Virus record (IMG/VR): IMGVR_UViG_3300005460_000001
Coordinates: 1 to 64,000 of that record
Strand: one strand, 5' to 3'
Source of the DNA: an uncultured virus (IMG/VR IMGVR_UViG_3300005460_000001)
Lineage: Duplodnaviria; Heunggongvirae; Uroviricota; Caudoviricetes
DNA: 64,000 bases
Shown here: positions 1 through 64,000 of the stretch, piece after piece
How positions within the stretch are numbered: position 1 is the stretch's first letter
How the letters are laid out: each line of letters opens with the position of its first letter
Notes under the pieces: generated by a model
What the model saw: only the letters and a program-made list of their open reading frames with translations
Database searches by the model: none
What the model was told of the DNA's origin: nothing
Made by a program: the position numbers and the translations under genes

Positions 1-29
1 GAGAAGCATATGATAGAGCTATAGATGAC

Positions 30-443
30 ATGCTTATTAAAAAGTCATCTACATATGCTCAATTATTTGGAAGTGTCGATGAGCTGATTTCACGGTTATA
101 CAACTCCGATGGCACTCTTAACAAATTATCGTTTGTTCAAACCGATATTTTGCACAATTGCGGTTCTATAGTATCGGTTATACGTGATAACGCAAATATA
201 AATAACAGCGAATTTGTCTATATAAGAATAAGCAGACATGATAAGTTTTTCGATTTAGTCATGAAAGCGGCAGGAGATGGTGAATTATTTGCTAATGCTA
301 GATATACGATTATTAGAAATAAATTGCCTGGTCAGAAGATGAATATCTTTTCTCGTATGTCGCTGATTACTTTTGATATTATTCTTCCAGACAAATACTG
401 TTGCGAATATGAAAAGGCTAGAATTTCAGAATTGAAAATTTGA
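30..443 (+). CDS. hypothetical protein (may start upstream of the window)
   Basis: 137-aa ORF; its stop overlaps the start of the next gene (TTGA). Confidence 0.65.
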   Translation: MLIKKSSTYAQLFGSVDELISRLYNSDGTLNKLSFVQTDILHNCGSIVSVIRDNANINNSEFVYIRISRHDKFFDLVMKAAGDGELFANARYTIIRNKLPGQKMNIFSRMSLITFDIILPDKYCCEYEKARISELKI

Positions 444-1189
444 AAGGATTGAATATTTTGAGTATAGAAAGTTTGTTAAGAAAGATCAATATGGATGAAG
501 CCGGAATAGATAATTCTCATTATATGTATAACAATAGATATCCGGTTCCTAGAGTGACAGAGATTTTATCTGCTATGATTCATGAAGATCATTTAATGAA
601 GTGGTCTAACTTCATAGGAAGAGTCAAGCATCAAAGATATGAAGATGTTTTAGAGCAAGCAGCAACCAAAGGAACATACGTTCATAACGGAATAGAAAAT
701 TTTCTTCAAAACTCCTGTGATTTGGATATTAGTTCTATACCTACTGGTTATCGTAATGAAGTTTCTTATGCTTATGGTTCATTTAAAAAATGGTGGGAAA
801 TAGTATCTCTTAAAAACTATAATATAGTTATGCAAGAACAAGCATTAGTGTGCCCTTGGTTTGGGGGCACACTAGACATTTTGATAGAAATATTTGGAAG
901 ATTATATCTTTTGGATTTCAAAACAAGTAATCATGCATCTTTTAAATATTTCTTGCAGCTATCAGCATATAAATATATGCTTAGAGAATTATATGGCATA
1001 GATATATATGGTTGTGGAATCATAAAACTTAGTAAAAAAGAAATAAGTTTTGAGGAATATATACTAGATCAATCTATGCCTGAGTATCCCGGATTTATCG
1101 GTTTGTGTGAAGAAACATTTTTATCGTTAACGTACTCATACATTAACAGAATACAAGTGGAAAATCAATATAGAAATATATTTTATTAA
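440..1189 (+). CDS. PD-(D/E)XK (Cas4/RecB-like) exonuclease
   Basis: PRVTEIL, GTYVH, GTLD..LLDFKTS and QLSAY motifs of phage PD-(D/E)XK nucleases; no Fe-S cysteine cluster. Confidence 0.8.
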   Translation: MKGLNILSIESLLRKINMDEAGIDNSHYMYNNRYPVPRVTEILSAMIHEDHLMKWSNFIGRVKHQRYEDVLEQAATKGTYVHNGIENFLQNSCDLDISSIPTGYRNEVSYAYGSFKKWWEIVSLKNYNIVMQEQALVCPWFGGTLDILIEIFGRLYLLDFKTSNHASFKYFLQLSAYKYMLRELYGIDIYGCGIIKLSKKEISFEEYILDQSMPEYPGFIGLCEETFLSLTYSYINRIQVENQYRNIFY

Positions 1190-1206
1190 ATACACAGGAG
1201 GAAAGA

Positions 1207-1797
1207 ATGTTGATTGAATTAGTTGGGGTTATGAAAGAAATAAAATATCTAAAAGATAACAAGATAAGATATTATGTGGCAAAGAAATATGTTCAGCATA
1301 GGCTTAAAAAGGATTTCTTTGATAAGTTTCATCTGGGAATCCATATAATGTATAGCATGATACAAGAATTGTTAGTGCTTGATTCAGATTTTGATCATAA
1401 TAAACAATATATATCTGGCATGATGAATGAAATACCAATGGTAAAGAGAGTATTGCCGCTTATATCTTATTATGGGTCAATTGAATTTGCCTTTAAGTAT
1501 TATAATTATGATTTAACAGTCTGTGCATCCGGTAAAGAGGGAGAACGTTGGCACATTCACATTAGTACACATGATAGTGATGAAAATTATATAACAATTT
1601 CATTGCATCCTACGCTAAAAAGATTAAATTTAGATAATACATTAAGACCAATAATCTTAATGTCTATATATAATTATTGTGTAGTCTATGTGTATGGAGA
1701 AGAATGCTTGGACAAATACAATAAATTATTGATGAAAGATAAAATATATCTTCTTAAAATAAGAGATATATTTAGAGAGGCAGGATATATATTATGA
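1207..1797 (+). CDS. hypothetical protein
   Basis: 196-aa ORF with AGGAGG RBS, coupled to the next gene by ATGA overlap. Confidence 0.8.
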   Translation: MLIELVGVMKEIKYLKDNKIRYYVAKKYVQHRLKKDFFDKFHLGIHIMYSMIQELLVLDSDFDHNKQYISGMMNEIPMVKRVLPLISYYGSIEFAFKYYNYDLTVCASGKEGERWHIHISTHDSDENYITISLHPTLKRLNLDNTLRPIILMSIYNYCVVYVYGEECLDKYNKLLMKDKIYLLKIRDIFREAGYIL

Positions 1798-2945
1798 TAC
1801 CTGGAATGGTATATGAGAATTATGATATTACACGTAAAGTAGTACGCGGCAATAAAGTTATTATAAGTATTGCTGATATACATTTCGGAAAGATAGACCC
1901 AAAGGTTCAGTATGAAATATTAGAAGAACAATTTCTTCAAAGGATAGAACAGTTACCGTTAGTAGATTTGATAGTAGTTGCTGGAGATTTATATGATAGG
2001 AAATTCATGGCAGATAGTAATCCCATAACTTATGCTACTTTATTTGTGGGAAGACTTATGGAGATTTCTAGAACAAAAAATGCGTCAGTAATATTATTGG
2101 CAGGTACAAAAAGTCATGATGCAGACCAGTTAAATGTGTTTTATCATTATCAAAATAATCCGTTTTATAAGGCCTATGTAATAGAAACTTTGAATATACT
2201 TCATATAGAAGGAATGTCTATATTATGCATACCGGAATTATATGGTGTAGATGAAAAAATATATGAATCCTATTTGTATCGAGACTATTATGACATGGCT
2301 ATAATGCATGGTACTATAAAAGGCGCTGTATATGGAGACAATGTAAAAGAGTCAAGATTGTTCACTATAAATGATTTTCAATATTGTTGTGGTCCGATTG
2401 TATCTGGTCATGTGCATACGGGAGGATGTTTTGATAGTGATTTTTATTATACTGGGTCTCCTATTAGAACTTCATTTGGGGAAGAAAATGCAAAGGGGTT
2501 TCTTATAACTCTATATAATCTTGATACCAGAAAGTATTATATGCATCTTGAGACTATACAGTCATTTAGATATGACACTATCAATATTGATGATATACTA
2601 TTGTCAGATCCTCAGGAGGTTATAGAGTATATCAATAACCTTAAGAAAAATAATGGAATTGATTATCTTCGTATTTGTATAGGTAGTGATTATCCTTCTG
2701 AAAAAATGGAACTTCTAAACCAATATTTTAGAAATAAGCAGGATATAAAGCTCAAAGTAGAAAGAGATAAAGTTCACGATAGGGCAATGAAAATACAAGA
2801 ATCAGAAATACAAAATAAATATGATTATGTATTCGACAAAACACTGACTGAATATGAAATTCTTGCTAGATATATAAATGATCAGGAGGGATATGAATTT
2901 ATAGATGGAGAAACACTAAAGAAAATAATATTGGAGGATATCTGA
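1794..2945 (+). CDS. sbcD: SbcD/Mre11-like metallophosphoesterase nuclease
   Basis: DIHFG, GDLYD, GTKSHD, MHG and GHVH calcineurin-like motifs; YTGSP..SFGE; SbcC partner at 45401. Confidence 0.85.
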   Translation: MIPGMVYENYDITRKVVRGNKVIISIADIHFGKIDPKVQYEILEEQFLQRIEQLPLVDLIVVAGDLYDRKFMADSNPITYATLFVGRLMEISRTKNASVILLAGTKSHDADQLNVFYHYQNNPFYKAYVIETLNILHIEGMSILCIPELYGVDEKIYESYLYRDYYDMAIMHGTIKGAVYGDNVKESRLFTINDFQYCCGPIVSGHVHTGGCFDSDFYYTGSPIRTSFGEENAKGFLITLYNLDTRKYYMHLETIQSFRYDTINIDDILLSDPQEVIEYINNLKKNNGIDYLRICIGSDYPSEKMELLNQYFRNKQDIKLKVERDKVHDRAMKIQESEIQNKYDYVFDKTLTEYEILARYINDQEGYEFIDGETLKKIILEDI

Positions 2946-2946
2946 T

Positions 2947-3201
2947 GTGGAAGTTAAATATATGATTAGATTAAATAATGGCGGTACCTATAATAGTAGT
3001 TTAGACCTATATAAAATAACAGAAGAGAGTAATAACTATTCTGTTATGATAAAAATAGCAATTGCTAGTAGGAATACCTCTAGCGTGAAAGATAATCCGT
3101 TGATTTCACGCGCTGTATGTTTTTATAAATCAGTTGGATCTAAATACGGGAATGTGTTATTCTATAGGACTCGTCTTATAGAAGCTAAAAAATATGTTTA
3201 A
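2947..3201 (+). CDS. hypothetical protein, possibly frameshifted (may continue to 3325)
   Basis: GGAGG RBS; an adjacent open frame after an A6 run ends in an ATGA overlap with the 3322 gene. Confidence 0.5.
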   Translation: MEVKYMIRLNNGGTYNSSLDLYKITEESNNYSVMIKIAIASRNTSSVKDNPLISRAVCFYKSVGSKYGNVLFYRTRLIEAKKYV

Positions 3202-3321
3202 CCAATATACCGTATTTATAACTCCAGAATTAGAAGATGCAAATGTCAATAAGTTAACCAAAGTCGATATTATAAATCTATTTAAAGATATTATTTATAA
3301 TGCTTATGAGGAGGTATATGA

Positions 3322-3801
3322 ATGAAAGCACCAGAATTTAATATAGTAAGTAAAGAGTTAGATGAGATATATTTATATCAGTTAACAAAAGACGATGATG
3401 GTTATTATTATAAATTAATAGGAGTAATACTGATAGATTATATGAAAGACCAGGATGAGGATACTCCTAATTCTGATATCATAAAGTATATCGTAGATGC
3501 CAGAAGTTTGTTTTTTGGTGCTAGAGTAGAAATAAATAAAAAAGAAATGATAACTGGAATACACAAGGGAGTATATTCTAATTGTACAAGTTATACTGCT
3601 GAGCAAATACTTTCTAAAATTATTGATGTAATTATTAATGGCGATAAGCCTATTACATTTACAAGCGATAATAAAATAATTTATTTAGTGAATGCCGAGT
3701 TTCTTGGATTATCATACGATGATGTGATAATGGCTAAGAAAAGAATATGCGAATATTGTGAAAATGCTATTTCCCTTTTAAATACAGTTTTCGAAGATTA
3801 A
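3322..3801 (+). CDS. hypothetical protein
   Basis: 159-aa ORF, GAGGAGG RBS. Confidence 0.8.
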   Translation: MKAPEFNIVSKELDEIYLYQLTKDDDGYYYKLIGVILIDYMKDQDEDTPNSDIIKYIVDARSLFFGARVEINKKEMITGIHKGVYSNCTSYTAEQILSKIIDVIINGDKPITFTSDNKIIYLVNAEFLGLSYDDVIMAKKRICEYCENAISLLNTVFED

Positions 3802-3814
3802 AGGAGGAATAAAG

Positions 3815-4621
3815 ATGAAAATTCCAAAAATTTTAATAGATGTAAAAGATAAATATATACTCATGTATGAGTTTAATAAAGAAGAAAGTTCTGATTTTAT
3901 TTTAGTATATAATTTGAAAACGTTTACAGTCGCAAGCGGATTCAGATTAGATATCGAATTGCCAGAACAAAAGGTATTAAAACGTACTGAATTAAACGAT
4001 TATAGAGATGATACCATAAATGGTGTGATTAATTTATCCGGTTTGATGTGGGAAGAACTTTATCAGATAGCTTACACTAGATTCATCGAGCATCATATAA
4101 TAACAGATGCTAATGGGAAAGTTGAAGAATATGTATTAGAGGATTTGAAAACCCAATTTAAAATAAAGGTTGAAGACCCAGCAAGCTATAATATTTTAAT
4201 AGATATTATTGATAAGAATTATACATCGGCTATTAATAATAGGGCTATAGTTTCTCAAGTTGGAAACATCAAGAAACTACTGAATTCCGATCTTCAATTT
4301 TCAGTGAATAAATCAGTTATAAGTACTATGAGTAGTGTGTTAGATATGTATACTGCTATGCTGGAGCATAACGAAATCATTATTAATGAAAGTAATGTAA
4401 AATTGTTTGAAGATGATAATACTAGTATATCACTACCGGTATTTGCTGAACAATTAAGAATATTACTAACTTTAGAAATGGATGCTATTATGTCTATTGA
4501 AACCGAAGATGGAGAGGACGAAAGGATTTTAACAAGTATTATAAATATACTAATGTCAGTTCATTCTTATGCATTCAATATTTTAGTAACTGCTATCATA
4601 GGAAACGTCGAGCAAGGCTAA
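3815..4621 (+). CDS. hypothetical protein
   Basis: 268-aa ORF, AAGGAGG RBS; N-terminus resembles that of the 3322 ORF (MKxPxxxI...IxxY). Confidence 0.8.
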   Translation: MKIPKILIDVKDKYILMYEFNKEESSDFILVYNLKTFTVASGFRLDIELPEQKVLKRTELNDYRDDTINGVINLSGLMWEELYQIAYTRFIEHHIITDANGKVEEYVLEDLKTQFKIKVEDPASYNILIDIIDKNYTSAINNRAIVSQVGNIKKLLNSDLQFSVNKSVISTMSSVLDMYTAMLEHNEIIINESNVKLFEDDNTSISLPVFAEQLRILLTLEMDAIMSIETEDGEDERILTSIINILMSVHSYAFNILVTAIIGNVEQG

Positions 4622-4642
4622 CCGGCCTTGCTCTTTATTATT
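4610..4642 (+). terminator. intrinsic terminator
   Basis: GAGCAAGGC-taaccg-GCCTTGCTC stem followed by a T-rich tract. Confidence 0.7.
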
Positions 4643-4709
4643 GTCGCAATTGTGCCTATATAGGTAAGTATACGATAACTATATAGATATGAATAGTAAA
4701 TATGCCCAC

Positions 4710-4721
4710 AACATTTTTATA
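4710..4721 (+). promoter_or_regulatory. AACA-N6-TA putative phage-RNAP (late/middle) promoter
   Basis: AACAtttttaTA upstream of dnaB; same spacing found at about 10 intergenic sites. Confidence 0.55.
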
Positions 4722-4757
4722 AAAAATGAAAGATAAGTTATTAAGGAGACTAGATAT

Positions 4758-6599
4758 ATGGTTATTAAAGATAGAGTTAAAAAACCTGGGCATGGTAAAA
4801 CTTTTATAAAAAATAAAACCATTAGAAAACTTCCTATAAATTTTGATATAGAAAGTTTAAATCTTATGTGTACTTACGTTCTTACTAATAATAGGAGTAT
4901 TAAGCGTGGTGCATATATAAATATGAGAAATCTAATTGAGCTTCTTGATTTAGATAGATATATTCACGACCAAGAAAGATATAAGAGAATATTATTTATC
5001 AAAAAGGGCATAGAGGCTAGATTAGAAAGACAACTTACTGACCCTGTAGCTATCATTAAATATATTAATGGTGGATTCATGGAGAGTGATATTGTAGACA
5101 TTAATAATTTCATAGAAATGTCTACTGGAGAAATAGAATGGATAAACGAAACTGTAAGTAACACATTATCTTGCTCGTTTTTATATGAGAGGGCAGAAGA
5201 GGGAATTGATATCTTAACGAGGCTATTGGCAGCAGAAGCATCAAATATAAATTCCGTATTCATAGAGGCGAAGGAATATTTTAGGGATATTAATAATAGA
5301 TTTAGGAAAAATGATAGTGTTAATTCAACTGAGAAAACCTTTAACCTCGGAGAGGAGAGTTTTAAGAGCGTATTAGCTGATGTTTATGACACATTGAATA
5401 GTAAGTTTAGATATCTTGTAACTGGTATGCAAGGATTTAATCAACTTATCGGAGGAGGATTTGAAAATACAAGATGCTATTTATTATTCGGTCTTACTGG
5501 AGTTGGTAAATCTTTATCTATGCTGAATATAGCATATCAGATGAAGAAGTATAATAAAGGATTCAAACCCAAGGACCCAACAAAACGCCCATGTATAGTG
5601 TTTCTTACTATGGAAAACGATGTTACCGAAACAATCCAAAGATTATTTACTATAGCAACTGGAGAAGATATTAGAAATCACACTCTCGAAGAAGTAGAAA
5701 TGCTTCTCAGAACGCAAGGAGAACTTTACCTTAGTGATGATTCACCAATAGATTTGATAATTAAGTATAAACCAAATAGGTCTGTTGATACCGGATATCT
5801 TTATACATTAGTAGAAGATTTAGAGGATGAGGGTTATGAAACTATATGCTTATTCCAAGATCATGTAAAAAGAATTAGATCAGTAGCAGGGAATACCGAT
5901 TTAAGACTTGAGCTCGGTGATGTAGTGAATGAGATGAAAACGTTTGCTATTCTTAAGGATATTCCTGTAATAACTGACTCACATTTGAACAGGGAAGGGG
6001 CCAAAATTATAGATGAAAAATCTACAAGAGCTACAATGGATTTGACTAGAATGCTTGGAAAGTCTAATGTAGGAGAATCTTTATTGATGCTTGATAATGT
6101 AGATTTAGGTATAATTCTCAATAAGGAATTTGATGCCGAAGGCAATGAGTATATGGCATTTAAGAATATTAAGCAAAGAGTAAGGACTTATAGAGATTAT
6201 ATCTGCCAACCGTTCCATAAAGATAATTCTATTAAATTAATAGAAGATTTCTATAGCCCAGTTCCAGTATTTAAGGAAAGTTTATATACTGTAGAATCCA
6301 CATTAAATACATCTTATCATAATGATAAAGTCAAGACAAATGGGTATTCTACGAATATTAAATCCATTGATGACGGCGAGGATAATATATTTGAATTCTC
6401 CACTGTATATTCATCAGAAGACGTAAAGAAGATGCAAGAGCAACTTACAATACCAGAAACTAATCAAAGTTCTAACTTAATTGATTATACCAATCCTTAC
6501 ATGCAACAAAATATCCAAATGCCGCTGCAACCTATGCAGATTATGTATAATCCGCAGTTAGATGAGGTCGAATTGATAAGAGGTATGATATATGAATAA
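4758..6599 (+). CDS. dnaB: DnaB-like replicative helicase
   Basis: LVTGMQGFNQLIGGGF, Walker A GLTGVGKS, FLTMEN, QDHV and SHLNR motifs of SF4 helicases; Q-rich tail ending in RGMIYE. Confidence 0.85.
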   Translation: MVIKDRVKKPGHGKTFIKNKTIRKLPINFDIESLNLMCTYVLTNNRSIKRGAYINMRNLIELLDLDRYIHDQERYKRILFIKKGIEARLERQLTDPVAIIKYINGGFMESDIVDINNFIEMSTGEIEWINETVSNTLSCSFLYERAEEGIDILTRLLAAEASNINSVFIEAKEYFRDINNRFRKNDSVNSTEKTFNLGEESFKSVLADVYDTLNSKFRYLVTGMQGFNQLIGGGFENTRCYLLFGLTGVGKSLSMLNIAYQMKKYNKGFKPKDPTKRPCIVFLTMENDVTETIQRLFTIATGEDIRNHTLEEVEMLLRTQGELYLSDDSPIDLIIKYKPNRSVDTGYLYTLVEDLEDEGYETICLFQDHVKRIRSVAGNTDLRLELGDVVNEMKTFAILKDIPVITDSHLNREGAKIIDEKSTRATMDLTRMLGKSNVGESLLMLDNVDLGIILNKEFDAEGNEYMAFKNIKQRVRTYRDYICQPFHKDNSIKLIEDFYSPVPVFKESLYTVESTLNTSYHNDKVKTNGYSTNIKSIDDGEDNIFEFSTVYSSEDVKKMQEQLTIPETNQSSNLIDYTNPYMQQNIQMPLQPMQIMYNPQLDEVELIRGMIYE

Positions 6600-6837
6600 G
6601 CCAATTGAATTATCATCATTAAAAGAGACTTTTGGGTATTCAGACGATGAGATGAAAATTGTTAATGAAATACTTGAAGGAATTTTTAATGATGATGAAT
6701 ATATAAAATTAAAGTATTGTTTCGCTGAAAATGGTAATATGAGCATTTTTAGAATTAAAATGAAAAATGATATTTTAGTTATAACTCATTTTGGAGGTGC
6801 TGATAAATTATATTTCACAAGAGAATTTTATACCTAA
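6592..6837 (+). CDS. hypothetical protein
   Basis: 81-aa ORF overlapping the dnaB stop; GAGGT RBS. Confidence 0.7.
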   Translation: MNKPIELSSLKETFGYSDDEMKIVNEILEGIFNDDEYIKLKYCFAENGNMSIFRIKMKNDILVITHFGGADKLYFTREFYT

Positions 6838-6869
6838 TTATATATTATATATTAGAGGAGGAGTGCTAA

Positions 6870-7028
6870 ATGGATAATAAAGCTTTTGTAATAGATTCAG
6901 CTCCATTAAATAAAACCAATATCATTGAGCTGGATAGTAAAACAATGGATTTGGTAATGGGAATAAAAATATTATTAAATCTGAGAAAATCTAATGAGAA
7001 AAGGAGGATGACAAATGCTAATAGATAA
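6870..7028 (+). CDS. small hypothetical protein (52 aa, not in the ORF track)
   Basis: GAGGAGGAG RBS, ATG at 6870, MDNKAFVIDSAPL...NANR*; preceded by TATATTAT. Confidence 0.6.
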   Translation: MDNKAFVIDSAPLNKTNIIELDSKTMDLVMGIKILLNLRKSNEKRRMTNANR

Positions 7029-7569
7029 TTATAGGATTCTCAAATATGTTTCGCATAATGGGTCCTATACGGAATTGGCAAAAGGAACAATTGATTACAA
7101 TTATTTTGAAACGGAAGATGTTACTACCGAAAGACAAATTCTCGATGGTGTGGGCATCATGATAAGAGACTTATCGGGGATTAATCTTGAGGAAAGTCCG
7201 GGTAATTATATATTAGAGTTATCAGATAATGATAATAATAGCATGCATATTATGCTGCTAATCAAACCGGGATTTATAGGACGTAGGCTGATCAAGCCAA
7301 GCAAAATTCTCGATAGTATCAGCCACAATGATATTCTTATTAATATGATTCTTGGCCAACCTATTAGTAAAGAATTTGTGAATAAATGCAATGTGTTAGA
7401 GGCTACACGGGGCACTAATAGGTATCTAAAATATAAGAGGCTCTTTATGGAAAACGAATTAGGTGAGTATATATGGAAGAATACCACAGAAAACAAGATA
7501 GCAAAAAGTGTTCTTGAAAAATATACCACTACTGCATTAGAGGAGCTATATGAAGACTTACAGAATTAA
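7015..7569 (+). CDS. hypothetical protein
   Basis: 184-aa ORF, AAGGAGG RBS. Confidence 0.8.
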   Translation: MLIDNYRILKYVSHNGSYTELAKGTIDYNYFETEDVTTERQILDGVGIMIRDLSGINLEESPGNYILELSDNDNNSMHIMLLIKPGFIGRRLIKPSKILDSISHNDILINMILGQPISKEFVNKCNVLEATRGTNRYLKYKRLFMENELGEYIWKNTTENKIAKSVLEKYTTTALEELYEDLQN

Positions 7570-7573
7570 ATTT

Positions 7574-7608
7574 AGGGTAGACTCAAGAGAGTCTACCCTT
7601 TATTTTCT
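7574..7608. terminator. bidirectional intrinsic terminator between convergent genes
   Basis: AGGGTAGACTC-aaga-GAGTCTACCCT stem with a T tract. Confidence 0.7.
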
Positions 7609-8057
7609 ACGTATCCTACATTCGTTCTATTAAGATTTATATATTTAGATTCTGCATTATATACTGCTTCAAGAAATTCTAATAGTTTTTCTTTAGTCAA
7701 AATCTTGATAGTCTGCTTATCAAAATCCTTTATATCGCAAGTACCATTTAAAAATAGCAAAACAAAATATAATTCTGTAGAGCCATATAAGTCAAATGAT
7801 AATAACTTAGGCTTGTATTTGTACTTATGCCATTCAGATAATGACATTTCTACTGAGAATGATAGGGTCTTTAATTCGTCCTCGTATTCATACAGCACAT
7901 TATTCTGTGCAATATAGATTATAAAGTCTGGGTTTATGGACGGTATGGGATTAGCCAATATTGTATATTGGTTGTAATCAATATCCTGAGTGGATCTTCC
8001 TAATTCTATGAAATCAGATATAGTATAAGTGTGTTCTACTTTATGAGTCGATAGCAT
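7593..8057 (-). CDS. putative baseplate wedge protein (T4 gp53-like)
   Basis: YKPKLLSFDLYGSTELYFVLLFLNG resembles the gp53/LysM-like 'PDxxSxxLYGxxxLxWxxLxxN' pattern. Confidence 0.5.
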   Translation of the reverse strand: MLSTHKVEHTYTISDFIELGRSTQDIDYNQYTILANPIPSINPDFIIYIAQNNVLYEYEDELKTLSFSVEMSLSEWHKYKYKPKLLSFDLYGSTELYFVLLFLNGTCDIKDFDKQTIKILTKEKLLEFLEAVYNAESKYINLNRTNVGYVENKG

Positions 8058-8394
8058 CGTAATACCTCCCCAATATATATGGTTTGTTGGGATCTCCGCT
8101 TATGAATGTAATTACAAAGATATCTCCCTTCTTACACTCATTATCTGAATGTGGTAGCTTAAGGGATAGGTAGTTCGATTCTGTGCATTTACCTATATTC
8201 ATACTCGAAGTATCATTTATTATATTTTTAGTATCTATAGTTAAATCGGTTACGTCATAAGGCTCATCCGAATCTAATAGCGGTGTAAGTACTGGTATAA
8301 AAAATTTTGCTATTCCATCTTTAGAATCTTCTAAACAAATAGCAAATTCTGGAAACTTTAATTCTAGGTTTTGATAGAATTCAAAATCTTTCAA
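8041..8394 (-). CDS. putative baseplate hub/spike OB-fold protein (gp5/VgrG N-terminal-like)
   Basis: KGDIFVITFISGDPNKPYILG motif; likely TTG start at 8394 after GGAGG (the track's longer start overlaps the next gene). Confidence 0.5.
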   Translation of the reverse strand: MKDFEFYQNLELKFPEFAICLEDSKDGIAKFFIPVLTPLLDSDEPYDVTDLTIDTKNIINDTSSMNIGKCTESNYLSLKLPHSDNECKKGDIFVITFISGDPNKPYILGRYYDAIDS

Positions 8395-8454
8395 TAATAA
8401 CACCTCCGGCAACTTTATATTAACCGAATGTTGCCGAAATAAAGGAGTGATGAA

Positions 8455-8958
8455 ATGAAACTTAAAAGTGTAAATCATATGTATAATGTATTAATAAATT
8501 GTCTCGATATGAAGATAATAAATATAACAGTTTGTGACCAAGAGTCTAGCCTTCCTATAGAGTTTAACGATAAAAGATTAAAGATAAATAATGATGGTCA
8601 TACTCTAGTCCACAGAGGAGAAATGGAGTTTAAACCATTACTTAATTTTAAGCAAGCTCATCAGTTGTTTTCTATCGCTTTACAACATGCGGCAGAAGAT
8701 GACGGTTTATATGTGCAAATATTTTATGATAGAAAATGCGAAGATAATTTACATTCTTTTGTAGAGATGAAGACAAATACTGGTCTTATTAAATCTAGAC
8801 CTTTTTATAATGTAAATTTATGCTATATTGATTTAATTTTCACTCTTTCTGGTATGCTTATTGATAACTTAGATCAATTTGACACCGAGCCATTGCCGGA
8901 AGGGGAAGAACCTAAAAAGAAAAGAATACCAAGATTTCCGTTAAAAGATTTATTATAG
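8455..8958 (+). CDS. hypothetical protein
   Basis: 167-aa ORF, AAGGAG RBS. Confidence 0.75.
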   Translation: MKLKSVNHMYNVLINCLDMKIINITVCDQESSLPIEFNDKRLKINNDGHTLVHRGEMEFKPLLNFKQAHQLFSIALQHAAEDDGLYVQIFYDRKCEDNLHSFVEMKTNTGLIKSRPFYNVNLCYIDLIFTLSGMLIDNLDQFDTEPLPEGEEPKKKRIPRFPLKDLL

Positions 8959-8972
8959 GAGGCGTAAACTAA

Positions 8973-9488
8973 ATGGATAATAAAATTCGAGTAAAAATAA
9001 TACCAATTTATGGAAATATTGAAAAACTATTGGATATCGATTTTGATATTTTTAAATCAAGTGTATTAGATAGAAGTTTGATTAGAATGGATGTTATAGG
9101 AGGAGATAGTCAAATGGAAAAAATTTTTATGCAAGTATATAAATTAATAAGTGAAGAACAGAAACAGGCTATAGAAATTATAATAGAGCAAAGATTAAAT
9201 CAATTGTCTAATCTTAGAAAGTCTCATTATTTAAATGATAAATATGAGGAGATTCATACTTCTTCTCCTGACGACATACAAAATATATGTAAAACATGTA
9301 ACTATAAATCTGGTTGTGATTATTATCATAGACTCAGAGATAACAAAAATGGGGAAATGATGTGTTACAATAATAGCTTCAGAAAAGAATGTAAGATGCA
9401 GATATCCGAATTCGTAGATACGGTGCCAAGAGATAAATTAGAATATTTGATGGATGTCATTGATAGTATGCATAAATTGATAGATTAA
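8973..9488 (+). CDS. hypothetical protein with Cys cluster (CxxC...C)
   Basis: 171-aa ORF, AGGAGG RBS. Confidence 0.75.
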   Translation: MDNKIRVKIIPIYGNIEKLLDIDFDIFKSSVLDRSLIRMDVIGGDSQMEKIFMQVYKLISEEQKQAIEIIIEQRLNQLSNLRKSHYLNDKYEEIHTSSPDDIQNICKTCNYKSGCDYYHRLRDNKNGEMMCYNNSFRKECKMQISEFVDTVPRDKLEYLMDVIDSMHKLID

Positions 9489-9558
9489 TTATATGGAACG
9501 CCGCTCCAATTCGGAGCGGCGATGTTTTATTTTTTATTAAAGGGAGTATTTTAATTTT

Positions 9559-10764
9559 ATGCTTAACAAAAAACAAGAATTGGTAGTAAAGAATGGTATT
9601 GATCATATAAGGCATAACAAAGTTCAAGTATATGAATATACTGGTTATGCTGGAACTGGTAAAACGTATGTTCTTCATAAAATAATAGAAGGTGTCGGAA
9701 TTCCATTATCAAGAATAGCTGCTATGGCATATATTGGGCAAGCCGCTATAGTTATGAGAGTTAATGGATTATGGAATGCTAGAACTATTCATTCTTGGAC
9801 TATGGAGTTGGTAGATGAGATAGTTGTAGATGAGCATGGCAATCCTATTATAGATAAGGTATATAATAAACCTAAAAAAGAATTAGTGTTTAGACCTCGT
9901 CCAATAGAGTATTTTAGAGATATTGACTATATCATAATAGATGAAGCATATACTGTTCCTATAGAGATGAAACAATATATAGAGAGATTGGGAAAGCCTA
10001 TTATAGCATGTGGGGACTGGGGGCAGCTCCCTCCAGTAAAATCTACACCGGCATATTTAACCGATAGAAATATAGATTGTTTAGATGAATTGGTTAGACA
10101 AGATGCTAATGGAGGAATAGCCTATGTGTCTTATTTAGTTAGAAATGGAATCCCGTTGAGCCCAGGATATTATGGAAACGTACTTGTTATTGAAGAAAAA
10201 GATCTTACTCTGGATATGATTAAAGGTTCTCAAATATTAATATGTGGAAAAAATAAGACCAGGGACTTATATAATAATAAAATACGTGAAGAAATATTAC
10301 ATGCTAAAACTAGACTTCCTGGGATTAATGAGAAGCTTATATGCCGAAAAAATAACTGGTCTATAGAAAAGAATGGTATTAGTCTAGCTAATGGACTTAT
10401 TGGAAGGGTATCTACACCTACTGATATAACCAGATATGATGGGAGAACCTTTACTATAGATTTTACCACAGATTTGTTAGATATAAAATTTCTAAATATT
10501 GTATGCGATTATAAGTATTTTATAGCTAATCATGAGGAAAGGCAATGGTTAAAAAATAGTAAATATTCTACCGGTGAAAAGATGGAATATGCTTATGCTA
10601 TAACCACGCATTTATCACAAGGGGCTCAATACAATAATGGGATTTATGTACAAGAGTATTTAAATCCTAGTATTCAAGATAATTTAAATTATGTTGGGGC
10701 TTCTAGATTTAAAAATTTTCTCATATATGTGATTCCTAATATGGTTAATCGTTTCTTTTTCTGA
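9559..10764 (+). CDS. RecD/Dda-like SF1B DNA helicase
   Basis: GYAGTGKT, IIIDEA, GDWGQLPPV, LVRQ and YAITTHLSQG motifs. Confidence 0.9.
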   Translation: MLNKKQELVVKNGIDHIRHNKVQVYEYTGYAGTGKTYVLHKIIEGVGIPLSRIAAMAYIGQAAIVMRVNGLWNARTIHSWTMELVDEIVVDEHGNPIIDKVYNKPKKELVFRPRPIEYFRDIDYIIIDEAYTVPIEMKQYIERLGKPIIACGDWGQLPPVKSTPAYLTDRNIDCLDELVRQDANGGIAYVSYLVRNGIPLSPGYYGNVLVIEEKDLTLDMIKGSQILICGKNKTRDLYNNKIREEILHAKTRLPGINEKLICRKNNWSIEKNGISLANGLIGRVSTPTDITRYDGRTFTIDFTTDLLDIKFLNIVCDYKYFIANHEERQWLKNSKYSTGEKMEYAYAITTHLSQGAQYNNGIYVQEYLNPSIQDNLNYVGASRFKNFLIYVIPNMVNRFFF

Positions 10765-10849
10765 TATACTTTTATATATACCGTAACTTTCATAATAAGA
10801 ATATATTATTTATATGAATGAAAGATAAACTACTAAGGAGGATTATTTT

Positions 10850-11293
10850 ATGAGTAATCAAGAAACAGAAAAGAAATTAATAAAGGGGATGGAGTATATA
10901 CCAGAAGGGGAAGATATTTCTGAAAAAGATTTATATACTCCCGGCATGGTGTACGAAGAAGAGAATAAGGATGAGAAAACTTATTTGGTACTTTTAGTAG
11001 GAGAGAACAGAGACGACGGTTCTACGGAATTTAAGGATTGGAACTTCGTAGTTGGAAGACAGGAAGTGTATGACTATATTAAGAGTTTTATAGAGAATGA
11101 ATATGTCTTTATAGACGTCCATAAGTCGTATATTATCTCTAACTCTTCTACTGTTACTATAGATAAGAAGATATCTATATTTAAATTTATGGTAACGATG
11201 AAAGAAAACGATGCTGTAAAAGACGATACTTCTTTTGATATCCATGAGTACGCTTATGAGGATGAAGAGGAGAACGAGGATGGGAAACAATAG
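10850..11293 (+). CDS. hypothetical acidic protein carrying two GMxY motifs
   Basis: 147-aa ORF, AAGGAGG RBS. Confidence 0.8.
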   Translation: MSNQETEKKLIKGMEYIPEGEDISEKDLYTPGMVYEEENKDEKTYLVLLVGENRDDGSTEFKDWNFVVGRQEVYDYIKSFIENEYVFIDVHKSYIISNSSTVTIDKKISIFKFMVTMKENDAVKDDTSFDIHEYAYEDEEENEDGKQ

Positions 11294-11786
11294 CGAATGG
11301 AAGAAACACAAGCCTGCTAAAAATAAGTATCAAAAACAAGCTGAAAACAGAATGAAAAACAGCTATTTTACAAAGCAATATAATGCATACGGAGAAAACT
11401 TTACTAACTTTAAGACCTCTAGAGATTTAGAATACGAGTCAGGAAAAATATTCAGAGATTTAGCTGGAGGTCTTATAGATTTAGAAAAGCACGGAAAGGC
11501 TTTTGAAGATCCAGAATTTGTTGGGGTATTAGTGAATATCGCGTATAAGAAGTTAATCTATCACGATGCAACGCGTATAGGATTAGAAACTTATATATGT
11601 AGTGCGCAAGCTAATAATATTCAACTCGATAATTACATGTATCAAGTGCATTCTGACCATAAAAGATCTACAGAGGCATATAATATGCTGTATACGGCTT
11701 TGTTAAACATTCAGTTAAACCATGACTATATGGCAATATTGCCAACACTCATGCCTATGCTTAACGGGTATAGAGATGCACTCTAA
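11280..11786 (+). CDS. hypothetical protein
   Basis: ORF 11235..11786; likely start at ATG 11280 after GAGGAG. Confidence 0.75.
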   Translation: MGNNSEWKKHKPAKNKYQKQAENRMKNSYFTKQYNAYGENFTNFKTSRDLEYESGKIFRDLAGGLIDLEKHGKAFEDPEFVGVLVNIAYKKLIYHDATRIGLETYICSAQANNIQLDNYMYQVHSDHKRSTEAYNMLYTALLNIQLNHDYMAILPTLMPMLNGYRDAL

Positions 11787-11806
11787 AGAAAGGAGACTAA
11801 ATTTAT

Positions 11807-12283
11807 ATGGATGATACTTCATTAATAAAGGAGTTTATCACAACTCATAGGAGTAAAGGACATGTGGTTAAGATAAGATGCGATAATGAGCATATATTCT
11901 ATGACAATGCTGATCCCAAACATAATGCCCCTATAGTATGGGATTGGAATAAAGAATGCTTTTATGCACTAAGACACAATCAGGAGCTTATGGGTAGTCA
12001 AGTAAGCACTCCGTTTAGTATCACGTTAGTAGATTTTCATCAGATTCAGGATATGCAAGCGTATGTTCCTATACCAGAAGTTATGGAATTCATACAAGAA
12101 AAATATACTGATGAAAAAGAGAAAAAGGCAGTAACTGAGTTCATGCAAAGAGCTGGATATTCTACGGCATGGCTTGGTAAAGAAAGAAGTTCAATTCCGT
12201 CCAATAATATCGGTAATAAAGGAAATATTAGAACTGAACATCATCTTTCATATGATTCTATGGAAGACGACAGTAAAAAATAA
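11807..12283 (+). CDS. hypothetical protein
   Basis: 158-aa ORF, AAGGAG RBS. Confidence 0.8.
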   Translation: MDDTSLIKEFITTHRSKGHVVKIRCDNEHIFYDNADPKHNAPIVWDWNKECFYALRHNQELMGSQVSTPFSITLVDFHQIQDMQAYVPIPEVMEFIQEKYTDEKEKKAVTEFMQRAGYSTAWLGKERSSIPSNNIGNKGNIRTEHHLSYDSMEDDSKK

Positions 12284-12377
12284 TCATAAAAAATCAAAAA
12301 GCAAACACACGAGTAATTGCATATTATAAGTGTGATGCATTAAAGAAATATATTTCTACACAGGAGGTAAAATCATC

Positions 12378-13148
12378 ATGATGAACAATTTCTTTGGACA
12401 AACTGGTTTTCCGAACTCAGGGTATGCGTATCAATTCACGAATCCCGCAATGAAGAAGCCAGTAGGTACGAACCCTTTGACTGATGAGGATGTAAAATTC
12501 TTGGCGCAGAAAGCGCCTTCATTTTCATTATCAGTTTCGAGGGAAGAATCTTTGCAGGCAATCTGCACACACCGGGTTGGTGGAGAAGATAGGCTCCGCC
12601 AGAACCAGGACGGGTCTTATACCTGTATGATTTGCGGAGCTACATTCCGTATGGCTGATCTGAGCCAGGATGCTGTCAATACTACTGTCGATGGGGTAGT
12701 CGACCTTCTTGAGACAACAAAGGTAATGTATAGAGACATTCCTGATGCAGTTTGTAAAGCATTCTTCCAGATGATACCATTCCTTAAGAAAACAAAGCAG
12801 ATGTATAAGATCGCGAATGACCACTTCGGACAGTATGGTGCGGCTATCAATAGCAACCAGTTCGGAGGAGGAAATGCGGCAGTATTATTGGCCGGTCTTA
12901 TGGGCGGTGGATTTGGAGGATACACACAGCCCGGTGCAGCTAGTTATGGAGGATGGCCAGGTGCCATGAATATGGGTCAAACAATGGACCCAGCGCAGCA
13001 GGCTCAGGCCCAGGCAGCGCAAGGACAGGCAGCACAGCCGAATGCAAACAATGTAAACTTCTTTGACGCAGAGTCACCAATTGCAGGGTCAGCAGCGCCT
13101 AATGCATCCGCTTCTGATGTTGTAGACAATAAGCAGTATACTCTGTAA
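12378..13148 (+). CDS. Zn-binding protein with G/Q/N/A-rich low-complexity C-terminus
   Basis: CTH...CMIC putative Zn site; GC-richer codon usage; AGGAGGT RBS; terminator downstream. Confidence 0.8.
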   Translation: MMNNFFGQTGFPNSGYAYQFTNPAMKKPVGTNPLTDEDVKFLAQKAPSFSLSVSREESLQAICTHRVGGEDRLRQNQDGSYTCMICGATFRMADLSQDAVNTTVDGVVDLLETTKVMYRDIPDAVCKAFFQMIPFLKKTKQMYKIANDHFGQYGAAINSNQFGGGNAAVLLAGLMGGGFGGYTQPGAASYGGWPGAMNMGQTMDPAQQAQAQAAQGQAAQPNANNVNFFDAESPIAGSAAPNASASDVVDNKQYTL

Positions 13149-13206
13149 AATTATTGGGTTAGGGTGGTTTCACTCTAACCCATTTTATTTTTTAAGGAGA
13201 AAGGTT

Positions 13207-13470
13207 ATGCAATATAAAACTGTTCCTAAAATAGTAGAGGCTCTTGAATTTCTTCCTACTCCTAAAGTAGTAAATGATTTAGTACAATTTACAGGCGGAT
13301 TATTTTCTCCAATTGGCTCATCAAAAAAATATATCGGTGGGCATCTAAGGAATCCTAATAACAATACAATTGCTCATGTAAAGGTTGGGGATTTCATTAT
13401 CAGGCATTCTGATGGTACATTTACTGCTATGGGAAGGAAAGAATTTAAGATTAGCTACGAACCAAAATAA
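13207..13470 (+). CDS. small phage protein (PGDYG-like)
   Basis: VEALEF...VGDFIIR..DG.F....F...YE pattern. Confidence 0.65.
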   Translation: MQYKTVPKIVEALEFLPTPKVVNDLVQFTGGLFSPIGSSKKYIGGHLRNPNNNTIAHVKVGDFIIRHSDGTFTAMGRKEFKISYEPK

Positions 13471-13502
13471 AATAATGATGCGTCATGGTTTGATAATATA
13501 AT

Positions 13503-14159
13503 ATGCAAAGGAGAATAGATATGATTATATCAGATATGTGGTCTTATATAACAGACAATAATAATTATATAAATAGAAAAGGGAGATTAACGTCCATATG
13601 TCCAAAGTGTAAAAATCTTTATACTGTCGATTTGCAGCTGGATATGACTTGTGAAATGGAAGAGTTCCAAGAGGGATATCGTCTGAAGGAGAATCCTGAG
13701 ATTGTTAAAGTGTGCGATTGTTCGGAAAGTGGAACAATTACATCTAGGGTGGATAATCTTATGGGAACAATTGTAAAAACTCTTCTTGAAAAGGGATATC
13801 ACGTTAGATTTGATAAAATATGCGAAGGCCATGTATATCAAAAAGGTACTGAAGTATTATGCAAAACTCATCCTGTTATCCATATCATGGAAAATTTGTT
13901 ATTACATCCAGATTATCCGAATAAGAATAAGGATGTCATCGCAGTTGGTTGCTATAATGGTTCTACCATAATGCCGGCTAATCATTGTTCAGTGGATAAG
14001 TTCACCGTAGAACAATATGAAAGAATCAAACCACTGTGGTTAAGATCTATGGAGGACTATGTAAATGAAATGCCGTTAGCTGTAGAAGTTAGACACAATG
14101 CACCAAATAAGAATAAATTACCTGGACTGTTTTGTAAAGAGTGCGGTATGATTGTGTAA
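13503..14159 (+). CDS. hypothetical Cys-rich (Zn-ribbon) protein
   Basis: CPKC, CDC and CKEC motifs. Confidence 0.7.
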   Translation: MQRRIDMIISDMWSYITDNNNYINRKGRLTSICPKCKNLYTVDLQLDMTCEMEEFQEGYRLKENPEIVKVCDCSESGTITSRVDNLMGTIVKTLLEKGYHVRFDKICEGHVYQKGTEVLCKTHPVIHIMENLLLHPDYPNKNKDVIAVGCYNGSTIMPANHCSVDKFTVEQYERIKPLWLRSMEDYVNEMPLAVEVRHNAPNKNKLPGLFCKECGMIV

Positions 14160-14204
14160 CTAACTTTTATATATAATAATATTGAAAGTCGAGGAGCACC
14201 AAAA

Positions 14205-16571
14205 ATGCCTAAAGAATTAACTGAAGAACAAATTCAAGCCATACAAAACTATGGAGATGAATTAATAACTATTGAAAACTTCGTTAAAGTAGTGCAAAAA
14301 CGTCCTGGTATGTATCTTGGGTCTATTGGTAATAGTGGATTTATGGATATGGTGAGAGAGGTTTTTGATAACGGATATGATGAACTTAATAGAATTAAAT
14401 CTCCATGCGATTGTGTGATTGTTTCTATAGATGAAAGAAATTATACTATTATAGTTGAAGATAACGGAAGAGGTATACCATTCGGTGAGATGATAAGAGT
14501 ATTTACCGAGCAGCATACCTCATCAAATTTCGAGAAAGAAAGAAATAGCGGAGATTATTCTTCTGGTCTACATGGAGTAGGAGCAAAGGTAACAAATGCT
14601 ATGTCTACAAAGTTTATTGTAGAATCATATAATGTGATATTAGGAGAAGGCCGTTTAGTAGAATTTAACAACGGAATCCCATGGGATAAGGGAGAGGTAA
14701 AAATTCCTAATAAAGAAGGGAAGCAGGGGACTAAGGTTACCTTCACTCCAAACGTTGATTTACTTGGAGAAATTACTGTATCATGGGTTGACATATTAAA
14801 TATGATTCGAGACCATATGCCATTATCTAAAATAGGCTCTAAAGCTGTTGTAAATGCTATAGACATAAATGGTAAATCTCATAGAGAAGTCATTGTTAAC
14901 GAAGATGGTATATTGGAGTTACTTATCAATATGACCAGTACTCCTCTCGTTTATCCTGTGAAATTGTTTAAAGACACAGGTGAAATGAAAATGGATATAG
15001 TATTCACTTATAGCATTGAAGAGGAGTCGGATGCTAATGTGGTTTCTTTTGCCAATATGTGTCCTACCATATCTGGATACCATATAGATGGATTTTTAGA
15101 TGGAATATCTAAGTTCTTTTGTGACTATATGAATAAGATTTACCTTTCTAATGGGCCAGATAAAAAGAAGAAAAAGAAAAAAGAGATAAGAGTAACTCCT
15201 ACTGATGTAAAAGTAGGGTTAAAGGCTGTGGTAAACGTAGCCCATATTGAACCAATTTTTAACGGTCAAGCTAAAAAGATTTTTGCATCCGAAGATATGT
15301 ATCCATTTATGAAAGCAGAAATCCAAACTCAGTTAGAAGAGTGGGCAAAGTCTAACCCCAAAGATTTCAGTAAAATTTGTAAATATCTTAAAGATATTGC
15401 TGAACTAAGAATGAAGCAAGATAAGGAAAAGGTTAATCTTAATAAAAAATATAATTCTAATGCCCTTACTGGGCTTCCTAGTAAGTATGTTGCCCCATTA
15501 GATAAGAAGGGGGATTTAGAATTATGGATTACTGAAGGGGATTCCGCTGGAGGGACTTTAGAAAACAATCGAGATAATCACACTCAAGGATATTTCCCAA
15601 TACGTGGTAAATTGCCTAATGCATTCTTTACTCAAAAAGATAAGTTTCTTAGTAATGCTGAGGTTGCTGGAATTATCAATATTATCGGTGGAGGATATGG
15701 GCGTTCATTTGATATAACAAAAGTAAAATTTTTAAAGATTGTTATAAACAGTGATGCAGATGCAGATGGAGATCATATCTGTTGTTTATTATTGTCATTC
15801 TTTATATTGTATATGCCTGGTTTGGTAGAGTCTGGAAGGGTATATCGTGCTGTTCCACCATTATACGGAATTACAATAAAGTCTAAGAATATATACTTCA
15901 CTCGAAAGATAGACTACATTAAATATGTACAAAAGCTATTCATAAAGGATAACGATATTAAGTACGGAGATGGAAAAACTATATCCCAAACTGACCTTAC
16001 AAAGTTATTATACTCGAATATAGATTATGTATACGAGATAGAAAGGATATCAAATCGATATGCAGTTTCCCCAGAGTTACTTGAAACAGTTCTGATGTTG
16101 CATTTAGCTAAGGCCGATTACAACAAGATGAAGAGAGATATAGAGAAAAAATATAGATTTCTTAAAATAACTAATCAGAACGGCGTGCCAATGATTACCG
16201 GTTCCTTAGATTTAGCTATTCAGACATTATTCGTGACTGATGTGTTAATAAAGGATTGCTCAAGGATTATAAATATTCTTGTAAGCAATGCTAATGTGTC
16301 CTTTATGGTTAACAATAACAAAGTATTGTTGTATGGATTAATGAAAGGATTTGATGAATCTAGTCCTAAAAATTTAAGAAGGTTTAAAGGACTTGGAGAG
16401 ATGGATGGTCCATCATTATACGAATCTACAGTTAATAAGAATACGCGTACGCTCATTCAGTTTACCACAGAAAATATTAAAGATACCATTGAGAGCATCA
16501 GGTACTACGAGAATAATAAAGATAAGCTTCTTGAGGGTATAACAGTATCTAGATTTGATGTAATAGGATAA
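14205..16571 (+). CDS. gyrB: type IIA topoisomerase (gyrase) subunit B
   Basis: RPGMYLG, EVFDN, DNGRGIP and GLHGVG (GHKL ATPase); TEGDSAG, PIRGK and DADADGDHI (TOPRIM); RFKGLGEM. Confidence 0.95.
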   Translation: MPKELTEEQIQAIQNYGDELITIENFVKVVQKRPGMYLGSIGNSGFMDMVREVFDNGYDELNRIKSPCDCVIVSIDERNYTIIVEDNGRGIPFGEMIRVFTEQHTSSNFEKERNSGDYSSGLHGVGAKVTNAMSTKFIVESYNVILGEGRLVEFNNGIPWDKGEVKIPNKEGKQGTKVTFTPNVDLLGEITVSWVDILNMIRDHMPLSKIGSKAVVNAIDINGKSHREVIVNEDGILELLINMTSTPLVYPVKLFKDTGEMKMDIVFTYSIEEESDANVVSFANMCPTISGYHIDGFLDGISKFFCDYMNKIYLSNGPDKKKKKKKEIRVTPTDVKVGLKAVVNVAHIEPIFNGQAKKIFASEDMYPFMKAEIQTQLEEWAKSNPKDFSKICKYLKDIAELRMKQDKEKVNLNKKYNSNALTGLPSKYVAPLDKKGDLELWITEGDSAGGTLENNRDNHTQGYFPIRGKLPNAFFTQKDKFLSNAEVAGIINIIGGGYGRSFDITKVKFLKIVINSDADADGDHICCLLLSFFILYMPGLVESGRVYRAVPPLYGITIKSKNIYFTRKIDYIKYVQKLFIKDNDIKYGDGKTISQTDLTKLLYSNIDYVYEIERISNRYAVSPELLETVLMLHLAKADYNKMKRDIEKKYRFLKITNQNGVPMITGSLDLAIQTLFVTDVLIKDCSRIINILVSNANVSFMVNNNKVLLYGLMKGFDESSPKNLRRFKGLGEMDGPSLYESTVNKNTRTLIQFTTENIKDTIESIRYYENNKDKLLEGITVSRFDVIG

Positions 16572-16591
16572 AGTTAATTATTCTAAAGATC

Positions 16592-16687
16592 AAATTTAAT
16601 CTCATATCTTAAAATAATCTAAATTAAAATATAATAATCTTATACGTTGAATGAATCTAGATAATAAAATCTTAATCTAAATCTATG
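16592..16687 (+). repeat. orphan, partly degenerate TIGR-like dual-repeat array (~2.5 units)
   Basis: AATCT ends at 16602, 16620, 16640, 16658 and 16678 (18/20/18/20 spacing); same repeats as the array at 18622. Confidence 0.7.
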
Positions 16688-16696
16688 ATTGTAGCG

Positions 16697-16735
16697 GGCT
16701 AGGAGAATATTCTCCTAGCCTATATTTTATTTTTT
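16697..16735 (+). terminator. intrinsic terminator after gyrB and its array
   Basis: GGCTAGGAGAATATTCTCCTAGCC palindrome followed by a T tract. Confidence 0.75.
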
Positions 16736-16827
16736 GTGAAATTGCTTATTTTTGACCATATAATATTTAAGTGAATAAGAAATTCTATATTCAATAAAAA
16801 TATTAAAATCTAAGGAGGAAACCAAAA

Positions 16828-16962
16828 ATGAAAGAAACAAAAGAAAGAAAAACAAGAAATGCAGAAGAAGAAGTTAGACAAGCAATTTTGCTGGGGGCTA
16901 TGATTTTAAACTCGGCGTCTAACGTAAAAACCTATGTTCCTGCGGTAAAGTTGGCTAAGTAA
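16828..16962 (+). CDS. small hypothetical protein (44 aa, not in the ORF track)
   Basis: AAGGAGG RBS; MKETKERKTRNAEEEVRQAILLGAMILNSASNVKTYVPAVKLAK*. Confidence 0.6.
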   Translation: MKETKERKTRNAEEEVRQAILLGAMILNSASNVKTYVPAVKLAK

Positions 16963-17029
16963 ATTAAAAACTAAATAAAGAAAAAGACATTTAAAACATA
17001 ATAAGACTAAATAAATGGAGGATTAAAAA

Positions 17030-17425
17030 ATGAAAAATGCTGTAGCAAGAATGAATCTCGTAGCAAATATCGGAACCAATTTCGGAGAGAAGAATGCTTC
17101 TCTGGTTAGGCAGATGATTAACCGTATGCAGCCGCACTTGTATGATAGATTACCGTGTGTGTATGAAGATTCGTATTATGTGTATTGTCAGAAACGATTC
17201 TTAAACAAAGTAGCCGGCAGAGGAGTAAAGATGCTGGTTGTCTATGTTGATGATATTGATTGCTTGGTATATGAAGCATTCAAAATTACAAAGAAGCTCT
17301 GCGACAGATTCAATATCAAATTGGTGGCATTTAAATGGAATGAGAAGTTGAATAGCTTTGAGAGATTCAATACTATGATAGAAGATCTTGAAACTATAAA
17401 GAGATCGAATTATAAGGTAAATTAA
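17030..17425 (+). CDS. hypothetical protein upstream of the Tas-like gene
   Basis: 131-aa ORF, GGAGG RBS. Confidence 0.8.
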   Translation: MKNAVARMNLVANIGTNFGEKNASLVRQMINRMQPHLYDRLPCVYEDSYYVYCQKRFLNKVAGRGVKMLVVYVDDIDCLVYEAFKITKKLCDRFNIKLVAFKWNEKLNSFERFNTMIEDLETIKRSNYKVN

Positions 17426-17501
17426 CAATAATGAATCTCAGGGGCTCAATCAATGAATTTGAGCCTCTTAACTTTATTTTATACAGAAAGGTTATAAAAA
17501 G

Positions 17502-18617
17502 ATGAAAAAAAATTTAAATGAAATACACGAAGTAGGAACTGCTGAATATGAGGCTACTGGATTAGCGAAGATTTCTAAATCTGTAAAGGAGTCTATGGTT
17601 TATATTACTAAAGAGCAAATTAAAGCTATGGTTGACAGGGTTTACCAAGCTCAGCACGACAGGATTGAGTTGGAAGCGCAGCTTAAGGCGATTAACCAGG
17701 GAAGAGATAAAGATTCTGATACTGTAAAGAAAGCCGAAAAGAAGAATACTATAACTGCTATGGAATGGCTCTGTCAAGATGCTGCAAACAGAGAAGCGCA
17801 GATTAAGGAAATGCTTAACGAGTATTGTAAAAGCGAGCCAGTTTGCGTTTGGGCTATGCAGATAAAAGGTATTGGGCCCGTAATAGCTTCATACCTGTGG
17901 GCACATTTAGACTTGAACAAATGCAACAGTGTCGGAGCTTTTCACTCTTATGCTGGTTTAAACGATAATAATAACCCATGGTTAGGTGTAGAAAAGGCCA
18001 CAACTCTTGTTAAAGAGGTTTATGAGGAGTTGGGATATGACAAGAAGCATGAAGCAGATGAGCGCGTGTTAGCTGCAGTTTCGGAGAAGACCACTCGTCG
18101 TCCGAACATCATATCGAATGGCATTAATGTAGCTAAAAAGTCCAACAAGAAAAAGAAACTAACGGATATGGAGGCACTGATTAAATATCTTTCTAAGCCA
18201 CCATATAATGAAGATCTGAAGACAATGTGTTGCTTTAAGATCCCTCGATTGTCGTTTGCGATGAATTGCAATCGCGGTTCTTTATATGGGGAATTATATA
18301 AAGAAAGAAAGGCATATGAAGAACGTAAAAACAAGAATTTAGAATATGCTGATCAGGCGGCTGCTGTTTTGAAGAGAAGAAAAAAATATCTCAAAAAGAA
18401 GGAAATAAAAACCCTAGAGTCTGGAATGTTGTTGGATTCACATATCACCACTCGGGCGTTAAGGAGATCAGTAAAAATCTTCTTATCTCATTTTTGGGAA
18501 TGCGCTTATCGATATGAGCACAAGTCTAATAACAGAGCTCCATTATATGTCATGGACATTGCAAAGCATAAAGACTATATAGAACCTGAAGTTCCATTCC
18601 CGGATTTTAGCAAGTAA
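17502..18617 (+). CDS. Nop/IS110(Transposase_20)-domain RNA-binding protein, TIGR-associated TasA-like (no RuvC/HNH)
   Basis: N-terminal coiled coil; WAMQIKGIGPVIASYL..LD...SVGAFHSYAGL, PYNEDLKT, YGELYKERKAYE and HITTRALRRSVKIFLSHFW; no DEDD RuvC domain; dual-repeat array starts 5 nt after the stop. Confidence 0.85.
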   Translation: MKKNLNEIHEVGTAEYEATGLAKISKSVKESMVYITKEQIKAMVDRVYQAQHDRIELEAQLKAINQGRDKDSDTVKKAEKKNTITAMEWLCQDAANREAQIKEMLNEYCKSEPVCVWAMQIKGIGPVIASYLWAHLDLNKCNSVGAFHSYAGLNDNNNPWLGVEKATTLVKEVYEELGYDKKHEADERVLAAVSEKTTRRPNIISNGINVAKKSNKKKKLTDMEALIKYLSKPPYNEDLKTMCCFKIPRLSFAMNCNRGSLYGELYKERKAYEERKNKNLEYADQAAAVLKRRKKYLKKKEIKTLESGMLLDSHITTRALRRSVKIFLSHFWECAYRYEHKSNNRAPLYVMDIAKHKDYIEPEVPFPDFSK

Positions 18618-18621
18618 CCGT

Positions 18622-18811
18622 ATTGAATCTATGTTTCAGAATTATAATCTTCGCGGGAAAATGAATCTTAGGTTCTATATAGTAATCTGTTTTCGCGTAT
18701 GAATCTGCGGCATTAAATTTTAATCTTGTTGGCAGAATGAATCTTATGTATGATATAGTAATCTGTTCTCGTGTATGAATCTGCGGCATTAAATTTTAAT
18801 CTTGTTGGCAA
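18622..18811 (+). repeat. TIGR-like dual-repeat guide-RNA array, 5 units of 38 nt
   Basis: alternating nATGAATCT (9 nt) and nATWDTAATCT (11 nt) repeats separated by variable 9-nt spacers (10 nt if n is counted as spacer). Confidence 0.88.
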
Positions 18812-18820
18812 AAGGTTTAA

Positions 18821-18869
18821 ATAAATATAGGCTGAGAATAATAAATTTCTCAGCCTATATTTATTTTTT
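18821..18869 (+). terminator. intrinsic terminator closing the tas-array transcript
   Basis: AAATATAGGCTGAGAA...TTCTCAGCCTATATTT followed by ATTTTTT. Confidence 0.75.
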
Positions 18870-18916
18870 GTATTATATATTATATTTATGATTATCTATG
18901 AAAGGAGGAGGTTATA

Positions 18917-19303
18917 GTGTACAATGGAGACGTTTGGTATATGATACCTGGATTTAATGGATATGAGATAAACGAGGACAAAGTAGTAAGGTCTATGAAA
19001 AGATTTAACGCAGTACCAGGATATCTTATTAAGTTATATAAAGGAGGTTATTATGAACTCTCTGATAACCATTGTAAAAGGGTTAGAAAAACTCCTGATG
19101 AACTGTGGGATTTAGTTCAGGAGCAAATAAAAAATTCTAAAGCACAGGTTCGTGTACGCGAAGATTATCATAATCACATAAGTAGTAGAAACAAATTTAA
19201 AAATTTTTATCCTGAATCTATAGAAGAAGACAAATCATCTCCAGGCTTGAAAAGGGGGTCCGATGATAGATTTTATATGGATTTTTCAGGATTAATGAAT
19301 TAG
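18917..19303 (+). CDS. NUMOD4-like domain protein (no intact HNH)
   Basis: DVWYMIPGFNGYEINEDKVVRS matches the NUMOD4 pattern; GTG start after AAGGAGGAGG. Confidence 0.6.
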   Translation: MYNGDVWYMIPGFNGYEINEDKVVRSMKRFNAVPGYLIKLYKGGYYELSDNHCKRVRKTPDELWDLVQEQIKNSKAQVRVREDYHNHISSRNKFKNFYPESIEEDKSSPGLKRGSDDRFYMDFSGLMN

Positions 19304-19314
19304 GAGGATGGAAA

Positions 19315-19622
19315 GTGAAAAAGGAATTCGTAGAAAGAAAGGTTTACAATAATGTGATACCTGTAAAATTGGTTTCATCGTCAGTACCCATTTTGCTATA
19401 ATGATTATATAAATAGGATAGAGAGGGCGCGAAATACAAAAAGTCTTCTTGATAATTATTTAAAATCATTAGGATTGTGTTATAAACAAAACAGGAAATG
19501 AGTATATTATCCATGATGATGGAAAATTATATTGTGATTATTATAAAAACACCAAAATAGAGGATTATGAATATGAAATTGGCAAAATATACGATTTGGC
19601 ATCGGCAATAACTATACATTAA
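19315..19622 (+). pseudogene. probable frameshifted gene remnant
   Basis: AGGAGG plus GTG start followed by three short successive open frames that fill the gap before gyrA. Confidence 0.35.
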
Positions 19623-19645
19623 TTTTATAAAGGAGATGTAGATAA

Positions 19646-22036
19646 ATGCCAGAAACGATAATACAACAAGATGCTGCTGTATCACATAAGAATAGTATGG
19701 GGAACTATGCCATTGAAGTTAACCTTAGAAGATCAACTCCAGATGCAAAGGATGGATTGAAATTAGTTCATAGGCGTATATTGGACGTCATGTTTAATGA
19801 TGAACCTTGTGCTGAGAAGTTAGTAAAAACGTCTGCAGTTGTAGGTACTACGATGAAAAAGTCCCATCCGCACGGAGATGCTTCTATAGGAGATGCTATT
19901 AAACCGATGGTAAACTGGTGGGAGATAGGAATACCGTTAATAGATACAAGGTCGAACTATGGTAATTTCCACGGTAAAGGAGCAGCAGCACCTCGATATA
20001 CAGAGATAAAATTATCACAATTCTGTTTGGATTGTGTAATTGGGGATTTAAGAAAATCCAAAAATATTGTAGATTGGGTAGATACTTTTGACTATAGGGA
20101 TAAAGAGCCAGAATATTTTCCGGTAAAAGTCCCGTTGCTATTAATAAATGGAACATTTGGTATTGGGGTTGGTATTAAAACTGAGATTCCTAAGCATCCT
20201 ATTAATGAAGTCATAGATGCAACTCTTAGAGTTATAGAAGACCCGTCTGCCCCAGTGGTGTTGGTTCCCGACACTTGTATGCCATGTGAAATAGTAGAAG
20301 CGAATTGGAAAAAGATTTGCAACACTGGACATGGAAAGTATAAAGTAAGAGGTATTATTGATATTGAACAGAATAAAGATGGTTCATATTCACTGATAAT
20401 AAAGTCAGTCCCAGATAGAGTATATTTCGATAGAGGGAATGCTGAGAATGGTGGCGTTAAATATGTCATACTTAAAATGGTAGAAGAGAAGAAACTTCCT
20501 CAAATAATGAGTATTGACATAGATTCCAAAGGAACAGATATGAGAATAATCATCCGTCTAAGAAAAGGAGCGGACCCCAATTTTGTGAGGGATATGATTT
20601 ATAAAAACACTCAGATGGAAAGCCCATATAGTGTTAACTTTGAAACTCTAGATGGAATCAAACCCCTCAGGATGTCATATAAATCTTATATTGAGTTCTT
20701 TATAGAACAAGCAAAGACGAACAAGTTTAGACTATACGCCAATAAGCTTCAAAAGGCAAATACTCGATATCATAAGATAACCTCTTATATAGAGATATTA
20801 AAATCAGATAAGCTTCAGGAAATGCTCAAAGTAATGCAGACAATGAAGGAAATAAACGATAAAGCATTGATGGAAAAATTAATTAAGAAATTCGGCATTA
20901 GCGATATTCAAGCAGAGTTTTTAATTAATTCAACTTATAAGACTTCGTCAATAGCATATCGTTTATCATATGAGAAAGAGGCAAAAGCATTAGAAGAGGA
21001 TATTAAGCATTTCATTGATATGATTACTATTGATGAATTGATTATTCAAGAGATAGTAGATGAGCTCAAATATTTTAAGAAGAAATATGGACAGCCTAGA
21101 CGAAGTAAAGTTATAAAGATTAAAGACCTATCTCATATACCAGAAGGGCAATTTAATATCGTCATAACCGAAGCCGGGTTCGTCAGAAAATTATCTCCTT
21201 TTGATGCTGTTAATAACATTAAAGGAGATGCTCCTAAGCATGTTATGACTGTAGAGAATACAGAGAATATATTGTTGTTTACAGCATCTGGTAAGGTATT
21301 TAATGTTCCAATACACAAGATTCCGGTAACGGAAAAAAGTGGAGTAGGAACTGACTTAAGATTACTAGTAAAAGGATTAGTCAGTGATATAGTGGAAATC
21401 ATGTATCTTCCCATGGTGAAAGAACGTGCTAATGATGCTAAGAATAAATACTTTATAATGACTCTTACCGAAGGTAATTGTATAAAGAAAATGGATTTAG
21501 ATGATTTTCTTAATGTGCCGCCATCTGGAATCTTATTCACAAAGATTAATTCTGGTGATAGAGTTATTGATGTAAAAATCGTGTCTAAGGATTCTGATAT
21601 AATAGTATGGTCAGATAGGAAGGCTTTACGTATGAAAGCTGAATCTGTTCCTCACTTCAGAAGAAATACTTTAGGCGTTGGCGCTATGAGTGGTAAAGAT
21701 CATATTGATGGATTTACTGAAGTTCGTAAAGATATTACTGATGTCTTAGTAATAACTAATTCTGGAAGGGTTAATCGATTTGATATTATAGGGTTGCCGT
21801 TATCAGATAGATATAAAGCCGGCTCCAATGTGGTTAAACTAGGAAAAACTGATAGTATACATTCTATACTATGCTGTAATTCAAATGATATGGTACTAGT
21901 CACTTCTAAAGTTGGAGACACAGAATATCCCGTGAGTTCTATAAAGACGGGCTCTAGTATATCTGCTGGAGAAAAAGTAATACCTCTGAAAAATGATGTA
22001 ATATTAAAAACAAAAATTCTCAGTAACCCGAACTAA
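19646..22036 (+). CDS. gyrA: type IIA topoisomerase (gyrase) subunit A
   Basis: DGLKLVHRR, HPHGD, GNFHG..AAAPRYTE (catalytic Tyr) and LLINGTFGIGVG; C-terminal beta-pinwheel repeats. Confidence 0.95.
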   Translation: MPETIIQQDAAVSHKNSMGNYAIEVNLRRSTPDAKDGLKLVHRRILDVMFNDEPCAEKLVKTSAVVGTTMKKSHPHGDASIGDAIKPMVNWWEIGIPLIDTRSNYGNFHGKGAAAPRYTEIKLSQFCLDCVIGDLRKSKNIVDWVDTFDYRDKEPEYFPVKVPLLLINGTFGIGVGIKTEIPKHPINEVIDATLRVIEDPSAPVVLVPDTCMPCEIVEANWKKICNTGHGKYKVRGIIDIEQNKDGSYSLIIKSVPDRVYFDRGNAENGGVKYVILKMVEEKKLPQIMSIDIDSKGTDMRIIIRLRKGADPNFVRDMIYKNTQMESPYSVNFETLDGIKPLRMSYKSYIEFFIEQAKTNKFRLYANKLQKANTRYHKITSYIEILKSDKLQEMLKVMQTMKEINDKALMEKLIKKFGISDIQAEFLINSTYKTSSIAYRLSYEKEAKALEEDIKHFIDMITIDELIIQEIVDELKYFKKKYGQPRRSKVIKIKDLSHIPEGQFNIVITEAGFVRKLSPFDAVNNIKGDAPKHVMTVENTENILLFTASGKVFNVPIHKIPVTEKSGVGTDLRLLVKGLVSDIVEIMYLPMVKERANDAKNKYFIMTLTEGNCIKKMDLDDFLNVPPSGILFTKINSGDRVIDVKIVSKDSDIIVWSDRKALRMKAESVPHFRRNTLGVGAMSGKDHIDGFTEVRKDITDVLVITNSGRVNRFDIIGLPLSDRYKAGSNVVKLGKTDSIHSILCCNSNDMVLVTSKVGDTEYPVSSIKTGSSISAGEKVIPLKNDVILKTKILSNPN

Positions 22037-22054
22037 TGGGTTACTGAGCTTATT

Positions 22055-23509
22055 TTGTTAGAAAGAGTGGTGAATACTTTGTTTGAAGCTAATGAATATT
22101 ATTCGTTAGACGAAGAGTCGGCCCATTACAATTTATTAAAAATTATTAAGGGCTCTACTTCTTCTGCTAAAACACTGTTTGACATTTCTACTAAACTTGA
22201 TAGAAGAATGATATTTGCAAATAATATTATTTCAATCAGATGGGGCGATAACAAAAGAAATGGAGCATATATGTTATTTAATTCGATGGCAGATAGACGA
22301 TTCTGTGCCCGCCGTCGTAATCTTAGAACGATACGTACTGATAAAATGCTAATAATAGGAATTGATAAGGAGGAGGCTAAATACGATATGAATGCTAATA
22401 TTAAAAATAAAATATATGATTTTGCAAAGTTACAAATCTTAAATAAATTTCACACTAGTACAAGATTAAATTTAAATCAAGAATCAATGATTAGATTCTT
22501 AAAGTGGTTATCTAAATATGATAAAAAGTGGAAAACTCGTATTAAAAGAATTTCAAAATACGAATATGAGTTTAGAATTGTCGATTATTTTATTATAATA
22601 GATGGTAATACCATAGTAAGGTTAAGAACCGGAGATGCTATAAAAAGTGCAATGAATACTTATGATATACTTAACGGAGGATCATTTATATCATATAAAA
22701 CCATTCTTGTAGATATATATGGTAAACAATGCTTTGCCCTAATAAAGTTATTTGATTCTTTAACAAGTTTTAGAAAAAGTATTGGGTGTTATACTGTATC
22801 TCATTCTTCTAATCGTGATCCTAATGTAGAAGTATATTATAAATCATTAAGTACAAGAAGCAAAGAAACCGTATTTATGAATAAAGATATAAATAACCGA
22901 TTGTTTGCTCATATCGATAGGTTCCTTTCAAACAAGAATAAATATAAATCCAGAGATTTGTTATATAAGACCGGAATCCTGTTATATGGAGAACCAGGAA
23001 CTGGAAAATCTACAATATCTAGAATGATTTGTACAGAATATGATTTAGATATGATTATTATTGATATGAGTAATTTTTGTAAAATGAATATTGATTATAT
23101 TACCAACAGTATTAATGCTGATGGAAATATGTATGTGATAGTATTAGAAGACATTGATAGAGTAATGGATAATGCTGAAACTGATAAATATGAAGCTGTC
23201 AACAAATTACTTCAATTTTTGGATTCATCGTCCTCTCCTACTAATGTAATATTTATAGCTACTACTAATCATTTAGATAGATTAGATCCTGCTATTACAC
23301 GTGACGGTAGGTTTGATCTTGCGCTTAACGTAGGAAGTATTAACAAAGGACCAGCTTTAAATATGATTAAATCGTTTGATGTGAATGAATCAGATGCAGA
23401 AGAATTATGGAATAAAAATAACGTTAACGGTACAGTAAATCCGGCAAAATTACAAAATAAAATTTTGCAGTTCCAAGGAGAAAAAGAATTAGAATTACAG
23501 GAGGATTAA
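22055..23509 (+). CDS. AAA+ ATPase (BCS1-like)
   Basis: GILLYGEPGTGKS, VLEDID and TTNHLDRLDPAITRDGRFD. Confidence 0.85.
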   Translation: MLERVVNTLFEANEYYSLDEESAHYNLLKIIKGSTSSAKTLFDISTKLDRRMIFANNIISIRWGDNKRNGAYMLFNSMADRRFCARRRNLRTIRTDKMLIIGIDKEEAKYDMNANIKNKIYDFAKLQILNKFHTSTRLNLNQESMIRFLKWLSKYDKKWKTRIKRISKYEYEFRIVDYFIIIDGNTIVRLRTGDAIKSAMNTYDILNGGSFISYKTILVDIYGKQCFALIKLFDSLTSFRKSIGCYTVSHSSNRDPNVEVYYKSLSTRSKETVFMNKDINNRLFAHIDRFLSNKNKYKSRDLLYKTGILLYGEPGTGKSTISRMICTEYDLDMIIIDMSNFCKMNIDYITNSINADGNMYVIVLEDIDRVMDNAETDKYEAVNKLLQFLDSSSSPTNVIFIATTNHLDRLDPAITRDGRFDLALNVGSINKGPALNMIKSFDVNESDAEELWNKNNVNGTVNPAKLQNKILQFQGEKELELQED

Positions 23510-23512
23510 AAA

Positions 23513-24502
23513 ATGAAGAAAATAATTTGTTATCACCATAATGATCACGATGGAATAGTAGCAGCAGCAGTACTTGCAGATTATTATAAGAGAGTTGAAT
23601 CATCTATACCGCTGGATTTTCGTATGGTAGATTACTCATGCGATCTCGAATTAGAAGACATAGATGCTGATGAAGTACAAGAAGTATTCTTTCTTGATTA
23701 TTCGTTTAGTGGTGCAAAAAATTATGAGAATCTTATAAGATTGCATGAAAGATTTAAGATGGAAGGTAAAGGATCAAATATATATTGGATTGACCATCAT
23801 AAGTCATCAATAGATAAAGACATTCCAGAAATAAGCGGATACAGAAGTAATAGGTATTGTGGTGCTGTATTAACTTGGCTATTTCTTAATACTAGTAATG
23901 TAAATTTCCAAGAAGTTATTGAACATAGTGTGAAATTATCAAAAGTTCCAGAATTTCCAGTATTTTTGAAATATATTGATGACTATGATTGCTGGAAAAA
24001 ACAGTTTCCGGAGACTAATGATATTCATTACGGATTTAACGTTATAGATCCTCAAGATCCAGTATTCCGTATTTTATTATGGAGTAGTAATAAGGAAAAA
24101 GCATTAGAATTAATAGAACAATATAAACTTATTGGAGCTGGTGTGAAAAAATATTTAGAGTTTGAAAATAATAATTATCATGTAAATATGTATGGGTTTA
24201 AAGTTAACTTTTGCGGATATAATGCATTTGCGTTAAATCGTAAAGGAAACAGCTTGATGTTTGGAAACTTAGTGGATAAATACGACATAGTTATCCCATT
24301 TTATTATAATGGTCTTAATGGTCAATGGAATTATTCATTGTTCACTAATAGAGATAATTTAGATGTAGAGGAGTTAGCTGTTAAATTTGGAGGAGGAGGG
24401 CACAGGCAAGCTGCGGGATTCCAAACAGATAAATGCATATTTGAGAATTGTAATTATGCGGTGGATACCTTTACTAAAATTATAAATGCTCCGAATACGT
24501 AA
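23513..24502 (+). CDS. DHH/DHHA1 phosphoesterase
   Basis: DHDG, FLDYS, WIDHH and GGGGHRQAAGF. Confidence 0.9.
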   Translation: MKKIICYHHNDHDGIVAAAVLADYYKRVESSIPLDFRMVDYSCDLELEDIDADEVQEVFFLDYSFSGAKNYENLIRLHERFKMEGKGSNIYWIDHHKSSIDKDIPEISGYRSNRYCGAVLTWLFLNTSNVNFQEVIEHSVKLSKVPEFPVFLKYIDDYDCWKKQFPETNDIHYGFNVIDPQDPVFRILLWSSNKEKALELIEQYKLIGAGVKKYLEFENNNYHVNMYGFKVNFCGYNAFALNRKGNSLMFGNLVDKYDIVIPFYYNGLNGQWNYSLFTNRDNLDVEELAVKFGGGGHRQAAGFQTDKCIFENCNYAVDTFTKIINAPNT

Positions 24503-24543
24503 GAGGAAAAACATCCTGATAATACATTATCAGGAGGTTTGGT

Positions 24544-25731
24544 ATGGCAACTATAAGAGTCCCAATAACAAGCGTGGCTGTTAAGAAAATATATCCATTA
24601 GTAAGTAAGTCATTATCATCTAATACTGCTAAATATAAAAGGAATCTTCAAGAATTCTTTAATGCTCGGTCGAAAGATATTTACGATACTGCTCCTTATT
24701 CGAGATTGATGTTTGGAGAAGATGAAACCCAGGATTTTTTTAAATCAATTAATATTACTAAGGAGCAGATTCGTGAGTTATTAACTGAAACCTATTATTG
24801 GAAAATGAACTTTTCTCCGGCAGCAGCTAAAGATGAATTGACTATGACCATGATGATGATCATAAGATATTTTCTTAAAAAAGGAGACAAAGTTAATGCG
24901 GAGATATCTGCGATATATTTAGCATTTAGTGGTAGATTTTATCCGTCGATTCACTACGGGCAGTTTCCAAAAGCTCAACCAAGTGAGTATAGACATATAA
25001 TGGAATATGTAGTAAACAATATGCTTACTATGAAATTTGATCTCAAAAGGGAAGGAAGTTTATTTGGAGCTATACGATCTATATGTAGAACTTGGCTAAC
25101 AAAATACGGTCCTACTATAAAGGGAGATATGGACGATGAAGAGAATGCTGAAATTATTAAACAGCTTCACGGTAGAATTAAATCATTCATAATTAATATA
25201 GCATCATTATACTATGAAGCTCATGAGAATAAAAACTATCTGACATACGATTCTGATATGGATAATGAGGATTCGTTTAGACTTGCAGATAATGATTCTC
25301 TCCGAATCGAAAGAGCAGTGGAAAATGCAATGAATTTCATAAATAATAATAACGTAGACTTTAGACTATGTACATATGCATCTGATACTAATGTGAAAGT
25401 GAACGAAGTCAAATCTATCATAGAAGGAATTCAAGATGATAAAGTATGTCTGGGAGAGATTAAGGAGTTGTTTCGCATTATAATCGCCGAGTATTTTCAA
25501 GTTTCTACGAATAAAAACCTTGCAAGTACAGATTTTGTTTCTAAATCTATAACTTCAAAACCTAATACCAAGAATAAAAATATCCTTAGACAAAAGGAAA
25601 TAATCGAAGGGTGGCTAGATGAAAAATCTCCACAATATAGGAAGAGAAGAAGCCGTCCAGAAACGAAATCGTCTTATTACAAATCTATACTAAAATATTA
25701 TGTATTGGTTATCAACAAAGCTAATAGATAA
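24544..25731 (+). CDS. jumbo-phage hypothetical protein
   Basis: 395-aa ORF, AGGAGGT RBS, preceded by AACA-N6-TA (24510) and followed by a terminator. Confidence 0.8.
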   Translation: MATIRVPITSVAVKKIYPLVSKSLSSNTAKYKRNLQEFFNARSKDIYDTAPYSRLMFGEDETQDFFKSINITKEQIRELLTETYYWKMNFSPAAAKDELTMTMMMIIRYFLKKGDKVNAEISAIYLAFSGRFYPSIHYGQFPKAQPSEYRHIMEYVVNNMLTMKFDLKREGSLFGAIRSICRTWLTKYGPTIKGDMDDEENAEIIKQLHGRIKSFIINIASLYYEAHENKNYLTYDSDMDNEDSFRLADNDSLRIERAVENAMNFINNNNVDFRLCTYASDTNVKVNEVKSIIEGIQDDKVCLGEIKELFRIIIAEYFQVSTNKNLASTDFVSKSITSKPNTKNKNILRQKEIIEGWLDEKSPQYRKRRSRPETKSSYYKSILKYYVLVINKANR

Positions 25732-25851
25732 AAAGGGGCTACACTCACACGAGTGTAGCCTATATTTATTTTTTGTGAAATTGCTGGAAGGTAATTATAT
25801 AATATTATAGTGAAATACAAAAATATTATAATTCCATAGGAGGAAAGACAA

Positions 25852-26373
25852 ATGAGAGAAATGATGTTATTAAAAGAATTAGGAGACATAGCGGCAAAGC
25901 ATCGGATTGATTGTTTTATCATATTGGGTGAATCTGTAGTGCATGTAGAAGACACAAAAAATGAAGATCCTAATAATCTTTCGCGTGATGCATATCAATT
26001 TATGGTAAATTGGAATACTATGCTGGGGAACAAGTATGATACAGAATATTACGATTCGGCCAATGCTTGTCGTGGATGGTTAAAAATAGGAATAGACGGA
26101 TATAAAACTCCAAGCAACAGCAACATTAGTCCTATTAGCTGCATTCTTCCAGAAAGAGCACATGTTACATCGATTTCAGAAATAGAATGGATGGATTTAG
26201 CGGAGGAATATCTTGACCTTCTTCAATTGCCATATCTTGTAGTAACCTGCGATGAATTCATAGATAAGAGCTGTGATAACAGATTATTCAATGCAATTAT
26301 CCATGATTTAAAGGCAGAGTTAAAGGAAATCAAAAAGGAGGAATTGTCTGATGAACACGAAGAAGAATTTTAA
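25852..26373 (+). CDS. hypothetical protein
   Basis: 173-aa ORF, AGGAGG RBS. Confidence 0.8.
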   Translation: MREMMLLKELGDIAAKHRIDCFIILGESVVHVEDTKNEDPNNLSRDAYQFMVNWNTMLGNKYDTEYYDSANACRGWLKIGIDGYKTPSNSNISPISCILPERAHVTSISEIEWMDLAEEYLDLLQLPYLVVTCDEFIDKSCDNRLFNAIIHDLKAELKEIKKEELSDEHEEEF

Positions 26374-27013
26374 ATCCTATATTCCGATTGAAACATTTTT
26401 GTTCAACAATGATAAGATATTCTACACTGGAGCCGAGATAAAGGACGAAATTATATCAGTGATGGAAGCCACGAAGGATAAAGAGAATAGAGTAAAGGAA
26501 TACCAGATTGCTTCTTACATGTATAAGAAGTTTGTAGATACTAATAGCCCATTAAGCGACCAGTCTAAATACCAAATAAATGTAAATAGACTAGTATTCA
26601 ATATCCCATATGATGAGTTTTTAATGGTTAATTTTAACAGTCATGTGAAAATCATTAGAAACCGTAAGGTTCGATACCAAAATCTTAAAGTCACAGAAAA
26701 TAAATTCTTCTTAGATTTTCTTAAGTATTTGAGGAGTAGAGGAATCGAGTTGACCGATTTTGCGCTGATTCAGTACAATTCTGGAGAGAAAAGGCTTGTG
26801 TCCTCTAACGAAGAATTTTCTAGATGGATTTATATAATTGATGAGCTGGAAGGAGTATTTGGGGTAACTGATTACGTGGATAACTTATCATTGAAAGATG
26901 TATCTGATGTTCTTATGAGTAGAGAATATCATTATATGAGGGAACTAAACCTGTTAGAAGAAAGAGGTGTAAATATCAGGATATATGACAAAACAAAGAG
27001 ATACAAGTACTAA
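26351..27013 (+). CDS. hypothetical protein
   Basis: 220-aa ORF, AAGGAGG RBS. Confidence 0.8.
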   Translation: MNTKKNFKSYIPIETFLFNNDKIFYTGAEIKDEIISVMEATKDKENRVKEYQIASYMYKKFVDTNSPLSDQSKYQINVNRLVFNIPYDEFLMVNFNSHVKIIRNRKVRYQNLKVTENKFFLDFLKYLRSRGIELTDFALIQYNSGEKRLVSSNEEFSRWIYIIDELEGVFGVTDYVDNLSLKDVSDVLMSREYHYMRELNLLEERGVNIRIYDKTKRYKY

Positions 27014-27398
27014 TTACTACCATTTATCACAATCTGGTAGGATTAAAATTGCTGTTCCTAAGGTATCGTCTATGGCGGTACCATCATTCGAAGATACGAG
27101 TATACCAAGAGTTAGTTTTGCTCCTTCTATAGATCAATGTATATCCGCATTGATTCCGGCGGTTAGAACTATCTTTTATGTGTACGTTCCAGAAGACCTG
27201 AAAAATTTTCAAATATATAAACCCAAAATTTATCAGGTAAGAGATTGTAAAGAAACTGGAGAAGTTTGGTCATTGAAACGAGTACGTGTAAAATGTATTG
27301 GAAAAATCAAAATCACAAAATCATTAGGGTATGAAAAACATAAGAACTATAGAGGGGTATTTCATATTCATAGATATGATTGGGAATGGATAGAATAA
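26985..27398 (+). CDS. hypothetical protein, possible ADP-ribosyltransferase-like fold
   Basis: YHLS...PRVSFAPS...TGEVW (H-S-E spacing reminiscent of ART folds); function speculative. Confidence 0.6.
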   Translation: MTKQRDTSTNYYHLSQSGRIKIAVPKVSSMAVPSFEDTSIPRVSFAPSIDQCISALIPAVRTIFYVYVPEDLKNFQIYKPKIYQVRDCKETGEVWSLKRVRVKCIGKIKITKSLGYEKHKNYRGVFHIHRYDWEWIE

Positions 27399-27814
27399 TA
27401 CTAATGCGAAGGAGTGTAAGATTACAGATGATAAAGGTACCAGCAAGCAAGATTAAAGAAATAAAATATGATGGTAAAAATTTATTATTTATATCTACCG
27501 GATTTTTTGATATTGTTATAGCTGTTTCTGGAAATCCAAGTACAATTAAGAGTGTTTTGGCATTGAGAGAAAATAAATGTATGACTATTTGTGCTACTAT
27601 GGGTATAAATAAAATCGAAGTAAGGCTAAACGATGGGCCTGTCCCAAAGTCCGTTTCCATGGAAGATTTTAAGTTTATGTATGCATCTACAAAAATAAGG
27701 ATTTCTACTAATGAAATTCTTATGCATAGTGAATTCTATGGAGAGATAATAGATCCAACTCTTAGTATTTCTTTAAAGGAGGAAAACGGAGAATTAGTAA
27801 CCATATTAAAATAA
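27380..27814 (+). CDS. hypothetical protein
   Basis: 144-aa ORF; true start may be downstream, near AAGGAG. Confidence 0.7.
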   Translation: MGMDRIILMRRSVRLQMIKVPASKIKEIKYDGKNLLFISTGFFDIVIAVSGNPSTIKSVLALRENKCMTICATMGINKIEVRLNDGPVPKSVSMEDFKFMYASTKIRISTNEILMHSEFYGEIIDPTLSISLKEENGELVTILK

Positions 27815-27836
27815 TAAAAAGAAAAGGAGAACAATT

Positions 27837-28283
27837 ATGATTCATGGTATGTATAACACAACAAGAACTAAGCTTAGCATTAAGAGAGGTAGATTTTTTG
27901 GAAAGATCAAGGTGAAACTCGAATGTAGGCATATCCTTACGGGCTTAAAGACCGATATTATTTTCTACTCATTGGCATCAAAGAGATCAATCGATAGTAT
28001 CAGCAGTCGGGTTAGTGAAAACAATCCTTCGGCTAAAGGAGACAGCATTAGCATCCTTGGGTCGGTTACAATTAACGTTGTAGACACTTTTTATGGAAAA
28101 CCTTTTGGAGTTCTGCGCATAAATCCATGTAAGAAAATTAATTTACTTGGGCTAAACGATATTACGGTTTTGGATTTTGAAGACCGCAAACCTGTCAAAG
28201 ACAGCGAAGGATTCTTATTCCGGTTAATGCTTAATAATAAAAATTGTGCAGGAAAATTAGAAGATCTGATAATCGAAGGTTAA
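27837..28283 (+). CDS. hypothetical protein
   Basis: 148-aa ORF, AAGGAG RBS, terminator downstream. Confidence 0.75.
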   Translation: MIHGMYNTTRTKLSIKRGRFFGKIKVKLECRHILTGLKTDIIFYSLASKRSIDSISSRVSENNPSAKGDSISILGSVTINVVDTFYGKPFGVLRINPCKKINLLGLNDITVLDFEDRKPVKDSEGFLFRLMLNNKNCAGKLEDLIIEG

Positions 28284-28392
28284 CAAAAAGGAAGAGGGAC
28301 AGAAATATGCTGTCCCTCTTTTATTTATAATTGTAGTAAAATAAAAATAGTTATACATATAATTGATAGAAAATAAAGCATAGTGCTAATAA

Positions 28393-28464
28393 TGGGCATT
28401 CGCCAAGAGGTAAGGCACGGGACTTTGACTCCTGAATTCGTTGGTTCGAATCCAATATGCCCAG
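28393..28464 (+). tRNA. tRNA-Gln(TTG)
   Basis: acceptor TGGGCAT/ATGCCCA, anticodon arm CGGGA-CTTTGAC-TCCTG, GGTTCGAATCC T arm; CCA not encoded. Confidence 0.9.
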
Positions 28465-28837
28465 TTCGGCTGAGTGGGTTAATCTCTGCCGAATCGTTGT
28501 CGGTAATTGCTGGGGGGCAGTAACGATACCGGCCTATGGTGCACGGCCGCTAAGAAAAGCCGGCAGTATCTGCGTAGAATGCAGGGTGCGGCTATGGCGG
28601 TTAGAGTACAGCAGTGCTATACCAAAATGTAATGAGTGTTAATCGTGTAGCGATTGGGGTTAGAGCTCGCTCCGAAAGAGAATCGCAGTGTAAGTGTTAA
28701 CACCTGCTCCGCAAGTGGCGGTAATTGAATGGTAATGTGTAAGACTCAGCACTGAATCAAAAGAAAAGAGTCTGAGATATAGCTCGCCGAGAGAGGCAAC
28801 AGCAGATGCAGTTAGCATACGTTGGCGATCTTAACCC
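28465..28837 (+). ncRNA. putative large structured ncRNA between tRNAs
   Basis: GC-rich ~370 nt with many hairpins; 5' GGGTTAA can pair with 3' TTAACCC; no credible RBS-led ORF. Confidence 0.6.
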
Positions 28838-28912
28838 GGGCCATTAGCTCAGCTTGGTTAGAGCAACCGGCTCATAACCGGTCGGTCATAGGTTCGAGTC
28901 CTATATGGCCCA
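28838..28912 (+). tRNA. tRNA with CAT anticodon, probably tRNA-Ile2 (lysidine type)
   Basis: GGGCCAT/ATGGCCC acceptor, ACCGG-CTCATAA-CCGGT anticodon arm, GGTTCGAGTCC; body resembles Firmicute tRNA-Ile2. Confidence 0.88.
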
Positions 28913-29030
28913 TCGAAATCGGGTTTTTGGTTTCCTTATTATTTCTGGGTGTCGGTAATCCGGCACCCGGATTATTTTTTCTCCTTAAACATTACATTAA
29001 TATACGCATTACATAAGGAGGAATTATAGT

Positions 29031-29453
29031 ATGCTTTTAAGAAATGAAAGTCGAGTTAGGCATTTTGTGGAAATTAATTTGACATATGATGATAAGGAAA
29101 GTAATAATCTAATAGTTAATGAAGGAGATAACGTAGCTATCAGTTTTAGAAAAAATGGAAGGATAGCTATGGGAGAAGGAAAGATTACAGAAATAAAGGT
29201 GCAGCATAGAGCAAGATGTAACGGTTTTGGAATGAAGGAAACTGCCATCTTAGAAATAGATATGTCTGGTGATTGCAATTCACAAACTGAAAGTGTTGAT
29301 ATACGAGATATAATAGACATTAGAAAATTAGTTCCAAAGCATTGTCATAAATGCGATAAAGTAGATCCTAGCTTTATAGTTAAGCCTAAAGATAAAGATA
29401 CGATTGGAGTGGTCGGGATGCCAATATCTCCAGGGGGTGTAATAGGTGAATAA
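29031..29453 (+). CDS. hypothetical protein (paralogous to 59275..59898)
   Basis: 140-aa ORF, AAGGAGG RBS, AACA-N6-TA at 28988. Confidence 0.75.
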   Translation: MLLRNESRVRHFVEINLTYDDKESNNLIVNEGDNVAISFRKNGRIAMGEGKITEIKVQHRARCNGFGMKETAILEIDMSGDCNSQTESVDIRDIIDIRKLVPKHCHKCDKVDPSFIVKPKDKDTIGVVGMPISPGGVIGE

Positions 29454-30153
29454 AAAGCAAAGAGAAGAAATAGAAGAACTTATAATAAGTTCTTTTAATA
29501 TCTTGGACAAATCTGGTACTAATTCAGAGTATTACAAAGATTTGTTTAGTAAAATGAGTGATTCTCAATTTCATTCATTTATTGCAAAGAAATATCCTGG
29601 TAAATTTTATTATCGCCCATCAGTTACTGAACCTACGATGGATGACATAGAAGAAGCATTGAACTTTATTGGTGTTCCCTTAAGCGAGAAGATTAATATG
29701 CCTTGGGTTTATGAGGATAAGGATGGAAATCCAGTGCAGTCTAAAGAATGTACAGTTGTATATTTACATCATAAAAAGGTCCAGCAATTCATAACAAAGA
29801 AAAATAAATGGGCTATTTCTGTATCTAACAGAGATATGAAGGGTGGGCGCTTAATTGGAGCAGATAAAGGTGCTGTAACATCAGATAGAGAATTTGAATC
29901 TATGGAAGTTCAGTCTATGAATAATACCGTTGACGAGTTCTCTACGTTTAGGGCGGACTCTATGAAGTCTAAGAATATGGCTAATGCAATAATTGGGACT
30001 ACCGGTGTATTACATTTAGATGATGTAAAGGTAGATAAAGATGATTTCCTATCTAAGAACCTAATGAGTGCTTATATGATTGGAGCCCATTTGAATACGA
30101 ATATCGTAAATGAGGGTAATTATACTCCGACTACATTAAGATCGAAATCTTAA
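29446..30153 (+). CDS. putative RNA polymerase beta C-terminal fragment (second, probably virion, RNAP)
   Basis: CTVVYLHHKKVQQFITKKN...KGAVTSDREFESM resembles the beta 'VGxMYxxKLxH...GxRFGEME' region. Confidence 0.5.
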   Translation: MNKKQREEIEELIISSFNILDKSGTNSEYYKDLFSKMSDSQFHSFIAKKYPGKFYYRPSVTEPTMDDIEEALNFIGVPLSEKINMPWVYEDKDGNPVQSKECTVVYLHHKKVQQFITKKNKWAISVSNRDMKGGRLIGADKGAVTSDREFESMEVQSMNNTVDEFSTFRADSMKSKNMANAIIGTTGVLHLDDVKVDKDDFLSKNLMSAYMIGAHLNTNIVNEGNYTPTTLRSKS

Positions 30154-30196
30154 TATTTTCATTTATATATTATATTTTTGAAGGAGGTGAGTATAA

Positions 30197-30313
30197 ATGG
30201 AACAGCAGTACGGAACGGTTATTCAGGAACAAGGGGATTTGGGGTTAGGCTTATATCCCATCAATGAATCCCAGGACGAGCAGCAAAAAGAAGATAAAGA
30301 GGATAAAAAGTAA
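30197..30313 (+). CDS. small acidic protein (38 aa, not in the ORF track)
   Basis: TATATTAT promoter, AAGGAGGTGA RBS, MEQQYGTVIQEQGDLGLGLYPINESQDEQQKEDKEDKK*, then a hairpin. Confidence 0.65.
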   Translation: MEQQYGTVIQEQGDLGLGLYPINESQDEQQKEDKEDKK

Positions 30314-30423
30314 GTACATATGGGTATGGGAGGGATTCCATACCCATAAAATTTTCTGATAGTAACACATTAAGAAATGTGTAACTATAAATCAATAACA
30401 CAATAAAATGGAGGTATAAAAGA

Positions 30424-31662
30424 ATGAATGTAAAATGTATTGGTATTGGAGCCGCAGGAAATAAGGCGGCAATTACTCTGGTGGAAAAGAAAGTACTGGC
30501 ACAGGATAATGTATTATTAATCAATTCTACATTAAAGGATATCCCTGCAGATTACAAGGGGCTGGCTGTGGAATATGTTAATTCTTATGGCGGCTGCGGG
30601 AAAGAAAGAAAAAATGCGTATGATCTTGCAGTAAACTCCATTAAGGCTGGAAAGATCCCGCTGGATGATTTTCTCAATATTGGAAAAAGCAATGAGGCGG
30701 AGCTGGTAATCATTGTAACTTCAACTGAAGGCGGTACAGGTTCTGGTTCATCAATTATTATTGGTAAGTATATTAAGAGCCATTACGACATCGATGTGCA
30801 TATGTTCGGATTTGTTGGGTTCAAGACCGACCCAAGGGGTCTGAAGAATACAGTAGAGTGGTTTTCGGAGCTGCAGGAAGATTTTGCGGTGGAAGCTGTT
30901 GAGAACAGCAAGTACTTACCAGAATGCCGTGGAAACAAGATCAAAGCAGAGAAGATGGCGAACGAAGACTTTGCTAACAAGATTGGCATTCTGATCGGAA
31001 ATACAATCAGATATTCAGAGCACAATATCGACCCGACTGATCTTCTTAAAGTGTCTGCAAAGCAGACTGGATTTATGGTAATTGAATCTGCGAATTTTGA
31101 GAAGATCAAAAACAAAGAACAGTTCGAGGCGATGGTTGTCCGTATGATTGACGATAGCAAATCAGTTGATGTGAGCAATGTTAATGCTAAGAAATCTGCG
31201 GTGTTCCTGAATATTAGTCCGGCTTCTACTGATTTTATCTCTTATGAAGAAATCATTACCGAGAGGTATGGGGAGAGATATGAGAATTACGAGCATATTC
31301 AGCACGAAGCTGATATGCCAGAGTTCTTTGCGATTATCATTGCTGGTATGAAAATGCCGGTAGAAGAAATCCAAAGAGTATATACCGAATATAAAGACCG
31401 CATGGGGCAGGTTGACCGTTCAGGAGACGACTTCTTTGCATCTGTAAGTGCATTGTCGTTCGATGATGATGATGATCTGTCGATCCATGGCAAAAAGAAA
31501 AAGACTATGAGCGACGATGAGTTCTTTGCGAATCTCGATAAACCAGTTGATTCTCCGTCTGCTTCAACAAAAGTCGTGCGGCCATCTGCTGAAGGGAGTG
31601 AGTCCAGTGGGAAATTCTCTAATGTAAGAGTAGAGAAAGCAGACATCGCAAAAGAATATTAG
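30424..31662 (+). CDS. tubulin/FtsZ-family GTPase (PhuZ/TubZ-like)
   Basis: IGIGAAGNKA, LLINST, GGCGK and the GGTGSG tubulin signature, NIDPTD; acidic disordered tail. Confidence 0.9.
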   Translation: MNVKCIGIGAAGNKAAITLVEKKVLAQDNVLLINSTLKDIPADYKGLAVEYVNSYGGCGKERKNAYDLAVNSIKAGKIPLDDFLNIGKSNEAELVIIVTSTEGGTGSGSSIIIGKYIKSHYDIDVHMFGFVGFKTDPRGLKNTVEWFSELQEDFAVEAVENSKYLPECRGNKIKAEKMANEDFANKIGILIGNTIRYSEHNIDPTDLLKVSAKQTGFMVIESANFEKIKNKEQFEAMVVRMIDDSKSVDVSNVNAKKSAVFLNISPASTDFISYEEIITERYGERYENYEHIQHEADMPEFFAIIIAGMKMPVEEIQRVYTEYKDRMGQVDRSGDDFFASVSALSFDDDDDLSIHGKKKKTMSDDEFFANLDKPVDSPSASTKVVRPSAEGSESSGKFSNVRVEKADIAKEY

Positions 31663-31670
31663 GAGGAATT

Positions 31671-32534
31671 ATGTTTGATAATTATCAATATAGTGAAGGA
31701 GGGACCCCAGAGGTTCCTCTTTCATTTTCTTACAACAGTATTGAAGAAGTCATTAATATGCTAAGGCATGTTGATGACTATAGTGACCGGGACCTATATG
31801 AACTAGTTAAGAAAACCTATTCTATGATCCTGGACGAGATTTTCACTATTAAAAACGTAGACCTAATCAGGATGCTGTATAACACTCCAAAGTTTATAAC
31901 AGCATTAACTGCAGTATTAGGAGAAGTAGAATTAAACCAGATTCAATTTATTTGGTGTAACAAATTAACATATGACTATTTCACATCGACTGCTGAAAAG
32001 AACTTATATGTTAAGGCTTTGCTTTTGCAGCTAAGTTCTACAGTTAATAGAAGATACACTCCAGGTTTAATCGGACTGGGCTTAAACGAAAATCTAGTAA
32101 GTTATCTAGTAAACGCAAGATTCTCAACCGAGAAAGAGGATATTCAAGTAAAAAGATTAAATCTCATATTAATGAATCAAAGCCCAGACATAATGACACT
32201 ACAGATGATTGTAGACATTTATGGTAAGCTCTTTGATAGGATAACTCCTCTGTTTTCGGGGATTATGTATGATTATTGGGAACCGGAGTCTTTAATGAAT
32301 GATAGCATAGCGGAAGTTTATGCTACTATTACTATGGCTATAATAACTATCGTAAACAATCTTCCGCAAGATTTATGCTTGCAGTTATTAAAGAGCTTTG
32401 CGGAATCTCATTGCATAGTAAATATTGGAAAGTCTGTTAGGTTTAATATATATGCAATTGTCGAAGAGGATTTTCCGAGATTATATTTATGCTTAAAAAT
32501 ATTAAAGGCAAACAATATTGTGCTGCCGTCATAA
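31671..32534 (+). CDS. hypothetical protein in operon with tubulin
   Basis: 287-aa ORF, AGGAGG RBS. Confidence 0.8.
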   Translation: MFDNYQYSEGGTPEVPLSFSYNSIEEVINMLRHVDDYSDRDLYELVKKTYSMILDEIFTIKNVDLIRMLYNTPKFITALTAVLGEVELNQIQFIWCNKLTYDYFTSTAEKNLYVKALLLQLSSTVNRRYTPGLIGLGLNENLVSYLVNARFSTEKEDIQVKRLNLILMNQSPDIMTLQMIVDIYGKLFDRITPLFSGIMYDYWEPESLMNDSIAEVYATITMAIITIVNNLPQDLCLQLLKSFAESHCIVNIGKSVRFNIYAIVEEDFPRLYLCLKILKANNIVLPS

Positions 32535-32541
32535 TAAGTAT

Positions 32542-32731
32542 AACTAATCTTAATGAGAAAATTATAATCTGATGGAGCAAATGAATCTATATAGTGGGAT
32601 TTTAATCTAGTGTCATGCATGAATCTACCCTTCAAAATTATAATCTAGGCAGAAAGATGAATCTAACCATGATAATTTTAATCTGAAACTCCAAATGGAT
32701 CTCAACATCAGAATTTTAATCCGGATTGTTA
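32542..32731 (+). repeat. orphan TIGR-like dual-repeat array, 5 units of 38 nt
   Basis: nATGAATCT and nATTWTAATCT repeats in exact 18/20 alternation with 10 unique spacers. Confidence 0.88.
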
Positions 32732-32738
32732 AATGGTT

Positions 32739-32775
32739 ACCAGAGTACCTAAATGGGTACTCTGGTTTATTTTTT
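32739..32775 (+). terminator. intrinsic terminator after the orphan array
   Basis: ACCAGAGTACC-taaatg-GGTACTCTGGT followed by TTATTTTTT. Confidence 0.75.
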
Positions 32776-32817
32776 ATCATCTCCGAAACATTTTAATAAA
32801 ATGAAAGGAGAGATAAG

Positions 32818-34053
32818 ATGTATTCATTATTAGACGGATTTAGAGAGAGGACTTTGAAGTCTAAGGATAGCCGAATGTCGCAAGAGACAGTGCCTGACGT
32901 AGCGTATTCTACTGGATTTCTTGGATTTGATTTTATGAATGGTACCGTTGTACATGTAAAAACACCAGAGAAAAAATTTGCATATAATTCAATAGGAATA
33001 GTAGATGGCTCTATTACAATGGTAATCGGGAGATCTGGTTGTGGTAAGACCACATGGGTTGTTCAGTCTGCTGGATATATTATGAAACAATTCCCAGGAG
33101 CACAAACCTGGCATGATGACATCGAGGGAGGTATTGTAGAAACTAGAAGAGAGAGACTTGTTGGATTATTCGGTAATAGTATGAAAGATAGATACCTATC
33201 CAGAAACTCAGGAGTTACTGCAGAGAGTGTGTATGAACGTATAAAGATTATTCATGACCTTAAAATGGAAAATAGAGAAGATTACGAATATGATACTGGA
33301 TACTATACATCTGGCGGAGAAAAGATTATTAAACTTCAACCGAGTGTCTATATTCTCGATTCTTTAGCAATGCTTACTCCAGACAAATATACAGAGGAAG
33401 AAGAATTATCTGGGCAAATGTCATCCACAGCAGCAGCAAAAACAAATGCCAGTGTATTTAAAAGAATTGTTCCACTTCTTAAAAGTGCAAATATCATGCT
33501 ATTTGTAATCAATCATATCACTGATGCTATAAAGATTAGTATGTTTGATTCAAAGCCTGCGCAATTGTCTTATCTTAAGCAGGGTGAATCTTTACCAGGA
33601 GGGAAAACTCCAGTTTACTTATCGAATCTTTTAATTAGATTTGATGATAATACTAAGCTTAAAGAATCAGAAGGTTTAAAGATAAGTGGTAGTATAGTAG
33701 ACATATCATTACTTAAATCTAGAACTTCAAATGTTGGGAAATCAGTTCCTCTTATATTTGACTTTAAAAATGGATTTGATAGAGATTTATCTTTGTTACA
33801 GCTTCTCAAAGATATGAAGAAAGTCAATGGGGCTGGAGCTTATCTTTACTTTGGGGATAGAAGCGATAAGAAATTCTCCCAGAAACAATTTAAAGAGAAA
33901 CTCATTGAAGATGATGAATTTAGAGCAGTATTCATGGAAACAGCTCTTGAATCTCTTAAAGATCTTCTTTACGACCCAGGGGAGATGCCAGATGTGGGAT
34001 CCAACGTGATAGATATCACTGGTAGAATATTAGATATGATGAAAGTAGCGTAA
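32818..34053 (+). CDS. recA: RecA/UvsX-like recombinase
   Basis: YSTGFLGFD, GRSGCGKT, DIEGG, ILDSLA, VINHI and PGGK motifs. Confidence 0.85.
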   Translation: MYSLLDGFRERTLKSKDSRMSQETVPDVAYSTGFLGFDFMNGTVVHVKTPEKKFAYNSIGIVDGSITMVIGRSGCGKTTWVVQSAGYIMKQFPGAQTWHDDIEGGIVETRRERLVGLFGNSMKDRYLSRNSGVTAESVYERIKIIHDLKMENREDYEYDTGYYTSGGEKIIKLQPSVYILDSLAMLTPDKYTEEEELSGQMSSTAAAKTNASVFKRIVPLLKSANIMLFVINHITDAIKISMFDSKPAQLSYLKQGESLPGGKTPVYLSNLLIRFDDNTKLKESEGLKISGSIVDISLLKSRTSNVGKSVPLIFDFKNGFDRDLSLLQLLKDMKKVNGAGAYLYFGDRSDKKFSQKQFKEKLIEDDEFRAVFMETALESLKDLLYDPGEMPDVGSNVIDITGRILDMMKVA

Positions 34054-34156
34054 AGTATATGGGAGATGCCTCACCGAGGCATCTCTCGAAACAATTCATT
34101 TGAATATATATTATATTCATGAAATAAAATACGAATGAAAGAGGGACGAAAATACT

Positions 34157-36364
34157 ATGCAAAATTTTCATGAAATTATGGAAAAAGAATCTGAACGAAT
34201 AAGCTCGCTTGAACAGGTTCTCGGTAAAGGACTATACCAACCGTTTTCAATATCTAATTCTGGTTCCAGAAAAGTATTGTTTAGTACCCAGTTGGACCAC
34301 TCCATCCCGTTGCTTAATCCGGAAATTCCAATAATTTCTACAGGATATGAAAACAAGTATGGAGATTACTCAGCATCTATTATTAAGATGGATGATGATT
34401 ACGAGGTAATAAAGAAAATTTCTAAGTTTTCTCGTATTCCTAATCATCAGTATTTATTAATAATAAAAAATAAGAATACTGGTCAATTAGATGTGTTAGA
34501 GAGAATCATGTACAAGAACAAAACTGAATCTTATGGGTATCTATATGATACTAAAATAATGGATGAATTAGACGAAGGGTATACTATTAGAAAAGGAGAG
34601 ACGGTAAGGTCATCTAAAGCGTATGACGGATATATGAATCGTTGCGATGGAGTGAATCTCAAAGTGTCATATATATGCCAAGACAAAACTATGGAAGATG
34701 GCATCAGAGTTTCTCAATCTGCAGCTATTAAATTATCTTCTCCATTTATTAAGAAAATCCCCCCAGTATTTCTTAATGATAATGATATACCTCTTAACTT
34801 ATATGGAGATAGCGATACGTATAAATGCTTCCCAGATATAGGAGAGAAAGTTAATGGTGGATTGGTATTTGCTACAAGAAGAGAAAATCAGGACGATATT
34901 TTATATACGCAATCAATAGAAATGCTCAAACAGGTATTAATGAGCGATTCAAAGTATATAGTATCTGGGGATTCAGAGATAATTGATATAGATATCCAGA
35001 CGAATAATCCAGATATGCTTGGAAAGTTTCAGAATAGCCAGTTAAATTATTACTATGAGGAGAAACAAAGATACCTGTTTGAAATTATAACTACAGTAGA
35101 ATCCCTTGCGGCAAAAGGAGATAACTATATATCATATGAATTAGAAAAGTTGTATGTTGAAGCCAAAAGACAATTTCAGAATACAGAGTATTTATATGAT
35201 AAAACATTCTCTGGCACCATGTTAGAGATTACCATACTAGAAAGAAACATTCCATCTGTAGGAGATAAACTTTCTAATAGATATGGAGGAAAAGGAGTAA
35301 TATCCGAAATAGTATCCGATAATCTAATGCCCATAGATAAGGATACCGGGAAGGCAGTAGATATTTCATTTAATAGTTCCACATGTGTAAACAGATTAAA
35401 TGATGGGCAATTGAAAGAACAGTCTTTGACCCATATAGGCTCTAGAATTATCCAGTATATAGTACAATCTGGAATGGTACAAAATACGGATGCAGCTCTA
35501 GCACACATTGTAAAATTTGTTTTATTATGTTCTCCTCTTTATGGTAGAGTGTTGGATAGCATGATATTAGAGATGAGTGATGAAGACAGAGATATTTATC
35601 TTCAAAATATAATAGACAGTGGTTATATTGCTTTGTGTATCAAGCCGGCTAGTGAAAACCTGACCCTGGATCAATTAGATGTGATTTATAAAGAGTTCCC
35701 GTATGTTAAGCAAAGAGAAATGATGGTGCCTATAAAGGATAGTAATGGTAATATAAGATACGTACCATCTAGACGTCGTATAGTGGTTGGAGATATGTAT
35801 ATCTACAGATTGAAACAATATGCGGAAGAAAAATTCTCAGTAACAAGTTTATCATCTGTGAATATTAGAAATGAAAATACAAGGTCTAAGCTTTCAAAGA
35901 ACTATAAGAGTTTGCACTCTAATACTCCTATTAAGTTTGGAGATATGGAAAGTAATGATCTAGGCCATGCTGGTATTGAAAATGTATTAGCTATACTGAT
36001 GATTCATTCAGTGTCTCCACAGGCAAGAAGATTAGTTTATGAAATGCTTACAGATGACCCATACAATATTGATATACGACTCTCGGACAATGCGGTAAAC
36101 CGTACAGCACAAATAGCAAATATATATCTTAAAACAATGGGATATCGTCTAAAGTTTATCAAGATCAAAAAGAAGATACTCCATGGGTTATATAAAAAGG
36201 GTATGGTATATCATTGGGGAGATAAAGAGCTTCCTCGCGGCATGACTTACATCAGTGACGAAGAAGAGTATGATTTCGATAAGAATTATCAAAGAATGCT
36301 TGAAGCCGAAGAAGAGTTTGCTAAACGAGGAATGGTATACGAAGGTATGCATTATGAACCATAA
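34157..36364 (+). CDS. rpoB: multisubunit RNA polymerase beta subunit, C-terminal part (split)
   Basis: MEDGI, VGDKLSNRYGGKGVIS, VGDMYIYRLKQ and KFGDME. Confidence 0.9.
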   Translation: MQNFHEIMEKESERISSLEQVLGKGLYQPFSISNSGSRKVLFSTQLDHSIPLLNPEIPIISTGYENKYGDYSASIIKMDDDYEVIKKISKFSRIPNHQYLLIIKNKNTGQLDVLERIMYKNKTESYGYLYDTKIMDELDEGYTIRKGETVRSSKAYDGYMNRCDGVNLKVSYICQDKTMEDGIRVSQSAAIKLSSPFIKKIPPVFLNDNDIPLNLYGDSDTYKCFPDIGEKVNGGLVFATRRENQDDILYTQSIEMLKQVLMSDSKYIVSGDSEIIDIDIQTNNPDMLGKFQNSQLNYYYEEKQRYLFEIITTVESLAAKGDNYISYELEKLYVEAKRQFQNTEYLYDKTFSGTMLEITILERNIPSVGDKLSNRYGGKGVISEIVSDNLMPIDKDTGKAVDISFNSSTCVNRLNDGQLKEQSLTHIGSRIIQYIVQSGMVQNTDAALAHIVKFVLLCSPLYGRVLDSMILEMSDEDRDIYLQNIIDSGYIALCIKPASENLTLDQLDVIYKEFPYVKQREMMVPIKDSNGNIRYVPSRRRIVVGDMYIYRLKQYAEEKFSVTSLSSVNIRNENTRSKLSKNYKSLHSNTPIKFGDMESNDLGHAGIENVLAILMIHSVSPQARRLVYEMLTDDPYNIDIRLSDNAVNRTAQIANIYLKTMGYRLKFIKIKKKILHGLYKKGMVYHWGDKELPRGMTYISDEEEYDFDKNYQRMLEAEEEFAKRGMVYEGMHYEP

Positions 36365-36453
36365 TAATGAGGGAAAGATGGAAACGTCTTTCCCTTTTAT
36401 TTTTTAAATTGTAAAGTAAATATATAATATAATAGTGAAAGGAGTGATAGTCA

Positions 36454-38817
36454 TTGAATTCTTTGAGCTTAGACTTGAGTCAAATCATTAGAGACTGGCA
36501 GCAAGGAAAGCGCATTGAATATTGGCGTAACGAATTGCTTTCAAATAGTTCCCAAATTAACGAATATGTCGTGTCATTATTAAGAGGACCAATCTTACCT
36601 TGTAATCTTCCGTCTACTATAGAGTATAATGTACGTAATATTTTGATTATATCAAATATATTGTATAATAATACAAATGCAAGTGCATTATTATTGGAAG
36701 ATGGTATTTATGATAAATTGGTAACCTTTTACCATTATTATACTGGTAAAGATGTAGTAGGTGCAATACCAGTACGATTTAAAGATACAGTGGAAAAGAA
36801 ATCTGAAACTGTAATGATTAAGGGAATGGAATATTTGAATAGTGATTATGACAATAAGTTCTTTGAGAACTCATTATTCTTCGAGGACTTATATCATAAT
36901 GCTCCGTTCAACCCGGAAGTATCTCTATATCCGGGTATGACATATGATAATACAGTTACAAAAAGAATTAGAAATACAACACATGCGAATCCAGAATTAG
37001 TTGGAACTTTGGATAAATGCAAATTCTGTTTAGTTTCTCAAGCAAGGAATACAGATCCAAAGTTATTGGATGATCCAACTGTAAAGATCGTAGAAAGAGA
37101 TTTCTTTGCAAAACACATAGAGGAAGGATTGATAAATCCAAATGAAATAATTGATGTGTGTTTGGAACTGAAGTACGACGGAGTATCAATAGAAGCTACA
37201 ATATTCAATGATAAAATTGTTCGAGCCGGGACACGTGGAGATACTGAAGCTGATTTAGCATCTGATTTGACTCCTATTTTGAAAGGGTATAGGATGCCTA
37301 GAGCATTGCCTTTGAACAAGGAGATCAATGTCAAATTTGAAGCTATTATGACATACTATAATTTGCAAAAATACTCAGAAGCTAAAGGAAGAGACTTTAT
37401 TAATGGGAGAACAGCCATTATTTCTTGGATAGGTTCTTCAGACGCGTATAACTACAGAGAGCTAATTACTCTAGTACCACTGGCTACAGATTTAGTTGAC
37501 GAAAACGGACAGCATATAGACAGGCTTGTAGAAATAGAGTTCATGAATAAATTCCTTACAAGAACCGAGTTACTTAGGTATTCAGTTATAAGTGGGAATT
37601 TTGAAAGTGTACTATATCAAGTATATAAGTACTCTAAAGAAGCCGAATATATGAGAAAGCTTATTCCGTTTATGTATGACGGAATTGTTATATCATATCT
37701 TGATCCAAGAATTCGTCAAGCATTGGGCAGAAAATCGTTTATTAATAAATATACGATAGCCCTAAAATTTGAGCCGCTGGTCAGAAGGACCCGGTTTGAT
37801 CATTATACCTTTGAAGTTGGGCAGAATGGGGTCATCACCCCACGGATTTGGTATGATCCTGTGGAGTTTTTTGGCTCCATTCATCCAAAATCTTCTGGGC
37901 ACTCATATGGAAGATTTAAAACTTTATCTCTTAGGAAAGGAGATTTAATCGATGTCACCTATCGAAACGACGTCATGCCATATGTAACAAAGGCAGATTG
38001 TATAGAGAATGATAATAATCCTAATCCTATAATAGAGTTTCCGAAATTCTGTCCGGAATGCAATACTGAACTCAAGTTTACAGATTCCTCCGCCAGATGT
38101 CCAAATCCAAAGTGCAAAGCAGTGATGAGGAAGAAGCTCACGAATATGATGGCTAAGCTCCAGTTTAATGGGTTTGCTGAAGAAACTATAAATCAGCTTA
38201 ATATAAACTCATTTCATGAACTTATGCAATTGAAGCTACAAGATGTGGAATTCCTTGGACCATTAACCGCGCAATCGTTAATAGCTCAAATTGAAGAATT
38301 GAAAGTTAAGGGGTTGCCAGACTATGTTTTAGTTGGGGCTCTCGGGTTTACGAATTGTGCTGCCGCAGTTTGGAAAAAGATATTTTCTGTCATCACATTG
38401 CACCAGCTTATTGAGTTAGCTGATCTTAATTATATAGATGGAGTAGACGATATATGGTATATACTTGTAGATATTCCATCTATAGGAGAAAAGATAGCTC
38501 AAACGATTTGTTACGAGATTCCGGACTATATAGCAGATCTTATGTATATAAGGGATCACGTTAGGTATAAGATTACCTATGGAAGCAAATCAGTAAAGAT
38601 GCGATTCACCGGATTTAGAGATAAAGACTTAGCTGGTAGACTTGTAGAGGCAGGAGTGGATTTGTCAGAGGGATCAGTTACAAAGGATACAACTTTCTTA
38701 GTTGTTCCCTATGAAGGTTACAATACAGGAAAGAAATATAAAGATGCCAATAAATATGGGGTGCCGATTATTACCAGAAATGATTTGGAAGAGCATTTTT
38801 CCAATTATACAAGTTAA
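36454..38817 (+). CDS. ligA: NAD-dependent DNA ligase
   Basis: ELKYDG, TRGD, DGIV, ALKF, VGQNGVITP; CPEC..CPNPKC Zn finger; HhH; C-terminal BRCT. Confidence 0.92.
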   Translation: MNSLSLDLSQIIRDWQQGKRIEYWRNELLSNSSQINEYVVSLLRGPILPCNLPSTIEYNVRNILIISNILYNNTNASALLLEDGIYDKLVTFYHYYTGKDVVGAIPVRFKDTVEKKSETVMIKGMEYLNSDYDNKFFENSLFFEDLYHNAPFNPEVSLYPGMTYDNTVTKRIRNTTHANPELVGTLDKCKFCLVSQARNTDPKLLDDPTVKIVERDFFAKHIEEGLINPNEIIDVCLELKYDGVSIEATIFNDKIVRAGTRGDTEADLASDLTPILKGYRMPRALPLNKEINVKFEAIMTYYNLQKYSEAKGRDFINGRTAIISWIGSSDAYNYRELITLVPLATDLVDENGQHIDRLVEIEFMNKFLTRTELLRYSVISGNFESVLYQVYKYSKEAEYMRKLIPFMYDGIVISYLDPRIRQALGRKSFINKYTIALKFEPLVRRTRFDHYTFEVGQNGVITPRIWYDPVEFFGSIHPKSSGHSYGRFKTLSLRKGDLIDVTYRNDVMPYVTKADCIENDNNPNPIIEFPKFCPECNTELKFTDSSARCPNPKCKAVMRKKLTNMMAKLQFNGFAEETINQLNINSFHELMQLKLQDVEFLGPLTAQSLIAQIEELKVKGLPDYVLVGALGFTNCAAAVWKKIFSVITLHQLIELADLNYIDGVDDIWYILVDIPSIGEKIAQTICYEIPDYIADLMYIRDHVRYKITYGSKSVKMRFTGFRDKDLAGRLVEAGVDLSEGSVTKDTTFLVVPYEGYNTGKKYKDANKYGVPIITRNDLEEHFSNYTS

Positions 38818-38905
38818 TCAACTTCATTATAAATGCAGATGTGGTCATATACTATATCTGTGTAGAAAACTACAAATATCTTAAACGTTTAGGAGGAAAA
38901 GAAAC

Positions 38906-39502
38906 ATGAAATTTACAGAGACAAGTGTACCGGAGAACTTTATCACAGAAGCAAAGGCTACAGGTTTGTTGTTAGAGGCAGATGATATCAAGAGATTTGC
39001 TGAGCTCTTCGTTGCCGGCGTTTCAGATGCATTGGCTGTGGTTAAAACAAAGGACACCCCAACAGCAATTGTTGTACCTAATATTAAAGGTGACCCGGTT
39101 ATGGCAGCTATTGTAGAGTACAATGATAACAGCGATGGAGAAGGACAGGGGAACTGGAACTATTATTGGACATTTGACCCGGCTGACCTTGATGGTAAAA
39201 AGCGCTATGATGTTTATGACCCACAGATGTGTGCAGTTATCAACAAGAGAGGATTCGAGATGTTCAGGGTTAAATTCCCGACGTCCGATACCTGTGCCAA
39301 GTTTGGTACAATATTCGCCAATCTGATGAGTGACCTTTTGCAAACAAATGCGAAGGAAAAAGAGGATTTCATCGTAGAGCACGAGGGGTATTTCATGGCA
39401 AGTGCGGCTGTTGAAGATGGAAAGGTGGTTAAGTCGTTCCTCCCGGATGGAGCTATGAAGCGCATCATTAAGGATGACGAAGCTACAGAGAAAGCTGCAT
39501 AA
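38906..39502 (+). CDS. hypothetical, probably highly expressed protein
   Basis: 198-aa ORF, AGGAGG RBS, GC-richer codons, hairpin downstream. Confidence 0.8.
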   Translation: MKFTETSVPENFITEAKATGLLLEADDIKRFAELFVAGVSDALAVVKTKDTPTAIVVPNIKGDPVMAAIVEYNDNSDGEGQGNWNYYWTFDPADLDGKKRYDVYDPQMCAVINKRGFEMFRVKFPTSDTCAKFGTIFANLMSDLLQTNAKEKEDFIVEHEGYFMASAAVEDGKVVKSFLPDGAMKRIIKDDEATEKAA

Positions 39503-39575
39503 TAATCTTTGATAAAAATTCGGGGAGGCATAATAAATGTCTCCCTGTTTTATTTTTAGTAAAGTGAGGCTTAAT

Positions 39576-40211
39576 ATGAATAAAGTGAAGATAAGAGATA
39601 CCATGTACGACGTAGTATCATTAGAAGAGTATATTAACAATAAGGAATTATACTTGCCTAGATATACTGCAATACATGATAAAGAAAACGGATTAGTGCT
39701 TCCGATAAAAACTCAATCGAATGAAACGGGTACTTGTATATCTGTGGAATCCGGAATGTCTTATGTGTTAAACTTACCAGAAGACACCAGCGAGTTTTCA
39801 GATAAGAATATAATTGATTTGGAAAACAACTCTTCTATAGGGGAATTGATAAAAAAGCAAGATATGGTGAGAGGGTTGGAGAGAGATATATTGATGGCAC
39901 CTGACCCTGACGATATATTCAGGCCCAAGATATTTGATGATGATGCTGGAGAAATGAAAGCATTAAAAGAGGCCGTAATTTGCAAGGGGATAGATCTTGA
40001 TAAATACGCTCCTAGATTCGGAGCAAACTTTAATAATGATAAGAGACTATTTAATAAGCCTACGATTTCATTGGCAATGCTTAAACGGATGTGTGAGGCA
40101 TTAGACATCGAAGCATCGATATCATTAAAAGATAAATCCTCAACAGTACCAAATCCAATAGGGAAGACTATAGAAGTAAAACTTACTGGTGTATCGGAGG
40201 AAGACAGTTAA
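39576..40211 (+). CDS. hypothetical protein with possible C-terminal HTH
   Basis: TISLAMLKRMCEALDIE resembles an XRE-type HTH tail; likely start at ATG 39576. Confidence 0.7.
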   Translation: MNKVKIRDTMYDVVSLEEYINNKELYLPRYTAIHDKENGLVLPIKTQSNETGTCISVESGMSYVLNLPEDTSEFSDKNIIDLENNSSIGELIKKQDMVRGLERDILMAPDPDDIFRPKIFDDDAGEMKALKEAVICKGIDLDKYAPRFGANFNNDKRLFNKPTISLAMLKRMCEALDIEASISLKDKSSTVPNPIGKTIEVKLTGVSEEDS

Positions 40212-41941
40212 TGAAAACACATTTAAATCAAGCGTCGTTTCTTAGGGAATTTTCTGACGAGTTCAGAGAGGATTTTAATCCGGCATTTTTCTATCGTTCT
40301 GATGACGATATCATTACAGAATTGCAGAAAGTTATTCTGTCTTGTCAGAGAGATAGATACTTTATGATTAAGGTAGAAAGCTTTGAGATTAAAACGGGAT
40401 ATGAGGAAATTTTAAATGAGCTCCGTAGAGACGAGTTCACAAGCAATAGAGCTAAAGACGATAAAGATAACAGATATAATTATGTAAATCTAAAGGATTC
40501 TGAGATTAAGTTATTGATAGTGAATTACTATATCAGGGTCTATGATGGGAATCCCGATAATCCTGAAAATACGAAGAGGTTACGCGTATTAATAGAAGTA
40601 CCAAGAATAGTAGACAAGTATTACTTTAAGATATTTGGTAATATATATTCTTCTATGTTTCAGGTTGTAGATGGCTCTACGTATAACAATACGTCGTCTG
40701 CAAATTCAAAGAATCAAAATGTAACCACCAAAACAGTTTTTATGGCTATACGTTTATACAGGTACAGAAAGCAACTGGATACAGTAAGTCATGGGGTTAT
40801 ACCGTGTACTTTCTTTTTATCTAGAATATTTAATAAGCCTGTGCTTATTTTTATATATTTCTTGGCTCGATTTGGCATTTACAGGACTTCTGAAATATTT
40901 AAGGTGTGGGATTTACGAGTATCCGAATCGTATGATCCTAATGATTCAGATAGAATAGTTGCAGAAAATCACGGGATTTATGTTTCTTTGCCCAAGTTTA
41001 TCTATGAGGAAGACCAAGTTGCTCAATCTTTGATGTATACCATAGTTAATTGCATTGGTAAAGATGCTAATATAAATAATATCTTTAGTACAGAATATTG
41101 GATGTCTGTACTAGGTGGACAGTTTGGGAAGAGGACAGAACGCAAAGGGCTATCCATATTGGATTCATTTGAATCGATATACGACCTTGCTACCATGTGT
41201 GATATTCATTTACCATATGAAGACAAGGATACTATTTATACTTTATTATTATGGGCGATAAGGGAATTCTCTGCATTGAGGCAAAAAGATATTTTTGACA
41301 TCGCTTTTAAGAAACTTAGGTATCCTGATTATATAGCTGCTTTGTACGCTATGAAGATGTCGAGAGGAATATTCAGAATAGCAGACTCTGGAAAGGTTAC
41401 CTTAGACCAGTTGATTAAAGCCATTAATATATATCCAGACTATCTCCTTAAACAAATCACAAAAGATAAACTGGTTAATTACCAGAATGCAGTGAATGAC
41501 CTTGACGCTATTCATGCATTAAAATTCACTTATAAGGGGGTAGCTGGAATAGGAGAAGAATCAAATAACAAAGGTTCGTCTGTACCGCCGGCATTCAGAA
41601 GGGTTCATCCGTCACATCTAGGGAGAGTTGATTTAGATACAGCGTCTCCTACAGACCCAGGGTTAACGGGTATGCTTTGCCCGTATGGCGAACTATACGG
41701 GACATCGTTATCAGATTATGAAGAGCCGAATACTTGGAGAGAGAAATCTGATGAATTGCTAAGACAATATAAGGAAATGTGTGGATTCCAAGAAGCTATG
41801 CTGTTTAAAAGAGAATTGGGATTTCCCATTGATAACAGTAGAATGGCATTATTGGACGATGCGAAAGATATGTTTAAGTCTCTAATGGAACCAGTTGTTG
41901 TTATTGAAAATGAATTGACAAGAGGAATGTTGTATTTTTAG
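40211..41941 (+). CDS. rpoB: multisubunit RNA polymerase beta subunit, N-terminal part (split)
   Basis: VPR..D.YFKIFGN and RRVHPSHLGRVDLDTASPTDPGL (beta 'RDVHPSHYGRxC..TPE..NxGL' region). Confidence 0.85.
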   Translation: MKTHLNQASFLREFSDEFREDFNPAFFYRSDDDIITELQKVILSCQRDRYFMIKVESFEIKTGYEEILNELRRDEFTSNRAKDDKDNRYNYVNLKDSEIKLLIVNYYIRVYDGNPDNPENTKRLRVLIEVPRIVDKYYFKIFGNIYSSMFQVVDGSTYNNTSSANSKNQNVTTKTVFMAIRLYRYRKQLDTVSHGVIPCTFFLSRIFNKPVLIFIYFLARFGIYRTSEIFKVWDLRVSESYDPNDSDRIVAENHGIYVSLPKFIYEEDQVAQSLMYTIVNCIGKDANINNIFSTEYWMSVLGGQFGKRTERKGLSILDSFESIYDLATMCDIHLPYEDKDTIYTLLLWAIREFSALRQKDIFDIAFKKLRYPDYIAALYAMKMSRGIFRIADSGKVTLDQLIKAINIYPDYLLKQITKDKLVNYQNAVNDLDAIHALKFTYKGVAGIGEESNNKGSSVPPAFRRVHPSHLGRVDLDTASPTDPGLTGMLCPYGELYGTSLSDYEEPNTWREKSDELLRQYKEMCGFQEAMLFKRELGFPIDNSRMALLDDAKDMFKSLMEPVVVIENELTRGMLYF

Positions 41942-41983
41942 TACATTCTATTAACCACTAAAATCGGATGGAGGAGTACTGAA

Positions 41984-42238
41984 ATGGCAAACGAGTCAAA
42001 GAAGACTTACAGATACTTTTTGTATTCTAGAGAACAATATCAACAACGATTAGAGATAGAGAAGACTATTGGAAGGGTTTTCAACCCGGGTAAAGTATTA
42101 TCCAATGGGTCATGGAAACCCTTTACTGATATATCTTCGTTACCAAGTAATTCCTTTGCAGATTCAAAAATTGTTGCTGAAGGGTATATAGAGGACATGA
42201 AATATACCAACCATAATAGTCAGTGGGAGGTAATCTAA
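41984..42238 (+). CDS. hypothetical protein
   Basis: 84-aa ORF, GGAGG RBS. Confidence 0.75.
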   Translation: MANESKKTYRYFLYSREQYQQRLEIEKTIGRVFNPGKVLSNGSWKPFTDISSLPSNSFADSKIVAEGYIEDMKYTNHNSQWEVI

Positions 42239-42239
42239 T

Positions 42240-42521
42240 ATGCTCAAAAGAGGAATGATTTATTTAGACGCTAATCAGTGTCCAAACTGTGGAGGAAAGC
42301 TACACTTGGTAAGTGTAGAAAAAAGCATTTCAAATCTTAGCAAGGATGGTATACCCGTTATAGATAGAAATATCGATGATGAAATAGAGATATGGCTGTC
42401 ATGTAAAAAATGTAAAACTTTGTATGATGTGGAAAAAAATGGTCTTTACTTTGGAATTAAAAGAGACCTGCCGGTTATTGAAAAGGATATTGATGATTTT
42501 AATCCGTTTTTAATAAATTAG
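42240..42521 (+). CDS. small Zn-ribbon protein with N-terminal RGMIY
   Basis: CPNC...CKKC; GGAGGT RBS. Confidence 0.75.
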   Translation: MLKRGMIYLDANQCPNCGGKLHLVSVEKSISNLSKDGIPVIDRNIDDEIEIWLSCKKCKTLYDVEKNGLYFGIKRDLPVIEKDIDDFNPFLIN

Positions 42522-42530
42522 AGGTGTATT

Positions 42531-43349
42531 GTGGAAACTTACGAAATCAATAGTAAATTTACGGTGGGACAAATCCAAAATACGGCTTTCAATGTACTAA
42601 TGGCGTACTCTTCATGTTTGATTGCAGTTGGGTGCGCCAATGAAAAGATTAAGCTTATAGAAAGCCGAAAAACAATGGATCCAAAACTGATATCTATAGC
42701 ATTTGGAGATAATTCACCTGACTTGTTCGAGTACCCAGGGGAAATCGGAAAGTTTGTAGATAAAATTCCTCTTCTAATTGATGAATTTGCGAAATCTTAT
42801 AATTTATCATTGGGAGAGGATATTACGATTTTCATATCTACTGCTGCTGAAAAAAATCCATATTGGAACTCGTTGTTTGATGAAGACATGGAGAATGGAG
42901 ACGAACAGCATCAAAAATCCAATACGAGCATCATAACAGAAAAGCAAAAATACATGGATAGATATGAGAGTATAAAAAATCCAGATAATGCCATACAGAT
43001 TTTTAAGTTTAAGGATCTAATGCACAGATTTCATTCTTTTATGAATGATGAATACGAAAGGATATTTTTGGTTCAATTCGTATGTAAAAATGATTATATT
43101 GGAGTCCCGTCTCACATCATGATATGCGTAGACAAAGTAATAATGTTTCCAACTGCATACATGGGATTTTCAATGTATAGACCAGACTTAGAAGGGTGTC
43201 CATTTATGAGAGAACCAGAAGTCGTGACGTATAAAGAAGATATATTATATACGTTTAAAGACTATTGCGAATTGGCTAAAAACACTTGTAGGAAAATTAC
43301 AAATAATAATTTTGGTATATTTTATTATGCGGAGGAGAAAGATGTTTAA
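42531..43349 (+). CDS. hypothetical protein
   Basis: 272-aa ORF, GAGGTG RBS, GTG start. Confidence 0.75.
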   Translation: METYEINSKFTVGQIQNTAFNVLMAYSSCLIAVGCANEKIKLIESRKTMDPKLISIAFGDNSPDLFEYPGEIGKFVDKIPLLIDEFAKSYNLSLGEDITIFISTAAEKNPYWNSLFDEDMENGDEQHQKSNTSIITEKQKYMDRYESIKNPDNAIQIFKFKDLMHRFHSFMNDEYERIFLVQFVCKNDYIGVPSHIMICVDKVIMFPTAYMGFSMYRPDLEGCPFMREPEVVTYKEDILYTFKDYCELAKNTCRKITNNNFGIFYYAEEKDV

Positions 43350-44049
43350 TAAAGTAGTTTTAGATATATTGAATTTATTTAGCGCTGAGCCAGCTGCTGT
43401 GGCTAGTCAGATGCCTAGTATGGAAGTCGGAATGATAGCTAAGGCGTATTTTGGCATTGACCCCAAATCATTGGTGAGGGGTTTGGTTTTATACCCAACA
43501 CCTGAGATAAAAATGATTATAGCGGTTCATAATAATTCAAGTATAGAAAAGATTATGAACGATGTTATCATTTCTAATGGGGTATTTGCTGTAGCTTTTG
43601 TTATACCGTATAACCGCATTGAGACTACTGACGGTAATGCGATCAATGCAGCAAGATTAATTTCAGCTATTGTGACTTCATATGTAGAAATTATCTCTTA
43701 TAGTAAGAGAGTTTTGCTGGAGCAATTCGACGGGGGGAAAGCCGCATTGATCCTGTATCAAGCGGTCCCGGTGTTAGTTACTGAAATTATGCGTAAATTA
43801 TACGTGGGTCCAACTCTCCCATCTGTAATAGCTTCAACCTTAAGATTAGATACTAATAAGTATAGTATAATAACAGAGCAATGGATTGAAACTATTATAT
43901 CTATACTCGAAGACGATAATTCTGTAGAGGATTTGTTAGATAATGGATTTATCTGTGCTATCCCTCCAAATTCTAAAACATATCCCGGTCTATGGCCAAC
44001 GTTTGAAATTGCTTCCAAAGAGGAGGAGGAAGAAACTTCAAATGATTAG
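43312..44049 (+). CDS. hypothetical protein
   Basis: ORF; true start probably ATG 43342 after GGAGG. Confidence 0.75.
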   Translation: MVYFIMRRRKMFNKVVLDILNLFSAEPAAVASQMPSMEVGMIAKAYFGIDPKSLVRGLVLYPTPEIKMIIAVHNNSSIEKIMNDVIISNGVFAVAFVIPYNRIETTDGNAINAARLISAIVTSYVEIISYSKRVLLEQFDGGKAALILYQAVPVLVTEIMRKLYVGPTLPSVIASTLRLDTNKYSIITEQWIETIISILEDDNSVEDLLDNGFICAIPPNSKTYPGLWPTFEIASKEEEEETSND

Positions 44050-44332
44050 AGGAATGACTTATCTTAGAGAAGATACATGCCCGTCTTGTATGATGGAAAG
44101 AGCTTTAGATATATATGATGAACATGATAAAAGAGCGTATTTTCAAGTAATGCTGGATCAAAGCAAGACTGACAAATTACTTTCTAGAAGGTTTTATTAT
44201 TTTAAATGCAGTAATTGTGGAAAAACCTTTGACATAGATTGGTCTGGTTCTTCTAGAATCCCCATACCACTTAACGATAAAAAGAAGAAAGCATTTTTAC
44301 GAGAATATGCAGCTACGGGAAATCTCCTGTAG
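44042..44332 (+). CDS. small Zn-ribbon protein with N-terminal RGMTY
   Basis: CPSC...CSNC; ATG at 44042 after GAGGAGG. Confidence 0.75.
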   Translation: MIRGMTYLREDTCPSCMMERALDIYDEHDKRAYFQVMLDQSKTDKLLSRRFYYFKCSNCGKTFDIDWSGSSRIPIPLNDKKKKAFLREYAATGNLL

Positions 44333-44392
44333 CTGTTATTTTTTATAATTAAGAAGACATTCATATAAAATGACGTATAGGAGGAATTAAAA

Positions 44393-44926
44393 ATGGTTTT
44401 GATTTTGGGGATATTTATAGTTTATGCGATTGTACAATGTATAGTTAATAATATATACGGGTATAAATGTAATAATATAGCACGGCGTTTGAGTACGCTA
44501 AATCGTCTTTTAGTTAGCATTATGATTACCATTATTATTTTAATATTGTTTTTGACTATCTGTAATGATAAAATAGAGGTGTCTTACTATAATTATCGTG
44601 AATCATACTATCTTAAGAATATGAACGATAAAGAAGCAGAGGAACCGATTTATTATAAGCACGATAAAGGTAATTACACAGTATACGCACTAAATGGGGA
44701 CGAGGAAAGAGAAATAACGATACCCGCAGAAAATGTAAGTATAACTCATGATAATAATTGTGAACCGTATATTACTATTGAAGGCTTTAAAATAGAATAC
44801 CCAGAATTAGGTAATATTTTACTTGGGAGGGAAGAAGATCAAGATGTGATATCGGGAGTAAAACTAGTCATACCATATGAAAATAATGACTATTTTAAAT
44901 ACAGAAACGAAACTAATATTTATTAA
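44393..44926 (+). CDS. membrane protein (2 N-terminal TM segments)
   Basis: hydrophobic stretches MVLILGIFIVYAIVQC and LLVSIMITIIILILFLTIC. Confidence 0.75.
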   Translation: MVLILGIFIVYAIVQCIVNNIYGYKCNNIARRLSTLNRLLVSIMITIIILILFLTICNDKIEVSYYNYRESYYLKNMNDKEAEEPIYYKHDKGNYTVYALNGDEEREITIPAENVSITHDNNCEPYITIEGFKIEYPELGNILLGREEDQDVISGVKLVIPYENNDYFKYRNETNIY

Positions 44927-44944
44927 AAATAAGGAGAAGATAAA

Positions 44945-45388
44945 ATGAAATTAAAAAAATTCAAAATGACAACTAAAATTAACAAATCAGTACAGGCTCT
45001 TTTAGATTACGAAAGAATCCCTGTTGTGAAAATATTGTCAGATAAGGACTTTGTCAATAAATATCCGCAGCTTAAAGGAATAAAATTTGGAAGAGATACA
45101 GTCGGGTTTGTTTATACTAAAGGGGATGATGTAGTTGCTATTTTATTAGCAAAAACAAAAAGATATAATATGAGAAGTGTACATAAGATTCGAGTATTTG
45201 AAGGTTATAAAGACAAAGACCTTGAACTCGGACTTATTCATACCGCAGTGATAAATTTAGACTGTGCGTATGCAATACAAAAATCCAAAGATAGCAAAGT
45301 AATAGAAGCATTTGAAGAATATGGATTTACAATTATAGAGAGTTATGGAGATAGGGTATTATTGAGTGCTACTAAACTAATATGGTAA
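44945..45388 (+). CDS. hypothetical protein, possible degenerate GNAT fold
   Basis: IRVFEGYKDKDL..GLI...FEEYGF resembles GNAT motifs A and B. Confidence 0.6.
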   Translation: MKLKKFKMTTKINKSVQALLDYERIPVVKILSDKDFVNKYPQLKGIKFGRDTVGFVYTKGDDVVAILLAKTKRYNMRSVHKIRVFEGYKDKDLELGLIHTAVINLDCAYAIQKSKDSKVIEAFEEYGFTIIESYGDRVLLSATKLIW

Positions 45389-45400
45389 GGAGATAATAAT

Positions 45401-48121
45401 ATGAGACTAAAGAGTGCAACACTACATGGTTTATGGGGGGTTTATAGTGCATCTGGAAAAAAGGAGATTCATATAGACTTCACAAAATGTATGCATAATA
45501 TCATTTTAATAGTAGGAAAGAATGGTTCCGGTAAGACTACTATATGGGAAGCCCTGCAACCGATACCATTGCCATCATCTAAGTTTATAGACAAAGAGCC
45601 TGGATTTGTTCATTTGGAGTATTTCTATGAGGACTTAATATATAAGATAAGGATAGAATATCCAATCACCAATTCTAGAGATAGAGCTCAAACAAAAGCA
45701 TTTATATCTAGAATTTCTGATAATGATTCAGTAGAACTAAACCCAAATGGAAATATCAATTCCTATAAATCTATTCTATATTCCGAATTCAATTTGGACC
45801 CGTCATTCGTTTCGTTATCGCAGATTTCTCAAGAGGACATGGGAATAGTGAATAAGAAACCATCGGAAAGAAAAAAATATGTATCTAGTATAACTGATAA
45901 TATTGAAGTATACAATGATATATATAAATCTTTAGTAAAGAGATCTAGTATTTTCAGATCAATGATTAACTCTATAACGGCCAAGATGGATACTATAGGG
46001 AACCAAGAAAACCTTGTGACTAATTTAACTGCAAAGGAAGTATTGTTAGACAGGTTAGTTACTGAGAGAGAATTCTTAACAAGAAGAAAGATTGAGCTTG
46101 AAAAGGATATAGCTACTATAGATCCAGATAAAAAAATCCAAGAACAATTTCAACAATTAACTGCTCAGATATTAGAAGTTAAAAAGAAAATAGATGATAA
46201 GGAAGTTTTCATTAGCTCTATAAGAAATAGACATGGTACTGATAATCCCGAGGAGTTAAGAGAAAAAGTTTCAAAACTTGGAGAAAAGTTAATTGTAACC
46301 GAGGTTAAAATTAAAGAATTTGAAGATCAGATGCGTAAAATGCATGAACAGAAGAATTCTTTAAGAGTAAGGGCTGTTGAAAAATCAGAAAAGGTAAGAG
46401 CTATGCGTTCTGAATATAATTATGAGCAGCTCAAAGAGGAAATTCAACATACTTTTACAGCGATACGAGAATGCAAAAATCTGATGAGAATGATGGGGTT
46501 TTCCGATACTTCATCTATTATTACTAAGGATGAATTCGTTACAGGAGTGAATGTCTTATCGGTTGTTAAAGATAAGATAAACCTTGTTAAAAGCGATGCA
46601 TCAAATGAAAAGGTGTTACGGTTTGCATTAGATTCTTGTAATAGAGTATCGACGACTGAAGCAGAGATAAATGATTTAAGAGTTTCATTAGAAACTGTAA
46701 GTAATTTGATATTAGTCACCACTCAAAAAATAGAGGATTATAAAAAATATAAAGCCATAGCGGATAAGTTGGTCCATAGGCCGTCTAAATGCACAATAGA
46801 TAAATGCTTCTTTATAGAAGATGCGGTAGAGGCGTCTACTAAGATTTCTAAATCTGATTTATTAGAATCAGAAAGGCTTTTAGGGGTATATAAAGCCGAG
46901 AAAGACGAATACACTAAGGATTTAGAGTTTTTAGTAGAACAACTGAAACTTGAGCATAAAATAAATGGCATTATAGAATATATTCAAAGCAATTCTTCTA
47001 TCTTATCTAAATTTCCTACGTGTGATTCTCTGCTGGATTTAGAAATCTTTTTAGAGGAATTTTGTAATTCTTTATTTATAGATAAGATATCTGAACTGGT
47101 TAATAGCATGAATCGGGCTAATGTTTTTGAGAATTATAAATCTCTTTCTTCTAGATTGGCAGATCTAGAGAGAGATGAAAAAATCTATGCAGACAAAGAA
47201 AAAACAATTGCGCTAATAGAAAATGATATAAGGGAATTAGACAAAGAGTCGGACGAGATAGTGCTGGCTATAGATAGAGTCAATACTCAATTATTAACTC
47301 ATAAAAACCTGCTAGACAGATATGTATCGGAGAAAAAAGATTTAGAGAATGCTATTTCGATAACTACAACATACAGCGAAGAGTGCAGGAATCTTAATGT
47401 ATTAGATGCAGGTGTATCTCAGATTGCAAACAATATCAAGGCTATAGAAGAATATGTTAATGGGATAAATGAAATAAATTCTCGATTGTCTGCTATTGAA
47501 TCTGATATGAAACCCATAAGTGCTGAAAAAGAACAATTGAGATTTTCTTTAAAGCAGCTTGAAGAATATAAGAGTGAATTATCTTTGTATACTGAAAAAT
47601 ACAATACCGTAGAGATAATCAAGAAATACTCATCTCCAACAAAAGGTGGCATTCAGACTTTATTCATGCAGCTATATATGGGCAAGACTATTTCTATGAC
47701 CAATGAATTATTAGCTACATTGTTTGATGGGAGAATGGAGTTAGAACCTTATATTATTAATGATACGGAGTTTAGAATTCCTTGTATAAATAAAGAATCT
47801 AATGTATATCATGATGATATAAGTTCATGTTCATCTGCTGAGAGGGCTATGATATCCATGATGATAGGGTTCTCATTGTTGTACCATAGTTCAACTATGT
47901 ACAATATCCTTAGGATGGATGAAATAGACGGGGCGTTAGACCAGGATAATCGAAGCAGCTTCATCGGATTACTAAATTCTTTTATGAATAAATTCGGTAT
48001 TGAACAATGCATAATGATTTCTCATTCTTCAGAAATTAATATGGGGGAAGCAGACGTTATTCAATTAATTCCAGTAGCTGGTGCTCAGAATAGCGGTAAT
48101 ATCATATTTACGTATGAATAA
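45401..48121 (+). CDS. sbcC: SbcC/Rad50-like ABC ATPase
   Basis: GKNGSGKT Walker A; long coiled coils with a central C..C hook; CSSAE signature, MDEIDGALD and ISH. Confidence 0.9.
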   Translation: MRLKSATLHGLWGVYSASGKKEIHIDFTKCMHNIILIVGKNGSGKTTIWEALQPIPLPSSKFIDKEPGFVHLEYFYEDLIYKIRIEYPITNSRDRAQTKAFISRISDNDSVELNPNGNINSYKSILYSEFNLDPSFVSLSQISQEDMGIVNKKPSERKKYVSSITDNIEVYNDIYKSLVKRSSIFRSMINSITAKMDTIGNQENLVTNLTAKEVLLDRLVTEREFLTRRKIELEKDIATIDPDKKIQEQFQQLTAQILEVKKKIDDKEVFISSIRNRHGTDNPEELREKVSKLGEKLIVTEVKIKEFEDQMRKMHEQKNSLRVRAVEKSEKVRAMRSEYNYEQLKEEIQHTFTAIRECKNLMRMMGFSDTSSIITKDEFVTGVNVLSVVKDKINLVKSDASNEKVLRFALDSCNRVSTTEAEINDLRVSLETVSNLILVTTQKIEDYKKYKAIADKLVHRPSKCTIDKCFFIEDAVEASTKISKSDLLESERLLGVYKAEKDEYTKDLEFLVEQLKLEHKINGIIEYIQSNSSILSKFPTCDSLLDLEIFLEEFCNSLFIDKISELVNSMNRANVFENYKSLSSRLADLERDEKIYADKEKTIALIENDIRELDKESDEIVLAIDRVNTQLLTHKNLLDRYVSEKKDLENAISITTTYSEECRNLNVLDAGVSQIANNIKAIEEYVNGINEINSRLSAIESDMKPISAEKEQLRFSLKQLEEYKSELSLYTEKYNTVEIIKKYSSPTKGGIQTLFMQLYMGKTISMTNELLATLFDGRMELEPYIINDTEFRIPCINKESNVYHDDISSCSSAERAMISMMIGFSLLYHSSTMYNILRMDEIDGALDQDNRSSFIGLLNSFMNKFGIEQCIMISHSSEINMGEADVIQLIPVAGAQNSGNIIFTYE

Positions 48122-48132
48122 AACAAAAAGTT

Positions 48133-48169
48133 TGGACTAGGCTAAGCAAGCCTAGTCCATTTCTTTTTT
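48133..48169. terminator. terminator between convergent genes
   Basis: TGGACTAGGCT-aagca-AGCCTAGTCCA flanked by A and T tracts. Confidence 0.7.
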
Positions 48170-48229
48170 GTTGTGGTTTTAGATTTGACGCTGCCATATT
48201 GTACAAGGCTTATTAATAAGTTGTATAAT

Positions 48230-49264
48230 TTAATATTCATTTAATATAGAAGTGTCATTACCAACTGTGATGATTGGATAAGATTCTCCAATATTAGTAT
48301 TGGTTGCAATTCCTGCAGAGAAATCAGGATGGGTATCTTCTAAGAAAGATGCATCTAATCTGTCTATCTCTGGGTGCGATTGTCCTGTAGTGACGTCTAT
48401 TACATCAAAATATGCCTGTCCCGTTGCCTTATTATATACGTATACCTGTTGTATATTTGGGTTAGCATCAGCCATCATTAAGTTTTGAGCAGGAGTTCTA
48501 TTGGATATATAGTTTTGATAACCTGTACTATCCGTATCGCTAGTTCCTGTGACTATATTTGGGATGGTTTGATTTGGTGAACCAGCATATGTCATCTCTA
48601 GTGTAGACGGACCAACTAATCCAGCCGTGCTTATGCCAGTTTGTCCTCCGACCGGAGTTGAAATGAGTGCATTATACATATCCATGATCGTCTTATCGTC
48701 GTCTTGATTGTCAAGCATCTTCATTTCTTTAGATCTCTTGAATTCCATTTCATTACATTTAGTGATGGTACTATTCAATTCCCTGGCTGCTGTTATTTTT
48801 TGATTTATAAAACTGCTGATATTACCCTGTAAGAATGATATTAATTGATATTTATTTCTTATTTGCTTAGCTTTTCTAAGATCATCTAAATCGCTTTTCA
48901 ATTCAGCAAGTCCTATATCTAATTGTGCTATTGCAGTTTTGAGAATTGCATCAGTTTCAGTATATTGTTCTTTATACGGGGCATTTGCATCTGCATCTTT
49001 AGGAACAATACCGGTAGTATTTATTTGATTAGAAGACTTTCTTTTCTTTTTTGATGGTTCTTCTTCTGTTATGGATAATGGTACAGATAGGTCATTTCCT
49101 ATTAAATTACTGAAATCCATATTGAATCCCTCTAAAGAAATATCTTCTTGTTTAGACTCTGTAACTGCTTGAACGGACTGTTTTTGTTTAGATTGCTTTT
49201 TTGATGCAAATCTTTTTCCTATATCTGGAATTGGTTCGTATGTCATCGCTCTTATAAGTTCCAT
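48230..49264 (-). CDS. hypothetical coiled-coil protein
   Basis: likely start at ATG 49264 (MELIRAMTYEP) after AAGGAGGT. Confidence 0.8.
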   Translation of the reverse strand: MELIRAMTYEPIPDIGKRFASKKQSKQKQSVQAVTESKQEDISLEGFNMDFSNLIGNDLSVPLSITEEEPSKKKRKSSNQINTTGIVPKDADANAPYKEQYTETDAILKTAIAQLDIGLAELKSDLDDLRKAKQIRNKYQLISFLQGNISSFINQKITAARELNSTITKCNEMEFKRSKEMKMLDNQDDDKTIMDMYNALISTPVGGQTGISTAGLVGPSTLEMTYAGSPNQTIPNIVTGTSDTDSTGYQNYISNRTPAQNLMMADANPNIQQVYVYNKATGQAYFDVIDVTTGQSHPEIDRLDASFLEDTHPDFSAGIATNTNIGESYPIITVGNDTSILNEY

Positions 49265-49428
49265 TTTGATAACCTCCTTAATATGATTTATTTGTATGTA
49301 AAAAGGCTCAAGTTGCAATTATACATTTTCTAAAACATTATTATAATGCATAATTGTGCCTGTTTAGGTGCAATTAGAGATTTGTTAATATATTATATAT
49401 AAAATAAGAGAAAGGATTATAAATTACT

Positions 49429-49968
49429 ATGAATGACGATTTACAAAAGTACTTAAGTGAAGTAATCAAAACTACAAAACTCGAAAAGATTGTTAAAGAC
49501 CCATCTTCTAAAATTGTAACCGTATGTGGGCCGTTAGGTAAAGACATTGATGGGTTTAATGCGAAGTTTATACTAGACGTTCAAAGTGAGTTAACTAAAT
49601 TAAATTGCCTTCCTTTTATTCCTATTATAACATGTAATGGTGATTTTTTGGAGAAGAAAGATTTATATAGAGTCGCTCATTTGAAAAAAATAGCAATGAG
49701 CGATATTGTGGTATTTGTTAATTTCTGGGGAGATGAAAGTTATAATGGGGAAGGTACTAATTTAGAAATAAGATTTTCTAGGCTTACTAATAAAACCATT
49801 TTGTATACCTATATCCCAACAGATGAAAATTACTCATATGAGGAATATAATGATTTAATTTTAGATTCCATTCCATTATATAAGGAGACTAAAAAGGAGT
49901 GCACTCATAACCCAGAACCATTAGATGGTGTTAGTTTTTATAAAGGAAGTGATGCTTCATGGGAATAA
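49429..49968 (+). CDS. nucleoside 2-deoxyribosyltransferase-like protein
   Basis: VTVCGP...HLKKIAMSDIVVFVN...GEGTNLEIRF..LTNKTI pattern. Confidence 0.55.
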   Translation: MNDDLQKYLSEVIKTTKLEKIVKDPSSKIVTVCGPLGKDIDGFNAKFILDVQSELTKLNCLPFIPIITCNGDFLEKKDLYRVAHLKKIAMSDIVVFVNFWGDESYNGEGTNLEIRFSRLTNKTILYTYIPTDENYSYEEYNDLILDSIPLYKETKKECTHNPEPLDGVSFYKGSDASWE

Positions 49969-51872
49969 TTAAGGGTTATCCAGAAGGAAGCGACATTACC
50001 GTTTTAAATACTGATTACCATTATCCTCATAAAAAAGAAGATGGAAAATATACTGATGGTGATATTACTATAGTATATAAGGACAATCGTACTGGTAAAA
50101 AGCACTTTCAGGTTATTAATAATCCGGATTATACTTTTTATGCTGCTAACGATGATGTATTAGTAGAGCATCCAGTTTTATATATAGAACGCGATAAGGT
50201 TCATCCGGTTACGGTCCCGTATAAAAATCTAGATAAAAAGATAGCCGAATTAACTGGCAATGAAGATTTTTATTACGAGAATATAAGAAATGGAAATAGA
50301 AGAAACAACAGAGAACTACATTATTTGCCGAATATCTTCGGTTCTACTATGAGTGTGGAAAATCATTATAGATACTTGTTCAATGAGCAGTATGTAAACA
50401 ATCCGTTTAAGATAAAGAAGGCCTACTTCGATATTGAGGCTGATACTATTAATATGGACGAAGACTTTCCAAGAATGGGTGAGTGTCCAATTAATGCGAT
50501 ATCTTATATAGATGAATCCACTAACATAATTCATTCATTCCTATTAAGAACTAAGGGAAATCCTTTAATAAAAGAGTTTGAAAATGAAGTTAAAAGTGGC
50601 AAGATATTTAATGAAGTTAAAGAATTTATAACAAATGCCGTAACTCCTAAATTGGCTCGCAAATACGGATTAGAAGATTTTGAAGTAAAGTTTCATTTTT
50701 ATGATGAAGACGATGAAATAAGATTAATTCAGGACTTCTTCTTATTGGTTAATTTAAATGAACCGGACTTCTTAGTAGCATGGAATATGGCATTCGATAT
50801 TCCATACATTGTTGAGCGTATTAATATTCTTGGATATGACCCAAGAGAAATAATGTGCCATAGAGATATAAAGCCAGAATTTAGACACGCTAAGTATTAT
50901 ATAGACACAAGAGCAGAAACGTTTGCTGAAAGAGGAGATTATTATGATATATCCTCTCATACTGTATATCTTGATCAGTTGATACAATTTGCTTCCAGAA
51001 GAAAAGGTCAGAAAGAGTTAGACTCATATAAACTCGATGATGTAGGCGATGTAATAGCAAAGGTACGAAAACTTGATTATAGTCACATTACTACAAATAT
51101 ATCTAAATTACCATATTTAGATTATAAGACATTTGTATTCTACAACATAATGGATACTATAGTGCAAAAATGTATAGAATCTAAGGTTAAAGACTTAGAC
51201 TATGTATTTGGTAAATCATTGGCACAGAATACTGATTATAGTAAAGTGCATCGACAAACCGTATACTTGACCAACCGTGCATATTCTGAATGGCTAAAAG
51301 ACGGATTAGTAATTGGAAACGGAAAGGGAATACAAGAAAAGGTCCCATTCCCAGGAGCATTAGTAAGTCAGCCGCTTAATAATTCTGATTACTCCAAGAT
51401 GAAGTTTGACAGACAAACTGTTGATATAGTAGATAATATGTGTGACTTCGATTATAAAGCACTGTATCCAACAACAGCATGTCAGAATAATATGGGTCCA
51501 AACACTCAAATTGGAAAGATTAAGATTGAACAGAAAGTATTTGAGAAAGAGAATCCATTTAATAATAAATTCTATGACCGCGGCGGACAGTTTATTGAGG
51601 ATTATACTTCTGGAGACGCTCTTAGCTTTGGTAATAGATGGTTACATCTTGGAACCTATACTGAAATATTGGACGACGTCACTGAATTCTTTACAGTAGT
51701 AATTCCAAATGCACAGCATATTAGAAACGGTATGCAAAATGGAATGTCCTATCAAACTAATGCATTGATGCCGGGTATGCAATATCTAGATGAAGGTGAA
51801 TATATGAAAGGAATGCTATATTACCCCGGTACAATGAATAAAAAGGAGGTACTTGAAAATATAAAATGGTAA
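49959..51872 (+). CDS. family B DNA polymerase, N-terminal (exonuclease + motif A) subunit of a split enzyme
   Basis: FDIEAD (ExoI), WNMAFDIPY (ExoII), YKLD, YNIMD (ExoIII) and DFDYKALYP (motif A); motifs B and C absent. Confidence 0.85.
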   Translation: MGIIKGYPEGSDITVLNTDYHYPHKKEDGKYTDGDITIVYKDNRTGKKHFQVINNPDYTFYAANDDVLVEHPVLYIERDKVHPVTVPYKNLDKKIAELTGNEDFYYENIRNGNRRNNRELHYLPNIFGSTMSVENHYRYLFNEQYVNNPFKIKKAYFDIEADTINMDEDFPRMGECPINAISYIDESTNIIHSFLLRTKGNPLIKEFENEVKSGKIFNEVKEFITNAVTPKLARKYGLEDFEVKFHFYDEDDEIRLIQDFFLLVNLNEPDFLVAWNMAFDIPYIVERINILGYDPREIMCHRDIKPEFRHAKYYIDTRAETFAERGDYYDISSHTVYLDQLIQFASRRKGQKELDSYKLDDVGDVIAKVRKLDYSHITTNISKLPYLDYKTFVFYNIMDTIVQKCIESKVKDLDYVFGKSLAQNTDYSKVHRQTVYLTNRAYSEWLKDGLVIGNGKGIQEKVPFPGALVSQPLNNSDYSKMKFDRQTVDIVDNMCDFDYKALYPTTACQNNMGPNTQIGKIKIEQKVFEKENPFNNKFYDRGGQFIEDYTSGDALSFGNRWLHLGTYTEILDDVTEFFTVVIPNAQHIRNGMQNGMSYQTNALMPGMQYLDEGEYMKGMLYYPGTMNKKEVLENIKW

Positions 51873-52486
51873 GACGCGCAGAACAACTAGAAACGATTTT
51901 TAAGTTGGCTAAAATACCTAAGAAAGAAATAGTGGCATTTTATCCCAACGGATTAATATTTGGCACAGACATTAATTTTGCTAGTATTACCGAAGTCATT
52001 TCTTATAATGCATTTACTCCGTTATCATATCCGTATGAAGTGGATATAAAAGAGTTCTCTTCATTTATGAAAACTTTATCTACATGTAAAGACGGGTTTG
52101 TAAACTATACACCATTTGAGATACAATTAGTTATGGGCAATGGCTATAAGGAGTCGTTGCCCATGTATTTTAGTGTAAATGACATGGGAAGATTATATCA
52201 AACTTACGCATCCGTTAAACTACGTCCTGTAATACAGCGTATACAATCCGCAAATAAGGATAGTATATTAGAGGATATGTTTAAATTGAAAGTATCCGAT
52301 GGGGCAAAAATTTATAATATTGGAGAAAAGTTAATGACTTCATTTAATTCTATACATCCAGTAAATAAATCAGACACTGCAGATATTTTAATAAGAGATC
52401 ATGACGAAATTTCATTTACTGCAGAATTTGTTATAATTAAAAAGGATTGTGAGTTGCACGAGTTATTTAGACATAGAAAAATATAA
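51866..52486 (+). CDS. hypothetical protein coupled to DNA polymerase
   Basis: 206-aa ORF, AAGGAGGT RBS, overlaps the pol stop. Confidence 0.75.
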   Translation: MVRRAEQLETIFKLAKIPKKEIVAFYPNGLIFGTDINFASITEVISYNAFTPLSYPYEVDIKEFSSFMKTLSTCKDGFVNYTPFEIQLVMGNGYKESLPMYFSVNDMGRLYQTYASVKLRPVIQRIQSANKDSILEDMFKLKVSDGAKIYNIGEKLMTSFNSIHPVNKSDTADILIRDHDEISFTAEFVIIKKDCELHELFRHRKI

Positions 52487-52489
52487 ATA

Positions 52490-52966
52490 GTGAGAGGGAA
52501 CAGAAGAGAAATGAACAATACCGATTTTAAACAGCTATCGTTAGACATAAGAGTATTTGCAAGCTATTACAATAAGTGGATGGATGAAAATGACATTAAA
52601 CAATCAGTAAATCGTATAATGTCAGCATGTGTACAAAATTCATCTACAGACAACACTAATTTATTCAGTCTGATTTATCAGATTTGTAAACTTATTTTGC
52701 TTGAAGATTGGTGTAGCACAAACTCTGGGAGTCTTAAGATTAGACAAATAGGGAGTGCATTAAATACTCTAATAAACTTTACAAATGAAGAGGGGTATAT
52801 ACGGACCGATACAATTGACGTTCATGATTATACCAGTGTTTGCAAAGCGATGTTGAGTATCTGCAATATCCTTGATGGAGCGATGAGTTATATACCATAT
52901 ATTGTAAAAGACGATATAGGTCTATGTACGTTATACGTTCTCAAAAATCTTAAAGAAAAAGAATAA
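52490..52966 (+). CDS. hypothetical protein
   Basis: 158-aa ORF followed by a terminator. Confidence 0.7.
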   Translation: MRGNRREMNNTDFKQLSLDIRVFASYYNKWMDENDIKQSVNRIMSACVQNSSTDNTNLFSLIYQICKLILLEDWCSTNSGSLKIRQIGSALNTLINFTNEEGYIRTDTIDVHDYTSVCKAMLSICNILDGAMSYIPYIVKDDIGLCTLYVLKNLKEKE

Positions 52967-53058
52967 ACAGATTTGCGGTAGGAGTTCTATGCTCCTACCG
53001 TGCTTTTATTTTTTGCCTCCTGAAACATATATTTAATTACGTTAAAGGAGGTTTTACC

Positions 53059-55371
53059 GTGGCTAAGCGAAAAAGTAATTTTAATATAATTAATAAACGG
53101 CTTTCTACTATTAAAGACTTAATGGGAAGCATTTATAAATCCACATATGGTTCAACACCAGAACTATCTGATTCAGTAGATAATATTTCTCAAGAAATAG
53201 AAGATAATATATCTGCTATTGTTTCTAGAAACAATATGGATAGTGTTTCTGGAGTTGCAAAATTATATACTAGATTGAAAATAGGACAGATAGATGGTAA
53301 TGGAGATTTGACAAAAAAAGTATCTGATGTGCTCACTGATACGTCTTCGATAAATGGTATCTTGTCCATGTATATGGAAAATAGATGGATAAAGGATCTT
53401 GATCTTGAGTATGAAACAATCCTTAGATACATGCCGAGATTAAAGGAGGCTATGAAAGCCAAGAAAGAAAACGTATTATCTTCAGATAACTTTTCAAATG
53501 ATTTTATTAATGTATCCCCAGTTGGTGTAACAGATAAGACGGATTTATCTATGTTTGCTGCAAGAAATTCAGAATTAGAAGAGCTATATGATTTACAAAG
53601 ATTTTACGAGAAATCATATGACAAAGCAGCAATGGGAGAGTGTTTTGTTTACTGTGTTCCATATTCTAAGGCTATTAAAACTCTTCTTATGAATAAATCA
53701 AAAACCACCCCCGGAAGAGTATTTGGAAATAATTTGCATGGGGTATCAAGAGAATCATCAGTACAGGAGATAACTATAATAGAAAACGGAGTCATTAGTA
53801 GTGACATAGCTACGTATGAGATGGTAGAAAAGATAATATCAGATAAAGAAAAACATCACATCTGTGAAGTATCTGATATACTTCCAAACAACTTTAAAGT
53901 TATTATAGATAATAGGGGGTTTCTTGAATCTGCTTTTAACGAGAGAGGAGACGCTGAAACTTTTATATCTAATTCTCCATCCACAGTGTTAGAAAGTTAT
54001 GGTACCTATTCAGAGTCTAAAATTCCTATTGACACTCAAACAGTGCCAGATCAATTAGAAGTTCCAAAAGACTTTAATTATAAAACATCACATGATGGGT
54101 TAATATTAAAAGACGATGGGGATGTTAGGGTCCAAGGAGCAGTATTAAAAATTCTTGATAAAGAAAATATTATTCCATTGTACCTAAATGATACTTGTTT
54201 AGGATATTATTATTTGGAATTTAATAATGGAAGTTCTTATGATTTATTAACGAGTAATGACCATGTTCTAGGTAGAGATATGATAGGGTTCACTGGAATT
54301 CAACCGCAAGGTAGAAACTTTGCTAATGCTGCTATAGAGAACTCTAGAGATCAATTACTATCTCGTATAGCATGGAACATATCAAGCAGAATAGATTCTA
54401 AGTTTATAAATAAAAATCAAGATCTTGTTAAGGATATTTATGAGATTCTTAAATACAATGATTTAGCAAATGCTCAAGCGCTATCATCTATAAGAATAAC
54501 CTTTATACCGCCGGATGATGTAGAACATTTATTCTTTGAGCAGGATGAAAAAACCCATAGAGGTATTTCTGATTTGGCATATGCATTAATTCCGGCTAAA
54601 CTTTACTCTTGTTTATATATAACAAATACTTTAGGACATCTAACTCGTGGACATGATAAGAGGGTATATTACGTTAAGCAAAATGTAGAGACGAATATAG
54701 CTCAGACCATGGTTAATGTGATAAACCAAATTAAAAAAGGAAATTTTGGTTTAAGGGAAATAGAGAATATGAATAGTATTCTTAATATTACTGGAAGATT
54801 TAACGATTTCGTAATACCTGTAGGACCTTCTGGTGATTCTCCTATACAATTTGAAGTGATGCCCGGGCAAGATTTTCAATCTGATAATGAACTCATGGAT
54901 AGGCTTGAGGAAATGTCAATTAATAGTACTGGTATGCCCATAGAGTATATTCAAAATAGAATGAATTCTATAGACTTTGCAGTTCAAGCTACTACTGTAA
55001 ATCTTAAGGTGCTTAGATCGTCATACACTAGACAAAGGATATTTGGCAAATTCATGACTCGTATTCAAAGAAGACTATACAAATATCAGTATGGAGATGA
55101 TTTGGATATGAGATGTATGTTGCCTCCTCCGATAGTAGCTAGTGCAGTGAGCATGAATGATATAATAAATAATGTCAGACAGAGTGTCGAAGCAATAGCA
55201 TCATATGAATACGATGGTTCTACTGATCCTGATGCTGAAGCTAAAAAGGCTATATTTATTAAAATCGAAATGCGTAAAAGATTAGCAGCATATGTACAAG
55301 AAGATGATATTAAGAATTCTATAGATGCTGCTGAGTTAGAGTTTGCTAAGACTAAAAAGAATGAGGAATAA
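53059..55371 (+). CDS. putative portal protein
   Basis: 770 aa next to the sheath/tube genes; GECFVY, RGHDKRVYYV, DFVIP.G.SGDSPIQFEVMPG and TGMPIEY resemble T4-gp20-like portals. Confidence 0.6.
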   Translation: MAKRKSNFNIINKRLSTIKDLMGSIYKSTYGSTPELSDSVDNISQEIEDNISAIVSRNNMDSVSGVAKLYTRLKIGQIDGNGDLTKKVSDVLTDTSSINGILSMYMENRWIKDLDLEYETILRYMPRLKEAMKAKKENVLSSDNFSNDFINVSPVGVTDKTDLSMFAARNSELEELYDLQRFYEKSYDKAAMGECFVYCVPYSKAIKTLLMNKSKTTPGRVFGNNLHGVSRESSVQEITIIENGVISSDIATYEMVEKIISDKEKHHICEVSDILPNNFKVIIDNRGFLESAFNERGDAETFISNSPSTVLESYGTYSESKIPIDTQTVPDQLEVPKDFNYKTSHDGLILKDDGDVRVQGAVLKILDKENIIPLYLNDTCLGYYYLEFNNGSSYDLLTSNDHVLGRDMIGFTGIQPQGRNFANAAIENSRDQLLSRIAWNISSRIDSKFINKNQDLVKDIYEILKYNDLANAQALSSIRITFIPPDDVEHLFFEQDEKTHRGISDLAYALIPAKLYSCLYITNTLGHLTRGHDKRVYYVKQNVETNIAQTMVNVINQIKKGNFGLREIENMNSILNITGRFNDFVIPVGPSGDSPIQFEVMPGQDFQSDNELMDRLEEMSINSTGMPIEYIQNRMNSIDFAVQATTVNLKVLRSSYTRQRIFGKFMTRIQRRLYKYQYGDDLDMRCMLPPPIVASAVSMNDIINNVRQSVEAIASYEYDGSTDPDAEAKKAIFIKIEMRKRLAAYVQEDDIKNSIDAAELEFAKTKKNEE

Positions 55372-55377
55372 AATATA

Positions 55378-55415
55378 GAGGTACGGACCTTTGCCCGTAC
55401 CTCCAATCTTTTTAT
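55378..55415. terminator. terminator between convergent genes
   Basis: GAGGTACGG...CCGTACCTC stem. Confidence 0.6.
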
Positions 55416-55417
55416 CA

Positions 55418-56317
55418 TTATCTAGTTTCAGAAGACTGACCATATCTTGACTCGATATTTTTCAGAGCTGCCCATTGATGATAATCAGAATTCCATTCAA
55501 CCGGCTCTGGGTCAGTATTAACACCCTGTACAAGAGAAGCCGTTCTATTATCAAGTCTAGCAGAAGCTGCATTTTGAACAGCACCAGTCTTGTTGATGTA
55601 TGCAAGCATCTTCAGTGCTCTCTTTTCAATCTCTGGACCGTCTATCGGGAAACACTGGAAAGTGACATCAATCTGTTTAGATTCGATGGTTGCCTTATCA
55701 GATTCGTAGATAGACGTACGAGCATTGTTTGGCCATGCATTAGCAAGGTAGTAAGCAGCTTCAAGACCGAGTCCAGTATTATCTGTTACGAGATAAAGCA
55801 AGTTAAATACTTCATTCTCGAAACCAGCAGCTAACTCACCATTTGCAATAAGACCGTGGTACGTCTTCATCTGAGTTCTCGGGTCTCTTACACCTTCAAT
55901 ATAGTATTTAATAAATCTAGTAATAGTAGATCCAGATTTCTCAGTAAACGACATGGTTACTTCAGTAGCAGATTGCTTATTAGCTTTACCCGCAGCATTG
56001 ATAGTAGAAACACCGTCAGTGTATTCAAGTGTATCTACACTGATATCTTCAATACCAGTAAGTCCTTTAAATTCCCATTCGAGAATATTATAGAACGCAT
56101 CTGCCACCTTTCTAAACTCTTCGTCATTATCGGCACATTTCTCAATAAATACCGGTTTATCTACAATAACCAGGAGAGAGTGACCAGACTCATACATGTT
56201 CAACTGCTTAGCATTGGTGAAATCAGTAACTCCACGCATCTTACTAAACTCTGAACCAGCACGAGGATTCAACGTATAAGTATCATAATAATCTGTGTAT
56301 ACCGCCTGTTTAGCCAT
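55418..56317 (-). CDS. putative tail tube protein
   Basis: directly downstream of the sheath gene; MSFTEKSGS..YIEGVRDP, LANAWP and IDVTFQC, typical of tube folds. Confidence 0.65.
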   Translation of the reverse strand: MAKQAVYTDYYDTYTLNPRAGSEFSKMRGVTDFTNAKQLNMYESGHSLLVIVDKPVFIEKCADNDEEFRKVADAFYNILEWEFKGLTGIEDISVDTLEYTDGVSTINAAGKANKQSATEVTMSFTEKSGSTITRFIKYYIEGVRDPRTQMKTYHGLIANGELAAGFENEVFNLLYLVTDNTGLGLEAAYYLANAWPNNARTSIYESDKATIESKQIDVTFQCFPIDGPEIEKRALKMLAYINKTGAVQNAASARLDNRTASLVQGVNTDPEPVEWNSDYHQWAALKNIESRYGQSSETR

Positions 56318-56337
56318 TAATTACTCCTCCTTTCTTA

Positions 56338-58323
56338 TTAATTTTGAGACAGTGTTGACGCCATTAAAGTATACAAGTTAAAGATCTCTTGCTGCTCATA
56401 ATCTTTAAATACAACAAATACATCAGCTTCAAATATCTTATTTGCTATCATAACATCATCCTGTACATAATCCATAACGATGGATGTAAAGTTAGAGCTT
56501 CTACGATTGATGATGTTGTTAACGTCATTTCTATACTGGATAAGATCCTTATCAGTAATAAATGCATAACGGTATCTCGGGCACTCAGTACGGATGTCAT
56601 GCATAACCTGCGTGATTGCAAAGATATTGTTGACATAACCAAGCTGCGTTCTTGCAAGGTCTTGAGAAGTATACTGGGTCTCCAGCACGATCTCGTCTCC
56701 AATGATGCTTAAGTAATTCAGAGAATTATCACTTAACAATTCCTTCTGGTCCACATTCGGCCCAACCTTAGGAAGATAAGATATTGTTCCATCTATAATC
56801 TCCGGGAAGGTGAAATTATACCTTATACCACTAAGAGGAGCATTTCTGCGATTTATCAAATGATCTACTAATTTGCTGCAGAGTAGATATGGCAAAGTAA
56901 CAGTAATCTGCTTCTTTGTCCAGTAGTCAATGATATCGCAGCTCTGTGGATAATCTGCACAGAATACACTTCGTTCATGATCTGATCTAGCAAACATAAT
57001 AGCATCATAGCTTGAAAGCCCAAGACCATAATCTCTCAGGTATAAGGTATCTTGACGCCAATCGACAAGCTTAGTTAATGCTTCTTTAACAGCAAACGGA
57101 TAGTTTGCGTCAGTAATTGCGTCGATTTGATATCTGTCCACATCAGTAATACTGTTGTCGAAGTCTCCGTCTACCACAGCGCACATCTGCTCAGCCAAGA
57201 GGTCCGGATGCTTGATAGGCATGTCGCCAAACGAACCATTATCTCCTTCCTGAATCATCATTCCGAGTTCAGAACTGAGGTCGTACCCGTTTTCGTCTAT
57301 GCTAATTTGCTGCAAAGATTCGCCTTTACGATTCTTACCGAAAATCGGGTCGATTGTACGAAGTTCTTCCTCTGCTATACCGGTAATATCAGCAAGACGT
57401 GATATAAACAGGTTAGTAGAATCATCAAATGCTGCAGCCTTTATTTGAAGGAACTTTTTAGCACTCTCTGTAATGGATCTACTTTCTCCGAGATACATGG
57501 AGTCCTCATTGAAGTTGAACCATACGTATTCATCTTCTTCTTTTACCTCGCCGATGTAATTGAATTTATACATCTGCATATTCATGTTCTTACTAATTAT
57601 ATAATCCGGTTTGATGCTAAATCTCTTAGAAGATACGCCTCTACCAATATCGGTTACAATCCATAATGGATATATGTAACGGTGAATGTCAGGATCTTCA
57701 GTATCCGGAACCTGCCCAACCGGGTTCTCATCGGTAAGCGGGTCTCCTACCTTAGTTACATGCTCATAATCAATTTCATCACCGTACTCAAGCTCATCTT
57801 TTACAAGACGTTCTGCATAGGTACGAGCCTCTTCGAGAGTCTTAATACCTTTGATAGAAACAGCGTCATAGAGAATCTTAGCTGTATTCATCATTGCTCT
57901 CTCGTTTGTAGCATTATTAGAATCCGTAGTTTCCTGACCAGTTACCTTGTCGATAAACAACGGTTTTCCAGCGGAATCTACCTTCTGGACTTGTTCACTG
58001 GATACCTTTGCGAGTATAACCAGGTTAGCAAGATACGCATCGTCTGCCACTACTCTTTTACAGAGAAGCTCACCACCGGCTTTAATAATGCTTGCTGCCT
58101 GAATCAATGGCTGACCATGTTTCTTATATGATGGTGCATTCCCATACAGTTTAAAGAAATCTGTGCCGCGAACTCTTCTAAGATTTTCTGGGCCTTTATC
58201 CGAACTAAACAGCTGGAAAAACAACGGACTTTGCAGTCTGTCTTCTACTGTTGTGTCGATGAAGGTACGATCATATAAGTGAATAAAAGTACCCGGACGG
58301 TTTTTACTATTCAAAACTGCCAT
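56338..58323 (-). CDS. contractile tail sheath protein
   Basis: PGT.I...D start, SDKGPE, FFKLYG..HGQP, CKRVV, DANYP and RQD; likely ATG at 58323 after AAGGAGG. Confidence 0.75.
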   Translation of the reverse strand: MAVLNSKNRPGTFIHLYDRTFIDTTVEDRLQSPLFFQLFSSDKGPENLRRVRGTDFFKLYGNAPSYKKHGQPLIQAASIIKAGGELLCKRVVADDAYLANLVILAKVSSEQVQKVDSAGKPLFIDKVTGQETTDSNNATNERAMMNTAKILYDAVSIKGIKTLEEARTYAERLVKDELEYGDEIDYEHVTKVGDPLTDENPVGQVPDTEDPDIHRYIYPLWIVTDIGRGVSSKRFSIKPDYIISKNMNMQMYKFNYIGEVKEEDEYVWFNFNEDSMYLGESRSITESAKKFLQIKAAAFDDSTNLFISRLADITGIAEEELRTIDPIFGKNRKGESLQQISIDENGYDLSSELGMMIQEGDNGSFGDMPIKHPDLLAEQMCAVVDGDFDNSITDVDRYQIDAITDANYPFAVKEALTKLVDWRQDTLYLRDYGLGLSSYDAIMFARSDHERSVFCADYPQSCDIIDYWTKKQITVTLPYLLCSKLVDHLINRRNAPLSGIRYNFTFPEIIDGTISYLPKVGPNVDQKELLSDNSLNYLSIIGDEIVLETQYTSQDLARTQLGYVNNIFAITQVMHDIRTECPRYRYAFITDKDLIQYRNDVNNIINRRSSNFTSIVMDYVQDDVMIANKIFEADVFVVFKDYEQQEIFNLYTLMASTLSQN

Positions 58324-58437
58324 CTTATTATATCCTCCTTTATTTATTTCAAATAATAATTCAAAATTTACATTCAAAGTTAATAAATGTAATTTACCAA
58401 TATGTTACCTGAACCTCGTATCGGGGGACTCTATGAA

Positions 58438-59193
58438 TTAATGGCCCATCATTATTTTTTCCATTGGATTATAAACATCTTCTTTGGAATCCCCCATATT
58501 TATTGCTGCTACAATGGCTTCATTCCAATTCTCACTTAAAATTGCACTGAATGGGGATATGTATTTAGGGACATCTCTTATTGGTATTGAAACATATCCA
58601 TTCATATCTCCTTTTTTAAATTTGGATGATGCATAATATGGGGTAGAGATATCATCTTTATCTCTACATAATTCTGATATCAATAATCCAAATAATTGCC
58701 AATTGGTTTTATAGTTTCCACCATTTAATCTCATAGATTCATAAAAATATTCTTGTATTTCGTTATATGGTATAAAGGTAGGTATATTTCCAGTTTTGAC
58801 AAACATTCTATAGAACTCTTCTACATTTTCTATATCTTTAGCCAATAGCAAAGAACTCATAAATTTATCTTCATTATTATCAGAATAGTGAAGAATTCTA
58901 TAATCCATTTTTTCTTGGCCTTCCAGCAATAATCCCTTTACTTTTTCTATTTTGCCAGGTCTAGTAGTAAACTTTGTAGGTAATTTTAATTGCCTAATAT
59001 TTTTTGTTGGGTCTGATTTGCTTGATGATATTTGTGAGTATAATAATATACCCATAGTATCTATATATTCACCGTTTACAATAGCAAATCTCATATCAAA
59101 CCATTTTTCTGGTATGTATAATAGCACTTCTCCGTTTCCGCTATATACTAATGAATTGTCTTTTTTCTTAAAATAGGATGGTAGCATGTTCAT
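58438..59193 (-). CDS. putative RNA polymerase beta' C-terminal fragment (virion RNAP?)
   Basis: LLISELCR...SPFSAILSENWNEAIVAAI...PMEKIMMG resembles beta' 'SFxSAASFQET...AA..G...ENVIxG'. Confidence 0.5.
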   Translation of the reverse strand: MNMLPSYFKKKDNSLVYSGNGEVLLYIPEKWFDMRFAIVNGEYIDTMGILLYSQISSSKSDPTKNIRQLKLPTKFTTRPGKIEKVKGLLLEGQEKMDYRILHYSDNNEDKFMSSLLLAKDIENVEEFYRMFVKTGNIPTFIPYNEIQEYFYESMRLNGGNYKTNWQLFGLLISELCRDKDDISTPYYASSKFKKGDMNGYVSIPIRDVPKYISPFSAILSENWNEAIVAAINMGDSKEDVYNPMEKIMMGH

Positions 59194-59274
59194 GTAACTC
59201 CCTTCATAGTAAAATTACATGAATGTTTTGGCGATAAAAACACCCGGATAGGACCCAAGCCCTATCCGGAAAGA

Positions 59275-59898
59275 TTATCTTATCGGTATTCCTCTTGATT
59301 TTAAAGGCGTCTTCTTAGTAAGTTCGCCCAATGGTGGACGCCCAGCATTCATAGTAGCTAAATCATTAAACTCACCGGTTATGGGATTTGGCTTATTAAC
59401 CGTGTCTTTTCTTGGCTTAGTGATATGATTGTTAAATGCATTCTGCTCTTCTGTGAGTTGGTCTTCATATATAAGACCTCTTTCTCTTACTGGATAATGT
59501 GGGCCTTCTATGCATCCTGGAGTTAACTCTCCTACTTCTGGCAAATCCTCAAAATTATGGTTAAAATGTCTTATTTGAAGAATGTCTATCATTTTTATAT
59601 CAATGATATCTTCAGAAAACTTTTCAGAACAGTCAAGGACAATATTGGACACATTGTCTTCTGCGCTGCTTAATTTCTTGATATTAGCAACTTTGATGTC
59701 CATCACTCGTCCTCTACGTACCACTACCCGTTGATCATTCTCTATGAATTGTATAGAAACCATTTCTCCAACTCTAGTTATATAAGTGCTTCCATCATCC
59801 ATACATATTTCTACACATGGCAATAGCTTATAGCTCTTTGCTTTTGGTAGTGGTTCTATTGTTCCTATTTCAGGATGCCAATGACTATTTTTTCCCAT
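59275..59898 (-). CDS. hypothetical protein (paralogous to 29031..29453)
   Basis: 207-aa ORF in the virion block. Confidence 0.75.
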   Translation of the reverse strand: MGKNSHWHPEIGTIEPLPKAKSYKLLPCVEICMDDGSTYITRVGEMVSIQFIENDQRVVVRRGRVMDIKVANIKKLSSAEDNVSNIVLDCSEKFSEDIIDIKMIDILQIRHFNHNFEDLPEVGELTPGCIEGPHYPVRERGLIYEDQLTEEQNAFNNHITKPRKDTVNKPNPITGEFNDLATMNAGRPPLGELTKKTPLKSRGIPIR

Positions 59899-61159
59899 TC
59901 TTTTTGCCGTTCCTTTCTTTTAATTTCTCTTCATCCTTTTGGATAATAAGATCAAGGAATTTACAAATATTTTCCTTTACTTTATCGTTAAAATCCTGAT
60001 TTCCAATGGTCGTTTGCAGTAACAGAATGTTTTGTATGAAGAAATACATAAACACATGTTGCGCAATATTAGATGGTGTATAAAGTCTTGTATAAGAAAT
60101 GAAAGCAGCTATAAATTTCTGAATAGAAACTATATTATATTTCTCTGGAAGGATCTTATCTAATACTGGGATAGTAGTACCTATATCTCTGATAGTAAAA
60201 TTAGACTTGTAGTATTTCTGGTTAAAGTCGGAGCAAGTCTTTTTAAATTTATCTATCATTATAGGTTTGATCTTGATTTTTCCGGCAGCATATGCTTGGT
60301 ACATTTCTTCATAAGTATAAGCTTGGATAAAAGCATGAGAGCACAGTCTAAGCATCATAGCTTTTTCCAATGCCTCTTCATCATCTGGATGCTCTTGTTC
60401 TAACTTGTCTGCCATTTCAATCATTTCTACTTCGTATTTATGCTGATGCATATTTTCAAATTCTTTAAGACTTTCTTCATGATCTTTAGAAATCTTATCC
60501 AACTCTTGGTTTGTAAAAGTAGAGAGATCTCTAAATACCGTCTTTTGATAGTTATTTGATATAATTACATCGAATAGGTCTTTAGCAAGATTATTCTTCA
60601 TGGCATTCATGATAGACAGCGAAGCCTGACGTTGCATTCCGCCTTCATTGGCTACTCTGGATATCTGCGTCTGAATTGCCTGGGGCAATGACTTAAAATA
60701 TTGGAATTTTTCTCCGCTCTTATATCTATTTACCGCGAGTTGCAGTGTGTTTACATCAGATTCGGACAATTTCAGATCGGGAAAACTAGTAGAAACATAT
60801 TCATCTAAGAATTCCCTCTGTATGTCTAATTTACTGATGTCCTCTTCTTTCATATTTATAAGATTATCAACACTTTCTTCTGTTACAACATTTGGGGCTT
60901 GTGCCAATGGAATAGTATGTACCCCACCAGAACCGGTTATTGTTCCTACCACTTTTTCAGATTTAATTTCATTTTTACTAGAAGTATTTTCTAATACTCC
61001 ATTATTTGAAGGTAAATCCTGTGTAGGATCTCTATCTTGATCCAGTATCTCGGCAAGCCTATCAACTTCAGCATCTGTTAGATCTTCGTTTTCTCCTATT
61101 AATTTTCCTAATTCATCTGCACGTTCTAATAACTCATCATAATTTTTGTTTACATTCAT
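59885..61159 (-). CDS. hypothetical protein (virion block)
   Basis: 424-aa ORF, AGGAGG RBS. Confidence 0.8.
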   Translation of the reverse strand: MNVNKNYDELLERADELGKLIGENEDLTDAEVDRLAEILDQDRDPTQDLPSNNGVLENTSSKNEIKSEKVVGTITGSGGVHTIPLAQAPNVVTEESVDNLINMKEEDISKLDIQREFLDEYVSTSFPDLKLSESDVNTLQLAVNRYKSGEKFQYFKSLPQAIQTQISRVANEGGMQRQASLSIMNAMKNNLAKDLFDVIISNNYQKTVFRDLSTFTNQELDKISKDHEESLKEFENMHQHKYEVEMIEMADKLEQEHPDDEEALEKAMMLRLCSHAFIQAYTYEEMYQAYAAGKIKIKPIMIDKFKKTCSDFNQKYYKSNFTIRDIGTTIPVLDKILPEKYNIVSIQKFIAAFISYTRLYTPSNIAQHVFMYFFIQNILLLQTTIGNQDFNDKVKENICKFLDLIIQKDEEKLKERNGKKNGKK

Positions 61160-61181
61160 TTTTAGTGTCCTCCTATAAATA

Positions 61182-61967
61182 TTAAATTGTAGCTGGAATT
61201 AAATCTGCTGATAATTCTTGCAATCTTAACCTTATCATGGTTAAGATAACCGGACCGCATATCGGGTCCTTAACACATGGAACAAATTGAGATTGAAATA
61301 CGCTTATTACCTCTTTGGTATAGCTGCATAATAGCTTAGTTATATTTGAATCAAAAGTTGATACATATATAAATGTTTCCATATCTATATCCATTCCACA
61401 TATATTAGCTATTACCTTTTCTAAATTAGCATGTATCAATGCTAAGTTAGTATTATTCTTAAACATTTTTCTACTATAATTAGATCCGAGATCTTTATTA
61501 CTAGTTTTTTTAGATTCTGCTATATTGATGGACTCAACAATAGCATTCTGCTCTCTGATAATAAAATTCGAGAAGAAATTTATTATATTCAGAGTATATC
61601 TTGAAATGAAGAAATCATACAAAAAATAAACTAAAGAATATAAATCTACATTCTCGGGATTATTACGATCAAGACTAATAGAAAGATTGTTCAATGAACA
61701 AACCTTTTCCATTATTGTTCTGAGTATCATATTATGAGACTGTGTTAATTCCTCTGCGTGCATTGGAATAGCAGACAATTGAAATTTGAAATTTTGATCA
61801 ATTGCATTAACCAAATTTCCAACGTATAATTGGTATGGTCTAAATCTATTATTATATCTGGTTTCTACAATATCGTATATCATATCTGTAGAAAAGTTTC
61901 CTATTATGGAACTAATTTCATTATCAGATAAAATGCCATATTCAGTGTTGTTACTTACAAAAGACAT
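61182..61967 (-). CDS. hypothetical protein (virion block)
   Basis: 261-aa ORF, AAGGAGG RBS. Confidence 0.8.
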   Translation of the reverse strand: MSFVSNNTEYGILSDNEISSIIGNFSTDMIYDIVETRYNNRFRPYQLYVGNLVNAIDQNFKFQLSAIPMHAEELTQSHNMILRTIMEKVCSLNNLSISLDRNNPENVDLYSLVYFLYDFFISRYTLNIINFFSNFIIREQNAIVESINIAESKKTSNKDLGSNYSRKMFKNNTNLALIHANLEKVIANICGMDIDMETFIYVSTFDSNITKLLCSYTKEVISVFQSQFVPCVKDPICGPVILTMIRLRLQELSADLIPATI

Positions 61968-62335
61968 GATTGAGAATCTCCTCCTTCTACTTTTTTGAAA
62001 TTTACTTTTATATATTTTATTTTATCGTGTGGAATGATCATAGAATCTCCATTCTTATTAACGATAATAGTACAGTTACTCTTGCACGTATAAGATGTAA
62101 CCTCATCATATTTTTCTATATTACCATTATCAAAATAAATAAATGCTTCAAAAAGTAAAATTCTACTACTACCGAATCTTATTTCAGATGGATCCATTGT
62201 TTTAATCAAAGATGCATTATAGGATCCTTTTAGCTTATCCAAGTCAACTTTAGGTGCACTATTATTAGCCGGTGGAGTAGGATTTATCCCACTATCTAAT
62301 TGCCTAAGAATAGTATTAAAATTATTATCACTCAT
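61955..62335 (-). CDS. hypothetical protein
   Basis: likely start at ATG 62335 after AGGAGG. Confidence 0.7.
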   Translation of the reverse strand: MSDNNFNTILRQLDSGINPTPPANNSAPKVDLDKLKGSYNASLIKTMDPSEIRFGSSRILLFEAFIYFDNGNIEKYDEVTSYTCKSNCTIIVNKNGDSMIIPHDKIKYIKVNFKKVEGGDSQSCLL

Positions 62336-62418
62336 AGCGATTCCTCCTGTTTTATTTACTAAGGAGTTGAGATAAGGATAAATCCCTACTCCGTTTAAAG
62401 GAGTAGGGACAATACAGA

Positions 62419-64000
62419 TCATCTTATTACAATATTATTAAAGTATTTCTGCATCGCTGCTCTTTCTTTATCTTGTTGCTCATCGTTTGGATACATATCG
62501 TTGAACATGCTATCTGGAATCTTGTATGTTCCTGCGGTCATTAAATCCTCTTCATCAACATGATATTTCTCAGCATATGCTTTTCTTCCAATGGGATGAC
62601 TTATGAAAGCTTGTATTGCAGCAGAATCTTGTTGTCTTTGTTTTTCCAAGAAATCCTCATATAAAATGCTCTTATCTGATTCTATATATTCCAATGACGC
62701 TTTGATATCTCCGTCAATCTCTGTTTCAATATATTTGGAAATATCATCAAATGAATCATTTTCTATATAATCTATCTCTACATCTTCCTCGGTGTCTGTA
62801 CGTATCATACGTTTATCCATACCGAAGTTTTCCATAAGGTCTTTTCCATAGTACCATACATAGAGAGCCATTAGATATGAGAATATCTGGTCATCATGCC
62901 CGTTATCCGTGTGTTCTATACGACCATTCTTTTTCACTTCAAGCGTGCACAATTCATTATAAAGAATCTCTGCAGCAAATTTATTCTTATGATTATCCAT
63001 TCTGTCTCTAAGAATTTCCATAAGAAGATTTCTAGAAGCTTTAGTTTCGTCAAATCCATATACTTTAGTTTTTATCTTACGCTTGTTAAATCCGGAACCA
63101 TTTGGATCTATCCGGTCTTCAACAACTCTGTCTTTAATCTCATAATAGAGATTACGTTTAATCTTAGAGTTCTTCAATAAGCCTATAACGGAAGCTCCGA
63201 AACCACCATTTCGCTCAATATTAACTATCGCATTTGGCATGTACTTGACTACAAGTTCATAAATGCATTTAGCCAAATCTGGAATTGATATATAATTACA
63301 ATTTAGCGTTGCAATTACATCTGTAGTTTCAGAATCTATTACTGTTATAGCCGAAGAATCTTTATTATAACCACCAGAAACATCGACTCCTATGATAGGA
63401 GGAAATCTCTTAATCTGAGCCCTCTTATAAATATTCATAGTGAATATTCTGTTAAGAGTTATAGTATATAGCGGCGGCTTAATCTTAGTTTTTACAGCCT
63501 CAAGGTCTTGTTTTGTAAATGGAGAGTTATCAGAAGATACAGACCACTCAAGAAGAACCTCACGTCTAATCTTAGGCCAGTTTTTCTTAAGTTCCTTGAC
63601 CATTCTCTTGAAGTAATCAATTCCGGAACCGAGCTGCTTATAAGTAAATCTAGCATAAAAGAACGTGGAACTATCATTAAGGTTCTGTATTTCCTGCATC
63701 TGTTGATATGAATAATCGTAAAATACTTCTTGGAAAGGAGTAGCTGCTTCTTTAGTAGCATAAGCATCTTTCCCTTCATCCGTAGTCATATCTCCAGGTG
63801 TAGTAGTTATAAGTATACCATATGGAGCTCCATTGTTCTTTGCATTGCCAGAAGCCGTAACAAATGCAGGAGTTGCAGCAGCATATATAATATCATTAAA
63901 TAGAATAAATGCGTACTCATCATACCATTGCATCGGCATGGTACAACCACGACCTAAACCGTCTGCTCCAGCTTTATTTCTAGCACTAGATTTAGCAACT
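62419..64000 (-). CDS. terL: terminase large subunit (5' part outside the window)
   Basis: GRG..MPMQWYDEYAF Walker B, ITTTP coupling motif, IGVDVSGG..DSS, IERN and HDDQIFS RNase-H nuclease motifs; frame open to the window edge. Confidence 0.88.
   Translation of the reverse strand, partial: VAKSSARNKAGADGLGRGCTMPMQWYDEYAFILFNDIIYAAATPAFVTASGNAKNNGAPYGILITTTPGDMTTDEGKDAYATKEAATPFQEVFYDYSYQQMQEIQNLNDSSTFFYARFTYKQLGSGIDYFKRMVKELKKNWPKIRREVLLEWSVSSDNSPFTKQDLEAVKTKIKPPLYTITLNRIFTMNIYKRAQIKRFPPIIGVDVSGGYNKDSSAITVIDSETTDVIATLNCNYISIPDLAKCIYELVVKYMPNAIVNIERNGGFGASVIGLLKNSKIKRNLYYEIKDRVVEDRIDPNGSGFNKRKIKTKVYGFDETKASRNLLMEILRDRMDNHKNKFAAEILYNELCTLEVKKNGRIEHTDNGHDDQIFSYLMALYVWYYGKDLMENFGMDKRMIRTDTEEDVEIDYIENDSFDDISKYIETEIDGDIKASLEYIESDKSILYEDFLEKQRQQDSAAIQAFISHPIGRKAYAEKYHVDEEDLMTAGTYKIPDSMFNDMYPNDEQQDKERAAMQKYFNNIVIR

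What the first reader, a model, noticed from the sequence alone, without database searches (positions are those of the whole stretch)
1794..51872. A GMxY short linear motif tags the phage's replication and transcription proteins
Seen: 16 copies of (K/R/P/N/E)GMxY in 9 proteins, nearly always at termini or in insertions outside the catalytic domains. They are SbcD N-term (PGMVY, 1800), DnaB extreme C-term (RGMIY, 6579), ORF10850 (KGMEY, PGMVY), the RNAP beta-C tail (KGMVY, RGMTY, RGMVY, EGMHY; 36190-36360), ligase N-terminal insertion (KGMEY 36820, PGMTY 36931), RNAP beta-N extreme C-term (RGMLY, 41921), the Zn-ribbon proteins at 42240 (RGMIY) and 44042 (RGMTY), and the DNA pol tail (NGMSY, PGMQY, KGMLY; 51720-51830). 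A variant RAMTY lies at the N-term of ORF49264. Codons differ between copies, so selection is at the protein level. I did not see the motif in the portal, tube, sheath or terminase. Inference: a multivalent docking or localisation signal, for example for a clamp-like hub, a viral-factory scaffold or import into a phage compartment. I know of no described motif like this.
Basis: partly seen in the sequence, partly recalled or inferred. Interest (0 to 1): 0.85.

Follow-up and report, generated by a model that had tools for sequence, protein, structure and literature searches.

The report
Private docking tag on phage enzymes
An uncultured giant phage puts one short peptide (…R/K/P-G-M-x-Y…) on the loose ends of its DNA-replication, repair and late-transcription proteins; related phages respell it on the same proteins together, so one shared partner must read it, most likely a hidden sliding-clamp-like protein encoded after the DNA polymerase.

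Summary
The 129-kb contig holds 31 GMxY against 2.7 expected. They sit on 10 of 22 DNA/RNA enzymes but only 1 of 23 virion, lysis or metabolic proteins. 24 of 31 lie near protein ends.

The key new result is that the sites are conserved while the spelling is lineage-private. Relatives carry G[VI]xY, PIYF, FMxR, PFIH or VMCK at the same places. In two complete relatives the local spelling is again proteome-wide. FMxR occurs 41 times against 3.4 expected, and it falls on the orthologues of the GMxY proteins.

So this is a docking tag that co-evolves with one reader. The best candidate reader is ORF 51866-52486, which overlaps the stop of the polymerase gene. It is fast-evolving and present in 70 of 80 related loci. 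It was not detected in the tag-less phages AR9 and SA1. It looks clamp-like by ESM Atlas structure neighbours and by a marginal PCNA profile hit.

Binding was not tested because the complex job never ran. The closest known system is T4 gp45 with its clamp-binding tails. This scan had already found the same system in sister genomes.

The parts
1803..1814 (+). GMVY tag, residues 4-7 of the SbcD-like nuclease (ORF 1794-2945)
   Evidence: The Metallophos domain starts at residue 23. The orthologues in G005 carry FMxR at residue 7.
6582..6593 (+). GMIY tag, one residue from the C-end of the DnaB-like helicase (ORF 4758-6599)
   Evidence: The helicase core aligns to residues 115-487. G005 has FMxR at 587/593 and G003 has PIFF at 598/626.
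10886..10954 (+). two tags (GMEY, GMVY) in the N-part of ORF 10850-11293, function unknown
   Evidence: The G005 orthologue carries FMxR at residue 10.
36200..36355 (+). four tags (GMVY, GMTY, GMVY, GMHY) in the 70-aa C-tail of the non-virion RNAP beta-C subunit (ORF 34157-36364)
   Evidence: The RNAP core aligns to residues 14-667. The tail sites are kept and respelled in 120 listed homologues. The AR9 and SA1 orthologues show no repeated tetrapeptide in their tails.
36823..36945 (+). two tags (GMEY, GMTY) in the N-extension of the NAD-dependent DNA ligase (ORF 36454-38817)
   Evidence: The adenylation domain starts at residue 218. The same two sites read PFIH, FMxR or MC in other lineages. 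The AR9 and SA1 ligases lack the extension.
39753..39764 (+). weak internal copy (SGMSY) in ORF 39537-40211
   Evidence: score below the others. The L038 orthologue has GPFYH at the matching place, but G005 and L036 have none.
41924..41935 (+). GMLY tag, one residue from the C-end of the RNAP beta-N subunit (ORF 40211-41941)
42252..42263 (+). GMIY tag at residues 5-8 of the small Zn-ribbon protein ORF 42240-42521
   Evidence: The L038 orthologue has PFIH at residue 17.
44051..44062 (+). GMTY tag in the Zn-ribbon protein ORF 43943-44332
49238..49249 (-). variant tag AMTY (LIRAMTYE) near the N-end of ORF 48230-49318
   Evidence: 13.3 bits. The G005 orthologue carries FMxR at residue 5.
51741..51821 (+). 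three tags (GMSY, GMQY, GMLY) in the C-tail of the exonuclease half of the split family-B DNA polymerase (ORF 49959-51872)
   Evidence: The polymerase core aligns to residues 37-532. G005 has three FMxR in the same tail and G003 has one P[IV]xF.
51866..52486 (+). candidate reader of the tag: a 206-aa clamp-like protein whose start overlaps the polymerase stop. It carries no tag itself.
   Evidence: ESM Atlas structure neighbours: 8 of 10 rows are Rad9, beta-clamp, gp45 or PCNA clusters, TM 0.47-0.54 on a low-confidence model. Profile against PDB sequences: the top hit is PCNA 1ud9_A, E=0.004, and E=0.014 with a deeper profile. A family member lies downstream of PolB-exo in 70 of 80 related loci. 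It is found in G000, G003 and G005 but not in AR9 or SA1. No tag on it.

Best explanation
GMxY is the core of an 8-10 residue docking peptide, [LM]-[IT]-[RKP]-G-M-x-Y-[DE]. It hangs on flexible ends or insertions of the phage's replication, repair and late-transcription proteins. These include both halves of PolB, two helicases, the NAD-ligase, SbcD, the subunits of the non-virion RNA polymerase and small Zn-ribbon proteins.

All copies are read by one phage-encoded partner that co-evolves with them. That is why each lineage of this uncultured AR9-related jumbo-phage family has its own spelling at the same sites.

The most likely reader is the fast-evolving clamp-like protein encoded at 51866-52486, directly after the polymerase. 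The tags would then work like the sliding-clamp-binding motifs of T4. They would tether the enzymes, and the phage's own late RNA polymerase, to a ring on replicating phage DNA. Tails with three or four tags would gain avidity on a multi-site ring.

Shown here: enrichment, placement, class bias, orthologous respelling, and the presence and synteny of the clamp-like gene. Inferred: that the protein forms a clamp, that the tag binds it, and what follows from binding.
For: Enrichment and class bias in this genome.

Tags lie outside the catalytic cores. AR9 and SA1 lack the ligase extension, and their RNAP tails carry no such repeat.

Same sites, different spelling. In 120 listed beta-C homologues the tail sites read GMxY in P0001-P0003, G[VI]xY in P0004-P0035, and PFx, AFx, LMxK or LFxR further out. 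In +-10 kb loci of other lineages the local spelling recurs in the ligase, beta-N and Zn-ribbon proteins: PF.H 9 against 0.13 expected in 6 proteins, FM.R 9 against 0.42, MCK 7 against 0.29.

Cross-lineage control over 42 lineages: the lineage's own motif scores 103 hits against 47 expected from the other lineages' motifs, Wilcoxon p=1e-4.

Whole genomes. In G005, FM.R is the top de novo pattern, 41 against 3.4 in 32 proteins. Over 66 orthologue pairs the counts are 11 both, 5 FMxR only, 6 GMxY only, 44 neither, Fisher p=3e-5. In G003, P.YF is 25 against 5.6 and PI.F is 31 against 9.0; pair counts are 7/4/8/31, p=0.010.

Reader candidate. Eight of 10 Atlas structure rows are clamp families. 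PCNA is the single best PDB profile hit, E=0.004. Of 66 ORFs lying just downstream of the polymerase, 53 form one family. Seventy of 80 loci hold a member. The profile finds it in 3 of 3 tag-bearing genomes and 0 of 2 tag-less cultured relatives. It evolves faster than its neighbour: 26% identity to G005 against 49% for PolB-exo, and only 9 word-level homologues.

T4 precedent: the gp45 patch binds tails of the polymerase, ligase, gp33 and gp55 and tethers RNAP to DNA (PMC7892883, passages).
Against: No binding test was done. The complex prediction was never accepted.

The clamp call rests on weak evidence. The Atlas model has pLDDT 0.51 and TM scores are at most 0.54. The PCNA hit covers only the N-half and is marginal, E=0.004 and 0.014. 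In the family summaries no clamp family appeared: 0 of 43 members (all 18 families listed, E<=1), and none among the 25 of 51 families shown for 143 members at E<=0.1. hhalign against T4 gp45 gives probability 0.3. The two halves of the protein show no profile similarity. Its pI is 6.9, not the acidic value usual for clamps.

No clear clamp loader was found. The AAA+ protein at 22055 matches clamp-loader PHROGs only over the AAA core, E=7e-12, and its best match is a family of unknown function.

All four catalytic non-virion RNAP pieces carry tags. That is more than tethering one complex should need.

GMxY fits neither the PIP box nor the APIM consensus quoted in PMC6881253.

Gyrase, UvsX, Dda, primase and SbcC are untagged.

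The absence in AR9 and SA1 could reflect divergence beyond what the profile can detect.
Confidence: 0.55

Rival explanations
1. The tag is a docking peptide, but its reader is another phage or host hub rather than ORF 51866. Candidates are the SSB-like protein at contig 87274-88023, the Zn-ribbon protein with low-complexity tails at 12378-13148, the HU/IHF-like 38906, or a protein in the half of the genome that this contig lacks.
For: The respelling shows that a shared reader exists but does not name it. The contig is only 52% complete. Proteins 11235, 12378, 29031, 38906, 41984, 87274 and 92578 are conserved in all three genomes, untagged, and of unknown function. Thirty-five further core proteins lie outside this contig. 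Protein 87274 has an SSB-like build and 12378 has Q/M/G/Y-rich tails.
Against: None of them lies beside the polymerase or has clamp-like neighbours. Protein 38906 folds confidently into a non-clamp fold. The alpha-solenoid 31671 is absent from tag-bearing G003. A pairwise identity scan of the neighbours showed no protein that diverges specifically where the tag changes. A host hub would hardly explain different spellings in sister phages at 63% RNAP identity.
Confidence: 0.2
2. The tag is an address signal. It brings DNA-acting proteins into or onto a phage replication compartment or factory. This would be an NLS-like import or localisation code rather than a clamp tether.
For: Each polypeptide of split enzymes carries its own tag: four RNAP pieces and both PolB halves. 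Six free-standing HNH homing endonucleases in G005 carry an N-terminal tag. The virion-RNAP homologue 29446 and four other RNAP-like proteins of G005 are untagged. Metabolic and virion proteins are untagged. The family encodes a tubulin. The bearer list resembles the cargo of the chimallivirus nucleus as listed in PMC13282480 (passages).
Against: No chimallin was found, either with the phiKZ gp54 protein or with Pfam PF25677. That is 0 of 5 records, 4 of them at least 93% complete. The review states that AR9-like phages lack chimallin and that known import uses surface patches, not terminal signals. Gyrase, UvsX, primase and Dda would also need entry but are untagged. No candidate shell or importer was identified.
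Confidence: 0.12
3. The tags are homotypic stickers. Short beta-prone peptides on acidic spacers bind one another and co-condense all bearers, possibly with the low-complexity protein 12378, without a dedicated folded receptor.
For: Tails carry 3-4 copies on acidic spacers. A protein with Q/M/G/Y-rich tails is conserved in the replication cluster.
Against: G, M and Y are nearly invariant in 29 sites, with only one AMTY variant. This points to a defined pocket. Many bearers carry a single copy at an extreme end. In G003 most bearers have one copy.
Confidence: 0.05
4. The motif is a processing or modification site, recognised by a protease or a modifying enzyme, rather than a docking site.
For: It is short, exposed and sharply defined.
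Against: Sites at residue 4 or one residue from the C-end leave nothing to remove. The Tyr is replaced by F, H, I, R or K in other lineages, so no common acceptor residue exists. No dedicated enzyme was found.
Confidence: 0.03
5. The motif is chance or a compositional artefact.
For: The genome is AT-rich and a collagen-like gene inflates some tripeptide counts.
Against: 31 against 2.67 +/- 1.64 in 5000 shuffles. There are 0 in the three reverse frames of the window. The sites are orthologous in relatives.
Confidence: 0.01

Closest known systems
[quoted passage not shown]
   Same: A short peptide on a linker at protein ends. It is shared by the polymerase, the ligase and the late-transcription machinery of one phage. 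A small clamp-like gene sits in the replication cluster. Transcription proteins are among the clients.
   Different: The clientele is far larger: at least 19 proteins in half a genome here and 32 in G005. It includes helicases, SbcD, homing endonucleases and the catalytic subunits of the phage's own multisubunit RNAP, rather than accessory factors of the host RNAP. Tags occur at N-ends and in insertions and in up to four copies. The spelling is re-coded between lineages. The putative clamp has no detectable sequence similarity to gp45. Binding is not shown.
PCNA with PIP-box and APIM clients (PMC6881253, passages read)
   Same: A hub with many DNA-metabolism clients that bind through a degenerate short linear motif in disordered ends. 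Divergent motifs share one pocket. PCNA is the only PDB sequence that the 51866 family profile finds.
   Different: GMxY does not fit Q-x-x-h-x-x-a-a or [KR]-[FYW]-[LIVA]-[LIVA]-[KR]. PCNA motifs are conserved across eukaryotes, whereas here the motif changes between phages whose RNAP is 65% identical.
Protein import into the chimallivirus phage nucleus (Imp1/PicA; review PMC13282480, passages read)
   Same: The same kinds of proteins are selected: helicase, ligase and non-virion RNAP subunits. Virion and metabolic proteins are left out. It is a jumbo phage with its own RNAPs and a tubulin.
   Different: No chimallin was found. Known import relies on surface patches rather than terminal linear signals, according to the review.
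Bacillus phage AR9/PBS1 and Staphylococcus jumbo phages (SA1, S6), the nearest cultured relatives
   Same: Split non-virion RNAP beta subunits at about 31% identity. Similar gene order: AAA ATPase, UvsX, beta-C, ligase, beta-N.
   Different: Their beta-C and beta-N tails carry no repeated tetrapeptide, and their ligases lack the N-extension. The 51866-family profile finds nothing in either complete genome.

Membership tests
Clients of a phage sliding clamp (T4 gp45 type clamp-binding motif) | A short shared peptide on flexible ends of the polymerase, ligase and transcription proteins | tested here: met
   Tags lie outside the aligned catalytic cores, at ends or in a lineage-specific ligase extension. 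24 of 31 lie in end zones.
Clients of a phage sliding clamp (T4 gp45 type clamp-binding motif) | The phage encodes a ring-shaped sliding clamp | tested here: inconclusive
   For ORF 51866-52486, 8 of 10 Atlas structure rows are clamp families, but on a model with pLDDT 0.51. PCNA is the top PDB profile hit at E=0.004 and 0.014. No clamp Pfam family appeared in the summaries for 43 members, or in the 25 of 51 families shown for 143 members. hhalign against gp45 gives probability 0.3.
Clients of a phage sliding clamp (T4 gp45 type clamp-binding motif) | The peptide binds the hydrophobic patch of the clamp | not testable with these tools
   Complex prediction (three copies of 51866 plus the beta-C tail) was never accepted: the queue was full or the machine gave no answer at every try.
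Clients of a phage sliding clamp (T4 gp45 type clamp-binding motif) | A clamp loader is encoded | tested here: inconclusive
   The AAA+ protein 22055-23509 hits clamp-loader PHROGs only over its AAA core (phrog_168, E=7e-12). Its best hit is a family of unknown function.
PIP-box / APIM motif class | The motif fits Q-x-x-h-x-x-a-a or [KR]-[FYW]-[LIVA]-[LIVA]-[KR] | tested here: not met
   The consensus [LM]-[IT]-[RKP]-G-M-x-Y-[DE] fits neither pattern as quoted in PMC6881253.
PCNA / gp45 / beta-clamp protein family (for ORF 51866) | Sequence membership in the Pfam clamp families | tested here: not met
   No clamp family appeared for any of 43 members at E<=1 (all 18 matched families listed). 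For 143 members at E<=0.1, none is among the 25 of 51 families shown. Similarity is at most at fold level.
Chimallivirus nuclear import cargo | The phage encodes the shell protein chimallin | tested here: not met
   The phiKZ gp54 protein and the Pfam PF25677 profile found nothing in the own contig. They also found nothing in the relatives' records: gp54 in five (G001-G005), PF25677 in four (G001-G003, G005). Four of the relatives' records are at least 93% complete. A very divergent shell protein cannot be excluded.
Chimallivirus nuclear import cargo | Cargo is recognised through folded surface patches, not terminal peptides | tested here: not met
   Here the signal is a linear terminal peptide. 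The rule for chimalliviruses is taken from the review PMC13282480 (passage).

The most novel reading that the evidence does not exclude
The tag and its reader form a private, rapidly re-spelled address code. Each lineage of this jumbo-phage family keeps some 20-30 replication, repair and late-transcription proteins on its own clamp-like hub by a spelling that relatives cannot read. This would couple the phage's own RNA polymerase to replicating DNA, as T4 does with host RNAP. It would also isolate co-infecting relatives from one another, and it is exploited by homing endonucleases that have acquired the local tag.
Probability: 0.3. Interest if true: 0.85.

Novelty: new variant of a known kind. 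Interest (0 to 1): 0.72.

Why it matters
If the clamp reading holds, this is the widest clamp clientele seen in a phage. It would also be the first case where a virus's own multisubunit RNA polymerase carries clamp-binding tails on every catalytic subunit.

The wholesale respelling of one motif across some thirty proteins between close relatives is a rare natural example of a hub and its clients co-evolving. It raises the question of how such a switch can happen without loss of function. It suggests a molecular barrier between co-infecting phages.

The tag is also a practical annotation tool. In these uncultured genomes it marks unknown proteins as DNA- or RNA-handling. In this contig those are 10850, 42240, 43943, 72992, 90548, 91302, 93975 and 94791.

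Four literature searches found no paper that describes such tags in jumbo phages.

Tried and rejected
1. Chimallin search with the phiKZ gp54 protein and Pfam PF25677 in the own contig and in near-complete relatives: nothing found.

4. Pairwise identity scan of 11 neighbour families over 70 close lineage pairs: no protein diverges specifically where the tag changes.

5. PDB sequence searches with 24544, 38906, 39537, 87274, 12378 and 31671: nothing below E=0.2.

6. ESM Atlas on 12378: mostly disordered, no usable neighbour.

7. AR9 and SA1 loci: no comparable motif. S.FS, 14 against 2.7 in the AR9 locus, was not followed up.

8. hhalign of the 51866 family against T4 gp45: probability 0.3.

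9. Internal-repeat test of the 51866 family: none found.

10. Mutual information between 51866-family columns and tag class. Four of the 12 top columns fall at residues 108-117, but this is confounded by phylogeny and is not used as evidence.

11. Complex prediction. Three designs were prepared as the evidence changed: 31671 + 38906 + tail; 38906 + 87274 + 12378 + tail; and finally 51866 x3 + tail. None was accepted, because the queue was full or the machine gave no answer. Nothing can be said from it.

12. The single-protein scan of viral contigs with beta-C returned only a copy of the same genome.

Full report
WHAT THE WINDOW IS. The window is the first 64 kb of a 129,475-bp viral contig, rated 52% complete, with about 33% G+C.

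It encodes the replication and transcription set of a jumbo myophage:
- SbcCD, a DnaB-like helicase and a Dda-like helicase
- gyrase B and A, and UvsX
- an NAD-ligase
- a split family-B polymerase
- split multisubunit RNAP subunits
- a tubulin and a GroEL
- sheath, tube and terminase

The nearest cultured relatives are Bacillus phage AR9/PBS1 and Staphylococcus jumbo phages, at about 31% identity in the non-virion RNAP beta-C subunit. The uncultured family is large. There are 1274 beta-C homologues at E<=1e-10 among 7985 scored candidates, many on contigs of 200-270 kb.

The window has 20 GMxY in its + frames and none in its - frames. Seventeen lie in genes. The RAMTY variant is also there.

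Over the whole contig (150 ORFs, 40,464 aa) there are 31 GMxY against 2.67 +/- 1.64 in 5000 per-protein shuffles, maximum 11. The motif extends to [LM]-[IT]-[RKP]-G-M-[VIT]-Y-[EDL]-D/E. With a position matrix, 29 sites reach 12 bits against 0.35 per shuffled proteome.

Ten of 22 DNA/RNA enzymes carry it, against 1 of 23 virion, lysis, metabolic, GroEL or tubulin proteins (p=0.0017). With the preceding K/R/P/Q the split is 10/22 against 0/23 (p=0.0002).

Twenty-four of the 31 lie within 45 aa of an N-end or 60 aa of a C-end, zones that hold 37% of residues. The rest sit in insertions outside the aligned catalytic cores. Codons vary between copies.

Beyond the window the tag is on these proteins:
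- an RNAP beta'-like subunit (65246-67351)
- the polymerase half of PolB (68205-70367)
- a second helicase, with three copies (71264-72940)
- another RNAP piece (95469-96473)
- six proteins of unknown function

THE SITES ARE CONSERVED BUT THE SPELLING IS LINEAGE-PRIVATE. In the 120 listed beta-C homologues the four tail sites persist. They read GMxY only in the three closest (99, 85 and 74% identity). They read G[VI]xY in the clade at 62-67% identity (P0004-P0035). Further out they read PFx, AFx, P[IV]xF, LMxK and LFxR.

I fetched 80 loci of +-10 kb around beta-C homologues from viral contigs. They give 44 distinct lineages. Most carry a variant of P-hydrophobic-x-F, which looks ancestral on the RNAP tree. 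Derived spellings are GMxY, AFx, PFIH, PIxH, FMxR, VMCK, K[IV]W and LF.

The local spelling recurs at the orthologous sites of the ligase extension, the beta-N C-end and the Zn-ribbon N-ends:

| Locus | Pattern | Observed | Expected | Proteins |
|---|---|---|---|---|
| L038 | PF.H | 9 | 0.13 | 6 |
| L062 | FM.R | 9 | 0.42 | 5 |
| L036 | MCK | 7 | 0.29 | 5 |

As a control I took each lineage's motif automatically from its RNAP tail. It hits the other proteins of its own locus 103 times, against 47 expected from the motifs of other lineages (42 lineages, Wilcoxon p=1e-4). Some automatic motifs were poor choices, which weakens rather than inflates this test.

TWO COMPLETE RELATIVES. In G005 (263,571 bp) the most enriched gapped tripeptide of the whole proteome, found de novo, is FM.R: 41 against 3.4 in 32 proteins. 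It falls on the orthologues of the GMxY bearers at matching places:
- SbcD residue 7 (4 here)
- DnaB 587/593 (609/613 here)
- ligase 113 and 147 (124 and 161 here)
- PolB-exo tail 611, 623 and 635 (595, 606 and 618 here)
- the beta' C-end, the helicase tail and the RNAP N-end

Over 66 orthologue pairs the counts are 11 both, 5 FMxR only, 6 GMxY only and 44 neither (p=3e-5). As the reciprocal control, GMxY occurs 11 times in G005 and FMxR 4 times here.

In G003 (249,585 bp) the tag is PIYF: P.YF 25 against 5.6 and PI.F 31 against 9.0. The pair counts are 7/4/8/31 (p=0.010).

In G005 six HNH homing endonucleases start with the tag. Four RNAP-like proteins of virion-RNAP type PHROGs are untagged. 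Here, the homologue of the AR9 virion-RNAP subunit g078 (29446-30153) is untagged. Gyrase, UvsX, Dda, primase and SbcC are untagged in both genomes.

AR9 and Staphylococcus phage SA1 have no repeated tetrapeptide in the matching tails, and their ligases lack the N-extension.

WHO READS THE TAG. Co-ordinated respelling on some thirty unrelated proteins requires one shared reader that changes with them.

I first tested neighbours.
- ORF 38906 folds confidently (pLDDT 94) but is not a clamp.
- ORF 31671 is an alpha-solenoid next to the tubulin gene but is missing from tag-bearing G003.
- An identity scan of 11 neighbour families gave no co-varying protein.

A look-up of this scan's earlier notes then showed the same system in sister genomes. 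I tested that lead here.

ORF 51866-52486 (206 aa) starts inside the stop region of PolB-exo. BLAST and jackhmmer on my greedy ORF sets had missed its orthologues. By position, however, both G005 and G003 have one.

Of 80 loci fetched around PolB-exo, 66 have an ORF just downstream. Of these, 53 form one family with 51866. With the family HMM, 70 of 80 loci hold a member. The ten without are L146, L178 and eight of the nine most distant loci (L187-L189, L191-L195), whose polymerases are at most 35% identical.

The family evolves fast:
- 26% identity to G005 over 192 aligned residues, against 49% for PolB-exo.
- Only 9 word-level homologues, at 97, 70 and 35-42% identity.
- 907 representative clusters by profile at E<=0.001.

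Evidence that it resembles a clamp:
- The ESM Atlas holds a low-confidence model (pLDDT 0.51). Eight of its 10 nearest structure clusters are Rad9, beta-clamp, gp45 or PCNA families, TM 0.47-0.54.
- A 43-sequence profile finds archaeal PCNA 1ud9_A as the single best of 177,635 PDB sequences. E=0.004, N-domain in register.
- A 143-sequence profile gives the same top hit at E=0.014.
- The profile finds the gene once in each of the three tag-bearing genomes. It finds nothing in the complete AR9 and SA1 genomes.

Evidence against, or missing:
- No member matches a Pfam clamp family in the summaries returned.
- hhalign against T4 gp45 finds nothing.
- The two halves show no profile similarity.
- No convincing clamp loader was found.
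- The complex prediction (three copies plus the beta-C tail) was never accepted, so binding is untested.

MECHANISM AND RIVALS. I take as established that GMxY is the local spelling of a family-wide docking tag with a shared, co-evolving reader.

The most likely reader (about 0.55) is the clamp-like protein. The tags would then act like T4's sliding-clamp-binding motifs. In T4 these are peptides on linkers that bind a hydrophobic patch on gp45, and they are shared by the polymerase, ligase, gp33 and gp55. Through them the clamp tethers RNAP to DNA (PMC7892883, passages; T4 annotation).

Tails with three or four tags could occupy several sites of one ring. Tagged homing endonucleases would be selfish elements using the local code.

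The rivals are:
- another phage or host hub (0.2)
- an address signal for a replication compartment (0.12)
- homotypic stickers (0.05)
- a processing site (0.03)
- chance (0.01)

The compartment reading is helped by the fact that every polypeptide of the split enzymes carries its own tag. It is hurt by the absence of chimallin and by untagged gyrase, UvsX and primase.

COMPARISON AND NOVELTY. The kind is known: a clamp hub with short client motifs, as in T4 gp45 and in PCNA with PIP and APIM clients (PMC6881253, passages). GMxY fits none of the published consensus patterns, and the putative clamp belongs to no Pfam family.

What is new:
- the breadth of the clientele
- tags on all catalytic pieces of a phage-encoded multisubunit RNAP
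- tags at N-ends, in insertions and in tandem
- lineage-by-lineage recoding of the motif across the whole clientele

Four full-text searches found no description of this. The 2026 jumbo-phage review says known nuclear import does not use terminal signals and places AR9-like phages outside the nucleus-forming family (PMC13282480, passages).

This scan had already noted the same system on other genomes of the family. Those notes are AI notes, and I tested their clamp lead only in part.

Noticed in passing
[not shown]
   Followed up: partly
window 30424-32534: A phage tubulin (weak Pfam and PhuZ PHROG hits) is followed by a 287-aa alpha-solenoid (AF2 pLDDT 91, only generic HEAT/ARM-like matches). 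The solenoid is present in 61 of 80 loci but absent from the complete relative G003, which keeps the tubulin.
   Followed up: partly
window 12378-13148: A protein with a Zn-ribbon-like core and Q/M/G/Y-rich low-complexity ends. The composition of the tails is conserved in G005 and G003 although their sequence is not. It sits in the replication cluster beside a tagged small protein (10850).
   Followed up: partly
G000 contig 87274-88023 (L002:9274-10023): A 249-aa protein with an N/S-rich linker and an acidic C-terminal tip, conserved in G005 and G003. The build resembles single-stranded-DNA-binding proteins. It has no family hit.
   Followed up: partly
G000 contig 95469-98665; window 17502-18617: An RNAP subunit gene appears split by an HNH endonuclease ORF (96996-97802), since both flanks match one G005 gene. 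A transposase-like ORF (phrog_4285) lies between gyrB and gyrA. Several relatives have PolB-exo ORFs that stop early at a conserved place, as if interrupted by introns or inteins.
   Followed up: no
window 49959-51872 and G000 contig 68205-70367: The family-B DNA polymerase is split into an exonuclease half and a polymerase half that lie 16 kb apart. Each half carries its own tags.
   Followed up: partly
G005 (L093:15498 to L094:4054): Five paralogous Kelch-repeat beta-propeller proteins lie in a row near tail genes of the relative G005.
   Followed up: no
G000 contig 104064-106109 (-): A collagen-like G-x-x repeat tail-fibre protein dominates the proteome-wide tripeptide statistics (GP.G, QG.Q).
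   Followed up: no
L100 (AR9 locus, 42 kb): The pattern S.FS occurs 14 times against 2.7 expected, in 11 proteins of the AR9 locus. I did not check where in the proteins it lies.
   Followed up: no
G000 contig 88749-90488: A phage-encoded GroEL-like chaperonin, conserved in G005 and G003. It is untagged.
   Followed up: no

Follow-up and report, generated by a model that had tools for sequence, protein, structure and literature searches.

Extra stable RNAs in phage tRNA clusters are a long-known phenomenon, of which rnaC and rnaD of bacteriophage T4 are the classic case. In Firmicutes, RNase Z acts on tRNA precursors without an encoded CCA end by cleaving after the discriminator base, and RNase P removes the 5' leaders; the extra stable RNAs of the T4 tRNA cluster arise by the same RNase Z/RNase P route. 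We know of no function for either of the two T4 RNAs. The T4 genome record (NC_000866) lists both as small stable RNAs, 'species 1' and 'species 2', with rnaC at 70908-71046 (139 nt) and rnaD at 71053-71171 (119 nt), and they are found directly beside tRNA-Arg at 71173-71247. In Staphylococcus phage K (Kayvirus), abundantly transcribed long non-coding RNAs are located near tRNA genes, as described in an excerpt of the published account (PMC9241854). The large GOLLD and ROOL RNAs, whose function is given as unknown in the excerpted survey that describes them, are also often found near tRNAs, in prophages and phages (PMC5737381).

The window analyzed here, which comprises the first 64,000 nucleotides of a 129-kb virus record, is from an uncultured mouse-gut jumbo phage that is AR9/PBS1-like and carries multisubunit RNA polymerase genes. 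Matches to the PHROG collection include RNA polymerase beta subunit fragments (29446-30153 and 34157-36364), both topoisomerase II subunits, a PhuZ-like tubulin, a UvsX-like recombinase and an NAD-dependent ligase. Among named phages, AR9/PBS1-like jumbo phages of Bacillus, Staphylococcus and Listeria come closest, with protein identities of 33-41%. The tubulin/PhuZ-like ORF of 412 aa (30424-31662; phrog_4733, E = 2.7e-5; Pfam Tubulin 26 bits, below cutoff) lies two genes downstream of the tRNA unit and fits a phage that builds a nucleus-like compartment or spindle. The topoisomerase II subunit genes (14205-16571 and 19646-22036) are about 3 kb apart, and a transposase-like ORF of 371 aa lies between them (17502-18617; phrog_4285, E = 2.5e-26). 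The three long intergenic gaps in this interval (16572-17029, 18618-18916 and 19304-19645) have no Rfam match at gathering score, and 16572-19645 as a whole may be an inserted mobile element with an RNA of its own.

ARAGORN identifies exactly two tRNA genes in the 64-kb window, Gln(UUG) and a CAU tRNA called as Met (Table 1). As the first ends at 28464 and the second starts at 28838, the interval 28465-28837 constitutes the complete 373-base gap between them, and this interval is referred to below as the element. An earlier reading made from the sequence only (the sequence-only reading) had noted that the element abuts both tRNAs exactly, and the ARAGORN and Rfam boundaries, on the same strand, confirm this. 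The acceptor stem of the CAU tRNA in the window carries the pairs C4-G69 and C5-G68, which in E. coli mark tRNA-Ile2 (lysidine) and not elongator tRNA-Met. We read the element as a non-coding RNA private to this phage lineage that RNase Z and RNase P would release, a parallel in context to T4 rnaC and rnaD, and our confidence in this reading is evenly balanced.

Table 1. Features of the tRNA-element-tRNA unit and contigs placed on it; positions are those of the window, and element positions count from 28465.
Feature	Position	Strand	Evidence or remark
Intrinsic terminator of the upstream gene (ORF 27837-28283), left border of the unit	28290-28322	+	13-pair stem, T-rich tail
TATAAT hexamer, possible -10 of the unit	28358-28363	+	Read from the sequence
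tRNA-Gln(UUG)	28393-28464	+	ARAGORN; Rfam tRNA, 60.5 bits; CCA not encoded
Candidate RNA, 373-nt GC-rich element	28465-28837	+	GC content; no Rfam or Pfam match; RNA-library contigs
5' hairpin TTCGGC/GCCGAA (element 1-6 with 24-29)	28465-28470 with 28488-28493	+	Sequence
Possible closing helix, 5' strand GGGTTAA (element 12-18)	28476-28482	+	Not above chance
Possible closing helix, 3' strand TTAACCC (element 367-373)	28831-28837	+	Final base adjoins the tRNA; not above chance
Two-tier hairpin GUCGGUA/UACCGGC and UUGCUG/CAGUAA, GGGGG loop (element 35-69)	28499-28533	+	Mean pair probabilities 0.90 and 0.85
Three-tier hairpin (element 82-137)	28546-28601	+	Pair probabilities 0.66-0.89; z = -2.7, stretch picked post hoc
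GCGATT/AATCGC stem enclosing CTC-CGAAA-GAG	28650-28686	+	z = -0.27; both strands pair elsewhere in the MFE fold
Long hairpin, core AGACTC/GAGTCT (element 267-320)	28731-28784	+	Pair probabilities 0.73-0.91
GCC-GAGAGA-GGC hairpin (element 322-333)	28786-28797	+	Pair probability 0.92
tRNA(CAU), called Met	28838-28912	+	ARAGORN; Rfam tRNA, 70.4 bits; CCA not encoded
Intrinsic terminator closing the unit	28944-28971	+	12-pair stem, 8 GC pairs, then TTATTTTTTC
Contig X19, 339 nt	28492-28828		RNA-Seq metatranscriptome, study P15
Contig X20, 378 nt	28488-28840		RNA-Seq metatranscriptome, study P15
Contig X15, 368 nt	28378-28745		Another study; RNA label a guess
Contig X14, 596 nt	28288-28883		DNA; 3.7-kb and 2.0-kb contigs continue into the flanks

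The composition of the element sets it apart from its surroundings. It had been described as more GC-rich than the genome, and this is the case (about 50% against 34% GC): in 200-base windows its GC content is 0.45-0.55, compared with 0.28-0.40 in the flanks, and the island at 28376-28975 has a GC content of 0.493 against a mean of 0.340 for the 129-kb virus record. The GC content of the element is at the level of the neighbouring tRNAs. Two other GC-rich islands were checked in the 129-kb record and both are within ORFs, one at 12451-13150 inside an ORF at 12378-13148 and one beyond the window, at 104076-105950, inside an ORF of 681 aa. This 681-aa ORF (about 104064-106109; L077 1565-3610, minus strand) is ~51% GC in a 34% GC genome and may be a recently acquired gene. 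The element shows no coding signal; the ORFs found in it are only 41-61 aa long and none of the three has a Pfam match, and on the tRNA strand it is an ORF-free stretch inside the tRNA transcription unit.

Intrinsic terminators bracket the unit. One belongs to the upstream gene and forms the left border, the other closes the unit downstream of tRNA(CAU), and a terminator scan of 27800-29300 found none inside the tRNA-element-tRNA unit; the number of terminator-like sites in the scanned region was 4, compared with 1.2 +/- 1.2 in shuffles. The promoter scan called no sigma-70-like promoter upstream of the unit. The TATAAT hexamer, which may serve as its -10, has neither a good -35 nor a phage early-promoter motif and was not called by the scan; contig X15 begins at 28378, 3' of this hexamer. 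The AT-rich motif ahead of the unit does not recur elsewhere, the over-represented phage motif TTATATATTATAT is absent ahead of the unit, and no match to the AR9-type late motif, for which an excerpt of the AR9 study gives the consensus AACA-(6N)-TA/G (PMC5312081), was seen there. The motif TTATATATTATAT itself is AT-rich and intergenic and lies just 5' of genes; it occurs exactly on the plus strand at 6838-6850, 18873-18885 and 30163-30175 and with one mismatch at 34104 and 49386; allowing up to two mismatches raises the count to 49, where 32 +/- 6 would be expected. The motif is similar to the AR9 early-promoter consensus AAATATATATTAT-(6N)-G given in the same excerpt (PMC5312081) and is likely the promoter of the phage virion RNA polymerase.

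Contigs of four runs were placed on 28200-29100. Those of the three RNA-labelled mouse-gut runs consist almost wholly of the tRNA-element-tRNA unit, with one or two differences each. Contigs of this kind give no strand, ends or abundance, and they offer a weak hint of an abundant, stable transcript. Contig ends coincide only within one study (28488/28492 against 28378 at the left, 28828/28840 against 28745 at the right). Contig X20 crosses the junction with the second tRNA and X15 includes tRNA-Gln, so the contigs could represent unprocessed forms or DNA. The flanks at 28200-28385 and 28944-29100 are uncovered in X19, X20 and X15 and covered in the DNA run X14, and the missing cover is not evidence.

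The helices listed in the sequence-only reading are all present in the sequence, while their number and energy are no better than chance. The minimum free energy (MFE) of the plus strand is -118.2 kcal/mol, compared with -112.6 +/- 6.3 kcal/mol for dinucleotide shuffles (z = -0.90), an energy equalled or bettered by 18 of 100 shuffles; a repeat run on the whole element gave z = -1.09, and the minus strand folds better, with z = -2.03. The element has 16 perfect stems of at least 6 bp against 13.4 +/- 4.7 in 500 shuffles, and 4 of at least 7 bp against 3.1 +/- 2.3 in 500 shuffles. The same holds for the long-range closing helix proposed in that reading: the complementary strands exist, but the helix is at chance level and is not used in the MFE fold. 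Its duplex energy of -16.1 kcal/mol, against -13.5 +/- 3.3 kcal/mol, is reached by 20% of 2000 shuffles, and forcing the helix into the fold costs 2.9 kcal/mol. The 5' end of the element pairs better with element 182-213 (-23.9 kcal/mol), and the MFE fold is for this reason composed of two domains, element 1-212 and 214-368; it disagrees with the fold of the sequence-only reading by that 2.9 kcal/mol only. The 5' hairpin (1-6/24-29) and the core of the closing helix (12-18/367-373) had been viewed as competitors. They need not compete, and together they would form a pseudoknot.

The best-determined local hairpins, with predicted pair probabilities of 0.85-0.92, are at element 35-69, 105-121, 245-257, 278-309 and 322-333. 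The z-scores of local hairpins, such as -2.3 for element 31-70 and -2.4 for element 264-335, range from -1.8 to -2.7 and apply to stretches that were selected after the fold had been seen. Sequence variants in the four runs were compared with these folds. The change 28684 C>T (X19, X20 and X14) would turn a G-C pair into G-U in either fold, 28649 A>G (X15) would turn a possible U34-A185 pair into U-G, and 28829 T>G (X20 and X14) would add a C20-G365 pair beside the closing helix. All three variant sites in the element thus fit pairing or are unpaired, for which the chance estimate is about one in three.

Comparison with Rfam at gathering score identifies only the two tRNAs in the 64-kb window. 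A permissive scan of 28300-29000 with all 4227 families at E<=10, which covered the T-box leader and riboswitches, gave six matches, none of them inside the element; these are the two tRNAs, two antisense tRNA echoes and two weak matches at the downstream terminator. Within the reach of covariance models the element is therefore not GOLLD or ROOL (which we take to be RF01998 and RF03087), raiA, RNase P RNA, tmRNA, a group I intron, a T-box leader or tRNA-like. The hallmarks of tmRNA and RNase P RNA had been reported as missing, in agreement with ARAGORN, which calls no tmRNA, and with the Rfam scan at E<=10, which finds neither. A group I intron has no Rfam match and would interrupt nothing, because both flanking tRNAs are complete; a tRNA or tRNA pseudogene in the element has no cloverleaf according to ARAGORN or the Rfam tRNA model (E<=10).

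The locus was compared among relatives with the RNA-polymerase fragment as anchor, for which the protein collection holds 239 relatives. The compared loci comprise 20 from IMG/VR, 1 from GTDB genomes and 38 from metagenomes, and the non-identical relatives among them have at most 68% identity; relatives of the fragment at 69-97% identity exist on Logan or ENA contigs outside the compared loci. Several of the close relatives at 64-97% identity are encoded on contigs of 225-257 kb. With the flanking ORFs as anchors, one identical contig only was recovered. A tRNA scan of 47 loci other than L005 (19 + 28) found an identical copy of the unit in one, the 231-kb metagenome contig L026, and the Gln/CAU tRNA pair in nine, 106-130 nt apart in eight and in reverse order 24 nt apart in one. 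Eight loci have tRNA-Gln only, two have a distant tRNA(CAU) only and 27 have no tRNA. Identical copies, where compared, show no difference over 6.4-7.7 kb, and the element is nearly unchanged in runs of 15 studies, nearly all of which are labelled mouse gut.

Related jumbo phages carry the same tRNA pair in the same order, 5' of the same RNA-polymerase-fragment gene, as in the window. The Gln-CAU spacers of these relatives are 106-130 nt long and AT-rich, with a terminator-like hairpin, and they cannot be aligned with the element. Seven loci (L009, L010, L011, L014, L042, L044 and L056) have spacers of 106-109 nt with a conserved GC hairpin and T-run directly after tRNA-Gln; in these loci, in contrast to the window, each of the two tRNAs may be transcribed on its own. 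In the closest relative read (L027, 68% identity), a dUTPase-like gene leads directly to the orthologue of ORF 29031-29453, and this locus has no tRNA and no GC island.

Searches for homologues of the element were made at several levels of sensitivity. Among 63 loci, blastn and nhmmer found only five identical self copies, the next best match having E = 4.9. With the whole records of five relatives as target, the strongest blastn match covered 15 nt at E = 0.28, and a further search of two sources also reached 0.28 at best. In its distant mode, blastn returned no match at E<=1 in 50,697 phage records and none at E<=1 in plasmid records. Two part covariance models were built with chosen local helices, R1 from element 29-160 and R2 from element 175-340. 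They gave no match at E<=1 in any of the five whole genomes of relatives, and in 33 sources (283,822 bases) they found themselves only, plus one match of 8.2 bits (E = 3.1); R1, the only one of the two used there, found nothing at E<=0.1 in 150 Bacillota genomes. Both are single-sequence models of an unproven structure and hence weak, and their empty results do not show absence. A pattern scan of IMG/VR with a degenerate 21-mer from the two internal repeats recovered the phage's own contig only. The same kind of scan with the 3' end of tRNA-Gln recovered the own contig and six contigs (34-51 kb) of other phages, which have tRNA-Gln in six of six cases, beside tRNA-Arg in five of six, and the element in none of the six. 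Elsewhere in the 129-kb record, no antisense match to the element is longer than 12 nt. With no homologue found by blastn, nhmmer, covariance models or pattern scans, the element is private to its lineage as far as seen.

Phage Phass-1 (L001, OQ749652), an unrelated gut phage of the code-15 clade with about 51% GC, has the tRNAs that best match those of the window, and they follow one another in the same Gln-then-Met order. Its long tRNA spacers at 3067-3286 and 5039-5321 (about 220 and 280 nt) are dissimilar to the element and match no Rfam family at E<=1; the first contains sequence resembling a tRNA T-arm and acceptor end (GGTTCAAATCC...GGGGACCA), which ARAGORN leaves uncalled.

The evidence against a non-coding RNA is in part structural, namely the ordinary folding energy, the chance-level stems and the better-folding minus strand, and in part comparative, as relatives do without the element and have 24-130 nt of unrelated sequence in their Gln/CAU loci. 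A different explanation is that the element is a passive transcribed spacer or junk insert, foreign or decayed DNA between tRNA genes that has no function of its own and owes its GC content to its origin. Helices and folding energy at chance level are what such an insert would show; its absence from every relative examined, at a locus that varies between a spacer of 106-130 nt, one tRNA and none, points the same way, as does the lack of a homologue in phage and plasmid records, the whole genomes of five relatives and 150 Bacillota genomes, and at least one other GC-rich island of the same genome is possibly a foreign gene. Nevertheless, no source sequence for an insert was found in the phage and plasmid records, and the element has no terminator, whereas the short spacers of relatives bear a terminator-like hairpin. 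Its near constancy across the runs of 15 studies and the restriction of the RNA-library contigs almost wholly to the unit also argue against junk DNA, and the GC content is raised to that of the tRNAs, an enrichment that is typical of structural RNAs in AT-rich genomes. On balance we find a passive insert rather doubtful, and we rank a trans-acting phage RNA, similar in context to T4 rnaC and rnaD, above a passive spacer.

The position of the element between tRNAs allows further explanations. It could be a cis-acting leader or processing element that controls the maturation or level of tRNA(CAU): it ends exactly at the 5' end of this tRNA, its last seven bases can pair with element 12-18 and could so hide or present the RNase P site, and the terminator-like hairpin between the tRNAs of relatives implies that the coupling of the tRNAs differs between lineages. 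The fact that no known leader family matches in the Rfam scan (T-box leader and riboswitches included), that 373 nt is long for such a role and that the closing helix is not above chance makes a leader quite unlikely. Worn remains of a longer tRNA array, in the form of decayed or non-canonical tRNA genes, would account for a GC content equal to that of the tRNAs and for the 9-mer GGTTAGAGC, which is present at 28658-28666 and again at 28856-28864, in the D-loop region of the adjoining tRNA; there are also two occurrences of a similar 21-mer, and the Gln-Met spacer of the unrelated Phass-1 has a tRNA-like T-arm and ACCA end. We consider such remains very improbable, in view of the fact that ARAGORN and the Rfam tRNA model (E<=10) find no tRNA in the element, that no relative has extra tRNAs between Gln and CAU, and that the shared 9-mer and the 76% match over 21 nt are within an estimate of chance for 373 nt. 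The sequence-only reading had suggested either a new ncRNA or a short RNA akin to the large GOLLD and ROOL RNAs. The GOLLD/ROOL identity did not hold up and is now extremely unlikely: the element adjoins tRNAs in a phage genome, a setting common for GOLLD and ROOL according to the excerpted survey (PMC5737381), and this position is all that it has in common with them. None of the 4227 Rfam families matches inside it at E<=10 with permissive filters, its 373 nt compare with a mean of 581 nt for ROOL and a greater length still for GOLLD in the same excerpt (PMC5737381), and its predicted folds are unstable, with no multistem-junction or pseudoknot architecture established. The broader part of the original proposal, a non-coding RNA freed by tRNA processing, fares better than the GOLLD/ROOL identity and gains some support because terminators bracket the unit and contigs of the unit are present in RNA libraries.

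For the lineage-private RNA we propose the following route. A single tRNA-Gln/373 nt/tRNA(CAU) transcript would start after the terminator at 28290-28322 and end at 28944-28971. Host RNase Z would cut it just 3' of the discriminator base of tRNA-Gln (28464/28465), and RNase P would cleave directly before the second tRNA (28837/28838); the two cuts on this transcript would free exactly 28465-28837, as a 373-nt RNA that bears a 5' phosphate and a 3' hydroxyl. The high GC content and the local hairpins could allow the released RNA to persist. In a bolder version, the element would found a new family of large, folded phage RNAs; it would be excised precisely by RNase Z and RNase P, have its ends tied by the pseudoknot and act in trans during infection, perhaps by diverting host nucleases or defence systems aimed at tRNA, or through an RNA-only assembly of the ROOL/GOLLD kind. 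This version seems to us distinctly unlikely.

If the proposed route is true, ordinary tRNA-processing enzymes would make a product that is not a tRNA, and a 373-nt RNA in a jumbo phage with RNA polymerases of its own would offer another system for studying the role of such RNAs. The element is an orphan, of value as a lead more than as a result in itself. In comparison with the GOLLD and ROOL families, which are widespread and supported by covariation, it is known from one phage lineage only. The candidate RNA may be likened to the long non-coding RNAs of phage K, which are described in the excerpt cited above as lying near tRNA genes and being abundantly transcribed (PMC9241854). The closest parallel is T4. 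Searched with the covariance models R1 and R2, the T4 locus (L076) gave no match, so that no similarity of the element to rnaC or rnaD was detected, and the class of rnaC/rnaD-type RNAs to which we compare it is one defined by context, not homology. The T4 RNAs, of 139 and 119 nt, are at the end of a tRNA array, whereas the element, of 373 nt, is between two tRNAs, and the host and phage lineage differ. What rnaC, rnaD and the element have in common is that each is ORF-free, is on the same strand as the phage tRNAs and directly adjoins them.

What the first reader, a model, noticed from the sequence alone, without database searches (positions are those of the whole stretch)
32542..32775. Orphan 5-unit array with the same dual repeats, 14 kb away behind the tubulin operon
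Seen: aactaatct-TAATGAGAA-aattataatct-GATGGAGCA-aatgaatct-ATATAGTGG-gattttaatct-AGTGTCATG-catgaatct-ACCCTTCAA-aattataatct-AGGCAGAAA-gatgaatct-AACCATGAT-aattttaatct-GAAACTCCA-aatggatct-CAACATCAG-aattttaatcc-GGATTGTTA. It has an exact 38-nt period and ten unique spacers, none shared with the tas-linked array. It sits between a stop codon (32534) and a terminator with no tas gene nearby. Inference: guide arrays are dispersed into the 3' UTRs of core operons and load in trans onto the single Tas protein. That would tie different guide sets to different transcription programmes and imply a way for arrays to spread.
Basis: partly seen in the sequence, partly recalled or inferred. Interest (0 to 1): 0.85.

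Follow-up and report, generated by a model that had tools for sequence, protein, structure and literature searches.

The report
Distant guide-RNA array of phage TIGR-Tas
A large gut phage carries a genuine array of short dual guide RNAs (a TIGR array) 14 kb away from the single protein gene that should use it, tucked between the stop codon and the terminator of an unrelated operon, which shows that such guide arrays can be scattered through a genome and missed by searches that look only next to the protein gene.

Summary
Window 32542-32736 holds five 38-nt units of two alternating repeats (edge ATGAATCT, loop ATTNTAATCT) and ten unique 9-10-nt spacers. It starts 8 nt after a stop codon and ends in a truncated edge repeat plus a hairpin terminator. 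This is the published dual-repeat TIGR architecture.

The tas product folds like solved TasH and TasR, has no nuclease domain (TasA type), and keeps the Tyr/His pair that cuts pre-tigRNA in TasH.

The most likely mechanism is inferred, not shown. The array is transcribed as the 3' tail of the tubulin operon, then cut and loaded in trans by TasA, which binds unknown DNA targets.

Support comes from relatives:
- Relatives without tas lack the array at the same locus.
- A 99%-complete relative with one tas has arrays 26 and 43 kb from it.
- Another phage fragment has two arrays of the same repeats and no tas.
- Strain variants keep the repeats while the spacers change by point mutation.

Open points: expression, targets, and the unexamined 101 kb of this phage. 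Published searches looked within 5-10 kb of tas. I rate it a new variant of a known kind.

The parts
32542..32736 (+). Distal TIGR dual-repeat array (arr2). It has five units of edge repeat (A)ATGAATCT, spacer A, loop repeat (A)ATT(A/T)TAATCT and spacer B. The first edge is degenerate (AACTAATCT, 32542-32550) and the final edge is truncated (AATGG, 32732-32736).
   Evidence: It matches the published definition of dual-repeat TIGR arrays (PMC12045711, passages).
32739..32776 (+). Intrinsic-terminator-like hairpin (12 pairs, 6 G-C, loop 4) with a T-run, directly after the truncated edge repeat.
30424..31662 (+). Tubulin/PhuZ-like gene, the first gene of the unit that ends in arr2. A terminator-like hairpin at 30319-30348 precedes it.
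   Evidence: Pfam PF00091 E 1.3e-5, below cut-off. PHROG 4733 'tubulin PhuZ' E 2.7e-5. Terminator.
31671..32534 (+). 287-aa ORF with no family match. Its stop codon lies 8 nt before the array.
   Evidence: Homologues sit at the same place in relatives L046, L056 and L080.
32818..34053 (+). UvsX-like recombinase gene, the next gene downstream of the array.
   Evidence: PHROG 97 E 1.3e-36.
17502..18617 (+). tas gene, encoding a 371-aa TasA-type (nuclease-less) Nop-domain protein. Y349 and H356 align with the pre-tigRNA processing residues of TasH.
   Evidence: PDB sequence hits to 9mty_A (TasR, E 1e-8) and TasH (E 1e-5). Model pLDDT 86. The ten best Foldseek matches are all TasH or TasR. Conservation. 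Y289/H296 of SpTasH from PMC13421893.
18623..18815 (+). tas-linked TIGR array (arr1) with five units and the same repeats. Units 2-3 and 4-5 are a 76-nt duplication.
18819..18866 (+). Terminator-like hairpin after arr1.
16592..16691 (+). Third, short array (arr0, about 2.5 units). It lies 20 nt after the stop of the topoisomerase II large-subunit gene (14205-16571) and ends in ATTG.
16696..16721 (+). Terminator-like hairpin after arr0.

Best explanation
The interval is a bona fide dual-repeat TIGR array that lies 13.9 kb from its effector gene.

Shown by sequence:
- Five 38-nt units with the same edge and loop repeats as the array beside tas.
- Both repeat types begin with (A)AT and end with AATCT.
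- A truncated final edge repeat followed by an intrinsic terminator.
- No terminator between the upstream operon and the array.
- A TasA-type Tas protein in the same genome that keeps the Tyr/His processing pair.

Inferred:
- The array is transcribed as the 3' tail of the tubulin/287-aa-ORF messenger, or from a promoter inside that ORF.
- TasA dimers bind each unit through the shared repeat ends and cut inside the edge repeats. This releases five roughly 38-nt tigRNAs, each with two 9-10-nt spacers.
- Each TasA-tigRNA complex binds a DNA site in which the two spacers pair with opposite strands. Because TasA has no nuclease, the outcome is binding or repression rather than cleavage.
- The targets are not in the 129 kb of this phage that could be searched, so they are presumably in the host or in competing mobile elements.
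- Arrays seem to grow by tandem duplication of units followed by point mutation of the spacers, while the repeats are held constant.
For: Architecture and statistics:
- (the longest chance chain was 3 or fewer in 300 of 300 simulations, against 8 and 10 observed).
- The features match the published definition: two alternating 8-12-nt repeats, roughly 9-nt spacers, 5-15 units, a 3'-truncated edge followed by a terminator, and edge and loop sharing their end motifs (PMC12045711).
- Terminators follow all three arrays.

Tas identity:
-.
- Y349 and H356 align with SpTasH Y289 and H296 (alignment, residues from PMC13421893). H356 is invariant and Y349 is at least 90% conserved among 37 homologues.
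- Only one tas is found in the record.

Co-occurrence with tas:
- The synteny tubulin, (p287), UvsX, RNA polymerase beta is kept in relatives.
- 34 of 34 loci with 39-61% UvsX identity show no array upstream of UvsX. In the 4 junctions I read, the stop codon is followed directly by a terminator.
- 0 of 4 such records hold tas, and 3 of them are at least 90% complete. The positive control found tas in 3 of 3 records.

Generality:
- G002 (99% complete, one tas at 201,171-202,559) has arrays at about 158,380-158,720 and 175,040-175,470.
- G014 has a 14-unit array and a second array 30 kb away, both with the same repeats as here, and no tas in 55 kb. The overlapping G015 has none in 62 kb.

Selection on repeats:
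- Within arr1's duplication there are 7 differences in 36 spacer positions and 0 in 40 repeat positions (Fisher p 0.004).
- Strain X6 restores both deviant repeats of arr2 to consensus and carries 7 spacer substitutions.
- The array is present in 3 of the 3 laid runs whose contigs cover it.

Function of the family: TasA acts as an RNA-guided repressor in the preprint 10.64898/2026.09.09.750476 (section 12).
Against: - There is no expression or processing evidence of any kind.
- No target was found. With 18-nt sites in either strand arrangement, gaps of 0-2 and up to 2 mismatches, the 129-kb record gave one hit, which equals the control count. In 1.1 Mb of related phage DNA there were 0 hits with up to 1 mismatch and no excess over controls.
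- In the diverged half of the array, spacers differ between strains at 7 of 45 positions, about the rate of third codon positions next door (27 of 171 codons). This shows no constraint on spacer sequence and would also fit an inert array.
- The contrast between repeats and spacers in arr2 alone is not significant (2 of 40 against 7 of 45, p 0.16).
- Two repeats in this strain are off consensus.
- About 101 kb of the phage (the left part of L057's contig) could not be searched for a second tas.
- Distal arrays are not universal. In G003 and G004 (periodicity scan) and in G005-G009 (exact pattern only), arrays were found only within about 3.5 kb of tas.
Confidence: 0.72

Rival explanations
1. 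Relic array. This would be a once-functional TIGR array carried along in a 3' untranslated region. It may still be transcribed, but its guides no longer have targets and it does nothing for the phage.
For: - Spacers drift between strains at about the synonymous rate (7 of 45 positions against 27 of 171 third codon positions).
- Two terminal repeats are off consensus in this strain.
- No target was found.
- The array is absent from the same locus in all 34 more distant relatives.
Against: - The 38-nt phase is perfect over all ten anchors.
- Strain X6 has all-consensus repeats.
- The truncated edge and the terminator are intact.
- The array is kept in 3 of 3 runs whose contigs cover it.
- Repeats are clearly conserved relative to spacers in the sister array (0 of 40 against 7 of 36).
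- The same dispersed layout recurs in G002 and G014.
- The natural targets of nearly all TIGR spacers are unknown, so a missing target is the rule (10.64898/2026.09.09.750476, section 13).
Confidence: 0.15
2. The array serves a different Tas protein encoded in the part of the phage genome that is not in the record.
For: The record is about half of the genome (CheckV 52%; 231-kb contig L057). The other 101 kb could not be searched.
Against: - The edge and loop repeats of arr2 are the same as those of the array that abuts the tas gene seen here. That protein is therefore a sufficient partner.
- The 99%-complete relative G002 has one tas and still has distal arrays.
Confidence: 0.05
3. A DNA-level element rather than an RNA. 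The repeats would be iterons or a centromere-like site for the neighbouring tubulin segregation system, or binding sites for another protein.
For: The array lies directly behind the tubulin operon. Its AATCT motifs recur about every two helical turns.
Against: - The same repeats follow tas and a topoisomerase gene. In G014 they lie beside an RNA-polymerase gene and behind an unrelated ORF.
- All copies are on the coding strand and end in a truncated repeat plus a terminator.
- The architecture equals that of RNAs shown to be processed and bound by Tas (PMC12045711).
- Relatives with the same tubulin operon have no such repeats.
Confidence: 0.03

Closest known systems
Dual-repeat TIGR arrays of TIGR-Tas systems (Faure et al. 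2025, PMC12045711)
   Same: - Two alternating short repeats and two roughly 9-nt spacers per unit.
- Five units.
- Edge and loop repeats share their end motifs.
- The array ends in a truncated edge repeat plus a rho-independent terminator.
- The array is phage-borne, and a Tas Nop-domain protein is encoded in the same genome.
   Different: - The unit is 38 nt, not 36 nt.
- The repeat ends are AT...AATCT, not UG...CCA.
- The array lies 13.9 kb from tas inside another operon's 3' tail. Published arrays were sought and described upstream or downstream of tas, within 5 kb (section 24) or up to 10 kb (preprint 10.64898/2026.09.09.750476, section 23).
TasA, the nuclease-less Tas shown to act as an RNA-guided transcriptional repressor (preprint 10.64898/2026.09.09.750476, section 12)
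   Same: - A solo Nop-domain protein with a coiled coil and no HNH or RuvC domain.
- It is expected to bind DNA but not cut it.
   Different: - The tested MbTasA uses stem-loop tigRNAs and lacks the Tyr/His loop.
- The protein here is of the dual-repeat kind and keeps that pair.
- No assay was done on it.
Orphan or distal CRISPR arrays that are served in trans by cas genes elsewhere (recalled from general knowledge, not from a call)
   Same: Guide arrays share repeats with a cas-linked array, lie far from the effector genes, and are used in trans.
   Different: The system is unrelated, with no leader or adaptation module. Here the array is embedded between a stop codon and a terminator of a protein-coding operon.
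3'-UTR-derived bacterial small RNAs and polycistronic or host-gene-embedded box C/D snoRNAs (recalled; snoRNA clusters are mentioned in PMC12045711, section 10)
   Same: Small guide or regulatory RNAs are cut out of a longer transcript that also serves another purpose. tigRNAs are structurally related to box C/D guides.
   Different: Those RNAs guide RNA modification or act by RNA pairing. These are expected to guide a DNA-binding protein. Release from the messenger's tail is inferred here, not shown.

Membership tests
Dual-repeat TIGR array | Two distinct alternating repeats of 8-12 nt | tested here: met
   The edge repeat is ATGAATCT (8-9 nt) and the loop repeat is ATT(A/T)TAATCT (10-11 nt). 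They alternate through ten anchors.
Dual-repeat TIGR array | Variable spacers of about 9 nt (up to 12), two per unit | tested here: met
   There are ten different 9-10-nt spacers.
Dual-repeat TIGR array | Edge and loop repeats share start and end motifs (box D-like and box C-like), as needed to bind a symmetric dimer | tested here: met
   Both repeat types start with (A)AT and end with AATCT. Naming these ends box D and box C is by analogy with PMC12045711, not tested.
Dual-repeat TIGR array | [quoted passage not shown] | tested here: met
   AATGG at 32732-32736 is followed by a hairpin at 32739-32766 and a T-run. arr0, arr1 and the second array of G014 end the same way.
Dual-repeat TIGR array | Located upstream or downstream of a tas gene | tested here: not met
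   tas ends 13.9 kb upstream, with about ten genes between them. tas is in the same genome, and a second array with the same repeats abuts it.
Dual-repeat TIGR array | Transcribed, processed into roughly 36-nt tigRNAs and bound by Tas | not testable with these tools
   No RNA run holding the locus was listed.
Tas protein, TasA type | Nop-type RNA-binding domain related to solved Tas structures | tested here: met
   phmmer gave E 1e-8 to 9mty_A (TasR) and 1e-5 to TasH. Foldseek ranks 1-10 are all TasH or TasR at probability 1.00, followed by IS621.
Tas protein, TasA type | No HNH or RuvC nuclease domain | tested here: met
   Only about 36 poorly predicted residues precede the first long helix. 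No nuclease family was found in Pfam.
Tas protein, TasA type | C-terminal Tyr/His pair that processes pre-tigRNA in dual-repeat systems | tested here: met
   Y349 and H356 align with SpTasH Y289 and H296. H356 is invariant and Y349 is at least 90% conserved in 37 sequences. Activity was not tested.
Tas protein, TasA type | Dimer through a central coiled coil | not tested
   Long helices at 37-67 and 86-110 are predicted. No complex was modelled.

The most novel reading that the evidence does not exclude
Scattered TIGR arrays may be a regular trait of a clade of Tas-encoding large gut phages. Arrays would be planted between the stop codon and the terminator of replication, segregation and transcription operons.

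The host messenger would then be a substrate of TasA's own Tyr/His RNase. Guide output would follow each operon's expression. Cutting at the first edge repeat would remove the messenger's terminator hairpin, which would let TasA feed back on those operons.

The same layout could supply guides to the published Tas branch for which no array was found near tas. New guides would arise by duplication of units and point mutation rather than by acquisition.
Probability: 0.3. Interest if true: 0.75.

Novelty: new variant of a known kind. Interest (0 to 1): 0.6.

Why it matters
TIGR-Tas was described in 2025, and its biology is still open: natural targets, how arrays arise, and why some Tas genes seem to lack arrays.

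Both surveys that I could read looked only near tas. One used 5 kb on each side. Arrays like this one are therefore invisible to them.

Three independent cases show that whole-genome scans for the repeat pair are needed to list a phage's guides:
- this phage;
- a 99%-complete relative with one tas;
- a fragment with two arrays and no tas.

The 3'-tail position gives a testable link between guide production and specific operons. The duplication with spacer-only divergence in the sister array, and the point-mutated spacers between strains, give a concrete hypothesis for how TIGR arrays grow without an adaptation machine.

Tried and rejected
- **Chance.** Rejected by the simulations.
- **Known RNA family.** An Rfam gathering scan of the window found only two tRNAs.
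- **Self-targeting.** I derived the site arrangement myself from the 8-nt 3' overhang and the 'C-5 rule' in PMC12045711. I tested spacer A followed by the reverse complement of spacer B, and also the opposite arrangement. There was no excess over same-strand and reversed controls in the 129-kb record or in 1.1 Mb of related phage DNA.
- **Target searches in the large public collections.** Not run, because an 18-mer is expected by chance tens of times in 596 billion bases.
- **RNA evidence.** No RNA holder was listed. Run X18, labelled metatranscriptomic but probably DNA, has a 12%-diverged contig that stops at 32541 and no contig over the array. I draw nothing from that.
- **Other periodic stretches in the record.** The lag-36 stretches at 104.5, 105.3 and 129.2 kb are collagen-like Gly-X-Y coding repeats, not arrays.
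- **Close relatives in the phage GenBank collection.** None were found; the only match is a 90-nt RNA-polymerase stretch of Bacillus phage AR9.
- **G001.** It is 100% identical to the window and gives no comparison.
- **Sigma-70-like promoters.** They are not above the shuffle expectation near any array.
- **Host.** The only Tas relatives in prokaryote assemblies are a 2.3-kb 'uncultured Firmicutes' contig and a 246-kb contig binned as Izemoplasmatales. I name no host from that.
- **The 231-kb contig behind L057.** It could not be searched.
- **Earlier notes of this scan.** None were found.

Full report
**1. What is in the sequence**

Ten anchors [A/G]ATC[T/C] follow each other at alternating distances of 20 and 18 nt, which gives an exact 38-nt period.

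Two repeats alternate:
- a short one, (A)ATGAATCT;
- a longer one, (A)ATT(A/T)TAATCT.

They are separated by ten different spacers of 9-10 nt. The first short repeat is degenerate (AACTAATCT) and starts 8 nt after the stop codon of ORF 31671-32534. After the tenth spacer comes AATGG, the first half of the short repeat. Then comes a 12-bp hairpin with six G-C pairs and a T-run at 32739-32776.

Chance does not explain this:
- In 300 first-order Markov simulations of the 129,475-bp record, the longest chain of AATCT with this spacing was 3 or fewer. The observed chains are 8 here and 10 in the tas-linked array.
All 8 matches lie in three arrays.

**2. There are three arrays, not two**

Besides the array right after the tas ORF (18623-18815, five units), a short array of about 2.5 units lies at 16592-16691. 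It starts 20 nt after the stop of a topoisomerase II large-subunit gene.

All three arrays share these properties:
- They are on the + strand.
- They start just after a stop codon.
- They end in a truncated short repeat (ATTG, AAGG, AATGG).
- Each is followed by a different hairpin terminator.

A periodicity scan of the whole record found no further arrays. The other periodic stretches are collagen-like coding repeats.

**3. What kind of thing it is**

The layout equals the published definition of dual-repeat TIGR arrays. [quoted passage not shown] Here both repeats start with (A)AT and end with AATCT.

The 371-aa ORF at 17502-18617 is a Tas protein:
- phmmer against PDB sequences gives E 1e-8 to 9mty_A and 1e-5 to TasH.
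- A model built from 37 homologues has mean pLDDT 86.
- The ten best Foldseek matches to that model are all TasH or TasR complexes at probability 1.00, followed by the IS621 recombinase.
- Only about 36 residues precede the first long helix and no nuclease family is detected, so it is of the TasA type.
- In the HMMER alignment, Y349 and H356 fall on Y289 and H296 of Salicola-phage TasH. PMC13421893 names these as the catalytic residues for metal-independent pre-tigRNA processing (passages).
- H356 is invariant and Y349 is at least 90% conserved among the 37 homologues.

**4. Surroundings**

tas and two of the arrays sit between the two topoisomerase II subunit genes (14205-16571 and 19646-22036). 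These two genes are adjacent in G002 and in the tas-less G011, so the tas cassette looks like an insertion.

The distal array closes a unit that begins after a terminator at 30319-30348. That unit holds a weakly tubulin/PhuZ-like gene and a 287-aa ORF of no known family. A UvsX-like recombinase and an RNA-polymerase beta-like gene follow. No terminator lies between the 287-aa ORF and the array. Sigma-70-like promoter matches are not above the shuffle expectation.

**5. Relatives**

IMG/VR holds one fragment that is 100% identical to the window and therefore uninformative.

*Relatives found through the UvsX-like protein (39-61% identity).* These keep the order tubulin, (287-aa ORF), UvsX, RNA polymerase.
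- None of these 34 loci has an array upstream of UvsX.
- In the four junctions I read, the stop codon is followed directly by a hairpin terminator.
- Four of their records, three at least 90% complete, contain no tas (0 of 4). The same profile found tas in 3 of 3 positive controls.
- The array is therefore present only where tas is present.

*Phages whose Tas is about 41% identical.* These have period-35/36 dual-repeat arrays around tas.
- In G003 and G004 (periodicity scan of the whole records) and in G005-G009 (exact pattern only), arrays lie within about 3.5 kb of tas.
- In G002 (99% complete, one tas at 201,171-202,559) two further arrays lie 26 and 43 kb away. One starts right after an ORF and one ends in a terminator.

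*Other contigs with this phage's own repeats.* A 24-base pattern of these repeats, scanned over all viral contigs, found two overlapping fragments besides the identical fragment. These are G014 (55 kb) and G015 (62 kb).
- They carry a 14-unit array with the same edge and loop repeats. It has its own AT-rich upstream region and a terminator.
- G014 has a second array 30 kb further on, again between a stop codon and a terminator.
- Neither fragment has a tas gene (0 of 2).

**6. Strain variation**

Twenty public runs from 15 studies, mostly labelled mouse gut, hold the 2-kb stretch or a part of it. I laid the contigs of four of these runs on 31700-33700.
- X4 is identical across the array.
- X5 shows one listed substitution (32648) and a one-base insertion at low depth.
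- X18 has no contig over the array.
- X6 spans the stretch in one 67-kb contig with 50 differences.

The X6 differences are distributed as follows:
- One in the upstream ORF and none in the first half of the array.
- Nine between 32648 and 32726.
- 29 listed in the first 171 codons of the downstream gene, 27 of them at third codon positions.

Of the nine differences in the array, seven are in spacers (7 of 45 spacer positions in that half). The other two turn the deviant repeats GGATCT and AATCC into the consensus GAATCT and AATCT.

So the array persists with the same units. Its spacers change by point mutation at about the synonymous rate, and no unit is gained or lost. The contrast between repeats and spacers is not significant in this array alone (p 0.16). 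Only 40 of the 105 difference rows were printed, so these counts are minima.

The sister array gives a cleaner signal. Its units 2-3 and 4-5 are a 76-nt duplication with 7 differences, all in spacers (7 of 36 against 0 of 40 repeat positions, p 0.004).

**7. Targets**

From the 8-nt 3' overhangs and the 'C-5 rule' in PMC12045711, I inferred that a site reads spacer A, then 0-2 bp, then the reverse complement of spacer B. I also tested the opposite arrangement.
- With 12 tigRNAs against the 129-kb record, no hit with up to 2 mismatches exceeded the controls.
- With 25 tigRNAs against 1.1 Mb of related phage DNA, there was no hit with up to 1 mismatch and no excess over controls.
- The host is unknown.

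**8. Mechanism**

The most likely course is as follows. The array is transcribed with, or from within, the tubulin operon. TasA dimers recognise the shared repeat ends and cut in the edge repeats with Y349/H356. The resulting five roughly 38-nt dual-spacer guides direct nuclease-free DNA binding at unknown targets.

| Status | Points |
|---|---|
| Shown | The architecture, the identity of the repeats with the tas-linked array, the fold of the protein and its conserved residues, and the co-occurrence of array and tas |
| Inferred | Transcription, processing, trans loading, and the outcome at the target |

The rivals are a relic array, a second unseen tas, and a DNA-level iteron or centromere. 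Their evidence is listed in the Rival explanations section.

**9. Novelty**

TIGR-Tas itself is known. In the text I could read, arrays are described upstream of tas, downstream of it, flanking it or inside it, and were sought within 5 kb (PMC12045711, section 24) or up to 10 kb (preprint, section 23).
- 'Orphan', 'distal' and 'jumbo' do not occur in the Science paper.
- 'Multiple arrays', 'distant' and 'in trans' do not occur in the preprint.
- Library searches for 'TIGR array' with 'orphan' gave one unrelated paper.
- 'tigRNA' with 'jumbo phage' gave none.
- A four-term search gave ten papers, of which I saw only the listing.

I could not see supplementary tables, the TIGRFinder methods or the TIGRSafari resource, any of which might list such arrays. 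For the preprint 10.64898/2026.08.11.744272 I saw only the abstract and outline.

The preprint's discussion notes a Tas branch with no detectable array and asks whether it has another guide source. Distal arrays are one candidate answer. I rate this a new variant of a known kind, of moderate to good interest.

Noticed in passing
window 18660-18811: Units 2-3 and 4-5 of the tas-linked array are a 76-nt tandem duplication. It has 7 differences, all in spacers (7 of 36 spacer positions against 0 of 40 repeat positions). This hints that TIGR arrays grow by duplication followed by spacer mutation.
   Followed up: yes
window 16592-16691: A third, short array (about 2.5 units) with the same repeats lies in the 3' tail of the topoisomerase II large-subunit gene.
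   Followed up: yes
window 17430-17470: A solitary AATGAATCT (edge-repeat sequence) sits just before a hairpin and T-run downstream of ORF 17030-17425, right upstream of tas. It may be a remnant of an array or chance, since four such 8-mers occur outside the arrays on this strand.
   Followed up: partly
window 14205-22036: tas, two arrays and three small ORFs fill a 3.1-kb gap between the two topoisomerase II subunit genes. These genes are only about 0.5-0.8 kb apart in G002 and in the tas-less G011, so the tas cassette looks inserted.
   Followed up: partly
window 28393-28464 and 28838-28912: Two tRNA genes were found by Rfam.
   Followed up: no
G000 104560-105590 and 129220-129425 (outside the window): Collagen-like Gly-X-Y coding repeats lie on the - strand. 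The record ends in a run of C, which is probably an assembly artefact.
   Followed up: no
L086 (G012:C1:11880-11965): One TIGR-like unit (ATGAATCT, 10 nt, ATTATAATCT, 9-10 nt, GAGAATCT) lies inside a long - strand ORF of a 99%-complete relative that has no tas. It may be chance, a remnant or a decoy.
   Followed up: partly
L050-L052, L058-L061, L063 around 7370-7535; L079 2862-3030: A lag-33 periodic stretch lies about 3.3 kb downstream of the UvsX start in several relatives. I did not look at it.
   Followed up: no
L088: A 246-kb contig binned as an Izemoplasmatales genome encodes a Tas homologue (38% identity) near its end. By its size it may be a large phage placed in a bacterial bin.
   Followed up: no
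L083 3300-3345: The 14-unit array of G014 is interrupted after nine units by about 45 nt that break the phase. It then resumes for five units.
   Followed up: no
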